Below are positions 1 through 64,000 of a stretch of 64,000 nt of DNA, one piece after another (position 1 is the first letter of the stretch; each line of letters starts with the position of its first letter). Below the pieces are notes generated by a model, which was given only the letters and a program-made list of their open reading frames with translations, made no database searches and was not told the DNA's origin. The translations under genes and the position numbers were made by a program. Origin of the DNA: Longimicrobiales bacterium (lineage in GTDB: Bacteria > Gemmatimonadota > Gemmatimonadetes > Longimicrobiales > Gaopeijiaceae); the NCBI GenBank assembly GCA_965248195.1, contig CBDFIQ010000001.1, positions 192,001 through 256,000 on the forward strand, given 5' to 3'.

Positions 1-156
1 CACGCGAAAGACGGTCGCCTTCTCGAACCTCACGGGCTTGTCGGCATCAAATTCCGCGGAAAATGCATGATGCGCCGGCGCGGGCGCCGTGGTGAGAGCC
101 AGCAGCGCGACGAGACCGGCACCCACACGGGTTGCACGGATCAGCTTTACTCGCAT
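1..156 (-). CDS. DUF6152-like secreted protein, 5' part (runs off the window)
   Basis: Hand translation MRVKLIRATRVGAGLVALLALTTAPAPA-HHAFSAEFDADKPV; signal peptide followed by HH.F.AEFD; 11 bp downstream of the 168..1145 gene. Confidence 0.75.
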   Translation of the reverse strand, partial: MRVKLIRATRVGAGLVALLALTTAPAPAHHAFSAEFDADKPVRFEKATVFRV

Positions 157-167
157 CGGATCGCCTC

Positions 168-1145
168 CTATGGTTGCCTAGGCGGGTTTCCGGACCAGTG
201 ACGTTCGTACAACACTTGCTCATCCTGTGGGATCTTGCGCGTGATGTCGACGATCATAGTCTGGCCCTCCCACCGGTTGACCAACTGTTCCTTGCGAAGA
301 TGGCCATACAGCGTCTCTTCAACCATCTCGGTGCAACGGAACTCCAGCAGTCGAGCATTCTCCTCCAGACGACGGTAGAGCGGCATGGTGATTGTCCACG
401 GCCGGGTGAACACCTTGGGATCCTCGATGGTGGCTTCGTAGCTGATGGCGTCGGGACTGATGAGGGTGTATCGCTCGACGACATGCAAGGCATCGCTGTG
501 GAAATTGCCGGCCCGGTCGAGCCACGTGTTCGCCGTGAACGTCGATACGTCGACGACCAAGGTCTCCCCCTCCCATCGGCCGACCGAGTGTCCCATGAAC
601 GCTTCGCCGGGATACCCCTCGACTTCATCCAAGTGAATGAAACGTTGGGCACCTCCAAACTCGAAGAGCATCATGAGCCGGTTAGTGCTCTGAATGATTT
701 GAAACGGATAGGGGAGATACATGGCCCGAGGCACACCTGGCATAAAACACTTCAGCTCCGGGTCGCGGTCCAGCCAGTGCTCGGCGTTTTCTCTCTGTCT
801 CGCTGCAGCCCATGGCTGGTAAGGAATCTCATCACCCTCCACCACCCCGAGCCCCGGAGGGACCCAGCCCGCCGAACCCAGAGCCACCACGGGTGCTGCG
901 AGCACCGGGTAATCACTGTACACTCCCGGTTGCGCCACCATTGGACGCGCTAGATGAGTTTGCAGGTCCCAGTTCGCCGTGTTGTTCGCCTGCCAAATGC
1001 CACTGAAGTCGGGCTTCCCGTCCGCCGTACGTGGAATCTGAGAGGCCGGAGCCTGCCCTGAAGTCGGCCCACAGGCCACCCAGATCAGGGGCATGAGGGC
1101 GATCGTCGCAATCGCTATCAGCGAGTTTCTCAACAGGTGCTGCAT
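168..1145 (-). CDS. Conserved secreted/lipoprotein hypothetical ('PRTADGKPDFSGIW' family)
   Basis: Signal with VAC lipobox; PRTADGKPD, GHSVGRWEGETLVV and EFRCTE motifs; paralogue at 57038..58144. Confidence 0.75.
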   Translation of the reverse strand: MQHLLRNSLIAIATIALMPLIWVACGPTSGQAPASQIPRTADGKPDFSGIWQANNTANWDLQTHLARPMVAQPGVYSDYPVLAAPVVALGSAGWVPPGLGVVEGDEIPYQPWAAARQRENAEHWLDRDPELKCFMPGVPRAMYLPYPFQIIQSTNRLMMLFEFGGAQRFIHLDEVEGYPGEAFMGHSVGRWEGETLVVDVSTFTANTWLDRAGNFHSDALHVVERYTLISPDAISYEATIEDPKVFTRPWTITMPLYRRLEENARLLEFRCTEMVEETLYGHLRKEQLVNRWEGQTMIVDITRKIPQDEQVLYERHWSGNPPRQP

Positions 1146-1461
1146 GCGATAGAGCCCCCTCTCAAACCGTCAAATACCCGGCCCGCAGGCGCCTGAAACA
1201 GTCGACTACACCCAGTTCCTCTCGTCGCACTGTATAGCTCCGACCACCTCGAAGTCAACAATGGGACACGGTGGCGGGGTCGAAATCGCGGGCCGCGGAT
1301 CTGGTCCGATGGCTACACGTAGCGGCCACCTCACATTCGCGAGGCGGAGCAGCCGACCTCCGCGTACATTGAGAACCTCCGGAAGGCGACGCGAGCATTG
1401 CGAACGCCGCGAACGACCGCCCGATTTGAGAGTCGTCGGGGCCCCTAAATTCGACGCGACC

Positions 1462-2403
1462 ATGGACACAGATCAGCGCCTGGACGCCCTGGTAGCGCCC
1501 CTCCGCGCAGATGTCGTGTCTGGCGCATCGGTGGTCGGAAGGATGGCCGCGGAAGTGCTTTGCCGAGCTGCGATGCATGCACAGGCGGGCTCGCTCGAGG
1601 AGTACCGTTCGGAGTTGGGCGAGGTATCCGGGAAGATGCTCGACGCCCAACCTGCGATGGCACCGCTGGTCACGCTCGTGCGAGACGTGCTCGCCTCCGT
1701 GGAGGCCTCCGCAGATCTCGAGACCGGTCGCCAGGCCGCAGTCCGAGCCGCCGAAGCGTTCGGGAGCGGTCTCGAGCTGCGGGCTGAGTCCGTCGCCACA
1801 CGCGCCGCCGCGTTGATTCCATCGGGAGGTACCGTGGCCACGATCTCGTCTTCTTCGACGGTGCGAGCGACGCTGACCCATGAGCGGGCGCGGGCCGTCG
1901 GGCGGGTGATATGCTTCGAGAGCCGACCGATGCGGGAGGGAGAGATCTTCGCCACCGCCCTGGCGAAGGCGGGGGTGGCGGTGACGTTTGCTGTCGACGC
2001 CGCCGCCTCGACGCTCATGGGCGAGTGCGACACCGTGCTGCTGGGTGCGGACTCGATCGGTGACTTGGGAGTCGTGAACAAGATCGGCTCCGCCGGATTG
2101 GTCGACGCTGCGATGAGACGTGAGGTGCCGGTCATGGTGGTATCCGATGAAACGAAGATCCTGCCGACCGGATTCCCTCAGCACCTCGCCGACGACCGTC
2201 CCCCTGAGGAAGTCTGGAGGGCACCAGCCGGTGTGCGCGTGTGGAATCGGTACTTCGAACCGTTCGAGCTCGAACGGGTGACGGTGGTGGTGACCGAGTC
2301 AGCCGCACTCACCCCACTGGAAGTCGAAGAACTGCGCAAAGGCCTCGTGCTGCCAGCCGGCCTCCTGATGTGGGCCGACGCCCGTGCGCGTCGGACACCA
2401 TGA
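1462..2403 (+). CDS. eIF-2B alpha/beta/delta / ribose-1,5-bisphosphate isomerase family protein
   Basis: SGAS, QPAMA, ESRP, LLGADSI, VVNKIGS and NRYFE motifs; start placed at ATG 1462. Confidence 0.8.
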   Translation: MDTDQRLDALVAPLRADVVSGASVVGRMAAEVLCRAAMHAQAGSLEEYRSELGEVSGKMLDAQPAMAPLVTLVRDVLASVEASADLETGRQAAVRAAEAFGSGLELRAESVATRAAALIPSGGTVATISSSSTVRATLTHERARAVGRVICFESRPMREGEIFATALAKAGVAVTFAVDAAASTLMGECDTVLLGADSIGDLGVVNKIGSAGLVDAAMRREVPVMVVSDETKILPTGFPQHLADDRPPEEVWRAPAGVRVWNRYFEPFELERVTVVVTESAALTPLEVEELRKGLVLPAGLLMWADARARRTP

Positions 2404-2882
2404 CCTCGGCCCCCTTCGACGAACATCGCGACGTCGTGCGTCCCGAGTGGATCGACGACAACGGCCATCTAAACATGGGCTACTACGTGGTGGCCTTCGA
2501 CCGGGCCACCGACACTTGGCTCGACTACATCGGCCTGTCCGCCAGCGAAAAGGCGCGGTCGGGTGCCACCACCTTCACACTCGAATCACACGTGAACTAC
2601 CTGCGGGAGGTGCGAGAGGCGGCCCCGCTGCGATTCACGACGAGGCTGCTAGCGTTCGACCAGAAGCGGATCCACTACTTCCACGAGATGCACCACGCGA
2701 CGGACGGGTTCCTGGCCGCCACCAACGAGCTCATGTCTCTTCACGTGAACCTGGCTACGCGACGCGCGGCGCCCATGACGGCAGACGTGCTCGCTCGGCT
2801 AGCAGACGTCTTGAGCCTGCACGGGACACTACCGGTTCCTCCACAGGTCGGGCGCCGAATCGGACTCGACTCCGGGTCTTGA
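2400..2882 (+). CDS. Acyl-CoA thioesterase (4HBT-like hot-dog fold)
   Basis: [17 protein letters not shown] motif; ATGA overlap with the upstream stop. Confidence 0.85.
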
Positions 2883-3030
2883 GGTCTCATCGCCTGAGTG
2901 CCCATTCGTACTGACGCCCCAACAAACTGCATTTGCCACCCAGCGGCTACGTCTCCAGTATTCCGGAACGGTGACCGCCGGGAGGTGGCCGCTCAAGAAT
3001 CCTGATCACAGTCTTGCTGAGGGACTCGGG

Positions 3031-5244
3031 ATGGAAATCACCCACCGGAGGGCCGGAGTGACTCGTGACGTAAGAAGCGCGTTGGCCTGCATCCTCGCCG
3101 CCATGGCGCTTCCCGTGGCTGGCTCGGCCCAACAGGCCTCGTTTACCGCGGCGCAGGCCGAGGCGGGAGCCGCCGTCTACCAGACCGCGTGCGCGGTGTG
3201 TCACTTGGCGAACCTGCAGGGGTCTGGGGAGGCGCCACAGCTTGCGGGGACCGACTTTCGCACTTTTCGAGGAAACCGGCCCGCCGTGGCGCTGATGACC
3301 TACGTTCGTGCTACCATGCCCCCCGGTCAGGAGGGGTCGCTCACCGAGGAAGAGTACGCTGCGGTCACGGCGTATATCATGCGTGAGAATGGTGTCGCTC
3401 AGGGCTCGGCTCCGCTCAGCCTCGCCTCCCGGGGATCTCTCGTCCTCGGTGGGGGGGCCGTGGCCGCGCTTGGGCCGGGCGGAATCATCCCGCCTGTTCC
3501 GGGACGACCGGGAACCGGACCCTCACCGGGGGGAGTGAACTCGCTGCCGGACTTCGGTTCCCTCTCGGAGACCCGAACGGGAGCCACCCGAACGTATGAG
3601 CGGATCGAGGACTTCGTACCGGTTTCGGACGCGGAGCTCCGCGACCCGGAGCCCGGTGATTGGCTCAACGCGCGGGGAAACCTCGAGTCGTGGGGATACA
3701 GCCCGCTCAATCAGATCAACACCGAGAACGTAGATCGGCTCGAGCTCGCGTGGGTCTGGGGGATGGAGGACGGGACCCGTAGCCAGCCAGCGCCCCTCGT
3801 ACACGACGGAGTGATGTTCCTGCCGAACTGGGGCAACACGATCCAAGCGCTGGACGCTACGACAGGCACCCTCCTGTGGGAGTACCGCAGGTCCTTCCCA
3901 GAGGGGATGTCGGGCGGTCGTGGCCGGGCGCGAACGATCGCGATCTCGGAGGACATGATCCTCGTGTCGACGAACGACGCGTACATGCTGGCCCTGGATG
4001 CGGCGACGGGTGAGGTCCGATGGGAGACCCGCGTGACGGCCGAGCCCGGGCTCGGCTTCGAGAACTCGAGCGGCCCCGTGATCGCCAATGGCAAGGCGAT
4101 CAACGGGATCAACGGGTGCACTCGCCTGATCAGAGAGAGCTGCTTCATCACGGCGCACGACCTCCGGACGGGACGTGAGCTCTGGCGAACCTACACGATC
4201 GCACGCCCTGGGGAGCCCGGCGGTGACACGTGGGGCGATCTTCCCCTAGAGCTCCGCGGCGGTGGGGACGTCTGGAATACCGGGAGCTACGATCCCGACC
4301 TCGGTTTGGTCTATTTCGGCGTCGCCCAGGCCAAGCCGTGGGCCTCAGCAAGCCGGGGGCTGACCATGGCGGACTCGGCGCTCTACACGAGCTCGACGCT
4401 GGCGCTGGACGAGAATACGGGAGAGATCGTTTGGTATCGCCAGCATGTACCCGCGGAGTCGCTCGACCTGGACGAGGGAATGGAGCAGGTTCTGCTCGAT
4501 GTCGAGGGCGTTCCAGCGCTTCTGACCATCGGAAAACACGGGGTGCTCTGGAAGCTGGACCGGCGCGACGGGAGCTTCCTCGGCGTCAAGGAGACCGTCT
4601 TTCAGAACATCCTGGACATCGACCCCGAGACCGGCACGGTCCAGTACCGGGCGGACATCCGGGACGCCCAGGTGGGGCAGTGGGTCTCCGTCTGTCCCTC
4701 GACAGCCGGCGGGAAGAATTGGCACGCTACCGGCTATCATCCGGGTACGGGCCTGATCGTTGTCCCGTTGAGCCAGAGCTGCATGGACTACTCCGCGCGC
4801 GCGGTCGAATTGGTAGAAGGCGGCGGGAGCAGCGGAGGGACTCGAGTCTGGTGGGAGATGCCCGAAACCGACGGCAACCTGGGCAAGCTCGGCGCCTACG
4901 ATGTCAGGACGATGGAGGAAGTATGGAGCGTGCAGCAGCGGGCGCCCTTCCTCACCTCCGCCCTGACCACGGGTGGAGGGCTCGTCTTCATGGGCGATTA
5001 CGACCGGTGGATTCGGGCGTTCGACGTAGCCACCGGTGAGCAGCTCTGGGAAACGCGGCTGGCCACCGCGGTCCAGGGTTATCCGATGACGTACGAGGTC
5101 GATGGTGTGCAGTACGTCGCGGTGCCCACCGGCGTCATCGGTGGCAGCCCCTGGAACGTCTCCCGGTTCCTCGCGCCCGAGATCCGCATTCCTCCCGGAA
5201 ACAGGCACAACGCGATGTATGTATTCCGGCTGAACGAACGGTAG
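3031..5244 (+). CDS. PQQ-dependent dehydrogenase with N-terminal cytochrome c domain
   Basis: CAVCH haem motif; PQQ propeller repeats ([22 protein letters not shown]), GGKNW and [11 protein letters not shown]; start uncertain (2971/3031/3058). Confidence 0.85.
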
Positions 5245-5307
5245 GCGTCCCCTCAGACAGCCTTTCCCGCTCCTATTGGGTGCCAAGGTCGAAGGCCACC
5301 ACATCTG

Positions 5308-6783
5308 ATGGACAGACAGCCTCCAAATCCGAGCGCCGCTTCCAACCGTAACGTCTGGTTCATGGCGGCCGCGGTTGGCGTAATGTTGGCCCTCCACGCG
5401 CTTCCCACTCCGCCACCGCTCGAACGAAGCGGCGAGATCGTGGAGCTCACCACCGGCGGCAAAGCCACCATCGCCATCCTCGCTTTTGCCGTCGTGCTCT
5501 GGATCACAGAGGCCATTCCCTTCGCAGCCACCGCCTTGTTCGTGCTGTTGCTCCTTCCCGTCTTTGGAGTGAACAGCTATGCCGAAGCCGTCCAGCTCGG
5601 CTTCGGCCATCCCATCGTCACGTTTTTTATCGGTGTTCTCATTCTCTCGGCTGCATTCAGCCGCTCCGGGCTCGGCACGCGCATGGCACTTCTGATCCTG
5701 CACAAAGTGGGGACGCGCACCGACCGGGTGCTTCTGGGGTTCCTGGTCGCCGGTGCGTCGCTTTCGATGTGGATAACGGACATGGCCGTGGCCGCGATCC
5801 TTTTGCCCCTCGGCGTGAGCTTGCTCGAAGACGCCGGACTCGAGCGGCTCAAGAGCAATTTCGGTAGGGCGCTGATGATCGCGTGCGCCTTCGGCCCACT
5901 CATTGGCGGCATCGCAACCCCGGCCGGGGCGGGCGCCAATCCCATCGCTCTGAGCTATCTGAAGGATCTGGCCGGCATCGAGATCTCTTTCATCGAATGG
6001 ATGGCTTACGGGGTGCCCGCCGCAGCCCTCATGTTGCCCGGCGCCTGGCTCCTGCTTCTTTGGATCTTTCCTCCGGAGATCGAACGACTGCCGATCGAGC
6101 GCGAGGAGATCTCGGAGAAGCTGGCCGGGCTCGGTCCACTTCAGAGCGCGGAGATCAAGACCCTCGTCGTCTTCGCCATGACCATCTCGCTCTGGCTCGT
6201 GACACCTGCGCTGAACCGCTTCAGTGGAGGTGCTGTCAACCCGCCGCTCCAGGCGGTGGCGCTGTTCGGAGGCATCTGCCTGTTCCTTCCGAAGATGAAC
6301 GTGTTGAGCTGGAAGCAAGCGCAGCACGACGTGGATTGGGGCGGCATCGTGCTCATCGCAGCCGGCATCTCGCTGGGCATGACCGTCTTCGAAACGGGCG
6401 CGGCGCAGTGGCTGGCACTCGTGCTCATGGGCGAAATGGGCGTGGTGCCGGCGCTCCTGCGTCCCTTTTTGATCGTGCTCGCGGTCGCGACGCTTCACAT
6501 GTTGTTTTCCAGCAATACGGTGACGGGCACGATCATCCTGCCGATACTCATTGCGCTGGCGGCGAGTCTCGAGCTGGCCCCCTGGACGCTTGCCGGCCCA
6601 GCCGCCTTTACCTCGTCTTTGGCTTTCATCCTGGTCACGGAGACCCCGACGAACGTGATCCCCTACGCATCAGGCTATTTCTCGATCAAGGACATGGCCA
6701 AAGTCGGTATCCCCATGACGTTCATCGCGGCACTCTGCGTCGGTGTGTCCATGCTCACGGTAGGAGCCATCCTCGGCTCCTGA
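5308..6783 (+). CDS. DASS/SLC13 family anion transporter
   Basis: Many TM helices; WITEAIP, SMWITD, GGIATPAG...NPI and TPTN motifs. Confidence 0.85.
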   Translation: MDRQPPNPSAASNRNVWFMAAAVGVMLALHALPTPPPLERSGEIVELTTGGKATIAILAFAVVLWITEAIPFAATALFVLLLLPVFGVNSYAEAVQLGFGHPIVTFFIGVLILSAAFSRSGLGTRMALLILHKVGTRTDRVLLGFLVAGASLSMWITDMAVAAILLPLGVSLLEDAGLERLKSNFGRALMIACAFGPLIGGIATPAGAGANPIALSYLKDLAGIEISFIEWMAYGVPAAALMLPGAWLLLLWIFPPEIERLPIEREEISEKLAGLGPLQSAEIKTLVVFAMTISLWLVTPALNRFSGGAVNPPLQAVALFGGICLFLPKMNVLSWKQAQHDVDWGGIVLIAAGISLGMTVFETGAAQWLALVLMGEMGVVPALLRPFLIVLAVATLHMLFSSNTVTGTIILPILIALAASLELAPWTLAGPAAFTSSLAFILVTETPTNVIPYASGYFSIKDMAKVGIPMTFIAALCVGVSMLTVGAILGS

Positions 6784-6807
6784 ATCGAGCGCAAGAAAGG
6801 AACTTCT

Positions 6808-8232
6808 ATGGAAACGTTATCGATTAGCGAGCACGTCAAGCGCGCGCGTGTCGCCCAGAAAAAGCTCGCCACCTTCGATCAAGCCCGGATCGATGACATC
6901 GTCTGCGCCGTGGCGCGGGTTGGTTATGTGAACGCCGAGCCCCTCGCGAAGTTGGCGTTCGAGGAAACCGGGCTGGGGCGATATGAAGACAAGGTCCAGA
7001 AAAACCGGCGCAAGACGTTGGGCACGCTTCGGGACCTCACAGGTGCCCAATCGATGGGTATCATCCACCGGGACGATGACAAGGGCATCACCGAGATCGC
7101 CAAACCCGTGGGCGTCGTGGGAGCACTCACTCCCGTCACGAACCCGTCGGCAACGCCCATCAACAACATGATGATCACCCTGAAGGGGGCTAATGCCGTT
7201 CTCATCGCACCCCATCCGAAGGCGGACCGGACGTGCGCGGAGCTCATCCGCCTGGTGCATCTCGAGTTGGAACGGCTCGGCGCTCCCAAAGATGCCGTGC
7301 AGCACGTGAGCCTGCGGGCGGAAGACAAAGAAGCGAGCAAAGCTCGTTCGCAGGAGCTCATGCGCGAAGTCGACATCGTCCTCGTCACCGCCGGCCCCGC
7401 GAATGTGGCAGCGGGATACCGGAGCGGAACACCGGCCCTCGGCGTGGGCCGGGGCAACGTACCGGTGATCATCGACGAAACGGCTGACGTTGACGCGGCA
7501 TGCGACCGCATCGTGGCAAGCGCCACCTTCGACAACGCTACGAGCTGTTCCTCGGAGAACGCGCTCCTCCTCGAGGACAGCATTTACAACGAGACCGTAG
7601 CAGCGCTCACGGAGCGCGGTGGCTATCTCGCTACCGAAACCGAGAAGTCGTCGCTTCGAACGGCCCTCTGGACACGAGGGCGTGTCAACCGCGACACGGT
7701 CGCCCAACCTGCGGCGAAGCTCCTAAAGCTTGCGGGGATTCACCTCGAAGCGCCCGAAGGGGCCCGCTTCATCATGGTCGAAGAGGATGGCGTGGGCGAA
7801 GAGTTCCCCTTCTCGGGGGAAAAGATCGCTCCCGTCGTCGCTCTCTACAAATGGCACGGGTTCGATCAAGCCTTGGATCTCGTAGAGCGTATCCTGGACT
7901 ACCAGGGGAAAGGTCACTCCTGTGGCATCCACTCCACCGACGACGGGCACATCGACGAGCTCGCCGCCCGAGCCGATGTCTGTCGGGTCCTCGTGAATCA
8001 AGCCCATTGCATCGGAAACGGTGGGGACTTCGAAAACGGCCTGGACTTCACCCTCTCCCTGGCCGCGGGGACCTGGGGCGGCAATAGCGTCTCCGACAAC
8101 ATTACTTATAGGCATTTCTTGAACGTGACCCGTGTGGCACGACCGATTCCGAAACGAGTGCCGACCGAACAAGATCTGTGGGGCGACTATCTCCGTCGCT
8201 ATCCGGATGATCCTCCGTCGCTATCCGCATGA
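6808..8232 (+). CDS. sauS: CoA-acylating aldehyde dehydrogenase, SauS-like (sulfoacetaldehyde dehydrogenase)
   Basis: KNRRKTLG.LRDL, TPVTNP, FDNATSCSSEN (catalytic Cys), FSGEK, VNQAHC.G.GG.F.NGL; resemble SauS as recalled, not searched. Confidence 0.72.
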   Translation: METLSISEHVKRARVAQKKLATFDQARIDDIVCAVARVGYVNAEPLAKLAFEETGLGRYEDKVQKNRRKTLGTLRDLTGAQSMGIIHRDDDKGITEIAKPVGVVGALTPVTNPSATPINNMMITLKGANAVLIAPHPKADRTCAELIRLVHLELERLGAPKDAVQHVSLRAEDKEASKARSQELMREVDIVLVTAGPANVAAGYRSGTPALGVGRGNVPVIIDETADVDAACDRIVASATFDNATSCSSENALLLEDSIYNETVAALTERGGYLATETEKSSLRTALWTRGRVNRDTVAQPAAKLLKLAGIHLEAPEGARFIMVEEDGVGEEFPFSGEKIAPVVALYKWHGFDQALDLVERILDYQGKGHSCGIHSTDDGHIDELAARADVCRVLVNQAHCIGNGGDFENGLDFTLSLAAGTWGGNSVSDNITYRHFLNVTRVARPIPKRVPTEQDLWGDYLRRYPDDPPSLSA

Positions 8233-8259
8233 TCCGGCGGTCCAATCGTCACTGAGTCC

Positions 8260-9390
8260 ATGAATCTCGACGAACACGCGGCCAAGACGCTTCTGCAAGA
8301 CGAAGGCGTTGCCATCCCTAGAGGCGGCATCGCACGAAGTGTGGAGGAGACAGGCAGGCTGGCGGAGGAGCTCGGCGGCGAGGTCGTGCTCAAGGCGCTC
8401 GTTCCCATGGGAAAGCGCGGTAAATCCGGCCTCGTGCGCTTGGCGGCCGACGCGCCTCAAGCACGCGAGCAAGCCTCCTTGCTCTTCGGTGCAGACGCCG
8501 CGGGCCACCCCGTCGAAGCACTGCGCGTGGAAGAGCGCGTTTCCATCGCTTCAGAGTTGTACCTTGCCGTCGTCAACGATGCACGCGCTCGCGCGCCCCG
8601 ACTCCTTTTTTCCACAGAAGGAGGCATGGAAATCGAAGAGCTCCATGCGGAGCGTCCCGAGCTGGTTTTCGAGCTCGTGATCGACCCGCGACACGGCCTG
8701 GGCTCGGCGGAGCTCGACGCCTTGCTGGCGCCGTCCGGACTCGACACCGCCGTCGCCGGCAAACTCCACGCACTTTTGCAAAAACTCTACGGGCTCTTCA
8801 GCCAATGGGATGCCGAGCTGCTCGAGCTCAATCCTCTTGCGCTCGACACGACGGGCGATCTGGTGGCGCTCGACTGCAAGCTGACCATCGATGACGCGTC
8901 GCTCTATCGGCAACCCAATCTTCCCGAGGCAAGCCGCACCGGCACCGAGCTCGAAAGACGCGCCCAGGAAGCCGGCCTTTTCTATATCGAGCTCGACGGC
9001 GAGGTGGGGGTTCTCGCCAATGGCGCCGGACTGACCATGTCCACTCTGGATACGGTCGCCTTTTACGGCGGCAAGGCGGCCAACTTCATGGAGATCGGCG
9101 GGGACGCCTACCACAAAGCGACCGAAGCGCTTGCTATCGTTCTTGGCAACCCGCGGGTCAAGAGCTTGCTCGTGAATCTGTGCGGCGCCTACGCTCGCAC
9201 GGACGTGATGATGGAGGGTCTTCTCGAGGGATGGAAGAAGCTGAAGCCCAACATACCAGTTTCATTCTCCATACACGGCACGGGTGAGGAGCGCGCCATC
9301 GAGCTCCTTCGCGACGGGCTTGGCATCGAGCCGCACGACGCCATGGACGACGCCGTACGACAAGCCATCCACATGGCGGCGACGCGATGA
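8260..9390 (+). CDS. ADP-forming acyl-CoA ligase beta subunit (SucC-like; SauC/SqwK-type candidate)
   Basis: MNLDEH.AK, GKRGKSG, EGGMEIE, ELNPL, NGAGL and ANFMEIGG motifs. Confidence 0.85.
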   Translation: MNLDEHAAKTLLQDEGVAIPRGGIARSVEETGRLAEELGGEVVLKALVPMGKRGKSGLVRLAADAPQAREQASLLFGADAAGHPVEALRVEERVSIASELYLAVVNDARARAPRLLFSTEGGMEIEELHAERPELVFELVIDPRHGLGSAELDALLAPSGLDTAVAGKLHALLQKLYGLFSQWDAELLELNPLALDTTGDLVALDCKLTIDDASLYRQPNLPEASRTGTELERRAQEAGLFYIELDGEVGVLANGAGLTMSTLDTVAFYGGKAANFMEIGGDAYHKATEALAIVLGNPRVKSLLVNLCGAYARTDVMMEGLLEGWKKLKPNIPVSFSIHGTGEERAIELLRDGLGIEPHDAMDDAVRQAIHMAATR

Positions 9391-10259
9391 GCTTTTCCGA
9401 GCACCCTCGCGTGCTGGTTCAGGGGATCACCGGTCACGAAGCGAGCTTCTGGACCGAGCGTATGATCGCCTGCGGCACCGAAGTCGTCGCCGGTGTCACA
9501 CCCGGCAAAGGGGGGCGCACCGTTCACGGTGTGCCCGTGTACGGCTCCATCGCGGAGATTCCGCCCGAGCGCGCTCCGGACACGAGTGTGTTGTTCGTGC
9601 CGCCTCGCGCCGTAAAAGCGGCGGCTCTCGAAGCCGTCAAGTATGGCATCCAGCGCATCGCGATTTTGACCGAGCACGTTCCCATCCACGACGTCATGCA
9701 GATTCACGCCGAAGCCCACGAGCAGGGCGTCACTGTTCTCGGCCCCAACTCCCCTGGGCTCGTATTTCCCGAGCGCTCCTTCCTCGGCATCCTCCCTGCC
9801 TGGGAGCCGCGGATCTTCAAACGCGGCTCGGTCGGCGTCGTTTCGCGAAGCGGAAGCCTAGGAACGCTGGCCTGCGTGAATCTCGTGCGGGCTGGACTGG
9901 GGCAATCCGCGTTTTTTGGCATAGGAGGTGATCCGATGGTAGGTATGCGCTTCATCGATGCGCTTCGCTGGTTCGAGAGGGACGAGGGCACCCGCGCCGT
10001 CGCTCTTATCGGCGAGATCGGCGGCAGCATGGAAGAGGACGCCGCCCCGTTCATCGCAGAGATGACCAAGCCGGTCGTGGCGTTCATTGCGGGGAGGAGC
10101 GCGCCACCCGGTAGGCGGATGGGCCACGCTGGAGCCATCATCGCAGGCGCTAGGGGAACCGCAGCGTCCAAACGCTCGGCACTCGAAGCATCGGGAGCCC
10201 GGCTCGCGGACGTGCCATCTCAGCTGAGCGAGATAGCTCGAACGTTAGTGGCAACTTGA
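9387..10259 (+). CDS. ADP-forming acyl-CoA ligase alpha subunit (SucD-like; SauD/SqwL-type candidate)
   Basis: VQGITG, GVTPGKGG, GPNSPG, SRSG, GEIGG and MGHAGA phospho-His motif; ATGA overlap with the beta subunit. Confidence 0.88.
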   Translation: MSFSEHPRVLVQGITGHEASFWTERMIACGTEVVAGVTPGKGGRTVHGVPVYGSIAEIPPERAPDTSVLFVPPRAVKAAALEAVKYGIQRIAILTEHVPIHDVMQIHAEAHEQGVTVLGPNSPGLVFPERSFLGILPAWEPRIFKRGSVGVVSRSGSLGTLACVNLVRAGLGQSAFFGIGGDPMVGMRFIDALRWFERDEGTRAVALIGEIGGSMEEDAAPFIAEMTKPVVAFIAGRSAPPGRRMGHAGAIIAGARGTAASKRSALEASGARLADVPSQLSEIARTLVAT

Positions 10260-11176
10260 TGAGGAAGCCCACAGTCTTGAAGCCGATGGACATGACCACT
10301 GCCGAAGCGCTGCTGAAAGAAGCGAAACAGGTCCTGGATCGACACGGAGTGGTCTTCTTCCTGCGCCATGGCACATGTCTGGGCGCTGTGAGGGATAACG
10401 CCTTCATCCAGTGGGACGATGACGTGGACATCGGTTCGGTGATCGGCCTGCATGGTCTTACCGAGGGATTGGTGCGTAGTGTAGTGGACGTGTTCAGGGA
10501 GCACGGGTTCGACGCGAGAATCCAAGAGAACGAACTTCATGTGAGTGTTGATCTGAAGAAATCCGGCACCCAGATGGACTGGACCTGCTATCGAGTCATT
10601 GACGACAGCATTTATCAGTGGCCGCTCGTTCAAATCCCCGTAAGCCTGCACACGGAGCTGAAAGAGATCGATTTCCTTGGCGAGAAATTCTTGGTTCCGA
10701 ATCCGCCCGAGCAATACCTCAGGCTCAAGTACGGTAAGGAATGGATGATTCCAAAGAAAGCGGGCGGGTTCGAACAGGAAGTCCTGGATCTTATGGCCGA
10801 GACGACTCTTCCCATTACTTCCGATGGGATCGTGGGCCTGGCCAACAAACTCGACCCTCAACGGCACACTGGCCGTCTCAAGGTCCTCGATCTCGAGGGT
10901 CGTCCGGTCGAGGGGGCCGAGGTCTCGTTAGCCGCCACGACCGTCCTGACAGGGCTGGAAAGGGCAAAAACCAAAAAAGACGGATATGTCTACTTCAGCC
11001 TGCCTCATGCAGCCGGATACGTCGTCGCCGTCCAATATGGAGATCACAAGGAGATTCTCTATTTTGAGCACCTCGCACCTGGTGTTGACTACGTCTACAA
11101 ACCGGATTCCCAGAATCCCGCGGGCAGAGCGGACGCCCTGATTGCTGAACAGGGTGACCAAAGCTTCGATCGATAG
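10259..11176 (+). CDS. LicD-family nucleotidyl/phosphotransferase with C-terminal beta-sandwich extension
   Basis: GTCLGAVR...IQWDDDVDIG and YL...YG..W..P motifs; TGATG overlap with the alpha-subunit stop. Confidence 0.8.
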   Translation: MRKPTVLKPMDMTTAEALLKEAKQVLDRHGVVFFLRHGTCLGAVRDNAFIQWDDDVDIGSVIGLHGLTEGLVRSVVDVFREHGFDARIQENELHVSVDLKKSGTQMDWTCYRVIDDSIYQWPLVQIPVSLHTELKEIDFLGEKFLVPNPPEQYLRLKYGKEWMIPKKAGGFEQEVLDLMAETTLPITSDGIVGLANKLDPQRHTGRLKVLDLEGRPVEGAEVSLAATTVLTGLERAKTKKDGYVYFSLPHAAGYVVAVQYGDHKEILYFEHLAPGVDYVYKPDSQNPAGRADALIAEQGDQSFDR

Positions 11177-11214
11177 CGTATAGACTCAAGCCGGGAGAAC
11201 TGGAAATCACGCGC

Positions 11215-11622
11215 GTGTACGTCGATATGGTGGCCGATCTGTTCCATTACGGTCACGTGAATTTCCTGCGGCAGGCGAGAGAATGCGGTGACTACCTCTT
11301 GGTGGGTGTTCACGCCGATGAAACGGTGATGACTTACAAGCGCCGCCCGATACTCTCAATGGAGGAGCGCGTGGCTTCGGTCGAAGGCTGTCGCTACGTC
11401 GATGAAGTAGTATCCAATGCACCACTCATGATCGAACGTGACTGGATCAAACAGCACGATATCGACCTGATCGTGCACGGAGACGATGTTCCCGGCGAGA
11501 TGGAAGAACGCTGGTACAAAATTCCGATCGAGATGGGCATTTACCGCTCGGTGGCTTACACACCCGGGATCTCCACGACCGACATCATCGCCAGAATCAG
11601 GGAGGAGTTCTCCGATGATTAA
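11215..11622 (+). CDS. HIGH-class cytidylyltransferase (TagD/ECT-like)
   Basis: DLFHYGH, VGVH.D, ER...V..CRYVDEV, HGDD and ISTT motifs. Confidence 0.85.
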   Translation: MYVDMVADLFHYGHVNFLRQARECGDYLLVGVHADETVMTYKRRPILSMEERVASVEGCRYVDEVVSNAPLMIERDWIKQHDIDLIVHGDDVPGEMEERWYKIPIEMGIYRSVAYTPGISTTDIIARIREEFSDD

Positions 11623-11703
11623 TGGCCATGCCGAGTGTCAGGGCGGCGGCGAGTGCCAACCTTCGCGCGCCTGCCACCCCCAACGGCTGGCGTCGGCGCC
11701 TAG

Positions 11704-12942
11704 TCACGGCGCCTGCTTCTGGGGGATGACGAGGCTACCGCTGAATCCGACGAGGGCCGCCATCGCGAAGACCACAGCCTGTCCTGTCGCTACCACGGGT
11801 TGGTAACCCGTCACGTTGATCCCGACGGCGTAGGCCACAGTGGCGATGAGACCGAGCAGCATCCCGCTACCGAGGTAGGGGAGATATGCGGGGCCCGGCG
11901 CAGACGCCTCCGCTCCTCGTTTCTTGAGCGCCCACGCGGCGGTCCCACCGACGGCACCGCCGATCAAAGCTATCGTGAGGAAGAACCAGGGAAACACGAA
12001 TTCCACGGTAGTCTGCACGTTCTGGAACGCGACGCTTCTGGCCGTCACGGTGGACGTGCCCACCCAGTAGGACCGGATCGACGTTCGGCCGGTCCCGTCA
12101 GCGCTCAGTCTGACCTCACTATCTACCAGATTGCCGTGGTCCGCAGCCAACTGCACAGCCGCCCCCGTTCCCGAAGGCGCGGGACCGAGCGTCAGCGTCG
12201 CTTGTTCCAGGCCCATGCCTTGCACTCGCGTCGGGGAGGCTTCGAGTATCAGCTCGTCTCGGTCGATCGGGATCTCGATGTCAACTCCGTCAGGGTGGAG
12301 TGTCGTCCTCACGTTGAGTAGCAGATTCGTCCCCGGCGTGGCTTCCTCGAGCGAAACGGCCGCGAACGGCAAGTTCGTATGACCGATCGAAAGATCTTGA
12401 GGCGTGATCGCATCCGCGCTGCCCGTGACCAGGAACGAGATCGTGTCAGGCAGATTCACGGAGCCGGCTCGCTGAAGGCTGTCTTCAACGCCGATGCGGA
12501 TGGAGCCTCGAAAGGTCCCGTCTCCTGCGTCGTAGCGCAGCCCACCGCCCTCGACTATGACGACCGGAACCAGCAACATGCCAACCCCGGCGTCGGTCTC
12601 CAGGAATGCACGATCCGGCAGGACGATGCGGGCGCCCGCACCGCGGCTGGGTGGAGCGACCACCGCAGAGTCGGCAACACGAACCGCGATGAGGACACCC
12701 TGCGGGAGGATGCTGTCGGTCGCAATCTGAGCTTGCAAACCGTCCCGCGAGACGGCGCCCTGGACCCCGACTCGCAACGAATCCAGGAAGTACGCTTCAA
12801 CTCCGAAGCGCTCTATCGTGCGTCGAATTTGCGCATCCAGCGGCGCTCCCACGCCGAGCAAGCCTACAGACGAGACCAGTATGGATAATAGCCCCCGTCG
12901 TAATCCCCGGGATCGCCATCTGATGGCTGTACTCCAAGGCAT
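11704..12942 (-). CDS. Hypothetical secreted/membrane protein (Ig-like region, three C-terminal TM helices)
   Basis: Signal peptide, beta-rich middle, hydrophobic C-terminus; GAGAGG RBS before ATG 12942. Confidence 0.6.
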   Translation of the reverse strand: MPWSTAIRWRSRGLRRGLLSILVSSVGLLGVGAPLDAQIRRTIERFGVEAYFLDSLRVGVQGAVSRDGLQAQIATDSILPQGVLIAVRVADSAVVAPPSRGAGARIVLPDRAFLETDAGVGMLLVPVVIVEGGGLRYDAGDGTFRGSIRIGVEDSLQRAGSVNLPDTISFLVTGSADAITPQDLSIGHTNLPFAAVSLEEATPGTNLLLNVRTTLHPDGVDIEIPIDRDELILEASPTRVQGMGLEQATLTLGPAPSGTGAAVQLAADHGNLVDSEVRLSADGTGRTSIRSYWVGTSTVTARSVAFQNVQTTVEFVFPWFFLTIALIGGAVGGTAAWALKKRGAEASAPGPAYLPYLGSGMLLGLIATVAYAVGINVTGYQPVVATGQAVVFAMAALVGFSGSLVIPQKQAP

Positions 12943-13319
12943 CGTCCCCCCTCTCCTATTTGGATACAATGGCCATGCGACTGCTCCTGGTCCTTGTGCG
13001 GAGACGCGAGCCGCACCGGTCCCGCCGAGGTGAGGTCGGCGCCGCGCGCTGGGGGGGCATGGAGCGTGCGCGCGTTGTGATCACCGACCCGCCGCGTGCC
13101 AAAAATGTGCCGACACCAGCTTTGTCACAAGGGGCCAGGGGGTCGCCGGTTCGAACCGAGCGCCACAGAGCCCTCGAAGACCCATACGTCCTCCGTGAGA
13201 CGAGCGAAGGTTGCCGAAGGCGACCGAAGCTCAATCCGGCCGTCCCGATTGAGGAAGCAGCCGTCCAGAATGTGCATTACCTCGTCGCGGTCGGTTTCAC
13301 CGCGGGCGACGAGCTGCGG

Positions 13320-14351
13320 TCACGCGAACGCCACTAGCTCCAACGGTTCTGACTTCCCACGCAGCGTCACGGAGCCCATCTCCTCGGCCGTCCATCCCTT
13401 CGGTAGAGTCAAGCGTGCGAAGAGATCGGCGGACGACACGAGGCGCCTTCCAAGCCGGGCACACTCTCCTTGAATCCGGGCGCCCGTGTTGAGCACGTCG
13501 CCGTTGAAGACGAGCCCCCTCTTCAGATCTCCGATCTCCGCAGTCATTACCTCCCCCACGTGCACCCCGGCCTTGTACTCCGGCACGACGCCGAATCGGT
13601 CCAGGTAACGCTGCCTCTTCTTTTGGATGGTCGAATCGATGTCGAAGAACACTCGGAGGCAGTTCGCATCCTTGATCCCCCTCTCCTCCCTCCAGGTGAG
13701 TACGACTTCGTCTCCGACGTACTCGTAGATCTCACCGCCATTGTCGAGTACCGGCCCGGAGATGTCCCTGAAGAACTCGTTGATGAAAGCGAGGTAGGCC
13801 TCGTGGCCCAACTGTTCTGCGAGAGACGTAGAGGACTTGATGTCGAGGAACATGAAGATGCGGGCCTCTCGGCGAGGCCGGTGATATCGGCCCAGCAGGT
13901 AGCGCAACAGCACGCCGGGACCGAACAGCCGATTGAGTTGCCGGAAGAACACGATGACCACGTAGAGAACGAAGCCGGCTCCCACTTGGAGGTAGAAGCC
14001 CGGCTCGGTGAATGACGCCCAGAAGTCCTCCATCGTCAGGCCCGCCATCAAACCGTAGGTGAGGCCGATCGACTGGAATACGACGACGAGGCATGCGATG
14101 TACGTGAGGGACTTCACCAAGACCGCCACCGAGAAGGGCAGACGTCTCATCCGCTCGTCGAACTTGGACTCCTCCAGCAACGCCAGGGGCATGGCGAGGG
14201 CGATCCCGATGACGAGACCGATGACCGAAACGATCCCCGTATCGATGAACTCGTAACTGAGGGAGACGGGAATGCAGACCATCATGATCAGGATGGCGGT
14301 TCTGAGCCGGCGGGCGGTATTCGCTGTCATGATAGCCTCGGACTGGGACAA
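13320..14351 (-). CDS. Membrane-anchored class III adenylate/guanylate cyclase
   Basis: FMFLDIKSST, YVGDEV, GDVLNTGARIQ and LRGK motifs; four N-terminal TMs; start may be ATG 14330. Confidence 0.88.
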   Translation of the reverse strand: MSQSEAIMTANTARRLRTAILIMMVCIPVSLSYEFIDTGIVSVIGLVIGIALAMPLALLEESKFDERMRRLPFSVAVLVKSLTYIACLVVVFQSIGLTYGLMAGLTMEDFWASFTEPGFYLQVGAGFVLYVVIVFFRQLNRLFGPGVLLRYLLGRYHRPRREARIFMFLDIKSSTSLAEQLGHEAYLAFINEFFRDISGPVLDNGGEIYEYVGDEVVLTWREERGIKDANCLRVFFDIDSTIQKKRQRYLDRFGVVPEYKAGVHVGEVMTAEIGDLKRGLVFNGDVLNTGARIQGECARLGRRLVSSADLFARLTLPKGWTAEEMGSVTLRGKSEPLELVAFA

Positions 14352-14588
14352 ACTCTGATTCGAGTCAGACGATCGGATCAGGCTACCGCACGGAGTGCGG
14401 ATCTCGCAAACCCGGGCCCCTCCGGCATGGAGGGGGTCATGAGGGAGACGCGAGCGTAGCTCACGCAGCTCTCGCGATACACGGCTCGCCGGGGTGGTGC
14501 GGCTCAGACCGGGCGCCTAGTCTGGGGGCGTCCGAGCTGGCGCATGAAAGTGCGGCGCTCTGGACTCCACCGATCCGTCACAGGGGTC

Positions 14589-16154
14589 ATGGTCTACAAC
14601 ACAGCAACCAGAACGACGTCGATCATCAGAGCTCTAGGATGGGTCGCGATCGTGCTCTCGGCGATCCTCCTCCTTGCTGAGGGGGCCTCTCGTCTGGGTG
14701 ACTTGACTCGGGATCCGCCACCGACTGAGGTGCTCGACATTCGCTACGTCCAGCACCCGTGGCTCACGCTCTTCCACATTGTTCCAGGACTGCTGTTTCT
14801 GACGCTGGCTCCCCTGCAGTTCGTCGCCCGGATTCGGAAGCGGCGAATCGGCCTTCACCGCGGCCTAGGGCGGATCCTCGCCATCTGTGCGGCGATCAGC
14901 GGCCTCCTCGCCCTGGTCGTCAACTTCCGCTTTCCCGCCTTCGGCGGCATCAGCACTCAGGCGGCGACGGTTTTTTTCGGCGCCGTCTTTCTCTTTTCAC
15001 TGACGAAGGCGATTCGTCACATCCGGAGGAAAGAGGTAGGCCCCCATCGTGAGTGGATGATCCGAACGTTTGCTTTGGCCATGGGTGTGGCGACCATCCG
15101 GGTCTTCCTCGTGCTTCTCACGGCGCTGTCGGAGCTCAGCCTCGAGGAGGTATTCGGTGCCTCCTTCTGGCTGGGCTTCAGCGTCAATCTCCTGGTAGCG
15201 GAGGTGTGGATCAACCACACGCGGGTGGCGGAGCGGTTTACGGGCACCCGCACCCTATCGGCGAGCATAGGACTATGTTTGGTTTTCGTCGGCATCACTC
15301 CGGCTGTCCATGCTCAATCTAGACCGTCATTCTCGGCGAGTTACGACGTCTTACCTTATCAGAATTTCAAAGACCCAAGGATTGATGGCCAGCCCGCAAC
15401 CGAGTTGGGAGACGCCCAGATACTATCAAATGCAGTGACATTAAGCGCTTCCTACCCTTGGGTCTTTTCAGAGGGGAGGACAGTCCTGACGAGCGAGATC
15501 TACTACCAGCGACGCGAATTCAGCTATAAGAACTTCCCAGGCGGCGACCCCGCCCTTAACGACGTGCATGCCGTGAGCTACACGCTGATGCTGCAACATG
15601 GCCTTTCGCCACAATGGACTGTGCTGACAATGCTGACGCCGAGTCTCGCATCTGATTTTGAAGCGGGTGTTTCCAGTGACGATTTTGCCTTGCAGGCGGT
15701 TGCTATTTTTGTCCGCCAATTCAGCGAGAAGACTTCATTTGGCTTTGGGGCTGCCTATTCAACACTATTCGGTGAGCCTCTTCCGCTACCAGTCCTGGCG
15801 TTTGATTGGAACAACGGCAACAGCCTCAGTTGGAGCACCATCCTTCCGGTAGGTTCAGAGTTCTGGTATCAGTCCTCAGAAAAGCTTCAGCTCGGGCTGG
15901 TCCTCGGTTTGGACGGCAACGATTACCACGGTGATCCGGACATTTACGGCGTTACTGATCCGCGATTGCGATACTCGGTTCTGACGCTTGGCCCGTCCAC
16001 CCGCTATCGTCTTGCCGACCGGGTGCAGCTGAATGTTGAATTCGGATTCAACGGCTTTCATCGTTTTGAATTCTACGACGGGGACGATGAGCAGAATTCT
16101 TTCAATCTGAAACCATCCGTATTCCTTAGGGCGGGTTTCGTGTTTGGAGGTTAG
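14589..16154 (+). CDS. In-frame fusion of DUF2306-like membrane protein and outer-membrane beta-barrel (DUF6268-like)
   Basis: H..PG, HR.LGR and HREWMIR motifs, then an internal signal-like segment (AVHA|Q) and a barrel with PLP.L motif ending GFVFGG. Confidence 0.65.
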   Translation: MVYNTATRTTSIIRALGWVAIVLSAILLLAEGASRLGDLTRDPPPTEVLDIRYVQHPWLTLFHIVPGLLFLTLAPLQFVARIRKRRIGLHRGLGRILAICAAISGLLALVVNFRFPAFGGISTQAATVFFGAVFLFSLTKAIRHIRRKEVGPHREWMIRTFALAMGVATIRVFLVLLTALSELSLEEVFGASFWLGFSVNLLVAEVWINHTRVAERFTGTRTLSASIGLCLVFVGITPAVHAQSRPSFSASYDVLPYQNFKDPRIDGQPATELGDAQILSNAVTLSASYPWVFSEGRTVLTSEIYYQRREFSYKNFPGGDPALNDVHAVSYTLMLQHGLSPQWTVLTMLTPSLASDFEAGVSSDDFALQAVAIFVRQFSEKTSFGFGAAYSTLFGEPLPLPVLAFDWNNGNSLSWSTILPVGSEFWYQSSEKLQLGLVLGLDGNDYHGDPDIYGVTDPRLRYSVLTLGPSTRYRLADRVQLNVEFGFNGFHRFEFYDGDDEQNSFNLKPSVFLRAGFVFGG

Positions 16155-16281
16155 CCGGAAAGGGCGTAAGGCGTACGAGTGGAGTGGGCAACTAACGGCG
16201 ATGCGGTGATGCACGCCCCCCGGAGGTGGCCGGTGGTGGAGTTGCTGGGTTATACGATGGCCTACTGGAGGAGAAGAATCC

Positions 16282-16798
16282 TTGCTGAATTCCTCTGACC
16301 GTCAGGTCCTCCGAATTGGGGCCATTGCCGCCATGCTCGGCCCGCTGGTGCTGTTCGTTTCAACGCTCATGCATCCGCTAGAGGCCGACCCCAACGATGC
16401 AGCTGCGGCTTTCACGGAATATGCCGCCGATCGTCTTTGGGTAGGAACCCACCTTGGTCAATTCCTCGGGATGGCGATTATCGTGGCGGCGTTGGTGATG
16501 CTTTCTCGCTCACTGGAGGAAGGAAAAGCCGCGGCCTGGTCACGCATCGGCTTAGCCGGAGCAATTGCCACTCTTGCTGCCACGGCCGTGCTTCAGGCTG
16601 TCGATGGAGTGGCCCTCAAGTTCATGGTTGACCGATGGGCCGGGGCGCCGCCGGAACAACAACCAGCGATCTTTGAAGCGGCCTTTGGTGTTCGGCAAGT
16701 TGAGGCCGGGTTGGCGAGCCTGACGAGCTTGCTCTTCGCGATCACCGTGACAGTGTACGGTGTCGCCACGATTCTTAGCCCGATCTACCCCGTTTGGG
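16282..16798 (+). pseudogene. Membrane protein (DUF4386-like), 5' part, interrupted by the composite transposon
   Basis: Reading frame resumes at 28782 (...IYPVW-VGFLAILGG...) after the duplicated CGTTTGGG. Confidence 0.85.
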
Positions 16799-18174
16799 GG
16801 TAGTGTCCCTAGATTTGTGTAAAAGCGGATAAGCTGGACAGGAGGGAAAGAAAAACGGAAGCTCCTCTGTTGTTGTTCACTGTCACATGAACCCGGGAGT
16901 CCGGGTCTGCAGAGCAGGCTCGGAACCGGAGAGGAGCTTCCGATGCAAGAGATTGTGGAGATCGGTCGGGCCACGCAAGACGAGCTACGCGATGATTTGC
17001 GCGAGCTGTTTCAAGGCGCGATCCGGCTGACGCTCGAGATGGTGCTGGAAGAGGAGCTGAAGGCCATGGTAGGTGCACGCCGCTTCGAGCGGGTGGGAAG
17101 CCGGAAGGACCATAGGAACGGCACATACCTGAGGCGGCTGCTGACGAGCCTGGGGCAGATCGAGGTCGCCATGCCCCGGAGCCGGGACAACGGTTCGCCG
17201 GCCGACGTGATCGGCCGCTACCAGCGCAGGAGCCCCGAGCTCGACGAGATGATGGTCGAGGCGTATGTGAGCGGCGTGTCACAGCGCAAGATGGGCGACG
17301 TCACCGAGGCGCTGATGGGCGAGCGTGTTGGGCGCTCGACGGTGAGTCGTGTGGCAAAACGGCTCGACGAGGCCGTGGAAGGGCTGCGCCGTGCGCCGAT
17401 CGAGGGGCCTCACCCCTATCTGTACCTGGACGCCACGTTCTTGGACGCCCGCTGGGCCCGCAAAGTCGAGAACGTGAGTGCGCTCGTGGCGTATGCAGTG
17501 GGCCCTGAGGGTCACCGACGGCTCCTGGCCGTCACGCTGGGCGCTGAGGAGTCGCAGCAGAGCTGGTCGGAGCTCCTCGAGCAACTCCAGGACCGCGGCC
17601 TCGGCGGTGTCGAGCTCGTGATCGCCGATGAGCACGCAGGCCTGGCAGCTGCGGTCCGCCGCTTCCTGCCCGAGGCACGCCGTCAGAGGTGTACGGTCCA
17701 TCTGCAGCGTAATGTGGGGGCGAGGGTCCCCCACCGCCTACGCAAGCGCGTGGCGCGTGAGGTCTCGGTGATCTTCCAGACATCCGGACTCGCCGAGGCG
17801 AAGAAGCTCCTGGGCGAGTTCGGCGCACGCTGGAAGAAGGAGCTGCCCGAGGCCGTGGAGGTCCTGGAGCGGGGCTTCGGGGCAGCGACGCAGTTCTACG
17901 CGTTCCCCGAGGCGCACTGGCCCCGGCTGCGTACCACCAACAGCCTCGAGCGGCTGCACGGCGAGATCAAACGCAGGATCAAGGCCGCCGGCGCCTTCCC
18001 GGACCGGGCCAGCGCCCTCAGGCTCATCACGGCCGTCGCACTCAGGACCACACACGTCTGGGGCGACCGGCGTTACCTCGACCTCTCACTCCTCCAGAAA
18101 CAGGAGGTCGCCCAAGCAGCCTAGCCGAAGGCGAGGAGCTTCCTCCGCTTTTACACACAAATCGGGACTTGACC
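16799..18174 (+). mobile_element. IS256-family element, copy 1 (1376 bp)
   Basis: Imperfect terminal IRs GGTAGTGTCCCTAGATTTGTGTAAAAGCGGA / GGTCAAGTCCCGATTTGTGTGTAAAAGCGGA. Confidence 0.95.
16943..18124 (+). CDS. IS256-family DDE transposase
   Basis: RNG.Y.R, YLYLDA, IADEH.GL, QRC.VH and RTTN.LER motifs. Confidence 0.95.
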   Translation: MQEIVEIGRATQDELRDDLRELFQGAIRLTLEMVLEEELKAMVGARRFERVGSRKDHRNGTYLRRLLTSLGQIEVAMPRSRDNGSPADVIGRYQRRSPELDEMMVEAYVSGVSQRKMGDVTEALMGERVGRSTVSRVAKRLDEAVEGLRRAPIEGPHPYLYLDATFLDARWARKVENVSALVAYAVGPEGHRRLLAVTLGAEESQQSWSELLEQLQDRGLGGVELVIADEHAGLAAAVRRFLPEARRQRCTVHLQRNVGARVPHRLRKRVAREVSVIFQTSGLAEAKKLLGEFGARWKKELPEAVEVLERGFGAATQFYAFPEAHWPRLRTTNSLERLHGEIKRRIKAAGAFPDRASALRLITAVALRTTHVWGDRRYLDLSLLQKQEVAQAA

Positions 18175-18580
18175 GCCCATCATGAGCGGTAACGCACGAC
18201 GGTTCATCCTCGCGGCAAACAGCCTAGAGGTTGGAAAGAGTGTTAAGGTTTTCATTTGAACTACCTCCATTGAGGCTATGAATGTCAACGGGGAAGATGC
18301 GTTCAATCGGGTTCCGATGTCATACGTCGAATTACGTAGTAGATGAGTGCAGAGTACGTAGGGGGTTGCCGCTTGCCCTACTCCACCACCACCTGCCTCA
18401 CCGTCTCACTCCAGAACGCCAGCCCGATCTGTGCGATGGCTGGATGGGACGAGAAAACGGCCACCTCCGAACGATGGGGATGGCCGGCCTTTCATGACGG
18501 TTGCCGGCTTCTCCCGTCAGTACCTAAAAAACGAAGCGCCCGATCAATGGAGGGTCTTGAGCTCTGTCCCAAATTCTGCT

Positions 18581-19027
18581 CTATGCTTTCCGGGACTCCA
18601 TCTGCTTTCTCAACCTGTCCAACGTATTCCTCAGTTCCTCAGAGAACGCGGCTTCGAGTACCTTCCGCGGAATCAGCTTGAGCACGCCCCGGCCCTTGCC
18701 GTCGATGTAGATGGTCACGCGCGTGCCCTGCTCGACCTTCTCCCACACAAATTCGCTCCGTACTGAAACCGATGACTTTCCCGTCGTCTCGTAGACGATC
18801 CGGCGCTCAGGCTCCAGTTCCTTCACCACATAGGTGTTCTTCACCTTGCGGCCAAGAAACCGATTTTCGTAGCGCTTCTCCGTTCCCACCATCGTCGGCC
18901 CCTCGGGATGCTTCTTGGCGAACTGTAGGTTCGGTTGCCATTCGATCTCCCTGGAGACGTCGTCCATATACGCGAAGACTTCGGAGACCGGCCGCCTAAT
19001 GACGATGCTCGCGGACGAACGACTCAT
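18581..19027 (-). CDS. SRPBCC/polyketide cyclase family protein
   Basis: I.RPVSEVFAYM.D....EW pattern; START-fold length. Confidence 0.75.
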   Translation of the reverse strand: MSRSSASIVIRRPVSEVFAYMDDVSREIEWQPNLQFAKKHPEGPTMVGTEKRYENRFLGRKVKNTYVVKELEPERRIVYETTGKSSVSVRSEFVWEKVEQGTRVTIYIDGKGRGVLKLIPRKVLEAAFSEELRNTLDRLRKQMESRKA

Positions 19028-19207
19028 TCTGCGGCTACTGGCCCCTCAGGTGTCTCACTAATACTGTCCGCGCCGGTGCGCTCGTGGCTCACACGCGAAC
19101 CCATCAATGTCTGTGCTTCACACGCGGATACATTCGCCACAAGGAGTGCGGGCAAGAGGACCAGGACAGCGTGGACATTCTTCATGCGAGCAGTCCTCGG
19201 CGTGGGA

Positions 19208-19260
19208 GGATCAGACTGCGGTCAACATCCGAGGGCGGGCCGGTGGGCGCAAGCAGAAGC
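19208..19260 (-). promoter_or_regulatory. Dispersed promoter/leader cassette, copy A
   Basis: TTGCGC-N17-GATGTT then GACCGCAGTCTGATC; upstream of a 53-aa ORF (19024..19185). Confidence 0.7.
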
Positions 19261-19291
19261 CCGCCAGATGGAGCAGGCTGGAGCGCGACGG

Positions 19292-19744
19292 CTAATCCCT
19301 TGCACACACCTCCACTAGCCCGCCCTCGCAGGCTCGCTGGTAGAGGCTGAGGGCGCGGTCGACGTCCTGCGTCACGCCCTGGCCGTTCACATATATGAGC
19401 CCGAGGTTGGCACAGCCCTCCATCACACCACCCTCGCAGGCTTGTTCAAAGAGGCTGGCGGCGCGGGGGAAGTCCTGCGTGACCCCTACTCCGTTGCCAT
19501 ATAGGAGCCCGAGGTCGAAGCAGCCCTGCATCGCTCCACCCTCGCAGGCTTGCCGGTAGAGGCTGGTGGCGCGGGCGAGGTCCTGCGTGACGGCCTCACC
19601 CGTGGCATACATGGACCCGAGGTCGCTGCAGGCCGCGCCGATCCCGGCATCGCAGGACCGGCGCAATCCTTCGGCATCCTGACTCACCGATGGACATGCC
19701 AACAGGCCGAGGAAGAGAACGACGAGCAAGGACCTCCGGTTCAT
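19292..19744 (-). CDS. Secreted Sel1-like repeat protein (Hcp-like)
   Basis: AAGGAG RBS, signal peptide, repeated C..LG..Y..G.GV.QD..RA..LY..ACEGG. Confidence 0.88.
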   Translation of the reverse strand: MNRRSLLVVLFLGLLACPSVSQDAEGLRRSCDAGIGAACSDLGSMYATGEAVTQDLARATSLYRQACEGGAMQGCFDLGLLYGNGVGVTQDFPRAASLFEQACEGGVMEGCANLGLIYVNGQGVTQDVDRALSLYQRACEGGLVEVCARD

Positions 19745-19762
19745 AGGCTGGCTCCTTGGTGG

Positions 19763-19814
19763 GATCAGACCGAGGTCAACATCCCAGAGCGGACCGGTAG
19801 GCGCAAGCAGAAGC
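19763..19814 (-). promoter_or_regulatory. Dispersed promoter/leader cassette, copy B
   Basis: GCTTCTGCTTGCGCCTACCGGTCCGCTCTGGGATGTTGACCTCGGTCTGATC just upstream of the Sel1 RBS. Confidence 0.7.
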
Positions 19815-19918
19815 ACCACCATGGCCACCATTAACATCGAGCACCCGGTATTCGGGTGCCGGTGAGGCGTCAAAATGGCTATCATTCGGGCCGTTTGGCC
19901 GACTGGCAAGGAGCGTTC

Positions 19919-21328
19919 ATGACGTCGGAACTGGGGACAGCGGACCACCCGCTCAGGGTGGCCATCATCGGGTCCGGGCCGGCTGGGTTTTATACCGCCG
20001 ACCACCTTCTCAAGCAGAGCGATGTTCATGTCCAGGTCGACATGTTCGAGCGTCTCCCGACTCCCTTCGGCCTCGTGCGTTTTGGTGTCGCCCCGGATCA
20101 CCAGAAGATCAAGAACGTCACGCGGGTGTTCGACCGCATCGCCCAGAAAGAGACGTTCCGGTTTTACGGCGATGTGGAGGTGGGAAAGGACATCAGCCTG
20201 ACCGACCTCAGCCAGCACTTTCACCAAATCTGCTTTTCCACCGGCGCCGAGACAGATCGGCGGATGGGGATCCCCGGCGAGGATCTCACACGAAGCCACA
20301 CCGCCACCGAATTCGTGGCATGGTTCAACGGCCACCCTGACTACCGGGACCATCAGTTCGATTTCTCCGCCGAGCGTGTCGCCGTGGTGGGCGTCGGAAA
20401 CGTCGCGGTAGACGTCGCACGGATCTTGTGCCGCACGCCCGATGAGTTGGCGGAGACCGACATCGCCGACCACGCACTCGAAGCGTTGAGCCAGAGCAAA
20501 GTGCGCGAGGTGACCATGCTCGGCCGGCGCGGGCCCCTCCAGGCCGCCTTCACGAATCCGGAAGTTCGGGAACTGGGCGAGCTGATGGGCGCGGACATCC
20601 ACGTCCCTCCGGAAGACGTGCGCCTCGATTCCCTCAGCCAGGCCGAGCTCGAGAACACGGATGACGACACCCTGCAGAAGAAGATGGCGATTCTCGAAGA
20701 CTTCGCGCAGCGGCCCCCTGAGGGTAAGGAGCGCTTGCTCACGCTTCGGTTCCTGGTCTCACCCACGGAGCTGATTGCCGACGACGACGGCGGGGTCCGG
20801 GCCATACGAATCGTGAACAACGAGCTCGTCTCGGATGCGGGGAAACTGCGCCCTCGCGCCACTGAGCAGACCGAAGAGCTTCCCGTGGACCTAGTGTTTC
20901 GATCGGTCGGATACCGAGGCCTCCCCGTGGAGGGTCTTCCCTTCAACGAGAGCTGGGCAGTGGTCCCGAATGAGAGCGGCCGCGTGACCGAGCCCGAGAC
21001 CGAGAAACCCGTGCGGGGGATGTACGTGAGCGGCTGGATCAAGCGTGGGCCGACCGGAGTGATCGGAACGAACAAGAAAGACGGGACGGAGACCGCCGGC
21101 GCCATGCTGGAAGACGCAGGGTCGTCCTCCGTCCTCGATCCGGCGCATCCCGATCCCACGGCCCTCGACGCGCTGGTTCGGGAGCGTCAGCCCCACATGG
21201 TGAACTATGAGGACTGGAGCCGATTGGATGCGCTGGAGCAGTCGCGAGGCGAAGCTGGTGGGCGGCCACGCGTGAAGTTCACGTCACGGGCCGAGATGCG
21301 AGCCGCGCTGACGGGAGCGCGGCGTTAG
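19919..21328 (+). CDS. Ferredoxin-NADP+ reductase (FprA/adrenodoxin reductase type)
   Basis: IIGSGPAG, PFGLVRFGVAPDH, GVGNVAVDVAR and GWIKRGPTGVIG motifs. Confidence 0.92.
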   Translation: MTSELGTADHPLRVAIIGSGPAGFYTADHLLKQSDVHVQVDMFERLPTPFGLVRFGVAPDHQKIKNVTRVFDRIAQKETFRFYGDVEVGKDISLTDLSQHFHQICFSTGAETDRRMGIPGEDLTRSHTATEFVAWFNGHPDYRDHQFDFSAERVAVVGVGNVAVDVARILCRTPDELAETDIADHALEALSQSKVREVTMLGRRGPLQAAFTNPEVRELGELMGADIHVPPEDVRLDSLSQAELENTDDDTLQKKMAILEDFAQRPPEGKERLLTLRFLVSPTELIADDDGGVRAIRIVNNELVSDAGKLRPRATEQTEELPVDLVFRSVGYRGLPVEGLPFNESWAVVPNESGRVTEPETEKPVRGMYVSGWIKRGPTGVIGTNKKDGTETAGAMLEDAGSSSVLDPAHPDPTALDALVRERQPHMVNYEDWSRLDALEQSRGEAGGRPRVKFTSRAEMRAALTGARR

Positions 21329-22238
21329 CTGACCCCCTCAGACGATCCAAAGTGCTCAAGCGCCCGAATTGCCCGCACCAGGATGAACTCAGCGAATGGA
21401 CCTGCGTTTTTTAGAGAGCCGCATATAAAAGATCTAGGATGTCGCATACGATACCCCTAACGCGACACGAACGTCCTCGGAAACCCACTGAGGATTGGCG
21501 ACCATGCTGAAAACCGCACTCCGGCCGATAGGAACTGGGCGGACGCGAGGAGGAGCGGGAGCAGCAAACCGCAGGCCTACCTGGGCATGGTGCGAGATAA
21601 TTCGAGCGTGCTCTCAAGGGCAGATCGCGCGTCGACGAGTGTGTTGAGGAAAGTCAACTGAAACACGACGTCCCTCAGAGAACGCCGCAGTTCAGCGTGT
21701 ACAGGTGACCCTGGGGCAACTCGTGAGGCCAGTTGGGACAACGTCAGGCTATCGATGACCGCGACGCCGAAAGAGGAGAGGGCCGTCTCGAGGCGAGCCT
21801 GGTATTGTCCGACGCGTCGTTCGTTCCCGCCGATGTCCTCTGCCGTTCGGTAGTAGGCCAGGATGGCGGACCGTAGCTCTTCATCCTCAATGGTCTGGAG
21901 CGCGCCGGAAGCCAGCATCTCTTGGTAGGAATCGTCCGAGAGGTCGAACTCGGGGAACGCGGTAAAGGACAGTAACGGTCGCCCAAGTGGGTCCCACGCT
22001 CCGGTGAACGTGCCACGACCTTGAGCCTCAAGCAGGGCCCGGGCGCGCTCGGGATTCACCAAAGAATCCGGGGGCGCGAGAACTCGAGATCGGCCTCGTC
22101 GGCCCTGAGATCGGCTGCGAGGCGACCGATCAGGTGCTGCTCGAGTACCCGATCTGACCGATAGTCACGCCAGTCGTCTACAGCCAGGGCGACCAATACC
22201 CCCAAGACGATAACGATGAACTCTGAATCGCCCCGGGT

Positions 22239-23174
22239 TCATCGGAGACTGTTTGACTTGAGTGTCAGAGGCTCACCTGGAGCGTCCTGACGCGAATAAT
22301 ACAACTCTTCGTACTCGGCCGGCGGGATATGGCCGTGGGGCTCGAAGAGGCGATGGTGATTGAACCACCAGACCCATTCGAGGGTGGCGAGCTCGATGTC
22401 TTCGAGGGTGCGCCACGGACCGCGTGGACGAATGAGCTCGGTCTTGTAGAGTCCGATGATCGTCTCGGCCAGGGCGTTGTCATACGAATCCCCCCGGCTG
22501 CCTACGGACGGCTCGATGCCTGCCAACGCCAGGCGCTCGGTGTAGCGGATAGACAGGTACTGCCCCCCGCGGTCGCTGTGATGCACCAGGCGCTTGTCTG
22601 CGTCGTCCTCGCGTTCACAGATCGCCTGCTCGAGAGCGTCGAGCGCTAAGTCACTGCGTAATGAGTTCGAGACCCGCCATCCGACGATGCGACGGCTGAA
22701 CGCATCGATCACGAACGCCACGAAGACAAACGCATGGCCCGTCCGCACGTACGTGAGGTCCGAGACCCACAGCTCGTTGGGACGTGCCGCGCTGAAGTCT
22801 CGGTTCACGAGGTCCAGCGGGCGCTCGTCGCCCTCCGCCGTGTGCGTTGTCACCTTGAAGCGCCGCCCTCGCGTAACCCCACAAAGCTCCAGTTCCTTCA
22901 TGAGCCGAGCCACCGTGCATCGAGCCACGGTGATGCCTTCCCGGTTCAGCTGCTTCCACACCTTCTTCGCCCCGTAGACCTGGAAGTTCTGCATCCACAC
23001 TCGACGGATCTCCGGCTTCAGCATCTCGTCGCGCTGAGCCCGGACCGATCGTAGCGTCGGATCTGCCTGCATCGCCTTGTGCGTGTAGTAGGTCGACGGA
23101 GCGATCGGCAGTACCTCGCAGATCGGCTCGACTCCGTACGTGGGCCGGTAATCGTCGATGAAGGCCACCATCAC
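22239..23174 (-). CDS. IS3 transposase OrfB (rve DDE)
   Basis: WVSDLTY, HHSDRG.QY and DNALAE motifs. Confidence 0.93.
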
Positions 23175-23491
23175 CGAACTCGGCGGTCGAGCTCCGCCTG
23201 TGCGAAATACGCCGATGCCTTACGCAGAATCTCGTTCGCCCGCTTCAGCTCACGATTCTCACGCTCCAGCACCTTCAGTCGCTCACGCTCTTCTGTCTTG
23301 AGACCGGGCCGTTGCCCCGTGTCTCGCTCCGCTCGTCGAACCCATTTACGTAGCGTCTCCGCCGTGCACCCGATCTTCTCCGAGATCGAGCAGATCGCCG
23401 CCCACTGTGAGCTGTACTCAGGCTCGTGCTCGAAAACCATCCGAACGGCTCGCTCCCGTACCTCTGGGGAGTACTGTCCTTTCCTTTTCAT
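23171..23491 (-). CDS. IS3 transposase OrfA
   Basis: [31 protein letters not shown] zipper. Confidence 0.93.
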
Positions 23492-24229
23492 GACTCCATC
23501 CTCTCAACTGATGGAGTCTCCGGCAAACCCGGGGTGATTCACTCCCCGAGCCAGCGAACTGGCCACTTCTTGTTCAAGCGTCCACCCTCAATCTGAAGTT
23601 GAAGCCAACTCGGAGGCCTACTTCCGAAGTGATGTCGCATAAGGAGAGTAGTCGAATCCAAGGTGTGCGCCGTTCGTGCAATTCTTCCACCGACATCTCT
23701 TACCTGATGCGTGAGTCAGTTGGCCCAGCGCATGTCCGATAACGAATAAGGATTGTTTCCGCACTCTACAGGCGGGCGGGTAGGAAGGCCAGGCTGCTGG
23801 GAGTGCGGAAAGGATCGGTTGAACGAAGCCGCTACGCGGTGGGTGGGGCTATGGAGATTGGAGTGCGTCGAAGTGCGTACGGGATGACCTGAGGCACGCG
23901 AGATGGCTGGACGGAGCTACCGAAGAGCGTGGCAGAGCGCCCCGGTACGACGATATGGGAAGGGTTGAAGGGGCTGTGGCCGACGTAGGCACAGTCGGGT
24001 CCATCGCCGCCGTTGAGGAACAGCCACGTATCAGGATGCGACACGGTGGACCCATGGGTTCGGAGGAGGAGGTCGCCCGAGGACCTGCACACACTGTAGC
24101 ACGCCCTTTCTACAGCTGGGATAGACGTGCAGATCACGAGGCCGTAGATCGAGGAGGATCTCATCGCCATCGAGGGACTCTGGTTGCGGATCGAGGGAGA
24201 CTGCTGGCTGCCCGAGTGCCTCGCGAGAG

Positions 24230-25605
24230 GGTCAAGTCCCGATTTGTGTGTAAAAGCGGAGGAAGCTCCTCGCCTTCGGCTAGGCTGCTTGGGCGACCTC
24301 CTGTTTCTGGAGGAGTGAGAGGTCGAGGTAACGCCGGTCGCCCCAGACGTGTGTGGTCCTGAGTGCGACGGCCGTGATGAGCCTGAGGGCGCTGGCCCGG
24401 TCCGGGAAGGCGCCGGCGGCCTTGATCCTGCGTTTGATCTCGCCGTGCAGCCGCTCGAGGCTGTTGGTGGTACGCAGCCGGGGCCAGTGCGCCTCGGGGA
24501 ACGCGTAGAACTGCGTCGCTGCCCCGAAGCCCCGCTCCAGGACCTCCACGGCCTCGGGCAGCTCCTTCTTCCAGCGTGCGCCGAACTCGCCCAGGAGCTT
24601 CTTCGCCTCGGCGAGTCCGGATGTCTGGAAGATCACCGAGACCTCACGCGCCACGCGCTTGCGTAGGCGGTGGGGGACCCTCGCCCCCACATTACGCTGC
24701 AGATGGACCGTACACCTCTGACGGCGTGCCTCGGGCAGGAAGCGGCGGACCGCAGCTGCCAGGCCTGCGTGCTCATCGGCGATCACGAGCTCGACACCGC
24801 CGAGGCCGCGGTCCTGGAGTTGCTCGAGGAGCTCCGACCAGCTCTGCTGCGACTCCTCAGCGCCCAGCGTGACGGCCAGGAGCCGTCGGTGACCCTCAGG
24901 GCCCACTGCATACGCCACGAGCGCACTCACGTTCTCGACTTTGCGGGCCCAGCGGGCGTCCAAGAACGTGGCGTCCAGGTACAGATAGGGGTGAGGCCCC
25001 TCGATCGGCGCACGGCGCAGCCCTTCCACGGCCTCGTCGAGCCGTTTTGCCACACGACTCACCGTCGAGCGCCCAACACGCTCGCCCATCAGCGCCTCGG
25101 TGACGTCGCCCATCTTGCGCTGTGACACGCCGCTCACATACGCCTCGACCATCATCTCGTCGAGCTCGGGGCTCCTGCGCTGGTAGCGGCCGATCACGTC
25201 GGCCGGCGAACCGTTGTCCCGGCTCCGGGGCATGGCGACCTCGATCTGCCCCAGGCTCGTCAGCAGCCGCCTCAGGTATGTGCCGTTCCTATGGTCCTTC
25301 CGGCTTCCCACCCGCTCGAAGCGGCGTGCACCTACCATGGCCTTCAGCTCCTCTTCCAGCACCATCTCGAGCGTCAGCCGGATCGCGCCTTGAAACAGCT
25401 CGCGCAAATCATCGCGTAGCTCGTCTTGCGTGGCCCGACCGATCTCCACAATCTCTTGCATCGGAAGCTCCTCTCCGGTTCCGAGCCTGCTCTGCAGACC
25501 CGGACTCCCGGGTTCATGTGACAGTGAACAACAACAGAGGAGCTTCCGTTTTTCTTTCCCTCCTGTCCAGCTTATCCGCTTTTACACAAATCTAGGGACA
25601 CTACC
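24230..25605 (-). mobile_element. IS256-family element, copy 2 (1376 bp)
   Basis: Same ends as copy 1; 8-bp target duplication CGCGAGAG (24222-24229, 25606-25613). Confidence 0.95.
24280..25461 (-). CDS. IS256-family DDE transposase
   Basis: Protein identical to 16943..18124. Confidence 0.95.
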   Translation of the reverse strand: MQEIVEIGRATQDELRDDLRELFQGAIRLTLEMVLEEELKAMVGARRFERVGSRKDHRNGTYLRRLLTSLGQIEVAMPRSRDNGSPADVIGRYQRRSPELDEMMVEAYVSGVSQRKMGDVTEALMGERVGRSTVSRVAKRLDEAVEGLRRAPIEGPHPYLYLDATFLDARWARKVENVSALVAYAVGPEGHRRLLAVTLGAEESQQSWSELLEQLQDRGLGGVELVIADEHAGLAAAVRRFLPEARRQRCTVHLQRNVGARVPHRLRKRVAREVSVIFQTSGLAEAKKLLGEFGARWKKELPEAVEVLERGFGAATQFYAFPEAHWPRLRTTNSLERLHGEIKRRIKAAGAFPDRASALRLITAVALRTTHVWGDRRYLDLSLLQKQEVAQAA

Positions 25606-26623
25606 CGCGAGAGCATGCGAGCAGTCGAGCGCGGCTGGCGTTGGCGAAGATCCCGTAGTAGCGGATACGCACGAAGCCCTTCGGTAAGACGTGTAGCAGG
25701 AAGCGACGGGCGAACTCGTGGAGGGGAAGCATGAGAGTCCGGGCCCTGCGACCTCGGTAGTCCTTGTAGCGGAAGCACACAGACTGGTCGTCTACGTGGA
25801 GCAGACGATGGTTCGAGATCGCGACTCGGTGGGTATAGCGAGCCAGGTACTCGAGAACGGGCTTCGGACCGTCGAAGGGGGGTTTGGCATAGACGACCCA
25901 CTCAGTCTGGCGAGCCGCGTTGAGGTGGCGCGCGAACGCCGCGCGTGAGCGGTAGCGGGCGAGGGCACCGTGCAACTCGAGGCTCCCGTCCCGAAACGCA
26001 TCCCAGAGTCCTGCGGTGAACTTTCCCCGGAACAAACGACTGAGCACGCGCACCGGCAGGAAGAAGCCCGGCCGACAAGGACGCCATGTACGGTCACCTT
26101 CCGCCAGGCCGCCCGCTGGGACAACGCAGTGTACGTGCGGATGATGGACCAGCGTCTGGCCCCAAGTATGCAGGACGGCGAAGAACCCGATCCGTGCGCC
26201 GAGATGCTTCGGGTTCAGGGCGACATCCTGCAGCGTCCGCCCCACGGTACGAAGCAGGAGACCGTAGAAAACGCGTGGGTTCTGCAGCGCCAACGGTGCC
26301 AGGCTCTGCGGCACAGTGAAGACGACGTGCGCGTAGGGCACAGGTAACACCTCGGCCTGGCGTGCCTCGAGCCAGTCCGCTTGGGCACTACCCTGGCACT
26401 TTGGACAGTGACGGTTGCGGCACGAGTTGTACGAGATCCTCCGGTGACCGCAGGCGTCGCAGGCGTCGATGTGACCACCCAGCCGTGCGGTTCGGCAGGC
26501 GGTGATCGCCTCGACGACCGCACGTTGCTCCCAACTCCATCTCGCCCCGGATCCCAGCGAGCGCGGCGCTTCGCGGTACTCTTGGAAGACCTCGGCAAGC
26601 TCGTGCCGGGGTCGCTTGGTCAC

Positions 26624-27397
26624 CTACTCCGTTGGCTCGAACTCCGAGCTCAAGGCATCCAGAGGACTCTTAATCGAACGGAGCCGTGCCGTGGCCACGT
26701 GCGTGTAGATCGCCGTGGTCTGGAGCGCCCGGTGACCGAGCAGCGTTTGGATCATCCGCAGATCCGTGCCCGACTCCAGCAGGTGCGTCGCGTAGCTGTG
26801 ACGGAGCGTACGGGGTGTCACCCGCTTCGTGATCCCCGCTCGCGCACCGGCCGCCCCGATCACTCGTTGTACCGTCCGGCTCGTGAGCGGCTGGTCCGGA
26901 GCGCGTCCGTAGAACAGCAAGCTCCTTGGCCTGTACATACGCCAATATGCCCGCAGCGTCGCCAGCAACACGCCCGACAGGACCACCTGCCGGTCCTTGT
27001 CCCCCTTGCCGTGGCGCACGGTGATCACCATCCGGTCACTATCGATGTCGCGCACTTGCAGCCCCAGCACCTCGCTGGTCCTCAGCCCGCCACCGTACAG
27101 CGTCATTGCCATCGCCCGGTGCTTCAGGTTCCCTACCCCCTTGAGCAGACGTCCGACCTCCTCCGGGCTTAGCACCACCGGGTTGCGTCTCTTCTGTCGC
27201 GGGTAGGGGAGGTGGGGCAACAGCTCCGGCCGGTCCAGCGTCACACGGTACAGGAACCGCATTGCCCCCACCGCCTGCTTGAACGCCGAACGCGATACGT
27301 CCCGCTCCTCCTTCAGGTACCGCAGGTATCCGCGTATCTCTTCGCGGCCCAGCGTGTCCGGAGATCGCCCGAAGTGCTGCGCCATCTCGGCGACACG
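26624..27397 (-). pseudogene. Tyrosine recombinase/integrase, 5'-truncated by IS256 copy 3
   Basis: YGGGLRTSE, GKGDKDR, LRHSYATHLLE, LLGH...T..Y; frame open up to the IS end with no native start/RBS. Confidence 0.85.
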
Positions 27398-28773
27398 GGT
27401 AGTGTCCCTAGATTTGTGTAAAAGCGGATAAGCTGGACAGGAGGGAAAGAAAAACGGAAGCTCCTCTGTTGTTGTTCACTGTCACATGAACCCGGGAGTC
27501 CGGGTCTGCAGAGCAGGCTCGGAACCGGAGAGGAGCTTCCGATGCAAGAGATTGTGGAGATCGGTCGGGCCACGCAAGACGAGCTACGCGATGATTTGCG
27601 CGAGCTGTTTCAAGGCGCGATCCGGCTGACGCTCGAGATGGTGCTGGAAGAGGAGCTGAAGGCCATGGTAGGTGCACGCCGCTTCGAGCGGGTGGGAAGC
27701 CGGAAGGACCATAGGAACGGCACATACCTGAGGCGGCTGCTGACGAGCCTGGGGCAGATCGAGGTCGCCATGCCCCGGAGCCGGGACAACGGTTCGCCGG
27801 CCGACGTGATCGGCCGCTACCAGCGCAGGAGCCCCGAGCTCGACGAGATGATGGTCGAGGCGTATGTGAGCGGCGTGTCACAGCGCAAGATGGGCGACGT
27901 CACCGAGGCGCTGATGGGCGAGCGTGTTGGGCGCTCGACGGTGAGTCGTGTGGCAAAACGGCTCGACGAGGCCGTGGAAGGGCTGCGCCGTGCGCCGATC
28001 GAGGGGCCTCACCCCTATCTGTACCTGGACGCCACGTTCTTGGACGCCCGCTGGGCCCGCAAAGTCGAGAACGTGAGTGCGCTCGTGGCGTATGCAGTGG
28101 GCCCTGAGGGTCACCGACGGCTCCTGGCCGTCACGCTGGGCGCTGAGGAGTCGCAGCAGAGCTGGTCGGAGCTCCTCGAGCAACTCCAGGACCGCGGCCT
28201 CGGCGGTGTCGAGCTCGTGATCGCCGATGAGCACGCAGGCCTGGCAGCTGCGGTCCGCCGCTTCCTGCCCGAGGCACGCCGTCAGAGGTGTACGGTCCAT
28301 CTGCAGCGTAATGTGGGGGCGAGGGTCCCCCACCGCCTACGCAAGCGCGTGGCGCGTGAGGTCTCGGTGATCTTCCAGACATCCGGACTCGCCGAGGCGA
28401 AGAAGCTCCTGGGCGAGTTCGGCGCACGCTGGAAGAAGGAGCTGCCCGAGGCCGTGGAGGTCCTGGAGCGGGGCTTCGGGGCAGCGACGCAGTTCTACGC
28501 GTTCCCCGAGGCGCACTGGCCCCGGCTGCGTACCACCAACAGCCTCGAGCGGCTGCACGGCGAGATCAAACGCAGGATCAAGGCCGCCGGCGCCTTCCCG
28601 GACCGGGCCAGCGCCCTCAGGCTCATCACGGCCGTCGCACTCAGGACCACACACGTCTGGGGCGACCGGCGTTACCTCGACCTCTCACTCCTCCAGAAAC
28701 AGGAGGTCGCCCAAGCAGCCTAGCCGAAGGCGAGGAGCTTCCTCCGCTTTTACACACAAATCGGGACTTGACC
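27398..28773 (+). mobile_element. IS256-family element, copy 3 (1376 bp)
   Basis: Same ends and transposase as copies 1 and 2. Confidence 0.95.
27542..28723 (+). CDS. IS256-family DDE transposase
   Basis: Protein identical to the other two copies. Confidence 0.95.
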   Translation: MQEIVEIGRATQDELRDDLRELFQGAIRLTLEMVLEEELKAMVGARRFERVGSRKDHRNGTYLRRLLTSLGQIEVAMPRSRDNGSPADVIGRYQRRSPELDEMMVEAYVSGVSQRKMGDVTEALMGERVGRSTVSRVAKRLDEAVEGLRRAPIEGPHPYLYLDATFLDARWARKVENVSALVAYAVGPEGHRRLLAVTLGAEESQQSWSELLEQLQDRGLGGVELVIADEHAGLAAAVRRFLPEARRQRCTVHLQRNVGARVPHRLRKRVAREVSVIFQTSGLAEAKKLLGEFGARWKKELPEAVEVLERGFGAATQFYAFPEAHWPRLRTTNSLERLHGEIKRRIKAAGAFPDRASALRLITAVALRTTHVWGDRRYLDLSLLQKQEVAQAA

Positions 28774-28954
28774 CGTTTGGGTTGGCTTCTTGGCCATACT
28801 CGGTGGGCTGGGAACCGCCGCTGGTGGAGTCGTCCTGGCATACACCGGGTTTTCGGCATCGATGATGATGATAAACATGCCTGCCAGCCTCCTCCTGCTG
28901 GTGTGGATGATCGCAGTTGGCGTTTTGATGTGGCGTCGAGCCCCGCCATTCTGA
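28774..28954 (+). pseudogene. 3' part of the membrane protein begun at 16282
   Basis: VWVGFLAILGGLGTAAGG...LLVWMIAVGVLMWRRAPPF* in the frame restored by removing the transposon. Confidence 0.85.
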
Positions 28955-29000
28955 AGCCACACGGTCCGCCATGTCCAGCCAGGCGGCGCCCCGCTCGGCC

Positions 29001-30008
29001 CTACCACCGCCAACGTGGAGCTTGACGCGTGAGCTTACCCCCCCGGGCTGTGTCCTCTGGGTGAAACCCGCCGTGATCTTCGACATGATCGCTGAGCCGG
29101 GAAGCCCGGGCCGGCGCGCGCGAATCCGCCTTACGAGGGCCCGGAGTGCTGCCGGGGCACGCTTCGATCACGAACTCCAACTTCTCCGTGATCTCGTGGT
29201 CGCCCAGCCCCCCGAGATCCGCGATCAGGGAGGAGCTTCGAGGATTCAGGAAGTCCTCGCGGCGAAACAATAGATTGTCGCCGTTGTTGTACTTCTCCCA
29301 AAGACTCGGCTCCCGCCTCAGGGCACAGATGGCAATCTGGATGACGGCGTCCGAGAACTCGTCGATCCCGGCATGGAAGTCCTTCTGGGTTCGGCCGGGG
29401 TTTTGATAATCTGGGTGCCCCGTTTCATTGCTCTCCTGTCCCCCGAGTGTGGGCACCCACATCCCATCGTAGTCGATCAGGCGAAGATCGCCGTTCGGTC
29501 GCACCAGGACGTTGCCGTGCTGCAAATCGCCGTGTGCGATGTGGACAGATCGGAGGTCAGTGAGGAGCCTGCCCCAGCGCTTCTTGAGCTTTGAGAGCAC
29601 GCGCGGGCGCGACAGATTCTGCTCGATGAACGTGTTCAATTGGCAACCTTTGACCCACTCCATCTTGACGAGCGGAAACGACTCCCCCCGAACGAGGATC
29701 CCCCCTGGCTGGTATTCGAAGGTCACGAAGTACCGGAGCCGTGGGCAGTACCTGAGGTGTTCCGATATCCGTGCGTAGCGCTGTTGCAAGTTCGGGATGT
29801 TCCGAAGGAAGCACTTCACGGCCCATCGGCGGCGCCCGCTGGCCAGCTCATAAACGCTCGCGAATGTGCCGCAAAGCGGCCGCGGCAGACCGAGTTGGTT
29901 CGCCACAGGAGTGCCATACTGGAGCTCCGAAGAAGTGAATGCCAGGCGTGGGCATTGAATCGCCTCCTGATAGTCGACCATGCTCGGCCAGTAGCTCGGT
30001 CGTGACAT
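29001..30008 (-). CDS. Ser/Thr protein kinase (TerY-P-triad type)
   Basis: GTFASVY, AVKCF, MEWV.G, HGDLQHGN and LIDYDG motifs. Confidence 0.85.
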   Translation of the reverse strand: MSRPSYWPSMVDYQEAIQCPRLAFTSSELQYGTPVANQLGLPRPLCGTFASVYELASGRRRWAVKCFLRNIPNLQQRYARISEHLRYCPRLRYFVTFEYQPGGILVRGESFPLVKMEWVKGCQLNTFIEQNLSRPRVLSKLKKRWGRLLTDLRSVHIAHGDLQHGNVLVRPNGDLRLIDYDGMWVPTLGGQESNETGHPDYQNPGRTQKDFHAGIDEFSDAVIQIAICALRREPSLWEKYNNGDNLLFRREDFLNPRSSSLIADLGGLGDHEITEKLEFVIEACPGSTPGPRKADSRAPARASRLSDHVEDHGGFHPEDTARGGKLTRQAPRWRW

Positions 30009-30011
30009 CGC

Positions 30012-30776
30012 CTAGGCCACGTCGACCCGGAGCAGCGTGGTGTCATCGTTGTGCAATCCACCTTTCTCGCGCAGTTCCGCTACAACGGTTTGGAAGCATC
30101 GGTGTTCCGCATTACCACCACAGTGATCGTCAGCATGTCTCAAGCCGCGAAACATCGGCCAGGGAGACCGACCGGCCTCATGCTCGGCGAGCGTCCACCG
30201 GGCAAGAGCATCGGTAAGCAAATAAAACGAGTCCCTCGGCCGCCATTCTCCCGAGAACACCGTGACATGGGACTCAACCAATCCGAACGAGGTGGAAGTA
30301 TCGGTGGAAATGAGATGTGGGCTGTTGTCGAATTCGTCCGATTTGGAGATCGGCGCGACAGCCAGCAGCTCGTTGCCTCGTACGTGAAAGAAGCAACTGT
30401 CGCCGACGGCCTCGACCTCCCAGGGGCCTCCGAAGGGCTCCGAGCGTCGCTCCTCGCGAATCGACAGCCCGACGAGGGCAGCGTGGGCGCCCCTCTTGAT
30501 TTTCGCCTCGAGGTACCACGGTGCCGGGCGACGGGTCACGAACCGCAACCAGCTGCGCTGCAAGCGTTCGAGGCTTACCCGCCGGCGGCAATACCCCCGA
30601 ACGAGGAGGCGAGCCCACTCCCCCGAGAACGCCGATTCCGATGCGCCATCAGCAACGGCGCAACGGAATTCGGAGAGATCTCGCTGGAACACCCGGTCCG
30701 GAAAGAACGCGTCCTCGTACTCGCTCTCGACGCTTCCGCGCTTCGGCACGTGAAACGCCTGAGTACAGATCCACAT
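30012..30776 (-). CDS. PP2C-like phosphatase
   Basis: EDA, AVADGA, VGDSC, LLTDAL and DDTT motifs; alternative start at 30815. Confidence 0.85.
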   Translation of the reverse strand: MWICTQAFHVPKRGSVESEYEDAFFPDRVFQRDLSEFRCAVADGASESAFSGEWARLLVRGYCRRRVSLERLQRSWLRFVTRRPAPWYLEAKIKRGAHAALVGLSIREERRSEPFGGPWEVEAVGDSCFFHVRGNELLAVAPISKSDEFDNSPHLISTDTSTSFGLVESHVTVFSGEWRPRDSFYLLTDALARWTLAEHEAGRSPWPMFRGLRHADDHCGGNAEHRCFQTVVAELREKGGLHNDDTTLLRVDVA

Positions 30777-30789
30777 TAAGGAGGGGGCC

Positions 30790-31866
30790 CTACCGAGGCT
30801 CCTGACCGCTGCCACTCCAGGCGGGCTCTCCCAGCTTCTCGTCGTCTACCCCTTCGGCTTCGTCAACGGTGTCGGGCTCCTCCGGCTCCTCGTCGTCTGC
30901 CGCATCGGCTTCGCTAACCGTCTCGGGCTCTTCCGGACTCTCGTCATCTGCCCCTTCGGCTTCGCTAACCGTGTCGAGCTCTTCCTCCTCTCCATCGACG
31001 GCCTTAGCCTCCTGCGGACCCTCCATCTGGACATTGCTCGGCCGGGTGCCGATATCAATCGCCTGGACTAGAAGCACCAGGTCGGCGTTCAGAACGAAGC
31101 AGCGAGAATCTTCTGACGTGTCGAAGCCGTGTTCTTTCGCCAGGCTACGCATAGAGGGAATCAAAGGGCTGGCTGTCTCGAAGAGCATCTTGGAGTACGT
31201 GTCGGGCAGATCGTCGGAGGAATCCGAGAACGATACGGGCGTGGCTTTCGGGTTGGCGGACAGATGAATATTGAAGAGCATGGCGTTGCCGTCGGATGTC
31301 GACAGGCTCGTGAGAGCGTTCAGCCGATCCGCGGGATTTCCATCGGTCGCCTCGCCATCCGTGATGTGAATGACAATGGGAGGAAAGCCGTCGGGATGTT
31401 CATCGATCCAGCTCTCGAGCACTCGCTTGGCTTCCTCAGCGGCGCGGCACATGGGGGTTCCACCACTGGCAATCGGATCGAGCCAAACGGGTTTCCGGAC
31501 CGACTGCTCCACGAGGCCGCCGGCTCCGTCGGGGATCTTTTTCGTCCGTTCGTCGAGTCGCGCAGGGTTGTCCGCGATCTCGCTGATCGGAATCAGGTCG
31601 CGGCCGGAGATCGGACCCACGAAGCCGGGACCCACCTCCTTCCCGTACCCGATGACTCCCACGTGGTAGTAGTCGCGGATGCCTTCCGACTTCGCGCATT
31701 TGATGGAAAGCTCCTGGAGCCACCGATTGATGCTGTCGGCGACACCCGTGGCCAGCGACTGAGTTTCTTCTCCGAGGGAGACCTCGTCCTCCATTGATTT
31801 CGACTGATCGACCAAGAAAAGAAAACAAGATGGGTTGTCTCGGCTGATTTCGGCTTTGTACGACAT
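30790..31866 (-). CDS. vWA-domain protein with acidic repeat tail
   Basis: MIDAS DQSKSM, GGTP and ITDG motifs; GGAGG RBS. Confidence 0.85.
   Translation of the reverse strand: MSYKAEISRDNPSCFLFLVDQSKSMEDEVSLGEETQSLATGVADSINRWLQELSIKCAKSEGIRDYYHVGVIGYGKEVGPGFVGPISGRDLIPISEIADNPARLDERTKKIPDGAGGLVEQSVRKPVWLDPIASGGTPMCRAAEEAKRVLESWIDEHPDGFPPIVIHITDGEATDGNPADRLNALTSLSTSDGNAMLFNIHLSANPKATPVSFSDSSDDLPDTYSKMLFETASPLIPSMRSLAKEHGFDTSEDSRCFVLNADLVLLVQAIDIGTRPSNVQMEGPQEAKAVDGEEEELDTVSEAEGADDESPEEPETVSEADAADDEEPEEPDTVDEAEGVDDEKLGEPAWSGSGQEPR
30836..30990 (-). repeat. Three 51-bp (17-aa) imperfect tandem repeats in the vWA tail
   Basis: TCGTCRTCT recurs at 30839, 30890 and 30941; unit PEEP(E/D)TVSEAEGADDE. 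Confidence 0.85.
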
Positions 31867-32282
31867 CGATCGCCTCCGTTGAGACCCGTTGGCTTCGGGT
31901 CCATGGTTTGTAGCTCCGCAATGCTGGCCCGCGAAGACCCGTCCAAGGCGTTTTCGTCACGCGAAGGGGGTGTCTTGTGGTCTACTAGAACGATGTCAGC
32001 GGGAGTACGGACGTACAACACTGGAGTTTTCCCCTACAAGCGCAGCCTCGTCCCTTAGCTACTCCAGAGAGCCGCTGGTGCATGGCTCCTGATTTAGGTT
32101 GATGGGACGCAGAGCCCCAGACCCGGAGTCAGCACCCGTCCGACTGAGCTCGTGTCAGCTCCGATGGCCGAAGGCGAGTGAATCGTTGGGTTCCCCCGCG
32201 ACGGAGCGAGCGTCGAGCTGCTCTGACGGCGACTCCTCTACAGCACCCTGCTCACGCCCGAGCGCGATGACCCCATATCGCC

Positions 32283-32299
32283 GTGGGGAAATTCCCCAC
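32283..32299. promoter_or_regulatory. 17-bp palindrome, candidate response-regulator site
   Basis: GTGGGGAA-A-TTCCCCAC, perfect 8-1-8. Confidence 0.6.
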
Positions 32300-33155
32300 A
32301 AATCGCTAGGTAACACGCCCTACAGTGTGCTCTGCGCCATACTCGTATCATTGGGACGTGAAAAATGCTTCGCTCCCCTAGAGCGAAGGACCGGGAGCAC
32401 CTCTCTGGTAGGTAGAGGCTGTAGTTGGCCCGGGGTTCAGAAGGTTGCGTTGCGAGTTGGCGGGACTCCACGTGACTGAATGAGTCCCCGGGCCGCACTT
32501 CTTTTGTGGGACTGAGTAGGAAGTGCCACCGACCGATTGCCCCTGCCCCTCGTATTGGCCGAGGTCGCTCCCGGCGGCCCCAACTCCCGGCCGACGGCTC
32601 GATCTATCGGTCGCGGCCGAGACGCGCGCTAAACGTCGTGAGGGTGATAGACTAGAGTCGGGATCTGAGCGCCCCGAATGACCTTGTCCGTAACGCTGCC
32701 GAGTACGAGCCGGGACACCCCACCTCGTCCGTGCGTGGACATCGCGATGAGATCGGCCCCGGTCTGCTCGGCGAATTGTAAGATCGCCGCGGCTGGCTCC
32801 CTGTCGGTGACGATGTGCCCAGTGGCGGGAATCCCGCGCTCGGTCAGCGTCGACGCCTCTGCTTCCACATTCTCCACGGCTGCGGTCCGACCTCTCTCGA
32901 GCACGTCGGCGTTCACCTGAACCGTGTGAGGGAGGTACGAGGAGGCGTAATCTTTTGGATACGGGTAAACCCTCAGGATGTCGAATTCCGTCTCACCGTT
33001 GCCGGCCAAAGCCACCGCATGAGTGAGAATCGCTTCACTCTCGTCCGAGCCGTCGATCGGAACGAGCACCCTTCGGGGATTGAAGTCCGGCTTGGTCCCG
33101 GGTGCTTCCTCGCAGCGGAACCTGTCAACGACAATGGGACACTCTACGGGATTAA

Positions 33156-34163
33156 TTAGAGAGCAATATCCTGTGTGGTGAGGGAAGGGATGGGAGGATT
33201 GATGTAGACGGCCTCCGGGAGCGGTTTGGGCTTCGGCACACCTGTGACGAAGCGTTCGGGATGAGCGGCCCATGCTTCGCGGAGCACGGATTTCCTGCCG
33301 GCAATGACCTGATCGGCGTTCCCGAAGTGGACCTGCTCGGGGGTTAGCATCGAGATACCGCCATGGCGGTGCTCGGCATTGTACCAGCGGAAGAACGATC
33401 GACACAACGTCTTGGCCTGGCCCTGATCCCCGAACCGCCCGGGAAACGAGGGATGGTACTTCAAGGTTTTGAACTGAGCCTCGGAAAACGGGTTGTCATC
33501 CGACACCTGAGGCCGGCTCAACGAGCGAGTCACGCCGAGGTCAGCGAGAAGTTGAGCGGTGCATTGGCTCGTCATTGGAGCTCCCCGATCCGAGTGCAGG
33601 GTCAGGACCCGGGGCTGGACGCCATGCTTCAGGCAGCTCTGCTGGATCAACCGGCCGGCCAGGGCCGAGTTCTCCCGGTCCGCCACCATCCAGCCCACGA
33701 CGTAGCGGCTGTAGATGTCCATGATGACGTAGAGGTAGTAATAGCTCCACTTCTTCGGCCCGAGTAGCCGCGTGATATCCCAGGACCACACCTGGTTCGG
33801 CGCCGTGGCCATCAACTCGGGCTTCTTGTACTCGGGATGGGTGCGCTGCGCCCGGCGTTCCTGAACCAGCACCTCGGAGGCCAGAACACGATACATCGTG
33901 CGTTCGCTGCACAGGTAGACCTCTTCGTCGAGCAGCGTGGCCACCACCTCGGCGGGTGAGCGGTCCACGAACCGCTCCGAACACAGCGTGTCGAAGACCT
34001 CGCCTCGTTCCGTCTCGCTCAATGCCCGGGCGGGCGTCGGGCGGGGCTGCCGTTGCCCGGTCGATGGGCCTCGACGACGGTAGAACGTCGATCGGGAGAC
34101 CTCGAGAGCCGCGCACGCCGGTTTTACACCGACGTGCTTAGCCAGCTCATCGGCCGCCTTCAA
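33156..34163 (-). CDS. IS3 transposase OrfB
   Basis: WSWDIT, LHSDRG and DNPFSE motifs. Confidence 0.92.
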   Translation of the reverse strand: MKAADELAKHVGVKPACAALEVSRSTFYRRRGPSTGQRQPRPTPARALSETERGEVFDTLCSERFVDRSPAEVVATLLDEEVYLCSERTMYRVLASEVLVQERRAQRTHPEYKKPELMATAPNQVWSWDITRLLGPKKWSYYYLYVIMDIYSRYVVGWMVADRENSALAGRLIQQSCLKHGVQPRVLTLHSDRGAPMTSQCTAQLLADLGVTRSLSRPQVSDDNPFSEAQFKTLKYHPSFPGRFGDQGQAKTLCRSFFRWYNAEHRHGGISMLTPEQVHFGNADQVIAGRKSVLREAWAAHPERFVTGVPKPKPLPEAVYINPPIPSLTTQDIAL

Positions 34164-34609
34164 GAGTTCGTCCCGTCGTCGAGGCTTATCCCCAGCAGCC
34201 CCGCAACTTTTCCCTGCACGTCGATGATCAGGTGTGCCTTCCTGAGCTCATTCTCGAGCCGTGCGTTTTGCCGCTCCAGCTTGCGTACCTTCTCATCCAG
34301 CGGATTCCGCTCCGGCTTGCGGCCGCGTTTCTTCGACAGGGCCTTCAGCGACCCGCTATGCGCCGCCTTGCGCCACGTCGTCAGGTGCGACGAGTACAGG
34401 CCCTCGCGCCGCAGGAGCTGACCCACCTCGCCGGGCTCGGTGCACCGGTCCGCTTCTTCGACGATCCGCAGCTTGTACGATGGACTGAACCGCCGGCGTA
34501 GCGGCCTATCTACTACCTCCGGGTCCGCAGGAGCTGCCGCGCTTCGCTTGGCCTCCCCGATTCCAGGGGCACTACCATTCTCTTCCATTCTCTCTCGCAG
34601 TCCCAACAT
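34160..34609 (-). CDS. IS3 transposase OrfA
   Basis: RRRFS..YK..I and LRREGLYSSHL..WR motifs. Confidence 0.88.
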   Translation of the reverse strand: MLGLRERMEENGSAPGIGEAKRSAAAPADPEVVDRPLRRRFSPSYKLRIVEEADRCTEPGEVGQLLRREGLYSSHLTTWRKAAHSGSLKALSKKRGRKPERNPLDEKVRKLERQNARLENELRKAHLIIDVQGKVAGLLGISLDDGTNS

Positions 34610-35280
34610 GTTCGTTTTCTCTGCCTTCGCCCTACTCTAATTCTTTGCGTGCTCCGTGTCTCACGTACGTTGGCAGAGAGGGCAGGGGCGCAGGAGCAGA
34701 ATGGGGATCGTGGACCGGCGTATGAGGCCGTCCGCCGTGCTCCCCAGCCAGAACCGCGACATCGGACCCCGCCCGTGCGTGGCCATAGCGACGAGATCGA
34801 CACCTCGTGCGGCTGCATGGTTCTGAATCGCCTCGGCCGGAGACCCTTTGAGCACTGTGGCGCGAACGGTGAAGCCGGCCTCTCTGTGGACTCGTTCGGC
34901 CACCTCCTCAACGTATTGTTCGAACCATCCGTATGAGGGCAACTCCAAGAGGTCGTGGGCCAACATAGATGGATCCGTCTGAACGGTGACGATCTCCAGT
35001 TGGGCTTTCCAACGGCGTGCGATCGTGAGTGCCGACGGGAGCGCAGACTCGGAGAACTCGGATCCGTCCAAAGGCACGAGAACGAGGTGCGACATGACTA
35101 ACCTCCTTTCAAGAGACGAGGCCCGCGGTTTTCTGGGCGATGCTACAACCGCACTCGAAGGCAAACGGGACGCCTCTGTCAGGTTTTGCTGCACCACGCC
35201 TCCCTCCCGGCTACCTTAGGCTTTCGCTTAAGTTGCGGGCCCATCCGACGCGAGTCTGTCGGGATTCGGCGGAAGCCCCT

Positions 35281-35297
35281 GTGGGGAGTTTCTCCAC
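35281..35297. promoter_or_regulatory. 17-bp palindrome between the divergent usp and sensor kinase genes
   Basis: GTGGGGAG-T-TTCTCCAC. Confidence 0.6.
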
Positions 35298-35331
35298 CAT
35301 CACGGCGTCAGGCGCGAAGGAGAAGAAGCGC

Positions 35332-36390
35332 GTGAGCGACGGACCCTCCGCAGAGGAGTCGGTGTCCAGCACGGTGCTCGACTATCGGGCCGTGTTCGAG
35401 TCTGCGCCGGACGGGATCGTTGTCGTTAACGACGAGGGTCGAATTGTCGAGGTGAATCCGTGTGTTTTGAAACAGTTCGGATACACCGCGGGGGAGCTGA
35501 TCGGTGAACCGGTGGAGATTCTGGTGCCTGAATCCCAGCGCCGGGCGCATGAGCGGTATCGGGGCCGCTTTCAGGCCGAGCCGGCTTCTCGACCGATGGG
35601 AGCGGGACTCGTTCTGGTCGGCCGACGGAAGGATGGAAGTGGGTTTCCCGTGGAGATCAGTCTGAGCCCCTGGAAGACGAACGACGGGGACTTCGTGATC
35701 GGAGTGATCCGAGATCAGACAGAGCGCTCGCAGCTCCGCGCCTTCGGACGGGAGGCTCTGAGGGCGGCGGAGGAAGAACGCAGTCGCATTTCCCGAGAGC
35801 TCCACGATGACACCGCTCAACGACTCGCAGCGCTCCTCGTCCATCTTCGTCTCATTGGGCTGGAAGAGGCCGGTAAACGCCGCACGGCAATGATGGAGGC
35901 GCTCAGGGAGGGGCTCCAGGAGGCGGCCGAGGGGGTAAGGCGAATCGCGCGTGGCCTGAGACCTCCCGCACTGGAGGACGCGGGCGTCGTGGCGGCGTTA
36001 CAAGCTCACATCCGTGATTTGTTCGAGAACCAAACGATACGAACGTCCTTCGATGCGGGCGCCGTGGACCAACTCCTCAACGAGGATGGGAAGCTGGTTT
36101 TGTACCGGGTAGTGCAGGAGGCTCTTTCGAACGTCGTGCGGCACTCGAGGGCTACAGTGGTGAATGTTACCGTCCATGCGGAAGGGAGTGCAGTCGTCGC
36201 CGTGGTGGAGGACGACGGCGACGGGTTCGACGGCAGGACGGTCGGCGAGGGGGCTGGACTCGGCCTGCTGGGGATGAAAGAACGGGCTGCCAGCGCCAGC
36301 GGTTCGGTGCTGGTCGAGAGCGCACCGGGAAGTGGGACGCGAGTTCAACTCAGAATTCCACAAAAGCCTGGAGAGGGGATGGATGGCTGA
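35332..36390 (+). CDS. Cytoplasmic PAS sensor histidine kinase (FixL-like PAS + HisKA_3)
   Basis: PAS with H..Y...F and RKDGS.FPVEISL; ER.RISRELHD; QEALSN..RH; GLGL.GM.ER; AGGAG RBS. Confidence 0.9.
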   Translation: MSDGPSAEESVSSTVLDYRAVFESAPDGIVVVNDEGRIVEVNPCVLKQFGYTAGELIGEPVEILVPESQRRAHERYRGRFQAEPASRPMGAGLVLVGRRKDGSGFPVEISLSPWKTNDGDFVIGVIRDQTERSQLRAFGREALRAAEEERSRISRELHDDTAQRLAALLVHLRLIGLEEAGKRRTAMMEALREGLQEAAEGVRRIARGLRPPALEDAGVVAALQAHIRDLFENQTIRTSFDAGAVDQLLNEDGKLVLYRVVQEALSNVVRHSRATVVNVTVHAEGSAVVAVVEDDGDGFDGRTVGEGAGLGLLGMKERAASASGSVLVESAPGSGTRVQLRIPQKPGEGMDG

Positions 36391-37036
36391 GACCACAAGG
36401 ATATTGATCGCGGACGACCACGCCATGTTTCGTGCGGGTATTCGTGCGCTCCTCGAGAGTGAGCCTTTGTTGGAAGTCGTGGGGGAAGTTTCTACGGGAG
36501 ACGACGCGGTCGATCAGGCGCGAATCCTCAAGCCGCATGTGGTGCTCATGGATCTCTCGATGCCGGGGTCGAGCGGACTCGAGGCGACACGCAGAATCGC
36601 AGCCTTGAACTTGGATACCAAAATTCTCGTGCTGACGGCGCATGCGGAAGAGGAATACCTCGTGCCGGTCGTGGACGCCGGCGCGAGTGGTTATCTCACC
36701 AAGAACAGCGCCGACACCGACTTGATCGAGGCCGTGAAGGTGGTGGCCAGAGGACAGGTCTATCTACCTCCGAAGGCCGCCACTCTCCTCCTGAAGCGCT
36801 ACAAGGTGTCCGATGAGGGGGACGACCCAGGTCTGCATAGCTTGAGCTCCCGAGAGCAGGAAGTGCTCGCGCTTACTGCAGAGGGCTTCAGCTCGCGGGA
36901 GATCGGAAAGAAGCTGTTCATCTCTCCGAAGACGGTCGACACCTACCGGGCAAGAATCACGGAAAAGCTGGGATTGACCCACCGATCCGAGTTGGTGCGG
37001 TTCGCTTTGCGGGTGGGACTACTCTCCGAGCTGTAG
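36383..37036 (+). CDS. NarL/NreC-family response regulator
   Basis: ADDH, MDLSMP, LSSREQEVL and ISPKTVDTYR motifs. Confidence 0.93.
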   Translation: MAETTRILIADDHAMFRAGIRALLESEPLLEVVGEVSTGDDAVDQARILKPHVVLMDLSMPGSSGLEATRRIAALNLDTKILVLTAHAEEEYLVPVVDAGASGYLTKNSADTDLIEAVKVVARGQVYLPPKAATLLLKRYKVSDEGDDPGLHSLSSREQEVLALTAEGFSSREIGKKLFISPKTVDTYRARITEKLGLTHRSELVRFALRVGLLSEL

Positions 37037-37073
37037 CTCAGCAGAGCTGCGGTCCAGTGGGCATCTCGGATAG

Positions 37074-37098
37074 ACGGGGACCGACGGTCGGTCCCCGT
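37074..37098. terminator. Hairpin between the convergent regulator and nirK genes
   Basis: ACGGGGACCGA-CGG-TCGGTCCCCGT, 11-bp perfect stem. Confidence 0.6.
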
Positions 37099-37113
37099 GT
37101 CTCGAGAGGCCCG

Positions 37114-38181
37114 CTAATCCGTGATCAGTCTCGGGTCGGCGTTGAAGATCAGCGGCCGGTCGTCCCCGGTCACCTCGATCAGGCCCAGGGCTCCCTTGTC
37201 GGTGGCCCGAAAAATGGAGTGGTCCACCATGATGAAGGTGCCGGGCACTTCCACCCTGAACTCGGCGATCGTCGCACCACCCGCGGGGACAAGCGTCGTC
37301 TGCACGTTGTGAGTGGGGGTGGACCCGCCCTCCGTGTACACATTGTCGAAGATCTCCCCGATCACGTGGAAGCTGGACACGAGGTTCGGTCCGCCATTCC
37401 CGACGAACAGCCGGATGGTCTCACCCGTCTTCGCGGTCAGCGCCCCATCTCCCTTGAGTGACCCGACCGCACCGTTGAAGACCACGTAGGTGGGGTTCTC
37501 CGCGAGTGCTTTTTGGTAGCTGAAGGCCTGGTGGCCCTTCTCGCCGACACTGCCCTGCGTGTAGAACTCACCCTGCATCACGTAGTACTCGTGGTCCACC
37601 GGTTCGAGACCGCCCTCGGGCTCGACGAGGATCAAGCCGTACATCCCGTTGGCGATGTGCATCCCGATGGAGGGCGTGGCGCAGTGGTAGACGTAGAGTC
37701 CGGGATTCATGGCGGTGAAGCTGAACACGGATTCGTTGCCTGGCATGGTGAAGGTGGCCTTGGCCCCGCCGCCCGGACCGGTCACTGCGTGTAGGTCGAT
37801 GTTGTGCGGAACGATGCTGGTTTCGTGATTTCGGAGGTGGAATTCCACCAGGTCGCCCTCACGGACCCGTAGGAAGTTGCCGGGTACGGTCCCACCGAAG
37901 GTCCAGAACGTGTAGTCCACTCCGTCGGCGATCGGCCTGGTGGTCTCCACGACCTCCAGATTGATGACCACCTTGGTGGCGTGGTCTCGTGTGATCGGCG
38001 GGGGAAGGTTCGGGGGCGCCACGAGAACTGCCGCTTCTACTCCGCGGATCTCCGGCGTGGTGCGAACCGGGATGGTGGCGTCGTCGCTTGAAGGGATAAG
38101 GATCGCTCCAGCCGCTAAGGCGATCAGGCCGATGGCAGCGAGCGTCTTCTGTATAGGGCCAGTATGGCTTTTCGTGCTCAT
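37114..38181 (-). CDS. nirK: Copper-containing nitrite reductase (AniA/class II type)
   Basis: [12 protein letters not shown]......MHIANGM, SSFHVIG and VDH Cu ligands; signal peptide after ATG 38181. Confidence 0.93.
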
Positions 38182-38337
38182 GGTTTCATCTCCCTCGGTT
38201 ATTCGGCGGTTTTTCGAAAACATCGGATCGTCAGTGAAGGAATATTGATTTGTGCATGTGTATAAGATTGCCCAGGGAGGGTTTTTTCGAAGTCGGGAAA
38301 AGGGGTGTGGAGGATGTAGTCGAGTCGGGCACGGCGC

Positions 38338-38354
38338 GTAGGGAGTTTCCCTAT
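38338..38354. promoter_or_regulatory. 17-bp palindrome upstream of nirK
   Basis: GTAGGGAG-T-TTCCCTAT. Confidence 0.6.
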
Positions 38355-38394
38355 GGTTGGTGGAACCCATCCCGGATGTTCGTGCTCGATGAGG

Positions 38395-38474
38395 TCGCCT
38401 TCTCGCGGTCGTTGTCCCGTATTCCGCGGATGCCGTCGCCCTCCTCGAACCCATGAGGCCGGCCCGGAATCTTG
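38395..38474 (-). repeat. Internally deleted copy of part of the porin gene
   Basis: 38395-38446 matches 40809-40860 (51/52); 38447-38469 matches 40978-41000 (23/23). Confidence 0.9.
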
Positions 38475-38481
38475 CGGCTCC

Positions 38482-39705
38482 TCAGAAAACGACGCTCGTC
38501 ATCACATAGGTGAACGTGTAGTGCCCTTCGTCACGGCCGATGTCGGCCAGGCCACGGCGACCCCATACATATGACAATCCGCCGGTCAGCTTCAGCGCGG
38601 AGTTGACGTCATAGGAGAGCGTGATGTCGATCTCCTCGGCCAACCTTGCCGTCCCGAGCCCACTCCCCTCCGCCACCCGGAAGGCGTGAAAATCTGCTCC
38701 GATGCTCATCCCGGCGGGAGCGTCGAGGCTCCATTTCAGCGCGAGGTCCCGCAGGCCCCTTCCTCCGGTGTCCCTGGGGATGTTCAGGAACAGGTCGGCG
38801 AAGCCGTAGAACTTGTGGTTCGTGGCGAAGAGGGTCTCGAAGGCTCGGATGGTGCCGTCGCTTGGGACGGCGTCCCCCGACAAGTGGTCATACCAGAGTG
38901 ATAGATCGCCGAACGGCTGGGGCAGTGCATGCCCCAGGCGTATCCCGAACATCCAGGCGCGCACCCGCTTGCCGGATCGCTGACCGAGCTGTGCCGCGCC
39001 TTCCACGCGATAAGCCAGGGACCCGAGCCTCCCGTGTGTGCGCAGACCGGAAGTCCACTGGTGCGTGTCGGCGGGACGCGACCGCGAGAGGAATCCGAAC
39101 GTGTCCAGGTTGTGGCTGCCCCCGGATGCGACGGCATAGACACCGAGGAGAGACGAGTCCCCCACCCGGTCGCCGGCTCCTTCGGTCAGTTGGGCGCCGA
39201 ACACGTCGATGGTGAGGGCAGGGGTCCGAAGCGTAGTCCGGACCGCATCGAAAGAGCGGCCCTGCTGTGCCCACCCCACCGCACCGATCAGTCGCTCACC
39301 CGCGAAGGCGATCTCCTGCCGTCCGATGCGGGCCGACCATTGCTCGTTCAGGGTCACGTCAAAGAATCCTTGATGGAGGTCCAGGTTGTCGGCGCTGAAG
39401 TCGGCCAGAGTGCTCTGCTCCTCCCCCCATGTCCGCACGTCCTGGAACTCGGCGACGATTCTGACGGGTGGCTCCGGACGTGCTTCGACCCTGATCCGGA
39501 GGCGCATCGTCGTCAGTTCATACGACGGCCGGACGGGTGCGGTGTGCGTCTCGACACGCGGCCGGATCTGACCGCTCACCGAGATCTCTTGACCAGCCAT
39601 CCCAGGCGGGAGGCCGGCCATTAGCAGGCCAAGCAGCAAAGCTCGCCGGAGCGACACTGAGTAATGCCCCGGAGTCCTCGACTGTCCGACGACTTGATTC
39701 GCCAT
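38482..39705 (-). CDS. Alginate-export (AlgE-like) family outer-membrane barrel
   Basis: IRPR.E, QDVR.WG, GRQE...GERLIG.VGW.Q.GRSFD and TNHKFYG..D motifs; C-terminal Phe. Confidence 0.85.
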   Translation of the reverse strand: MANQVVGQSRTPGHYSVSLRRALLLGLLMAGLPPGMAGQEISVSGQIRPRVETHTAPVRPSYELTTMRLRIRVEARPEPPVRIVAEFQDVRTWGEEQSTLADFSADNLDLHQGFFDVTLNEQWSARIGRQEIAFAGERLIGAVGWAQQGRSFDAVRTTLRTPALTIDVFGAQLTEGAGDRVGDSSLLGVYAVASGGSHNLDTFGFLSRSRPADTHQWTSGLRTHGRLGSLAYRVEGAAQLGQRSGKRVRAWMFGIRLGHALPQPFGDLSLWYDHLSGDAVPSDGTIRAFETLFATNHKFYGFADLFLNIPRDTGGRGLRDLALKWSLDAPAGMSIGADFHAFRVAEGSGLGTARLAEEIDITLSYDVNSALKLTGGLSYVWGRRGLADIGRDEGHYTFTYVMTSVVF

Positions 39706-39708
39706 CGC

Positions 39709-40314
39709 TCAACGGTTCACTTCGCCCAGCTCCAGTAGGTAGCCGGCTAGCGCCCAGATCTCCTCCACAGAAATCGCACCGGCGAACGGCGGCATCGCGT
39801 TCTTACCATCCGTGATCGCAGCGACTACCTGGTCGAGGGTTCGTGAGGTGGCGAAGGCTGTGTCGGTGAAGTCGGTGGGCTTGGGATTATAGGCTACCGC
39901 CGCGACCCCGTCCCCCTTGCCGGACGCACCGTGACACACTTTGCACTGGCTCTTGTATACATCGGCCGGCTCCGTCACGCCCGGAGCGACTTCGATGAGG
40001 CTGGCGACCCGGATGATCTCCGCCTGTTCGAGTTCCTCGAGTGCGGCCACTCTGCGCGCGGTACTCTTGAGAAAATCGATGACCGCGGTAGCCTCCGCCG
40101 AGGTCAACCGGGCGGTGATCGCCATGTGCAGGCCGATGTCCTCCCAGGCCTTCGCGTCGTAGCGATTCGTCGGTTGGATGAGGTGACACCTGCCACAGTT
40201 AGCTCCCCAAATCTCAGCGCCGGCCCGTTGACCCTCGAGGGGTGACACGAGGGCTATCGCGGTCACTATCAGCAGTCCTAGGGCTTTCACACCCGAGATG
40301 ACATTGTGATACAT
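39709..40314 (-). CDS. Dihaem c-type cytochrome
   Basis: Signal peptide; CGRCH and CKVCH, each followed by a distal Met candidate. Confidence 0.88.
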   Translation of the reverse strand: MYHNVISGVKALGLLIVTAIALVSPLEGQRAGAEIWGANCGRCHLIQPTNRYDAKAWEDIGLHMAITARLTSAEATAVIDFLKSTARRVAALEELEQAEIIRVASLIEVAPGVTEPADVYKSQCKVCHGASGKGDGVAAVAYNPKPTDFTDTAFATSRTLDQVVAAITDGKNAMPPFAGAISVEEIWALAGYLLELGEVNR

Positions 40315-40332
40315 GATTGGCTCCTTCTTCCC

Positions 40333-41379
40333 CTAGAGGATGACGTTGAACTGAAGGATCAGGCCGTTGTTCTCCGTTTCGAAGCCGGCCTTCTCGGTGT
40401 TGATGATGAACGCCGCTCTGATCGCGGCGGCCGGCGTCACGTACACGCTTGCCCCGATCGCGAAACGCCCGAGATCATCCTGGGTGCCTCCCGGCATGTT
40501 GCGGGCGCTCCAGCGCACGGCGGGTTCGAACCGTGAGCCCACCATGTACGAAGCCTGGACGTAGCCACCCGTCTTCTTGAGATCCTTACCCGTGATTTCC
40601 TGCGTGGCGTGGACGACCTCGCCCCGCACCGTGAAGCCATTGGTCTGATAGCTCGCGTCTACCCCGTAGAGGTTCAGTCCCAGGCTCTCGGCGGTCGCGG
40701 ATTCAGCGTATTTGCCCGTGTAAATCGACGTCCCGATGTCGAATCCAGCGTACGGAAACTCCACGCCGATACGTGCGCCCACAGCCTTGTTACCGTCACG
40801 GCCGAAGCTCGCCTTCTCGCGGTCGTTGTCCCGCATTCCGCGGATGCCGTCGCCCTCCTCACCGAGAAGACCATTCACTGCATAAGCATCCCAGACGAAT
40901 CTGCCGTCGTCGTTGATGCTCGAGGCTCCGCTCAACCAAAGACCCACGTCGTTGTAGGTCTGCGGAAGGATATCCCGGAACCCATGAGGCCGGCCCGGAA
41001 CCTTGTTGACCGTGGTGGGATGTAGATCCTTGTTGAAGCGTCCGAAGGGAATGATGAACTTCCCGGCCAAAATCCGAACGTCCTTCAACCCCGTGTATCC
41101 GAAGTAGCCGTATTCCATCGCGATTTCCTCACCGGCGTGTTCGTATTCGATCTCGAACGCCGCGAAGAGGTCATCCACGAGGGAGCCGACCATGATCAGA
41201 TTGAAGTGATGATTGTCGAAGTAGAAATCCTGGTCGCTGCCGTCGAGATTATTCACGACGGCTTCGAAGTCGGCGTAGCCGGATACCGTTAGGCCTTGAC
41301 CCAGGACCACTGCGGGCGAGCCTATGAACATCGCCGTCAGCACCCCTGACACGATTCCCGCTGTAAGTATCTTGGGCAT
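40333..41379 (-). CDS. Outer-membrane porin (OprO/OprP-like)
   Basis: Signal peptide; EIEYEH, GKF.IPFG.FN and K.VGARIG motifs; amphipathic strands. Confidence 0.75.
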   Translation of the reverse strand: MPKILTAGIVSGVLTAMFIGSPAVVLGQGLTVSGYADFEAVVNNLDGSDQDFYFDNHHFNLIMVGSLVDDLFAAFEIEYEHAGEEIAMEYGYFGYTGLKDVRILAGKFIIPFGRFNKDLHPTTVNKVPGRPHGFRDILPQTYNDVGLWLSGASSINDDGRFVWDAYAVNGLLGEEGDGIRGMRDNDREKASFGRDGNKAVGARIGVEFPYAGFDIGTSIYTGKYAESATAESLGLNLYGVDASYQTNGFTVRGEVVHATQEITGKDLKKTGGYVQASYMVGSRFEPAVRWSARNMPGGTQDDLGRFAIGASVYVTPAAAIRAAFIINTEKAGFETENNGLILQFNVIL

Positions 41380-41529
41380 CGTTTGCTCCTTCTCCCGAAA
41401 GTGAACGGAGTACGACTCGGACGTCCTTTCTAGCCGTTTGCTCGGCCCGCCCTTGCCGTGCGTTTGCCTGGTGATGAAGCATTGGCTTCGCGCCGAAACC
41501 TGTCTGTAGGGCTTAGGGACGCTCCATCC

Positions 41530-41546
41530 GTGGGGAATTTCCCGAT
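41530..41546. promoter_or_regulatory. 17-bp palindrome upstream of the porin operon
   Basis: GTGGGGAA-T-TTCCCGAT. Confidence 0.55.
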
Positions 41547-41649
41547 CACCATGTAAGGGACCGGCGACCGATCAGGGGGTGTCGCGGATACCATGCGATA
41601 ACGAGGGAGGGCCGAACGAGGCTCCGGCGGCCTTGGGCCGCTCCTGCTT

Positions 41650-41666
41650 GTGGGAAATTTCCCCAC
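41650..41666. promoter_or_regulatory. 17-bp palindrome upstream of the 41775 gene
   Basis: GTGGGAAA-T-TTCCCCAC. Confidence 0.6.
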
Positions 41667-41774
41667 AACGGATCAGCCACGTCCCGACTGTGCCGGGCTC
41701 GAGACCAAATCATCCTTCATCCATGGACCGAGGAAATGATGGGTCCGATCACGAGTCATCAACCCGGAGGTCAC

Positions 41775-42302
41775 ATGACAAAGTCCAGCAAGAGAGAGTA
41801 CCGGTTCGTCCCGCTGCTTTTCACTGTCTTCCTCCTGATGCCCATGGCCGCTGTGGCTCAAAAGTCCAATACCCAGGCCGCGCAAGACCCGGGCATCCTG
41901 CACGATGTGGCCCTGTCCTTCGTCGCTAACTCCGACGATTTCTCGGCGGACCTCGAGACGGCGTGGCGGATGCACGCCGAGGTGCTGGGGATGAGAACGG
42001 CGGGTGAGGCGCGCTACGCGCATTGTGCGCAAACACAGGGACATCTCGCGTACCACATGGGGAACCTCAAGGAGGCGCAGGCAGCCTTCGAGGCTGCTGG
42101 AGATGGAGCGATGCTGAGGGGAGAGGCCTATGATGCGGCGAATTTGTTCGTGGACGCAGCACTAGTGGCCGCGTCTCGAAACCGATTCCACGATGCCCAG
42201 CGCCTAGGACAGAGGGCGGCTCTCTTCGTCGAATTGCAGCTGCTCAACGCGGAGGAGCGGAGGAACCTCATGCGCCGCCTTCCGGACTTGCTCGAGAGCT
42301 AA
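41775..42302 (+). CDS. Secreted helical (TPR-like) hypothetical protein
   Basis: GGAGG RBS, signal peptide AVA|Q, Ala-rich helices. Confidence 0.6.
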   Translation: MTKSSKREYRFVPLLFTVFLLMPMAAVAQKSNTQAAQDPGILHDVALSFVANSDDFSADLETAWRMHAEVLGMRTAGEARYAHCAQTQGHLAYHMGNLKEAQAAFEAAGDGAMLRGEAYDAANLFVDAALVAASRNRFHDAQRLGQRAALFVELQLLNAEERRNLMRRLPDLLES

Positions 42303-42413
42303 ATACTGCTCTCAGCCGGGCGGCCCTGGAGGAGCGGCATCCAGGAGCGGATCCGATGAACGTCCCCAGGAGGCGGATCCGCTCCGTCTCCGATCCCATC
42401 CGTACGAGGGAGG

Positions 42414-42857
42414 ATGATCACTATGGCAGTCATCGGGCTGGTTGAAGAGAATGAAGCACCGGAAATGGTGAAGAACGTTTATCGGGGCATCAAGAGCACA
42501 CTGGGCATCGACTTCGTTCCCAATATGTACAAGGCGATGGCGAACGACCCCGAATACCTGGCGAGTTCCTGGAACAAGATCCAGGCGGTCATGGGCGGAA
42601 CGGGTGAGCTCGACAGCCTGACCAAGGACATCATTGCCCTCACGGTCTCGGTCATGAGTGGCTGCGATTACTGTATCGGTGTTTACATGGCCGCGGTGCG
42701 GCATGGCGGCCTGAATGACCAGGCGATCCTCGAACTGCTCGCTGTGGTGGACACGTATCGGGGTCTCAGCCAGTTGAACATCGGCTTGCAACTCGAGCCG
42801 GATGGGCGCCCCTGGCACGGGTGTGGAGGCAAGGTGTCTGCTGCGAACGGTACTTGA
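42414..42857 (+). CDS. AhpD/carboxymuconolactone decarboxylase family protein
   Basis: VPNMYKAMA and K.IIAL.VS..SGCDYC motifs. Confidence 0.82.
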   Translation: MITMAVIGLVEENEAPEMVKNVYRGIKSTLGIDFVPNMYKAMANDPEYLASSWNKIQAVMGGTGELDSLTKDIIALTVSVMSGCDYCIGVYMAAVRHGGLNDQAILELLAVVDTYRGLSQLNIGLQLEPDGRPWHGCGGKVSAANGT

Positions 42858-42973
42858 TCTCTCCTGATCCAACGTTGCGGAGAGGACGTGGTGGGCGGGG
42901 GCGTCCGGCTCGATCTTGTGACTCCGGACGCCTGGAAGACCTATTTGTAGCGGCAATTAAGGACGGGCGACTG

Positions 42974-43019
42974 GCTGGCGCCTACCGGCCCGCTCTCGGA
43001 TGTTGACCTCGGTTCGATC
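42974..43019 (+). promoter_or_regulatory. Dispersed promoter/leader cassette, copy C
   Basis: GCTGGCGCCTACCGGCCCGCTCTCGGATGTTGACCTCGGTTCGATC then GGAG RBS and GTG 43033. Confidence 0.7.
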
Positions 43020-43032
43020 CTGGAGTACGCCC

Positions 43033-43659
43033 GTGTCCGATGCTGTAGCCCGCCTAGACGTCGCCCTGAAGGGCCTCAAGACTCTGCTCCCAGCGAGCTT
43101 GTTTCTTCTCCAAATGGGCTGCGGCCAGAGTAGGGGCGCGCGACCCCTTCCTCCCCTACCGGCCGGCGTGACGGCCGACGTCTCGAAGGTGTCCTACATC
43201 GTGAGGGGCACCACGGTCCCGGAGATACGTGAGTCCCTCCGCGCGGCCGCCACCGGAACTCTGGGCGCGGACACGGTCGGACTCCACAAGTCGAGGCTCA
43301 ATCTAGAGTTCGCGTATACGCAACAGGGGAGCTACTGCGAGATGGTCGAGGTCACCCTCGAGCTCGAATCGGCGATCCAGGTGCCGCAGTGGACCGAGCG
43401 TGGGCGGGCGGACTTCAGGGTGGTCGCCATGTGGGATAGGTACATCAGAGCCGTGCGCGCCCACGAATACACCCACCGGGAGCACCTGTACCGCCGCGCC
43501 AGGGACATCTTCCAAGAGCTGTACCGTATCAAGAGTCCGACGTGCGCCTCCATGCAATCGAAGATCACATCGACCACAGCGCGCATTAACGACCGGTATG
43601 GGCGCCTGAGCAAACAGTTCGACGAGGATAGCCGCATCGCGTGGCCCCCGAGTGAGTGA
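43033..43659 (+). CDS. DUF922-like Zn-dependent protease, probable lipoprotein
   Basis: Y.V.G.T, P.W and HEYTH motifs; MGC lipobox. Confidence 0.72.
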   Translation: MSDAVARLDVALKGLKTLLPASLFLLQMGCGQSRGARPLPPLPAGVTADVSKVSYIVRGTTVPEIRESLRAAATGTLGADTVGLHKSRLNLEFAYTQQGSYCEMVEVTLELESAIQVPQWTERGRADFRVVAMWDRYIRAVRAHEYTHREHLYRRARDIFQELYRIKSPTCASMQSKITSTTARINDRYGRLSKQFDEDSRIAWPPSE

Positions 43660-43704
43660 CATCTGCGCGGTTGTGACCGCCGCCGTGGACAGAGAACCCG
43701 GGTT

Positions 43705-44706
43705 TCAAACCGGGAGATCATCAAAGAAGGGACGAGCGATTGGAGTTGGCGACTCCTGATCTGCCAGGTGGATGGGGAAGCCGCCTGCCTCGAGCCCGGC
43801 CGAGACCTGTTTCATGAACTCATCGGCCTTATGACACCACACGTTGCCCGCAGTCGAGCAGTAGCGGTGCATACCTTGGAATCCGAGAAGCTCAGGTGCC
43901 AGTCGGTCGGCGATGTCCCATCGCCAACCTCTTGCGAAGACCCAAAGGGCGAACACGGGCTTGAAGGTGGGTCGGTGAGTCTGCGTCTTCCAGTCCCATA
44001 CAAGGCCCGACAATCGATCTACCAGTTCTCGGAATCCCCGCTTTATTTCTCGGTCGGTGGGGCCAGGTGCTCTGGGGTCTAACCGCCGGAGGCCGATGTT
44101 ATCGAGACAGTCCGAGAGTTCCATGACTACTACTCCGTGGCCAACCGTCGCGAGCTGATGGCGGGCCTTGCGGAGGCAATCGAATGCTCCTCGTTCGGAC
44201 GTGGGATGCTTCACCTCGACGCCATACGACAGGGCTCCGGGTCTAACGAGAAAATCAGGGCCGTCGTCGCTGAAGCGGACTCGCGGATTGAGCCCGCCGG
44301 CTGTCATGACCGCTCCGAACCAAAGCTGAGTCTGAAACTGACGCGGGGCACCACCTGCCATCGGGTCTTCAATCGGTCCTCCCGAAGCGGTGGCCAACCC
44401 TCTCGTTAGCCGGTCGGACACGTCCTTGGGCAGGGCATTCGAGACATCCCTGAAGTCCCGAGCCGTGAGGATTGCCTCCCCCACTTCCGCCAGCGCATCC
44501 TCCCCGGCCGGATACGCACCAACGGTGGCAGTCGAATTGAGGATATCGGCGCATTCCTTCAACCGACTCCCCTCTTTTGATGCGATGCCGAGTTCGTCGA
44601 ATCGTGCAATAGCCGCACGCAGCGCTTCTTCAAGCGAGAGCAGCTGTTCGACGACAACGCGCTTCTCGTCTGGCAGTGGGAGAAACTCCCGCTCGGCCGT
44701 ATACAT
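43705..44706 (-). CDS. Hypothetical protein with PD-(D/E)XK-like motif
   Basis: 333-aa ORF with GGAG RBS; GPDFLV...YGVEVK. Confidence 0.55.
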   Translation of the reverse strand: MYTAEREFLPLPDEKRVVVEQLLSLEEALRAAIARFDELGIASKEGSRLKECADILNSTATVGAYPAGEDALAEVGEAILTARDFRDVSNALPKDVSDRLTRGLATASGGPIEDPMAGGAPRQFQTQLWFGAVMTAGGLNPRVRFSDDGPDFLVRPGALSYGVEVKHPTSERGAFDCLRKARHQLATVGHGVVVMELSDCLDNIGLRRLDPRAPGPTDREIKRGFRELVDRLSGLVWDWKTQTHRPTFKPVFALWVFARGWRWDIADRLAPELLGFQGMHRYCSTAGNVWCHKADEFMKQVSAGLEAGGFPIHLADQESPTPIARPFFDDLPV

Positions 44707-44722
44707 GGACTCCCCACTCCGA

Positions 44723-44751
44723 GATCAGACCGAGGTCAACATCCGAAAGCG
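44723..44751 (-). promoter_or_regulatory. Dispersed promoter/leader cassette, copy D (core only)
   Basis: CGCTTTCGGATGTTGACCTCGGTCTGATC, 16 bp before ATG 44706. Confidence 0.65.
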
Positions 44752-44765
44752 CGAGCCCCCGGCCA

Positions 44766-45599
44766 TCAGTGACTCATCGCATAGACGATGAAGTTAACGC
44801 CCATCTCGTACGCGTAGGTCGAGTATTTGAGCGGGTAGCGGGGATTGTCCGCCCACTCCCAGGCGTCGCCGAGGTCGGTGTTCCAGTTGATGACCACCAT
44901 CAGTCGGCCGTTATCGTCGTGGATCCCTTTGACCATGGGGACGTACCCGTCTGACTGGTGCGTCGGCCCGCCACGGACGCCGTTGCCGACGTTGGGGACC
45001 TGGAGGATCTCGTCGATCTCGTAAAAGGCCGTGAATATCGGATGGTCGAGGGACAGGTCGACGATCTCGTAGCCGGGAAGCACCGACCGGATCTCGTACT
45101 CCCAGTTGGCCCACTGCCGGGAACCCCAGAAGTCGTCGATGACCAGAAAGCCGCCGGCGAGGAGGTAGTCCCGGAGCCCCACAGTCTCTGGCTCGGTGAG
45201 GGCCATGCGGCCGACCTCGAGAGCGTACAGGAAAGGGAAGCGCCTGACCGAAGGGTCGTCCAAACGGATGACGTGCTCATGCTCGTAGGCGTCGAGGTTC
45301 GAGAGCAAACGGTCTATGAACGAGAGGAAGATCCGGTCGGCCTTGGGGTAGTCCGTGGCCCATGATCCTCTCCTCCGCCTGAACCCTCTCCCGTATCCTG
45401 TATACTGCACGCGTGAGAAGTAGAACTCTCGCGGCACTCCCTCTGCCCGCTGGGTGGCTCGGTCGCGCTCCTCACGCGACGGCTGGTCCCACGGATCCGG
45501 CACAGCCGTGAGTAGCGTAAGTGCGACGGCACTCAAGAAGAATAACGATGCCCGCACCACACACTCCGATTCAGGTCGGCTTTGGCTTGCTTCCTCCAC
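44766..45599 (-). CDS. DUF4159 domain protein
   Basis: WATDYP.AD, GGFLVIDDFWG, NTDLGDAWE and GVNFIVYAMSH motifs. Confidence 0.85.
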   Translation of the reverse strand: MEEASQSRPESECVVRASLFFLSAVALTLLTAVPDPWDQPSREERDRATQRAEGVPREFYFSRVQYTGYGRGFRRRRGSWATDYPKADRIFLSFIDRLLSNLDAYEHEHVIRLDDPSVRRFPFLYALEVGRMALTEPETVGLRDYLLAGGFLVIDDFWGSRQWANWEYEIRSVLPGYEIVDLSLDHPIFTAFYEIDEILQVPNVGNGVRGGPTHQSDGYVPMVKGIHDDNGRLMVVINWNTDLGDAWEWADNPRYPLKYSTYAYEMGVNFIVYAMSH

Positions 45600-45731
45600 C
45601 CGCGATGGGTGTCCAGGAACCTACGACTCCCGGACCCAGGGGGTAAAGTCCGGGTCGACTGCGCTTAAAGCCAGCCTCCGACCTGGGGGCCTACCATGGG
45701 CTGAAAAGGTGGACATACGAAATGCGCCCCC

Positions 45732-48214
45732 CTACTCGTAGCGCACCGCCTCGAGCGGATCTACACGGCTAGCGCGGCGAGCGGGTATCCACACGGCCGC
45801 CAGCGCGATCAGGGTCAAAATGACGGGCACGCTCACAAACACGGGAACATCGCGCGGCTCGACTTCAAATAGGACCGACGCCAGGACATTCGCGAGGAAG
45901 TAAGCCGCGCCCAGTCCGACCGCCACACCAACGATCACGAGCGCCATACCCTGCTTGATGACCATAGTCCTGACCTTGCCCGACTCGGCGCCCATCGCCA
46001 TCCGAATGCCGATCTCTTGAGTGCGTTGCTGCACCGAGTAGGCCATCAGGCCGTAGATCCCGATCGCCGCGAGCAGAAGCGCCGAGCCGCCGAACACGCT
46101 CATCAGCAACATGTTGACCCGCCGGCGTGAAGTGGAGATCGACACGATGTCCTCCATCGACTCAACGTCGGTCACGGGTAGTCCAGTTGATTGGCGCAAC
46201 TCCTCCTGGATGGCCGCCGAGATGTTCCCGGGCTCCACCTCGGTCCGCACCACCCAGGCCATCGGCGTAATGCCGACGTTGAGCGCGTTCAAGCACGTCG
46301 GGCACTTGGGCCTGCGGCATGTACAGGGTCGGGCGTGGTTCGCGGGCGAGTCCCAGGGCGCGCACATTGGCCGCGATGCCGATGACCTGGCGAACCGGCT
46401 CCTCGGCGAGCTCTCGCATGATTCCAGCCCCGCCGCCGATATGCACGCGGTCTGCCAGCGGGTCGGCGCCGTCCGTCCAATACTCGTCCGCCAGGGCTTG
46501 ATTGATGATCACTACTGATGGAGCGTTGCCATCATCCAAGTCGGTGAAGTCGCGGCCCCGGACGATGGGAATCTCGAAGGTTTCGAAGTAGCCGGACGAG
46601 CTCATCATGATGCTCGCGCTGCCGGTGAAGGGGTTCTCGTTGGTCCGCCCGATGATGTTGAAAGGAAGGCCGTATCCGCCTTGCAGGGGAACGCAACACG
46701 TGGCGGTCGCTTGGGCCACACCGGGGATGGAACGGATGCGTTCCAGCGCCAGCCGCGCGGTTTGCTCGACGCCATCCGACGTCAGAAACCGTGGGCCGCT
46801 GAGCGAAGTCCGCATGGTCAGCACGTTGGTGGCCGTGAAGCCCGGATCGACTTGACCGATGGCGAGCGACGTGCGGATGAGCAGCCCAGCGCCGATCAGC
46901 AACACGACGCACAATCCCAACTCGGCAACAACGAGCAGCGAGCGAGTCTTGTTTTGACGAAAGCCGCTGCCCGAGCGGCTGCTCGCGTCCTTGATGACGG
47001 CGTTGAGGTCCGTGCGCGAGGTCACCAAAGCCGGCACTAGACCAAACAGAACGCCGGTGATCAACGACAAAGCGACCGTGAAGCTCACGATGCGCCAATC
47101 CATCCCCATCAGCGTGCCCTCGTCTCCAAGCCGCGGCAATCCCGCCGTATTCACGGACAACAGCGCGCGTATCCCGAGGAAACCGACCACCAGGCCCAAC
47201 ACACCGCCCGTCAGGGACAACAAGACGCTTTCAGTCAGCAGTTGCCGTAAGATCCGCCAGCGCCCGGCGCCGAGCGCCGAGCGCCGAGCGAATCGCGATT
47301 TCACGGCTCCGTCCGGTGGCACGGACCAGGAGCAGGTTTGCGACGTTCGCGCAAGCGATCAACAGCACGAAACCAACCGCGCCGAACAAGATCCACAAGG
47401 TCCTTCGCGCCCCGGGGCCGACCATCGTTTCCTGTAAGGTCCGAACCGTGAACCCCCCGTTTTCGCCCAACGCGTTCGGAAAGCGCTCGCGATACTCGTC
47501 AGCTGAGACTTCCATGCGCTCTTGCGCCTGCTCGAGCGTCACCCCAGGCCGGAGTCTCCCCACCGATTGAAAGTAGTGGCCCTGATCGGTCGTGTTCGGA
47601 TCGAACTGGAACGGAACGAAGAGCTCGGGATCACCAAACTCGCGCAAATCGAAGCCCTCACCGACGATACCAATGATGGTGTACGGGTCCCCGCTCAAGG
47701 ACAGGCTCTTGCCGATAATGTCCGGGTCGGCCGCAAGGCGCCGGTTCCAAAAGTTGTAGCTGAGGACCGTGGTTCTCGCCTCGCCGGGCAGATCCTCCTC
47801 CGGAGCAAACCCGCGTCCTTGTATGATCGGAACGCGGAACGCGCGGAAGTAGGCTTCCGACACCTGGCTCGCGGTGACCCGCTCGGGTACGTCGCCGGCT
47901 GTGTAGTTCAGCGAGTTGTTGCGATAGGCCGCGACGTCCTCGAGTACCTCGGTCTGGGCGCGCCAATGCATGAATTTCGCCGGCGAAGCTCCCCCGCCTG
48001 CGTTGCCGATCTCCCGATTACTGTTCATCAATCGGACCATGCGGTCCGGCTCGGCAAACGGGATGGGCTTGAGCACGACCGTGTTTACGACCGAAAAGAT
48101 CGCCGTGTTGGCTCCGATGCCGATCGTCAGCGCCGCAACCGCGGTGAGGGTGAAGCCCGGGCTCTCTCGGAACATCTTGAGCGCGTGTTTCAGGTCCTGG
48201 AGGAAGGCTTGCAT
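45732..48214 (-). pseudogene. ADOP/MacB-like ABC permease with two frameshifts
   Basis: IGANTAIFSVVN, LIACANVANL and QRTQEIGIRMAMGA in three frames; breaks near 47280 and 46295. Confidence 0.85.
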
Positions 48215-48394
48215 CTTGGTGGCTTCCAGCCTGTCGCCGAGTGAGCTGACCGTGGGCCAGTATGAAAAAACGCGTGCTATTGAAAGGTTCCCGCTGGTGA
48301 GGTTGCGTTGGGGATCTTTCGCTGGGTCTGCCGTTGGTGTTGCGGTAGGCGGGATCTGCTCGCGGTTTGTCGATCAGCGCCGCATCTCGAGCGC

Positions 48395-48511
48395 ATGAGC
48401 GAGGAACGCACCCGACGACTCTCCGCGATCGTGTTCACGGACATGGTGGGCTACACGCATGTCACTTTCTCCCGAAACGAAGTATGCTATCAGGGTTGCA
48501 GCGCATGGTAG
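48395..48511 (+). pseudogene. N-terminal stub of a class III adenylate cyclase
   Basis: MSEERTRRLSAIVFTDMVGYT, then unrelated sequence and a stop. Confidence 0.65.
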
Positions 48512-48570
48512 ACCGTCGCGGCAGCCCGTCACTCGTGATCGAGGCGCGCGCGATACCGAAGGAGGAGAAG

Positions 48571-49560
48571 ATGCCCAGGAAGCTGATCACACTATTCGGT
48601 CTCGTTGCGCTGGTCGCGCTGTCCGCCTGCGGTGGTGGCGCGCCAGCCACCGAGGTCGCTGAAGAGACCCCGGTCGTCGACGTCGCCACAGCGGATCCAA
48701 AGAGTCAATTCGCCGGCGCGTGGACGCTGGTCAAGATCGAGCGGTTTGATGCCGACGGCGACCTGCTGGCGCCCCCTATCGAGGACCGCGTCGGCTACAT
48801 CATCTACGACCCGGCGGGCTACATGGGTGTCACGATCATGCAGCCTGACCGGCGGCCGTATGCCGGCAACCAGCGGACGCCCGAAGAGGCGCTCGCTACC
48901 TATTCGACCTACAACTCGTACTTCGGCACGTTCACCGTCAACGAGACCGAGGGGTTTCTGACGCACCACCTGGAGGGCAGTCTGAACACCCGCGGCGCCG
49001 GCTCCGACTACCAGCGCTTCTATACGTTTTCGGGGAATCGGCTGACGCTGCAGCCGCCGGCGGGTGACAACGGTAACAAGACGCAGCTCACCTGGGAGAA
49101 GCTCCCGGACTTGCCCGAATCCGAGCTCACCGAGACGCACAAGCGGCTGTTCGGCTTCTACCGGATCGAGTCGCTTTCGCGCCGGATCGTATCAGGCGAG
49201 TCGGTCCCGGCCAACCAGTACGAAACCGCGTTCATCATCTACGCTCCCTCCGGGCACATGGCGGTGCATCTGATGCGACCGGGCCGCGAGCCGTACGCCG
49301 GCACGGGGCCGACGCCGGAGGAGGCGCTCGCAGCCGTACAGACGTACGGCAGCTACTTCGGTCCGTTCTCGGTGCATGAGGACGAGGGCTATCTGGTCCA
49401 TCATCGGATCGGCAACCTGAGCCCGGCGGGGACCGGGATCGATGCCCAACGTGGCTACGAGCTGACCGACACGCATCTCACCCTGCGACCGCCCGTCGGG
49501 ACCGACAGCGAAGGCCGTCAGGTGCAAAGCGCGCTGAGGTGGGCACGGATCAGCGACTAG
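48571..49560 (+). CDS. Lipoprotein with two lipocalin-like domains
   Basis: LSAC lipobox; duplicated G.W.L...IIY...G.M.V..M...Y.SYFG.F.V unit. Confidence 0.8.
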   Translation: MPRKLITLFGLVALVALSACGGGAPATEVAEETPVVDVATADPKSQFAGAWTLVKIERFDADGDLLAPPIEDRVGYIIYDPAGYMGVTIMQPDRRPYAGNQRTPEEALATYSTYNSYFGTFTVNETEGFLTHHLEGSLNTRGAGSDYQRFYTFSGNRLTLQPPAGDNGNKTQLTWEKLPDLPESELTETHKRLFGFYRIESLSRRIVSGESVPANQYETAFIIYAPSGHMAVHLMRPGREPYAGTGPTPEEALAAVQTYGSYFGPFSVHEDEGYLVHHRIGNLSPAGTGIDAQRGYELTDTHLTLRPPVGTDSEGRQVQSALRWARISD

Positions 49561-49592
49561 AGCTCAGAGCCGGCCGCGACCGGCTCAGCCCT

Positions 49593-51173
49593 TCAGGACA
49601 GCGGCGGCGTGCTCGTCGGGGGCCGCCGAATGCGCGTGGCCTGTTCGAAGGAGTACGCGAGTTTGATCAGCGTAGGCTCGCTCCACTGGGGGCCGAGCAG
49701 CTCGATACCGATCGGAACACCCAGCGGGGCCGATGGCGTCGATGCCGAAAAACCGCCGGGAAAGGTGATCGCCGGGAAGCCCGTGCTGTTCGAGAGCACG
49801 CCGTTGCGCTCGAGCTGGTCCTCCCCGATCGGCGCCACCAGGCGCCGCTGGTGCGGATATAGTACCGCGTCCAACTCGTTGTCCGCGATCACGGTCATCA
49901 CTGCTTGCCGCAGCTCCTCGCGTCGAAGAAATCGAACGCGATACTCAGGGTCGGCGAGACCGTTCTGGACGCTCTGGTCCGCCTCGAGGCCACGTCGGAG
50001 TGGCGGGTGGAACTCACCCCGCTCGATGAACTCCTCGAGGCTGCGGACCGGAGCGGCAGGACCCAGGCTCGCCAGGTAGCGATTGAATGCGATCTTGAAC
50101 TCGAAGCCCGAGAGCGCGATGCCCCGTGTGAGGTCGGCGAAGTTCGGAATACGGAGGCGTACGACGGTGGCGCCCGCCTCGGTCATCGTCGTGATCGCCT
50201 CCTCGACGACGGCGTTGACCTCCTCGTGGATCGCATCTTGTCCGACGAGATCCAGCACCAGGCCGATGCGAGCTCCTTCGAGGCCGCTCGGGTCGAGCGA
50301 CTCCGTGTAGCTGGGAGGTATCTCCCCCGTGCTGAAGGCCGTGATCGGATCGGCAGGGTCGTAACCGGCGATGACGTCGAGCATCCGGGCGGCGTCCTCG
50401 ACCGTGCGCACGATCGGCCCCACCTCGTCTTGAGTGAAGCTGATCGGTATGACGCCGTCTCGGCTCACGAGGCCACGGCTCCCACGTATCCCGACCAGAC
50501 TCTGAGCCGAGGCTGGCGACCGGATCGACTGCCCGGTGTCGCTTCCGGTCCCCAGCACGCCGAAGTCGGCAGCGATCGCGGCACCCGTCCCGCCACTGGA
50601 TCCGCCCGGTGTGCGGCCGAGGTCGTACGGATTCCGGGTCTGTCCGCCCAAAGAGCTGATGGTCGTCCCTCCCCGGGCCAGCTCGGTGAGGTTCGACTTG
50701 GCCAAAACAAGCGCTCCGGCCTCCCGCAGTCGCCGCACGACGAAGGCGTCGTCTGGCGGGACCGACTGGGCCAGGGCGAGCGAGGCGCCCGTCGTAGGCA
50801 TATCGGCGGTGTCGTAGTTGTCCTTCACGATCACGGGAATGCAGTGGAGGGGCCGGCCCCCGGTCCCGTCTGCGGCATAGAGACGGTCCATCTCCCGGGC
50901 GGTGTCGAGCGCACGCGGGTTCACCGTCAGAATCGCGTTGAGCCCCGGCCCCTGGTCGTCGTACGTCTCGACCCGGCGGAGGTAGTACTCGACCAATTGC
51001 GCGCAGGCGAGAGTACCCGACGCGAAGGCGTCGTGGATCCCTCGGATGGTAGCTTCTTCCAGGGAGAAGGTGCCGCTTCCCTCACTCCCCCCTCCAACTG
51101 TCTGGCCCCCGCAAGCGGCCAGGCCGAGCGTAAGAACCAGGGCTGCATTGAGGCGAGTGACAGGATCGGGCAT
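49593..51173 (-). CDS. Amidase-signature family lipoprotein
   Basis: VKDN, GGSSGG and GSDTGQSIRSPA motifs; LAAC lipobox. Confidence 0.9.
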   Translation of the reverse strand: MPDPVTRLNAALVLTLGLAACGGQTVGGGSEGSGTFSLEEATIRGIHDAFASGTLACAQLVEYYLRRVETYDDQGPGLNAILTVNPRALDTAREMDRLYAADGTGGRPLHCIPVIVKDNYDTADMPTTGASLALAQSVPPDDAFVVRRLREAGALVLAKSNLTELARGGTTISSLGGQTRNPYDLGRTPGGSSGGTGAAIAADFGVLGTGSDTGQSIRSPASAQSLVGIRGSRGLVSRDGVIPISFTQDEVGPIVRTVEDAARMLDVIAGYDPADPITAFSTGEIPPSYTESLDPSGLEGARIGLVLDLVGQDAIHEEVNAVVEEAITTMTEAGATVVRLRIPNFADLTRGIALSGFEFKIAFNRYLASLGPAAPVRSLEEFIERGEFHPPLRRGLEADQSVQNGLADPEYRVRFLRREELRQAVMTVIADNELDAVLYPHQRRLVAPIGEDQLERNGVLSNSTGFPAITFPGGFSASTPSAPLGVPIGIELLGPQWSEPTLIKLAYSFEQATRIRRPPTSTPPLS

Positions 51174-51186
51174 GGGCGCGCTCCGG

Positions 51187-51238
51187 GATCAGACCGAGGT
51201 CAACATCCGAGAGTGGGCCGGTGGGCGCAAGCGGAAGC
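51187..51238 (-). promoter_or_regulatory. Dispersed promoter/leader cassette, copy E
   Basis: GCTTCCGCTTGCGCCCACCGGCCCACTCTCGGATGTTGACCTCGGTCTGATC-CCGGAGCGCGCCC-ATG. Confidence 0.72.
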
Positions 51239-51270
51239 CTCCTCGTGGCTCGCGTGCGGCACTGGGGGCT

Positions 51271-52863
51271 TCAGCGGATTCCGTCCACCACGCGGAAAAC
51301 GCTCGGCTCCCGCCTCGACTGGCCGGGGATGAGGAAGACGACGGAATCATCCCCGACGAAATCCGGGAAAGCGAGCGGGCTGGCACCTTCACTGTCGCTG
51401 AGCCTGGTAAGGCGCCGCTGGTCCCGGTCGAAGAGGAAGATCCCCCGCGAGCTTTCGTCGGTCTCCGCCCGTCGCCGCCTGATGCGTGGCGTGGCGAACG
51501 CCAGCAGCCGACCGGTTCGGTGCCACGCTACCTTGCTGGTCTGGACGCCGAGGTCGAGGACCTCGTTGCAGCGTCCGGCCGTCAGGATTCGGAAGATCTT
51601 CGTCGTGCCGGTCGACTCGTCGCGAGCGGCGACCTCTGTTCCGTCCTGCGACATGATGGGGGTCGAGAGGGACGTCTCCCTACACGGCGTCACCGGCTCG
51701 CCGATCGGCCGGACCCGAGGAACACCGTTCCGGGGATCGACCTGGACCTCGTAGTCGCGGTAGACGATACCCTCGAACCAGCTCGTGAGCACACGGTACA
51801 CGGTCCGAGACTCCTCCTGCTCGAGGATGCCCACGGACGGGTACTGGTCTCGCATTAGTGGATCCATAAAAAACGGCGCCACCGATGTTCGTCTGTCGGC
51901 TCGCGCCGCTTCGAACACTTCATCCGCCTCGTAGAACCTGAGGCCGTCTCGGCCCCGACCGGGGGTCACGAAGTATCGGCCGTCCGGCGTCGGGACGAAG
52001 TCGATGAACCCGGACGCAAGACGGCTCTGCCCGTCGACCAGGTCGAGGAGGTAGATCCGCCGTGCCGACTCGTACGCGAGGGCTTGTCTTCCCGGGACCC
52101 ACCGGAAGTATGCGCCCGGAGTCCCGACCGCCTCGTAGTCCACAAGAGGACGGCCGCCTTGTGATGCAGCAGAAAGCGTGGTGGACAGCGTCGGCAAGAA
52201 ACGGTTACGGCCGCTTCTCGTCGTCCCGGAGACCCGCCGCCCGATCATCCCCTCGTAGGTCTCCGCGGTCTTGTAGCCCAGGATCGCGTGACCGACTACC
52301 TGTCCCTCGTCATGCACGACGACCGCCGGGGCGTGGGCGAGGGCCCCAGCGCCGAGCATCGCGTCAGCCATCGGAATCACACCGGCTCCGAGGCCCGGAG
52401 CGGCGTAGGCGTATTCGTGCACCTCTTCGGTGCCGACCAACGTGAGGCGCATCCCCAACCTCCGGGCCGCCCCGGAGATCTCGGCAATCCCCGAGCGGGA
52501 CAGAGGCATGCGCTGAGACCAGAAGTAGACGATCCCCGTGCAGTCGTCAGCGCATTCTTCAATCCGCCTGGCGGCGTCCTCCAGGCTCGTAAGGGAGTCG
52601 AGGCCGGCGGGAAGCGGAGCCACGTCATACGCCAACGGTGGCTCGGCCACCGCCAAGGTTGGCTCCGCCACGCGCTCCAGGCGCGGGTCCCCCGCACGCT
52701 CCAAGGGTGGCTCCGCCACGCCGCGCACGTCCGCCAGGCTCGCGGCCGCCAGCGCCGCGACTCCGAGGACGCCGATCCAGATCCAGGCTCGTCTTCGTTC
52801 CTCACGCTTCAGCACCGGCGTCACCTCGGCCGAACGATCGGCCGCCTCCTCGGCGCTCGCCAT
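51271..52863 (-). CDS. Membrane-anchored hypothetical protein with C-terminal beta-propeller (TolB-like)
   Basis: N-terminal TM, VAEP repeats, TPDGRY / SQDGTEVA / AW...G..LAF blades; starts 1 bp after the monooxygenase stop. Confidence 0.6.
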   Translation of the reverse strand: MASAEEAADRSAEVTPVLKREERRRAWIWIGVLGVAALAAASLADVRGVAEPPLERAGDPRLERVAEPTLAVAEPPLAYDVAPLPAGLDSLTSLEDAARRIEECADDCTGIVYFWSQRMPLSRSGIAEISGAARRLGMRLTLVGTEEVHEYAYAAPGLGAGVIPMADAMLGAGALAHAPAVVVHDEGQVVGHAILGYKTAETYEGMIGRRVSGTTRSGRNRFLPTLSTTLSAASQGGRPLVDYEAVGTPGAYFRWVPGRQALAYESARRIYLLDLVDGQSRLASGFIDFVPTPDGRYFVTPGRGRDGLRFYEADEVFEAARADRRTSVAPFFMDPLMRDQYPSVGILEQEESRTVYRVLTSWFEGIVYRDYEVQVDPRNGVPRVRPIGEPVTPCRETSLSTPIMSQDGTEVAARDESTGTTKIFRILTAGRCNEVLDLGVQTSKVAWHRTGRLLAFATPRIRRRRAETDESSRGIFLFDRDQRRLTRLSDSEGASPLAFPDFVGDDSVVFLIPGQSRREPSVFRVVDGIR

Positions 52864-52864
52864 C

Positions 52865-53227
52865 CTAGGTGCCGTGAAAGGCAACAGGCTTGCCGCGTGG
52901 CTCCGGCTCGAGATCCGGTTGGCTCGAGTCCGTGAAGACCTCGTGCAACTCGAGCTGGCTCGGCTGCACGAACGCTTCTTGGGGAAGCGTGCCGGAGCGT
53001 GCATGCCCTTTCACAAACTCGTCCGACTGCACCCACGCATCGAACGCGGCCCGGGATTCCCACAGAGTCAAGACAATGTAGGGGTCTCCCGGATTGACTG
53101 GGCGCAGCACCTTGTTCCAGATAAACCCGGGCATCCCGTCCACCAGCCGCGCCCGTGTCTGGAAGCGCTGCTCGAACTGCTCGGCGTACTCCGGCACCAC
53201 ATAGATCCGGTTCATGGCGGTGATCAT
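52865..53227 (-). CDS. ABM-family monooxygenase (IsdG/HmoB-like, possibly haem-degrading)
   Basis: MN.I.V, FEQRF..R...VD.MPGF and WES..AF.AW..S..F...H motifs. Confidence 0.82.
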   Translation of the reverse strand: MITAMNRIYVVPEYAEQFEQRFQTRARLVDGMPGFIWNKVLRPVNPGDPYIVLTLWESRAAFDAWVQSDEFVKGHARSGTLPQEAFVQPSQLELHEVFTDSSQPDLEPEPRGKPVAFHGT

Positions 53228-53499
53228 TCTCGGTCACTCTCCATTGGGTTTGCGTAGCGGCGTTCGAGGGCCGCGTTGAGACGGGCGACGGCATCGGGCA
53301 TGGTGGACAAGATGCTTCCAGAGCGTGTGGGGCGGCAAGCGTCTCACACGCTCCCCGGGGGGTTGCCCATCACCTCCACCCATAGGATGTTGCCACGCTC
53401 CCTACTCTGAGCCACGCTTCCTACCTTAATGAAGGCGGCCCTCGACACGGATTTCATCGCCGCCTTTGAGGTGCGAATGGAGCTCACCCCCTGAGGCAG

Positions 53500-54795
53500 A
53501 TGACCATCATGAAGCAGACCCTATCAATCGCCGCCGGATCGTTCGTATTGGCTGCACTGAGCCACCCGGCCCTCGCTCAGAGTGTGTTTCCGACAGGCAC
53601 AACGATCTACAATCCCGCTGAGGCCTACAGTAGTTATGTCCTGATATCAGACCACACCGCGGTGGGCAACCATTCGAGTGCGAGAGCCCGGGCCGAGGAC
53701 CCAGGCACCCCCAGCGACATTCGCCTCATCGACATGAATGGCAATGTGGTTCACACCTGGGAGGTAGCTCCTTACTTCAACAAGCGCAGCAGGCTGCTCC
53801 CCAGTGGGAACTTGGTCTATGTCGGCCCCAACAGGGCGATTTACGAATATGATTGGGACGGCAATGTGGTTTGGACCCATGAGGGCATCGGCTCTGTCAA
53901 CGACATGCGCATCTTGCCGAACAACAACAGACTGCTGCTTGCCCACGAGCCGATACCTGAAGAGTTCCAGCGACAAGTGAGAGACGTTGAAATAGCACCC
54001 TGGTGGGGGCCTCGACTAAGAGGCAGTGAGGAAACACAATTGGGCGCCGATCTGTACGAAGTGAATCTGGACGGAGAAGTCGTTTGGGAGTGGCACGCAC
54101 ACAATCATCTCGATCTGAACCTGTTCTCGCCGGCGACTCCAGAAGGCGACTGGCTGCATGTCAATTCAGTTGCCCCCCTGCCAGAGAACAAGTGGTACGA
54201 CGCTGGAGACGAGCGGTTCAGACCCGGCAACATTCTGCTCAACGCGAGGAACATCAACACCGTATACCTCATCGACAAAGAGAGCAAAGAGATCGTTTGG
54301 GAGGGCACGCATAACTACAAAGGCGGCATGGCCCATGCCCACGAGGCGGAGATGATCGAAAAGGGCCTTCCCGGGGCCGGCAATATCATGCTGTTCGACA
54401 ACGGTCTCTTCACCAGGCAGAGGGCCCATACCGGCCAGACTTTCATCGTTGAGCTGGATCCGATCACTCAGGAGATCGTCTGGATATATGAAACAGAGGG
54501 CTACGCGAACATAAAGTTCTTCAGTAAGACCATGGGAACCCAGAAGCGGCTCCCCAATGGCAATACCTACATAGCCGAGGACAACACGGGACGGCTCTTT
54601 CAGGTGCGACCCGACGGCGAGATCGTATGGGAATATGTCAACAGAGGGGGCACGACTCGTCCGTCGGTGATTCCGTACGATTTCACCCCACAACTAAGGG
54701 CGCTGCCCAGACCGGAAGAGCTCACCGTGACGCCGCCAAACAATCTGGAGTGGCACATTGCGCCCGATATCCAGAGAGAGAGGGGCGGGCTCTAG
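53500..54795 (+). CDS. Aryl-sulfate sulfotransferase (ASST) family protein
   Basis: Signal peptide; DWLHVNS, GNIMLFDNG, KRLPNGNT.I and GEIVWEY motifs. Confidence 0.82.
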   Translation: MTIMKQTLSIAAGSFVLAALSHPALAQSVFPTGTTIYNPAEAYSSYVLISDHTAVGNHSSARARAEDPGTPSDIRLIDMNGNVVHTWEVAPYFNKRSRLLPSGNLVYVGPNRAIYEYDWDGNVVWTHEGIGSVNDMRILPNNNRLLLAHEPIPEEFQRQVRDVEIAPWWGPRLRGSEETQLGADLYEVNLDGEVVWEWHAHNHLDLNLFSPATPEGDWLHVNSVAPLPENKWYDAGDERFRPGNILLNARNINTVYLIDKESKEIVWEGTHNYKGGMAHAHEAEMIEKGLPGAGNIMLFDNGLFTRQRAHTGQTFIVELDPITQEIVWIYETEGYANIKFFSKTMGTQKRLPNGNTYIAEDNTGRLFQVRPDGEIVWEYVNRGGTTRPSVIPYDFTPQLRALPRPEELTVTPPNNLEWHIAPDIQRERGGL

Positions 54796-54856
54796 GGGGG
54801 CCTTTTGGGGTCCCGTAGGGAGCTAGGGCGACGGCCCACCCGAGGCCTACCCTCCC

Positions 54857-55858
54857 CTACATCAGCAGCTCGAGCAGCGCCGACGACACCGCGTCCGGCC
54901 GGTGCGCCGGCAAGTCGTGTCCCGCCCCGTCGACGATGCGACGCGCGACGAGTGAGGGGAACCTCCGCTGGTCGCCCGACGGATCCGGCGAGGGTCGGCC
55001 GAAGCCGTTCTCCGCCCCCCGCAGCACGATGGCGGGCACCTGGATCTGCGGCCGCTGAGCCAGCCGGCGCTCCACCGCCAGGAAACGCTCCTCGCCAGGC
55101 GCGTTCAGGTGCCGGTGCCGGTAGGAGTGGATCACGACATCGACGAAATCGGGGTTATCGAACGACGGGGCCGATCGATCGAATGCCGCGTCGGTGTATT
55201 GCCACCCGGGCGACCAGGTGTCCCACAGATACCGGATGATGTCGCGTCGATTCGCCTCGAGTCCGGCCCGTCCGCGCTCCGTGTTGAAGTACCACTGATA
55301 CCAGAGGCGTGCCTCGGAGGCGGCTGGCGCCGGGCCTCCCGGCGTGAGGGTGTTCTGCACCGAATACCCGCCGCAAGCGACCTGCGCGCGCACCCGTTCG
55401 GGGTGGAGGATGGCCGTGATGCAAGCCGCACGGTTGCCCCAGTCGAACCCCGCCAGCGCGAAGCGCTCCAGCCCGAGCGCGTCGGCGAAGTCGACCACGT
55501 CCTGGGCAATCGCGGCTTGCTCCGCCATGCGCGGCGCAGCGGGGTCGCGGAATCGCGTGGGACCGTAGCCGCGAAGATACGGAACCAGCACCCGGTGGCC
55601 CGCGTCGACCAGCGACGGCACCACGCCGTCCCAGGATCGAACATCGTAAGGAAAGCCGTGCAGGAGGATGATGGGGAACCCGGCGCTGTTCCCGGTCTCC
55701 TCATACGCGATGTCGAGCACCGCAGTCTGGATCGTCCGCACGTCTTGACGGGCCCCGGTCTGAACCCGGGCGTCACCAACGGCCGCGGAGCCACCAGCCA
55801 CCGCCACGGCGCCCACCGCACCGGCGCTCTTCAGGAATTCTCTTCGGCTCTGAGCCAT
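54857..55858 (-). CDS. Tat-exported alpha/beta hydrolase (epoxide hydrolase-like)
   Basis: SRREFLK; LLHGFP, GFDWG and GAGH motifs. Confidence 0.88.
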   Translation of the reverse strand: MAQSRREFLKSAGAVGAVAVAGGSAAVGDARVQTGARQDVRTIQTAVLDIAYEETGNSAGFPIILLHGFPYDVRSWDGVVPSLVDAGHRVLVPYLRGYGPTRFRDPAAPRMAEQAAIAQDVVDFADALGLERFALAGFDWGNRAACITAILHPERVRAQVACGGYSVQNTLTPGGPAPAASEARLWYQWYFNTERGRAGLEANRRDIIRYLWDTWSPGWQYTDAAFDRSAPSFDNPDFVDVVIHSYRHRHLNAPGEERFLAVERRLAQRPQIQVPAIVLRGAENGFGRPSPDPSGDQRRFPSLVARRIVDGAGHDLPAHRPDAVSSALLELLM

Positions 55859-56024
55859 GACCGTTCCTCCGAAATGGGGCCTACCAAAGCTGAGCCCACG
55901 GTAGAGCTGGCTCCAGCCGCGAGCAAGGCATGAGCGCTCAGCCGGGACGTCGCTACCCTTACTTTCTCGCTTCACCCTCCGGTGTTAGTCTCTTCCAAAA
56001 TCCCGCCACACCAGCGGAGGACCC

Positions 56025-57017
56025 ATGAAAAGGCTACTCGCCAGATCTTTCCCGGTACTCCTGATTTCGGTCATCGCCCTAGCCCGACCCGCCTCCGGCC
56101 AACTGCAGGATGGCGGTTCCGATAGGGATGTCACCCCCGCCCAGTATGAACAGTGGAAGCTGGAACTGTCTAACTGGGGACGTTGGGGGGAAGACGGTGA
56201 GATCGGAGCCCTCAACCTGATTACGCCAGAGAAGCGCTTGGAGGCAGCGGCTCTGGTTCAGGAGGGGTTTTCTGTGTCGCTGGCCTCGGACGCAAATACG
56301 GTCCAGGCCGTCGACAATCCCAGGCCGTACGAACACGAGATGCTCAGTATCAGCTCGGACCGGATTGCCGTCCGTTACCACGGTATCACCCACACTCACA
56401 TCGACGCCCTGGCTCATGTGAACGACGGCGGGACTTTCTTCGACGGGTACACACCCGACGCCGACGCCACTCTCGCAAGTGGACACGAGAAGAGCTCGAT
56501 CCACAACCTCAAGAATGGCGTCCTCACTCGTGGCGTCCTGATCGACATTCCAAGGTTCCGGGGCCTACCGTATCTGGAACCGGGCACTCCAATCTATGTG
56601 GAGGACTTGGAGGCGTGGGAAGAGCAAACCGGGGTGCGAATCTCCTCCGGTGACGCGCTATTCATTCGTACAGGTGTGTGGGCTCGACGCGAGGCCGAAG
56701 GACCATGGCTCCGCGGCCGCGCGAGGGGAGGGCGGTCGGCCGGTCTCCACCCGTCCGTGATTCCGTGGTTGAAAGAACGCGATGTCGCGTTATTGGGAAG
56801 CGACCATCCTACCTATGTCTCGCCTTCGAACCTGCCCGGGGCTGTGCACGATTTCGCCATCTTATATCTGGGGATCCACATGATCGATAACTGTGACCTC
56901 GAGGCGCTCGGCGCAGCGGCGGCCGAGAGAGGCCGGTGGGAGTTCCTCCTGATGCTCGCGCCGCTCCCGATCGCCGGGGGCACGGGTTCGCCATTGAACC
57001 CGATCGCCGTGTTTTGA
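56025..57017 (+). CDS. Cyclase/kynurenine formamidase family metallohydrolase
   Basis: NWGRWG.D.E.G.LN, THIDALAH and GTGSP.NP motifs. Confidence 0.88.
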   Translation: MKRLLARSFPVLLISVIALARPASGQLQDGGSDRDVTPAQYEQWKLELSNWGRWGEDGEIGALNLITPEKRLEAAALVQEGFSVSLASDANTVQAVDNPRPYEHEMLSISSDRIAVRYHGITHTHIDALAHVNDGGTFFDGYTPDADATLASGHEKSSIHNLKNGVLTRGVLIDIPRFRGLPYLEPGTPIYVEDLEAWEEQTGVRISSGDALFIRTGVWARREAEGPWLRGRARGGRSAGLHPSVIPWLKERDVALLGSDHPTYVSPSNLPGAVHDFAILYLGIHMIDNCDLEALGAAAAERGRWEFLLMLAPLPIAGGTGSPLNPIAVF

Positions 57018-57037
57018 GCCGCCCATAGAACTGGCTC

Positions 57038-58144
57038 TCAATCACGGCGAGTGTCACTCGATCCCTGCGCTTCCATTCTTTCCTCATAACGCGCGCCGCT
57101 CAAAACACCAGCCAAACTGTAGTTGCCCTCGTGGCAGGCGTACTCGTAGAGTTGGGCGTCGAACTTCTTGATCGGGATCTCTCCTCCCCACGCTTCGGTG
57201 TACATCGTCGGATCCTCAACGGTGAACTCATAGAGGATCGTCTCTTCGTCGACCCGAGTGAAGCGCTCGGTCACCCTCATTTGCCCTGACGGGGCAACAC
57301 CCCGGAGAGACTGTCGTGGATTGATGTTCGTGGTCTCGACCACGAGCGCGTCGCCTTCCCACCGACCCCAGGAGTCGCCGAACCACGGGCGGACGTCCTC
57401 GGGCATCGGGTTGGGCTCGCCAAACCGGATAATCCGCACGTCGTGGATCATCTCCGACATGATCATCAGGTAATCGGCCGTCTGTACGATGATGTAGTTG
57501 GCGTTGTAGGCCCCGGTGGGGACCATGGGGGGTCCGACAGGGGAACCGAAAAGGATGCAGCGCTCGGCGAATGGTCTCAGCTCCGGGTGGTCGTATCGGC
57601 CAAATTGGCCCCTGAAGTCCGTGGACTCCTGGACCCGCCGCTCGCCCTCCGGCGTGAGGGCCGGACGGCGCCCATTCGCCGGATGGGTGAGCAGAGAGGC
57701 TCTGGGCTCGCCATCGACGATCGCTACCCGCGAGCCCCGCTCCCAATAGACCTCGTTGTACTCGTTGCCGCTCAGTCGAGCCTCATTGGTGGACCCCTCG
57801 CGGGACGCCCTTCCGCACATTGTGGTTCCTGGGTTGGCGGGGCACCCATCTCCTGGCCGCTCCATCTCCTCGACTTCCTCCCGCGTGAACACCGGGCCCC
57901 TACCCTCTTCCCGCTCAAACGGGGTGAGCGTCGAGTTCGACCAGTTCCCCTGAAAATCCGGATGGCCGTCGGGTGTCCTGGGGACTTCCCACTTTTCGGC
58001 GTCGGAGGCTCGAGCCTGCGCCGCCGCGGTCGAGACGAAGCCGGGCGCTGCGGTTACGCAGAGAACAGCCAGAACCAGAAGCAGAGCGGAGTAACGCGAC
58101 ATCACTTCATGGCCTCGACCCACCACCGCCATACGCTTGCTCAT
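57038..58144 (-). CDS. Conserved secreted hypothetical ('PRTPDGHPDFQGNW' family)
   Basis: GDSWGRWEGDALVVET and YEYACHEGNY motifs; paralogue of 168..1145. Confidence 0.78.
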   Translation of the reverse strand: MSKRMAVVGRGHEVMSRYSALLLVLAVLCVTAAPGFVSTAAAQARASDAEKWEVPRTPDGHPDFQGNWSNSTLTPFEREEGRGPVFTREEVEEMERPGDGCPANPGTTMCGRASREGSTNEARLSGNEYNEVYWERGSRVAIVDGEPRASLLTHPANGRRPALTPEGERRVQESTDFRGQFGRYDHPELRPFAERCILFGSPVGPPMVPTGAYNANYIIVQTADYLMIMSEMIHDVRIIRFGEPNPMPEDVRPWFGDSWGRWEGDALVVETTNINPRQSLRGVAPSGQMRVTERFTRVDEETILYEFTVEDPTMYTEAWGGEIPIKKFDAQLYEYACHEGNYSLAGVLSGARYEERMEAQGSSDTRRD

Positions 58145-58392
58145 TTCAACCTCCATTCCAGCGGGATCCACGACACTGACCGGCACTCTTTTCAAAGAAC
58201 CCTCCGAGGGGTGGGTATAACGTGAGGGCCGGGACCGAAGCGGTCAATATGGCCGGACCACCCCCGTGGCCCTTATTGGCTTGCTGATCTTCGAGCAGCA
58301 CCAGTGAGTTGCCCGGCTTGGTACGGGCCCCCACGTTATCCCGACCCGCCAGAGGGCTTTTGGTTTACTTATCCTTCACGTCGGAGGTGAGA

Positions 58393-59535
58393 ATGGACCG
58401 CCGGATATTCATTGCCAATGGGACCAAGGCCTCCGTGGGGCTCGCGGCCTTCCCGACCGCCGCCTTAGCCGGCGCCGGCGGGAGAGGACCGTTTTCGATG
58501 GCCCGGCCGGTTCAGACCACCACGCTGCGGCTGAATCACAACGCCAACCCACTGGGCACACCACCGAGAGCGCGCGCGGCGATTCTCGAAGCGATGGAGG
58601 ATGTGCCGCACTACCCCGGCCCCCGACGAGGGACGCTCAGAGCTCGACTCGCCGAGCTCCATGATGTCTCCGCGGACCAGGTGGTTCTCGGGTCCGGTTC
58701 CACTGAAGTCATTCGGACGGCTATCCAGGCTCACGCCTCTCCGCAGAGTCGCATCCTTCAGGCGGATCCGACCTACGAGGATGCCATCCGATACGGAGAG
58801 CCCTTTCCCTACCGGATCGAGCAGGTGCCTCTCACGAGCGAGTTCGCCCACGATGTTGAACGCATGAGGGGTCTGGCCGAGGGCTGGCGAGAGCCCACCG
58901 TGGTTTACATCTGCAATCCAAACAATCCGACCGGCACCCTCACTCCCAGTGCCGAAGTGGACGACTGGATCTCATCGGCTTCCGACAACGTCTTTTTTAT
59001 TGTTGACGAGGCTTACTTCCCCTTCGTCGACGACGCGAATTACTGGTCCGCACAGAAGTGGGCTCGGGAGCGGTCGAACGTGGTGGTCACCCGGACCTTC
59101 TCCAAGCTCTACGGAATGGCAGGCCTCCGCATCGGCTACGGCCTCTGCCATGCCGAGACCGCCCGCCGACTGAATCTTTATGCCACCCATTCCAATCCCA
59201 ACACTCTGGCCATGGCCGCTGCTCTTGGAGCCCTCGAGGAAGAAGGTTGGCAGGAGAAGAGCCTGAGAACGTGGGATCAGTGCAAAGAAGTGGTGACCAC
59301 GTGCTTGGACGAGCTCGGGCTTCATTATTTCCAGAGCCAGACCGCGTTCTTGTTCCACGAGATCCGCGGCGACCAGAACCTCTACATCCGTCGAATGGAG
59401 GACCACGGGATTCTGGTGGGACGACCGTTCCCGCCGATGCTCTCCCACAACCGACTCTCGCTCTCCGCCATGCCCGAGGAGTTGGGCCGGTTCGCCGAGA
59501 CCCTGCGGATGTTCCGAAGGAGGGGTTGGGTCTAG
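58393..59535 (+). CDS. HisC-like class I/II aminotransferase with twin-arginine-like leader
   Basis: DRRIFI; CNPNNPTG, DEAY and RTFSKLYGMAGLRIGY motifs. Confidence 0.85.
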   Translation: MDRRIFIANGTKASVGLAAFPTAALAGAGGRGPFSMARPVQTTTLRLNHNANPLGTPPRARAAILEAMEDVPHYPGPRRGTLRARLAELHDVSADQVVLGSGSTEVIRTAIQAHASPQSRILQADPTYEDAIRYGEPFPYRIEQVPLTSEFAHDVERMRGLAEGWREPTVVYICNPNNPTGTLTPSAEVDDWISSASDNVFFIVDEAYFPFVDDANYWSAQKWARERSNVVVTRTFSKLYGMAGLRIGYGLCHAETARRLNLYATHSNPNTLAMAAALGALEEEGWQEKSLRTWDQCKEVVTTCLDELGLHYFQSQTAFLFHEIRGDQNLYIRRMEDHGILVGRPFPPMLSHNRLSLSAMPEELGRFAETLRMFRRRGWV

Positions 59536-59660
59536 AGGAGGGGCTGGGTCTAGACCTCCCTGAGCAAAGAGGAAGCGGTCTCGTCTGGGTGAGTCCGGGA
59601 GAAAAGTCTTGTGTCTCTGGAATTTCTGTGTTTCAGTGGTATTAACAGGAGGACGGGACC

Positions 59661-59804
59661 ATGGATGCGTATTGCGTCAAGTGCAAGTCGAAGAGGGAGA
59701 TCCAAGAGGGCCAGAAGGTCACCATGAAGAACGGGCGCCCGGCCATGAAGGGAAAGTGCCTGCACTGCGGGACGGGGCTTTACCGGATTCTGCCGTCGTC
59801 TTGA
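59661..59804 (+). CDS. 47-aa zinc-ribbon protein (DUF5679-like), absent from the ORF track
   Basis: AGGAGG RBS; MDAYCVKCKSKRE...KNGRPAMKGKCLHCGTGLYRI. Confidence 0.85.
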   Translation: MDAYCVKCKSKREIQEGQKVTMKNGRPAMKGKCLHCGTGLYRILPSS

Positions 59805-59858
59805 TCTCGGCCAGGTAACGATCAGCACCGACGACGGCTACCCCTAAGGTCGCGACTC

Positions 59859-60347
59859 TTATCGGCAGGCCAGGGGTACGCTCTGGCTTCTGAGTTGCTC
59901 TCCCACCATGTGGCGGATCCGGAAGATCAAGCTGAAGTCCGGAGTCGAGTTCTCCGCGACCCGGACTGACGTCGTCTTCGGGCCGCCGCTGCGTATTTCC
60001 AGGCTCCCGAATCGGTCGACCATTTCGACCTCGCTCACCTCGATCTTCGAGCGATTGCCCAAAGCATCGATGAACTCGATCTCACTGGGTGCCCACGTCC
60101 CCACGTCGTTGGGAGGCGCACCACCGGAGGCCGCCACGGTGAGCGTGTAGCGGCATTCATATCGGCCCGTGACCTCGTCCTGACCCACGGACAGGACCTT
60201 CCCCGACACCCGGAGGCTGAACGGCTCGAGGCTGACCGGCTCCAGACGCAACGTCGTCCCCACCGGAGTGGTGGTGGGTGGCGGGCCGCCCCCGCACCCC
60301 AGGATCGACAACGCCAGGATCGCGTGGCAAGTGGCTCCACAAGGCAT
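59859..60347 (-). CDS. Hypothetical lipoprotein
   Basis: ILGC lipobox, Pro/Thr linker, beta-rich domain. Confidence 0.55.
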   Translation of the reverse strand: MPCGATCHAILALSILGCGGGPPPTTTPVGTTLRLEPVSLEPFSLRVSGKVLSVGQDEVTGRYECRYTLTVAASGGAPPNDVGTWAPSEIEFIDALGNRSKIEVSEVEMVDRFGSLEIRSGGPKTTSVRVAENSTPDFSLIFRIRHMVGEQLRSQSVPLACR

Positions 60348-60371
60348 GCCCGATCGTCCAGCCCCTCAGGG

Positions 60372-62396
60372 CTACGGGGTCCCCGCCTCCATCAGGTAAT
60401 CCCAATGCTCGCTGGCCCGGCCCAGAATCGGCGCCAGGTCTTCGGCGAGCAGGTAGCCTTCGTCGATGAGGCGAAGCGCAGCCTCCGACACGAGGCCCAC
60501 GTACTGCTCGCGGCTTCGATAGCGTTCCTCGATGGCACGTCTCGGATCGTTGGTCCGCTGCCGGTCGACGGTGGTGCGAGGGAACGGGATATAGGACCCC
60601 TGCATGCTGGACAGCACGTCTTCGGGCCCAGACTCGGACCGGAAGAGGTTCCACCCCGTGTAGGTGGCCAGCGGCACTGTGATCTCGGGCATCTTCAGGC
60701 CGCCCGTTTCGTTACCGTCGGCATCGACCTGCGGAACCATGATCGGAAACGCCGATGCTACCTCCGGAGGCTCGACCGTTACGATGCCCCTCGTGGCAAA
60801 CTCGGGACCGTAGTCCACCCGGTAGGCCAAGTGCGGCACGGCGGGCTGGCCCACATCAGGCAGCTGTGGGAACTCCAGCTGTTCGGGAAGTACCAGATCA
60901 CCGTCGTCGATGCGTGGGTAGTTGCTCATAGGCGGCGCCGAGTCGTCCGTGGCCCAGCGGTTCATGGCCAGCAACAGACTGCGCATGAACCAGGAATAGT
61001 CGTTGGGGTTGCTCAGCTGCTGTCCGCTCCGCTGCACCGGCGGGAAGCTGCCCGGGCCGTGCTGCCCACCGGCAAAGGAATAGATGCGCACGTTGTCCAT
61101 CAGTGGACTGTCGGCCGTGCCATCGATCGTGGTATGGATCAGCGACGCCGCGCGTCCCCAGTACTCGTACGACGAGTTCGTGTAGAAGATCTTCGGCATG
61201 AACGCCCGCTCCACGCGGTCGAGCAGTCCTTCCCGCAAACCGGTGTCGGGGTCGGTCTGCGCGATGTCGGTGAAGGGGAAGATGTCGCTCGGGTACAACT
61301 TGTTCAGATACGGATGCCCGTCGCGGGACGCTTGGGCGAATCGATGGTTGAAGCTGCCGCGGCCGCCACCGGCGACGTGTGACATGACGCCGTCGAACGC
61401 TTTTTGGTGGTCCTCGGTTTCATTGAATCCGTAGTACAGGAACGTCCGCAGGAACCGGCCGCTCTGCGAGACCCCCCACGCCAGCGCGTGGTCGATGGCG
61501 CCGGCCGGGATGGATAGCTCTTCCGCGGCGCCGTACTTGAGTAGCGCCACCGCATCTCGGACGGCTGCCGGACCCAGGCCGACCAGCGGCGGGTCCTGTG
61601 CCACGTAGACGACGTCGTAGATCTTGTTGGGCTCGAATCCGCCCTCCAGGTAGACGCGGGTCCGGTCGGGCACCACCTGCCCATTCTCCAGGCGAGCGAA
61701 CCTCCACTCACTCCGCGGAACCACCCGGCGCGATTGATCCACCCCGTCACGCACGGTCATCATGTTCGCTGCATCGTTTGGGTCGGCGACCTCGTAGGCG
61801 GCATGGTTCCGGTCCGCCAAGGATCGGTCGAACGCCCGCTCCTGTACGATGACTTCGCTTCGGACCAGGCCTTCGATCGCGGTCACACCGTCGGTTGCGA
61901 TGGGCGTGGACAGCCGCACAAGCCCATCCCGAGTGGGCACGTCGAACTGCCAGCCCAGCCAGAGTAGCGAAAAACCGTTCTCCAGGAGGAGGCCGTCCCC
62001 CATTTGCTCAGCGGTCAGCGGGTCCAGACTTCCGGAGGCGTTGTTGAAGTAGCCCAGCATGCCTTTTCCGCCGCGATTCGACACCTCGTACAGAAGGGTG
62101 CCGTTGCCGCGTCCCACATCCTTGGGCTTGATCAAGAAGAAGTCGGAGCTGAATTCAACCAGGCCGTCGGCATTCCTGGGCGCGAGCCCGATGTCGGTGA
62201 TGATCCCGTTGGCCGGATTGTCAGGGTCGACCGCGAAGTAGATCGTGCCGACCAGTTTTTCGTACGGCCCGGCCAATCCGAACCACATCCCGCCCGCCAG
62301 ATCCATCCTGTATCGCACTTCGATCCGTACGACTCTCGCATCGGCGCTCGACGCGAAGCACAACACGGTTAGAAGAGTCAAGATTGTCCGAGTCAT
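60372..62396 (-). CDS. Secreted alpha/beta hydrolase domain protein (Abhydrolase_10-like)
   Basis: YEVSNRG, GVSQSGRFLR, EYWGRAASL and DADGNE.GG motifs; AGGAGG RBS. Confidence 0.82.
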   Translation of the reverse strand: MTRTILTLLTVLCFASSADARVVRIEVRYRMDLAGGMWFGLAGPYEKLVGTIYFAVDPDNPANGIITDIGLAPRNADGLVEFSSDFFLIKPKDVGRGNGTLLYEVSNRGGKGMLGYFNNASGSLDPLTAEQMGDGLLLENGFSLLWLGWQFDVPTRDGLVRLSTPIATDGVTAIEGLVRSEVIVQERAFDRSLADRNHAAYEVADPNDAANMMTVRDGVDQSRRVVPRSEWRFARLENGQVVPDRTRVYLEGGFEPNKIYDVVYVAQDPPLVGLGPAAVRDAVALLKYGAAEELSIPAGAIDHALAWGVSQSGRFLRTFLYYGFNETEDHQKAFDGVMSHVAGGGRGSFNHRFAQASRDGHPYLNKLYPSDIFPFTDIAQTDPDTGLREGLLDRVERAFMPKIFYTNSSYEYWGRAASLIHTTIDGTADSPLMDNVRIYSFAGGQHGPGSFPPVQRSGQQLSNPNDYSWFMRSLLLAMNRWATDDSAPPMSNYPRIDDGDLVLPEQLEFPQLPDVGQPAVPHLAYRVDYGPEFATRGIVTVEPPEVASAFPIMVPQVDADGNETGGLKMPEITVPLATYTGWNLFRSESGPEDVLSSMQGSYIPFPRTTVDRQRTNDPRRAIEERYRSREQYVGLVSEAALRLIDEGYLLAEDLAPILGRASEHWDYLMEAGTP

Positions 62397-62577
62397 GTGT
62401 CCTCCTGCGCTGCCTGCTCGAATAGGTGCCCCCGTTGAGAACCGGCCCAATTGTAGGTGCCGAGCGTCCTGTGGACAACTCTGGATTCTTTCGGGTCGGC
62501 CGCCCATGGCCTAAGGTTCCGGCTCTGCTGAGCATCGGTTCTCGAACGAAAGGGAGGGAGAGATCTCCGACAAGGTC

Positions 62578-63446
62578 GTGACGCTCGACAATGGACGGAC
62601 GGCCCCCGTGCTGTTCACCGCGGCCGTCTTCGTCGGGGCGGCGCTGCTCTTCGTGGTGCAGCCGATGGTGGGCAAGATGGTGCTCCCCCGTGCGGGGGGG
62701 GCCCCTCAGGTGTGGAACACCTCTCTGCTGTTCTTCCAGACGGCCCTGCTGGCGGGCTACCTGTACGCGCACGTCAGCGTCAGATGGCTCGGGGTGCAGC
62801 GCCAGGCACTCCTCCACGTGGCGGTTCTCGCCCTCCCGCTTCTTGTCCTGCCGATCGCGCTGCCCGATACGTATCCGCCCGACGGAGGTCGATTGTCACC
62901 CTGGGTTCTGGGCGTTCTCACCGTCGCCGTCGGAGCCCCCGTCTTCGTGCTCGCCGCGGCAAGCCCCCTCCTCCAGCGTTGGCTCGCGTCAACGAGGCAC
63001 CCCGATGCGGGGGATCCGTACTACCTTTACGCCAGCAGCAACGCGGGAAGCCTGACAGGGCTCCTCGCCTTCCCTCTGCTCCTCGAGCCCTTCCTCTCCG
63101 GTACCGATCAGTCGCGACTGTGGGCGTTCGGTTACGCAGGGTTCGTCGGGCTCGCGCTCCTGTGTGTCCTTACGGCGCTCTACTCCACGCGCTACTCCAC
63201 CCGCCTGCAACCCGCGGGCTTCACGTCGCCGCTTCGCGAGACGAGTCGAGACGAGCGTGCCGTCACGTCGCGAGACCGGCTTTTCTGGGTGGCGTTGCGG
63301 CCGTCCCATCGGCCCTGCTGCTCGGCGTGACTCAGTATCTGACGAGCCAGATCGCGCCCCTCTCACTCTTGTGGGTTCTTCCGCTCGTGGTGTACCTCGG
63401 AACCTTCATCGCCGCTTTCGCACGTCGCGAGGTCATGCCCGTGTCA
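62578..63446 (+). pseudogene. N-terminal membrane part of a spermidine-synthase-like fusion protein, frameshifted and truncated
   Basis: LLFVVQPMVGK...GG...VWNT..FFQ, PY.LYASSN.GS; frame change near 63295 to AAVPSALLLGVT. Confidence 0.75.
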
Positions 63447-63679
63447 TGTTGGCCGAAAACGGAGCCGACCCCCAAATCTGGAAACGAAAGAACGAACGGG
63501 GATGGACGCCGCTGTTCATTGCCGAAGGCTACCGGTTCGGACTTCCCAGACACTCGCGCCCGACGATCGAGGCGATCGAGCCCCTGATGCTCGCAGCCGG
63601 CATTCCATTAGGGGGACCGAGACCGCCCATAATCGATCAGTACGCAACGCCGCCGCCGCCGGACCCCCCTAACCCCTGA
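63447..63679 (+). pseudogene. C-terminal fragment of an ankyrin-repeat protein
   Basis: LAENGAD.....KNERGWTPL.IAEG. Confidence 0.6.
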
Positions 63680-63756
63680 GAGCCAGCGGCATCGGCTCGC
63701 TGAATTACTGGAAGCCCGCCCCCCGGCGTAGGTGCGTCTCAGCGGCTCCCAAACGC

Positions 63757-63793
63757 GAAGACGGCCACCTCCGAATATGGGGTGGCCGTCTTC
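63757..63793. terminator. Hairpin between convergent genes
   Basis: GAAGACGGCCACCTC...GGGGTGGCCGTCTTC. Confidence 0.6.
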
Positions 63794-63830
63794 AAGGGGT
63801 CGCCAGCTGGATACGGCCTGCTCTACCGAA

Positions 63831-64000
63831 TCACGGCAGCGCCAGCGCCACCAACGAGCCCGGAAAGTCTGTGCGGATGCTGCCAATCTGCACCACGATG
63901 TACTGCTTGCCTTGGTGCATGTAGGTCATCATCCCGTACTGGCCGGGGGCCGGAAGCTCGACGCTCGCCAGGATCTCGCCCGTCCGCTTGTCGCGAGCAT
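63831..64000 (-). CDS. PQQ-dependent dehydrogenase, C-terminal end (partial)
   Basis: ARDKRTGEILASVELP...MTYMHQGKQYIVV...LVALALP*. Confidence 0.8.
   Translation of the reverse strand, partial: ARDKRTGEILASVELPAPGQYGMMTYMHQGKQYIVVQIGSIRTDFPGSLVALALP

What the first reader, a model, noticed from the sequence alone, without database searches (positions are those of the whole stretch)
19208..51238. One ~50-bp promoter/leader cassette sits upstream of five unrelated ORFs
Seen: consensus GCTTCyGCTTGCGCCyACCGGyCCrCyCTCGGATGTTGACCTCGGTCTGATC at 19208-19260(-), 19763-19814(-), 42974-43019(+), 44723-44751(-, core only) and 51187-51238(-). Each copy lies about 13-23 bp upstream of a start codon and points toward it. 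The ORFs are a 53-aa signal-peptide ORF, a Sel1 protein, a DUF922 protease, a putative nuclease and an amidase. A and B bracket the Sel1 gene as direct repeats. The cassette has no terminal IRs or target duplications. Inference: TTGCGC-N17-GATGTT is a sigma70-like promoter, but conservation runs through the spacer and 5'-UTR, more than a regulon needs. That fits a portable expression site where genes are swapped in by recombination, integron-like but without attC.
Basis: partly seen in the sequence, partly recalled or inferred. Interest (0 to 1): 0.85.

Follow-up and report, generated by a model that had tools for sequence, protein, structure and literature searches.

The report
Kinase promoter stubs drive swapped genes
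The repeat is the leftover front end (promoter, ribosome site and often a few first codons) of a many-copy protein-kinase gene in one group of marine bacteria; it sits before unrelated genes, likely lending them a promoter and likely serving now and then as a patch where ordinary recombination swaps the gene behind it.

Summary
Observation confirmed: five copies, none by chance; 29 more-or-less full copies genome-wide, and copies in 10 of 11 congeners but 0 of 29 other relatives. The cassette is not free-standing. It is the promoter, leader and ribosome site of an expanded Ser/Thr kinase (Pkinase+PD40) family: it heads intact 880-897 aa kinases in congeners, and elsewhere trails kinase stubs of continuous length before unrelated genes; window copies C and E fuse such stubs in frame to DUF922 and amidase. 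Common descent explains the conserved spacer. The -35/-10 boxes carry 3 of 528 mismatches against 105 of 748 in the spacer, which points to selection for promoter function. Orthologous genes swap heads between genomes, and one site shows a clean switch to a paralogous cassette plus a different downstream gene. No fixed crossover point, attC, hairpin, linked recombinase or Rfam match was found, and 93% of synteny breaks lie away from these anchors. Closest known: PeSL cassettes of T4-type phages, without the terminator. This scan already noted the same kinase-end pattern twice elsewhere in this genome.

The parts
19186..19260 (-). Copy A: kinase-family promoter P1 (-35 TTGCGC 19252-19247, 17-nt spacer, -10 GATGTT 19229-19224) with the longer leader variant; no kinase codons
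19024..19185 (-). 53-aa ORF behind A; its first 25 residues resemble, by eye, the leader of secreted proteins that follow P1 elsewhere, so likely itself a 5' stub; BLASTP test not significant
19292..19744 (-). Sel1-repeat protein (150 aa) between copies B and A
   Evidence: a 628-nt contig with 1 difference bridges 19240-19867
19745..19814 (-). Copy B: P1 (-35 19806-19801, -10 19783-19778), divergent from an FAD/NAD oxidoreductase whose orthologs in four congeners also have a kinase head here, each of another type
42968..43072 (+). Copy C: P1 (-35 variant TGGCGC 42976-42981, -10 42999-43004), leader, GTG at 43033 and about 41 nt of kinase codons fused in frame to DUF922
43033..43659 (+). Kinase-stub::DUF922 fusion (208 aa); same fusion in G006 (L032) with other neighbours on both sides
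44707..44751 (-). Copy D: right half only (-10 at 44743-44738, leader, ribosome site), no -35; directly behind the DUF4159 stop, where G006 has a kinase-tail remnant instead
43705..44706 (-). 333-aa ORF of no known family behind D
51139..51238 (-). Copy E: P1 (-35 51230-51225, -10 51207-51202), leader, ATG at 51173 and about 35 nt of kinase codons fused in frame to the amidase
49593..51173 (-). Kinase-stub::amidase fusion (526 aa); G011 ortholog has its native start, G006 ortholog has a stub under a different promoter
53234..53367 (-). Second kinase promoter type P2 plus about 20 kinase codons, in front of an ABM monooxygenase gene (52865-53227); orthologs have a native 5' end (G005) or P1 (G006, G011)

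Best explanation
The cassette is the promoter, leader and ribosome site of an expanded Ser/Thr kinase gene family, left in front of unrelated genes after the kinase body was lost, and it is likely kept because it expresses those genes and likely acts as an occasional patch for ordinary homologous recombination. Steps: (1) shown: it heads intact kinases in congeners and stubs of many lengths elsewhere; (2) inferred: an illegitimate event (deletion, or homology-anchored uptake of DNA) first joins a kinase head to a new gene; (3) shown as a pattern, not assayed: the -35 and -10 boxes are purged of change while the spacer drifts; (4) shown at one site, suggested at others: crossover inside the 50-200 bp shared sequence exchanges the gene behind it; (5) inferred: no dedicated recombinase is involved.
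For: P1 heads intact 880, 885 and 897 aa Pkinase+PD40 proteins. Of 107 copies, 52 have no kinase codons, 46 have 14-251 nt and 9 have 295 nt or more. Kinase remnants in G000 are polar: 30 hits for nt 1-90 against 4-10 for each of eight later 90-nt windows. Position-blind scan, 44 copies, 0 in reversed control: boxes 3 of 528 mismatches, spacer 105 of 748. 87 of 102 point into a same-strand gene. Amidase, ABM, DUF4159 and oxidoreductase orthologs carry different heads in different genomes. Among 125 copies 1 pair shares both flanks, 2 share only the left, 6 only the right. G000 C2:1766766 and L133 are 98-99% alike over 300 nt, fall to 83% inside the repeat, then differ in gene. Common polymorphic sites in the core show all four allele combinations. 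9 of 15 orphan kinase-tail remnants have a same-strand head within 4 kb upstream, 1 an opposite one.
Against: No transcript start could be mapped (only contigs); a sigma-70 consensus scan finds no promoter at C, D or E. Only one crossover is clean, and L133 is a short contig of uncertain binning; the second same-left pair does not show the identity step clearly. Only 23 of 313 synteny-block ends lie near an anchor (7%, against 71 of 2643 local gene ends), in loci chosen around cassettes, so most shuffling has other causes. Microhomology at junctions is not above a simulated null (3 of 19 at 4 nt or more, null 12%, p 0.42). Four of the nine head-cargo-tail cases lie in one array. Copies are related, so the p-values overstate. 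Four-allele patterns can come from repeated mutation.
Confidence: 0.65

Rival explanations
1. Pure decay with promoter capture: kinase genes in tandem arrays were trimmed by deletions that fused their promoters to whatever lay downstream; the repeats play no real part in moving genes.
For: G000 has 3 listed full kinase-domain matches against 32 in G005 and 17 in G011 (list cut at 150 of 545); short stubs dominate; one copy joins codon 7 straight to the kinase tail (L033); 93% of block ends are away from anchors.
Against: Identity step inside the repeat with gene change; same amidase stub fusion under two promoters; free assortment of core variants; tail remnants without a promoter are kept too.
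Confidence: 0.24
2. A dedicated, integron-like or Xer-like site where a recombinase inserts genes behind a promoter.
For: Short, high-copy, oriented sequence before unrelated genes; a few copies break in the spacer (copy D, and left-half copies); the genome has an attC-like family and integrases.
Against: Junctions spread from the -10 box to codon 80; both ends vary; no hairpin (z -0.76 to +1.03); the attC-like family is a separate repeat with no copy in the window; the genome's dif-like site has a 6-bp centre against 12 here; no integrase hit within 5 kb of a P1 copy.
Confidence: 0.04
3. A regulon: independent genes that converged on one sigma-factor or regulator site.
For: The two boxes are almost invariant, with a non-canonical G at -12.
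Against: Spacer 86% and leader 78% conserved and continuous with kinase codons: descent, not convergence. A special sigma factor may still read the boxes.
Confidence: 0.04
4. A MITE, REP or stump of an IS91-type element.
For: Dispersed copies; an IS91-like transposase with integrase lies in the window.
Against: No Rfam match, no fold, no terminal repeats, variable ends, no likeness to either flank of the IS91-like element (best local scores 13-18), 0 viral contigs.
Confidence: 0.03

Closest known systems
PeSL (promoter-early stem-loop) cassettes of T4-type phages RB49/phi1 (PMC2839356; abstract and passages seen)
   Same: About 100-bp repeats holding a sigma70-like promoter, in variable regions, before non-essential genes; gene replacement by homologous recombination between copies, no known recombinase.
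   Different: Here chromosomal, derived from a kinase gene head, with coding stubs and in-frame fusions, variable ends, no terminator stem-loop; promoter activity and mini-circles not shown.
Homology-facilitated illegitimate recombination and Vibrio cholerae T6SS effector displacement (PMC5361080 passages; PMC3240628 abstract)
   Same: Conserved 5' anchor, new gene behind it, 3' remnant of the displaced gene left downstream.
   Different: Dozens of dispersed anchors and unrelated cargo rather than one locus; microhomology not shown here.
Promoter capture and deletion-born gene fusions (PMC4395868 passages; PMC12803068 abstract)
   Same: Deletion puts a gene under another gene's promoter, often as an in-frame fusion.
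   Different: One promoter family captured dozens of times per genome across a genus, and heads exchanged between orthologs.
Integron (attI/attC, Pc, IntI; features recalled)
   Same: One promoter type in front of exchangeable single genes.
   Different: No fixed crossover site, no attC hairpin, no linked integrase.

Membership tests
5' end of the Gemmatimonadota Pkinase+PD40 kinase family | Cassette directly heads intact kinase genes | tested here: met
   L045, L050, L052: 880-897 aa, Pkinase and PD40
5' end of the Gemmatimonadota Pkinase+PD40 kinase family | Copies continue into kinase codons in register | tested here: met
   55 of 107 copies; window copies C and E
PeSL cassette | sigma70-like -35/-10 promoter | tested here: inconclusive
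   boxes 17 nt apart and selectively conserved; not found by the consensus scan of 42800-53600; no assay
PeSL cassette | Terminator stem-loop inside the repeat | tested here: not met
   fold z -0.76 to +1.03 for four copies; no terminator hit at C, D or E
PeSL cassette | Gene replacement by crossover between copies | tested here: inconclusive
   one clean case, supporting flank counts
PeSL cassette | Mini-circles | not testable with these tools
   contigs only; two A-B skipping joints have sides of 24-30 nt and may come from other copies
PeSL cassette | Located in a phage genome | tested here: not met
   chromosomal contig; 0 exact matches in viral contigs
Integron | Crossover at a fixed position | tested here: not met
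   continuous junction positions
Integron | attC hairpins after cassette genes | tested here: not met
   attC-like family of 20 segments lies elsewhere, none in window
Integron | Adjacent integrase | tested here: not met
   6 integrase-like hits to the window integrase, none within 5 kb of a P1 copy; no IntI profile search was run
HFIR product | Microhomology at the illegitimate junction | tested here: inconclusive
   3 of 19 junctions with 4 nt or more, null 12%; small, filtered set
HFIR product | Host takes up DNA | tested here: inconclusive
   ComEC and DprA frames open, but both also ring in most control genomes
MITE/REP/Rfam RNA | Terminal inverted repeats or stable hairpin, fixed ends, family match | tested here: not met
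Xer dif/pdif site | Two 11-bp arms with a 6-8 bp centre (recalled) | tested here: not met
   look-alike arms are 12 bp apart; the genome's dif-like site at C2:1833002 is different

The most novel reading that the evidence does not exclude
Heads and tails of a kinase gene family have been domesticated into a genus-wide, integrase-free gene-capture platform: incoming DNA carrying head-cargo-tail recombines into any of dozens of kinase loci, which gives each new gene a ready promoter and start, and direct pairs such as A and B release cargo as circles, a chromosomal counterpart of phage PeSL shuffling.
Probability: 0.2. Interest if true: 0.75.

Novelty: new variant of a known kind. Interest (0 to 1): 0.45.

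Why it matters
It shows how a bloated paralog family can seed a genome with ready-made, selected promoters and short homology patches that express and exchange accessory genes without any mobile-element enzyme. It also warns annotators: many genes in this genus start with 5-60 kinase residues that are not evidence of kinase function. The ingredients (promoter capture, recombination between promoter repeats) are known; the scale in a chromosome and the kinase origin did not turn up in 8 literature searches.

Tried and rejected
Rfam scan of the whole window: only an IS3 frameshift signal. RNA fold of four copies: not above shuffles. Viral contigs: 0. Likeness to IS91-like ends: none. dif-like reading: spacing wrong. 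sigma54 reading (GG-N10-GC by eye): the GG positions are poorly kept, 62-86% (that script ended in an error after the table and its columns are offset by 6). Microhomology test: not significant; it dropped junctions whose left sides were 70% or more alike or whose right sides did not register, among them the amidase case. 53-aa ORF against a secreted-family leader: BLASTP E 0.33. Sequencing runs: only contigs were served, RNA runs hold 5-12% of the words, so no start or expression could be read; joints at cassettes have short sides and were not used. Nuclease label: no family support. Earlier-finding searches by sequence and by words found nothing; the search by place with words did. Supplements of papers were not opened.

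Full report
Observation. They lie 13-22 nt before a start codon and point at it. Pfam confirms Sel1, DUF922 and amidase; the ORF after D has no family in Pfam or NCBIfam and only unnamed Atlas neighbours. A 628-nt contig from a public run bridges the Sel1 gene and copy B with one difference, so the arrangement is not an assembly artefact.

Extent. A profile search of the genome gave 50 hits at E up to 10; a position-blind 52-nt scan keeps 29 in G000, with 0 for the reversed pattern. The pattern occurs in 10 of 11 congeners and 0 of 29 other family and order members searched. Titles of public records with exact matches are mostly Longimicrobiales or other Gemmatimonadota; three of 43 are labelled with other phyla. 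No viral contig matches.

Identity. Downstream, many copies run on into the same start, MSDPVTRLNAAL and onward, of a Ser/Thr kinase. In congeners the cassette heads intact Pkinase+PD40 proteins of 880, 885 and 897 aa. Among 107 copies from G000 and fetched loci, 52 have no kinase codons, 46 have 14-251 nt in a smooth series and 9 have 295 nt or more. In G000 none of the 29 drives an intact kinase. Copies C and E fuse about 41 and 35 nt of kinase in frame to DUF922 and amidase. Upstream the repeat reaches up to about 150 bp, to the end of a short membrane-helix ORF, again with variable ends. The family is large in the genus: 32 listed full-domain matches in G005, 17 in G011, 3 in G000 (list cut at 150 of 545). 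Remnants are polar: 30 hits for the first 90 nt against 4-10 for each later window, using a model from 5 intact kinases of relatives. A second promoter type carries the same stubs (23 hits in G000, one in the window at 53234-53367), and the kinase's last codons with the start of the next gene form a third repeat.

Promoter. In 44 copies from G000, 400 kb of G005 and 140 kb of G011, found without position weights, TTGCGC has 3 mismatches in 264 bases and GATGTT 0 in 264, against 105 in 748 for the 17-nt spacer and 155 in 704 for the leader. Only one of the 44 heads an intact kinase. The scan is ungapped and the copies are related, so the p-values overstate, but the contrast is large. With a simple gene caller of my own, 87 of 102 scorable copies point into a same-strand gene; several of the 15 others face an insertion sequence or a missed ORF. 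A generic sigma-70 scan of 42800-53600 does not call C, D or E, and no transcript start could be read. Promoter activity is therefore inferred.

Swapping. Read by eye: the amidase has a native start in G011, a kinase stub under another promoter in G006 and a stub under P1 here; the ABM gene is native in G005, behind P2 plus stub here, and behind P1 in G006 and G011; DUF4159 is fused to a stub in G006 only; the oxidoreductase next to B has a kinase head as divergent neighbour in all 5 genomes with flank, each of different type. Of 125 copies under 24 genome labels (some may be one genome twice), 1 pair shares both flanks, 2 share only the left and 6 only the right, two of those six being about 81% paralogs. 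The best case: G000 C2:1766766 and L133 are 98-99% alike for 300 nt, drop to 83% inside the upstream repeat, and continue into different genes, while L133's gene follows the cassette at another site in G005. That is the mark of a crossover into a paralogous copy. Common variable sites of the core occur in all four combinations. Of 19 kinase-tail repeats, 4 follow intact or nearly intact kinases; 9 of the other 15 have a same-strand head within 4 kb upstream, 1 an opposite one, 3 a same-strand head downstream; four of the nine lie in one array.

Against a special system. Junctions are not at one base. There is no hairpin, no Rfam family, no likeness to the IS91-like element or to the genome's dif-like site; an attC-like family exists but is a different repeat outside the window. 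Synteny with congeners in these accessory regions breaks into blocks of median 1.25 kb, and only 23 of 313 block ends lie near an anchor, against 71 of 2643 nearby gene ends, in loci picked around cassettes. Microhomology at junctions was not above a simulated null. ComEC and DprA are intact but common.

Mechanism. Most likely (0.65): illegitimate events join kinase heads to new genes (inferred); selection keeps the promoter boxes (pattern shown); the shared 50-200 bp then lets general recombination exchange what lies on either side (one clear case). Pure decay with promoter capture is the main rival (0.24).

Known systems. This works like a PeSL but is not one: no terminator, no phage, coding stubs, variable ends. 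Homology-anchored displacement in Vibrio T6SS loci (PMC5361080, passages; PMC3240628, abstract) and promoter-capture fusions (PMC4395868, passages; PMC12803068, abstract) cover the first step. A survey of marine Gemmatimonadota genomes has one unrelated mention of 'kinase' and none of 'integron' or 'transformation' (PMC11316326, passages). Eight searches found no paper on these repeats. Integron, dif and sigma54 features are recalled, not from a call.

Verdict. Real, genus-wide, a new variant of known kinds; already noted twice by this scan on other parts of the genome. Interest 0.45.

Noticed in passing
window 16798-18174, 24229-25607, 27396-28774: Three identical IS256-family elements; 104 full-length copies in G000 and none in the DNA fetched from congeners: a recent burst.
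   Followed up: partly
window 25601-27385 (-): IS91-like Y2 transposase with a tyrosine integrase, cut by IS256; a second copy at C1:105407-107185.
   Followed up: partly
window 48313-48460 (+): End of the membrane-helix ORF that precedes P1 elsewhere, then a 22-codon stub like the start of adenylate-cyclase-type genes, before a lipocalin-like gene: the stub pattern is not limited to kinases.
   Followed up: no
window 59789-59841 (-): Isolated internal kinase fragment, codons 52-69.
   Followed up: no
window 18449-18488, 63752-63790, 13153-13242, 32198-32272, 58309-58376, 18246-18420: Other short intergenic repeat families (4-17 copies in the genome), some palindromic; one is often joined directly to P1 in public contigs.
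   Followed up: partly
window 57038-58195 (-): Secreted-looking 368-385 aa protein with no Pfam or NCBIfam family and 10-20 relatives per congener genome.
   Followed up: no
G000 C2:1833002: dif-like site of the chromosome.
   Followed up: no
L126: P1 with a 37-codon kinase stub on a 2.2-Mb contig titled Acidobacteriota: possible transfer across phyla.
   Followed up: no
G000 C2:541148-550638, C1:819300: About 12 copies of a short repeat reading as one protein's C-terminal end; another gene-end remnant family.
   Followed up: no
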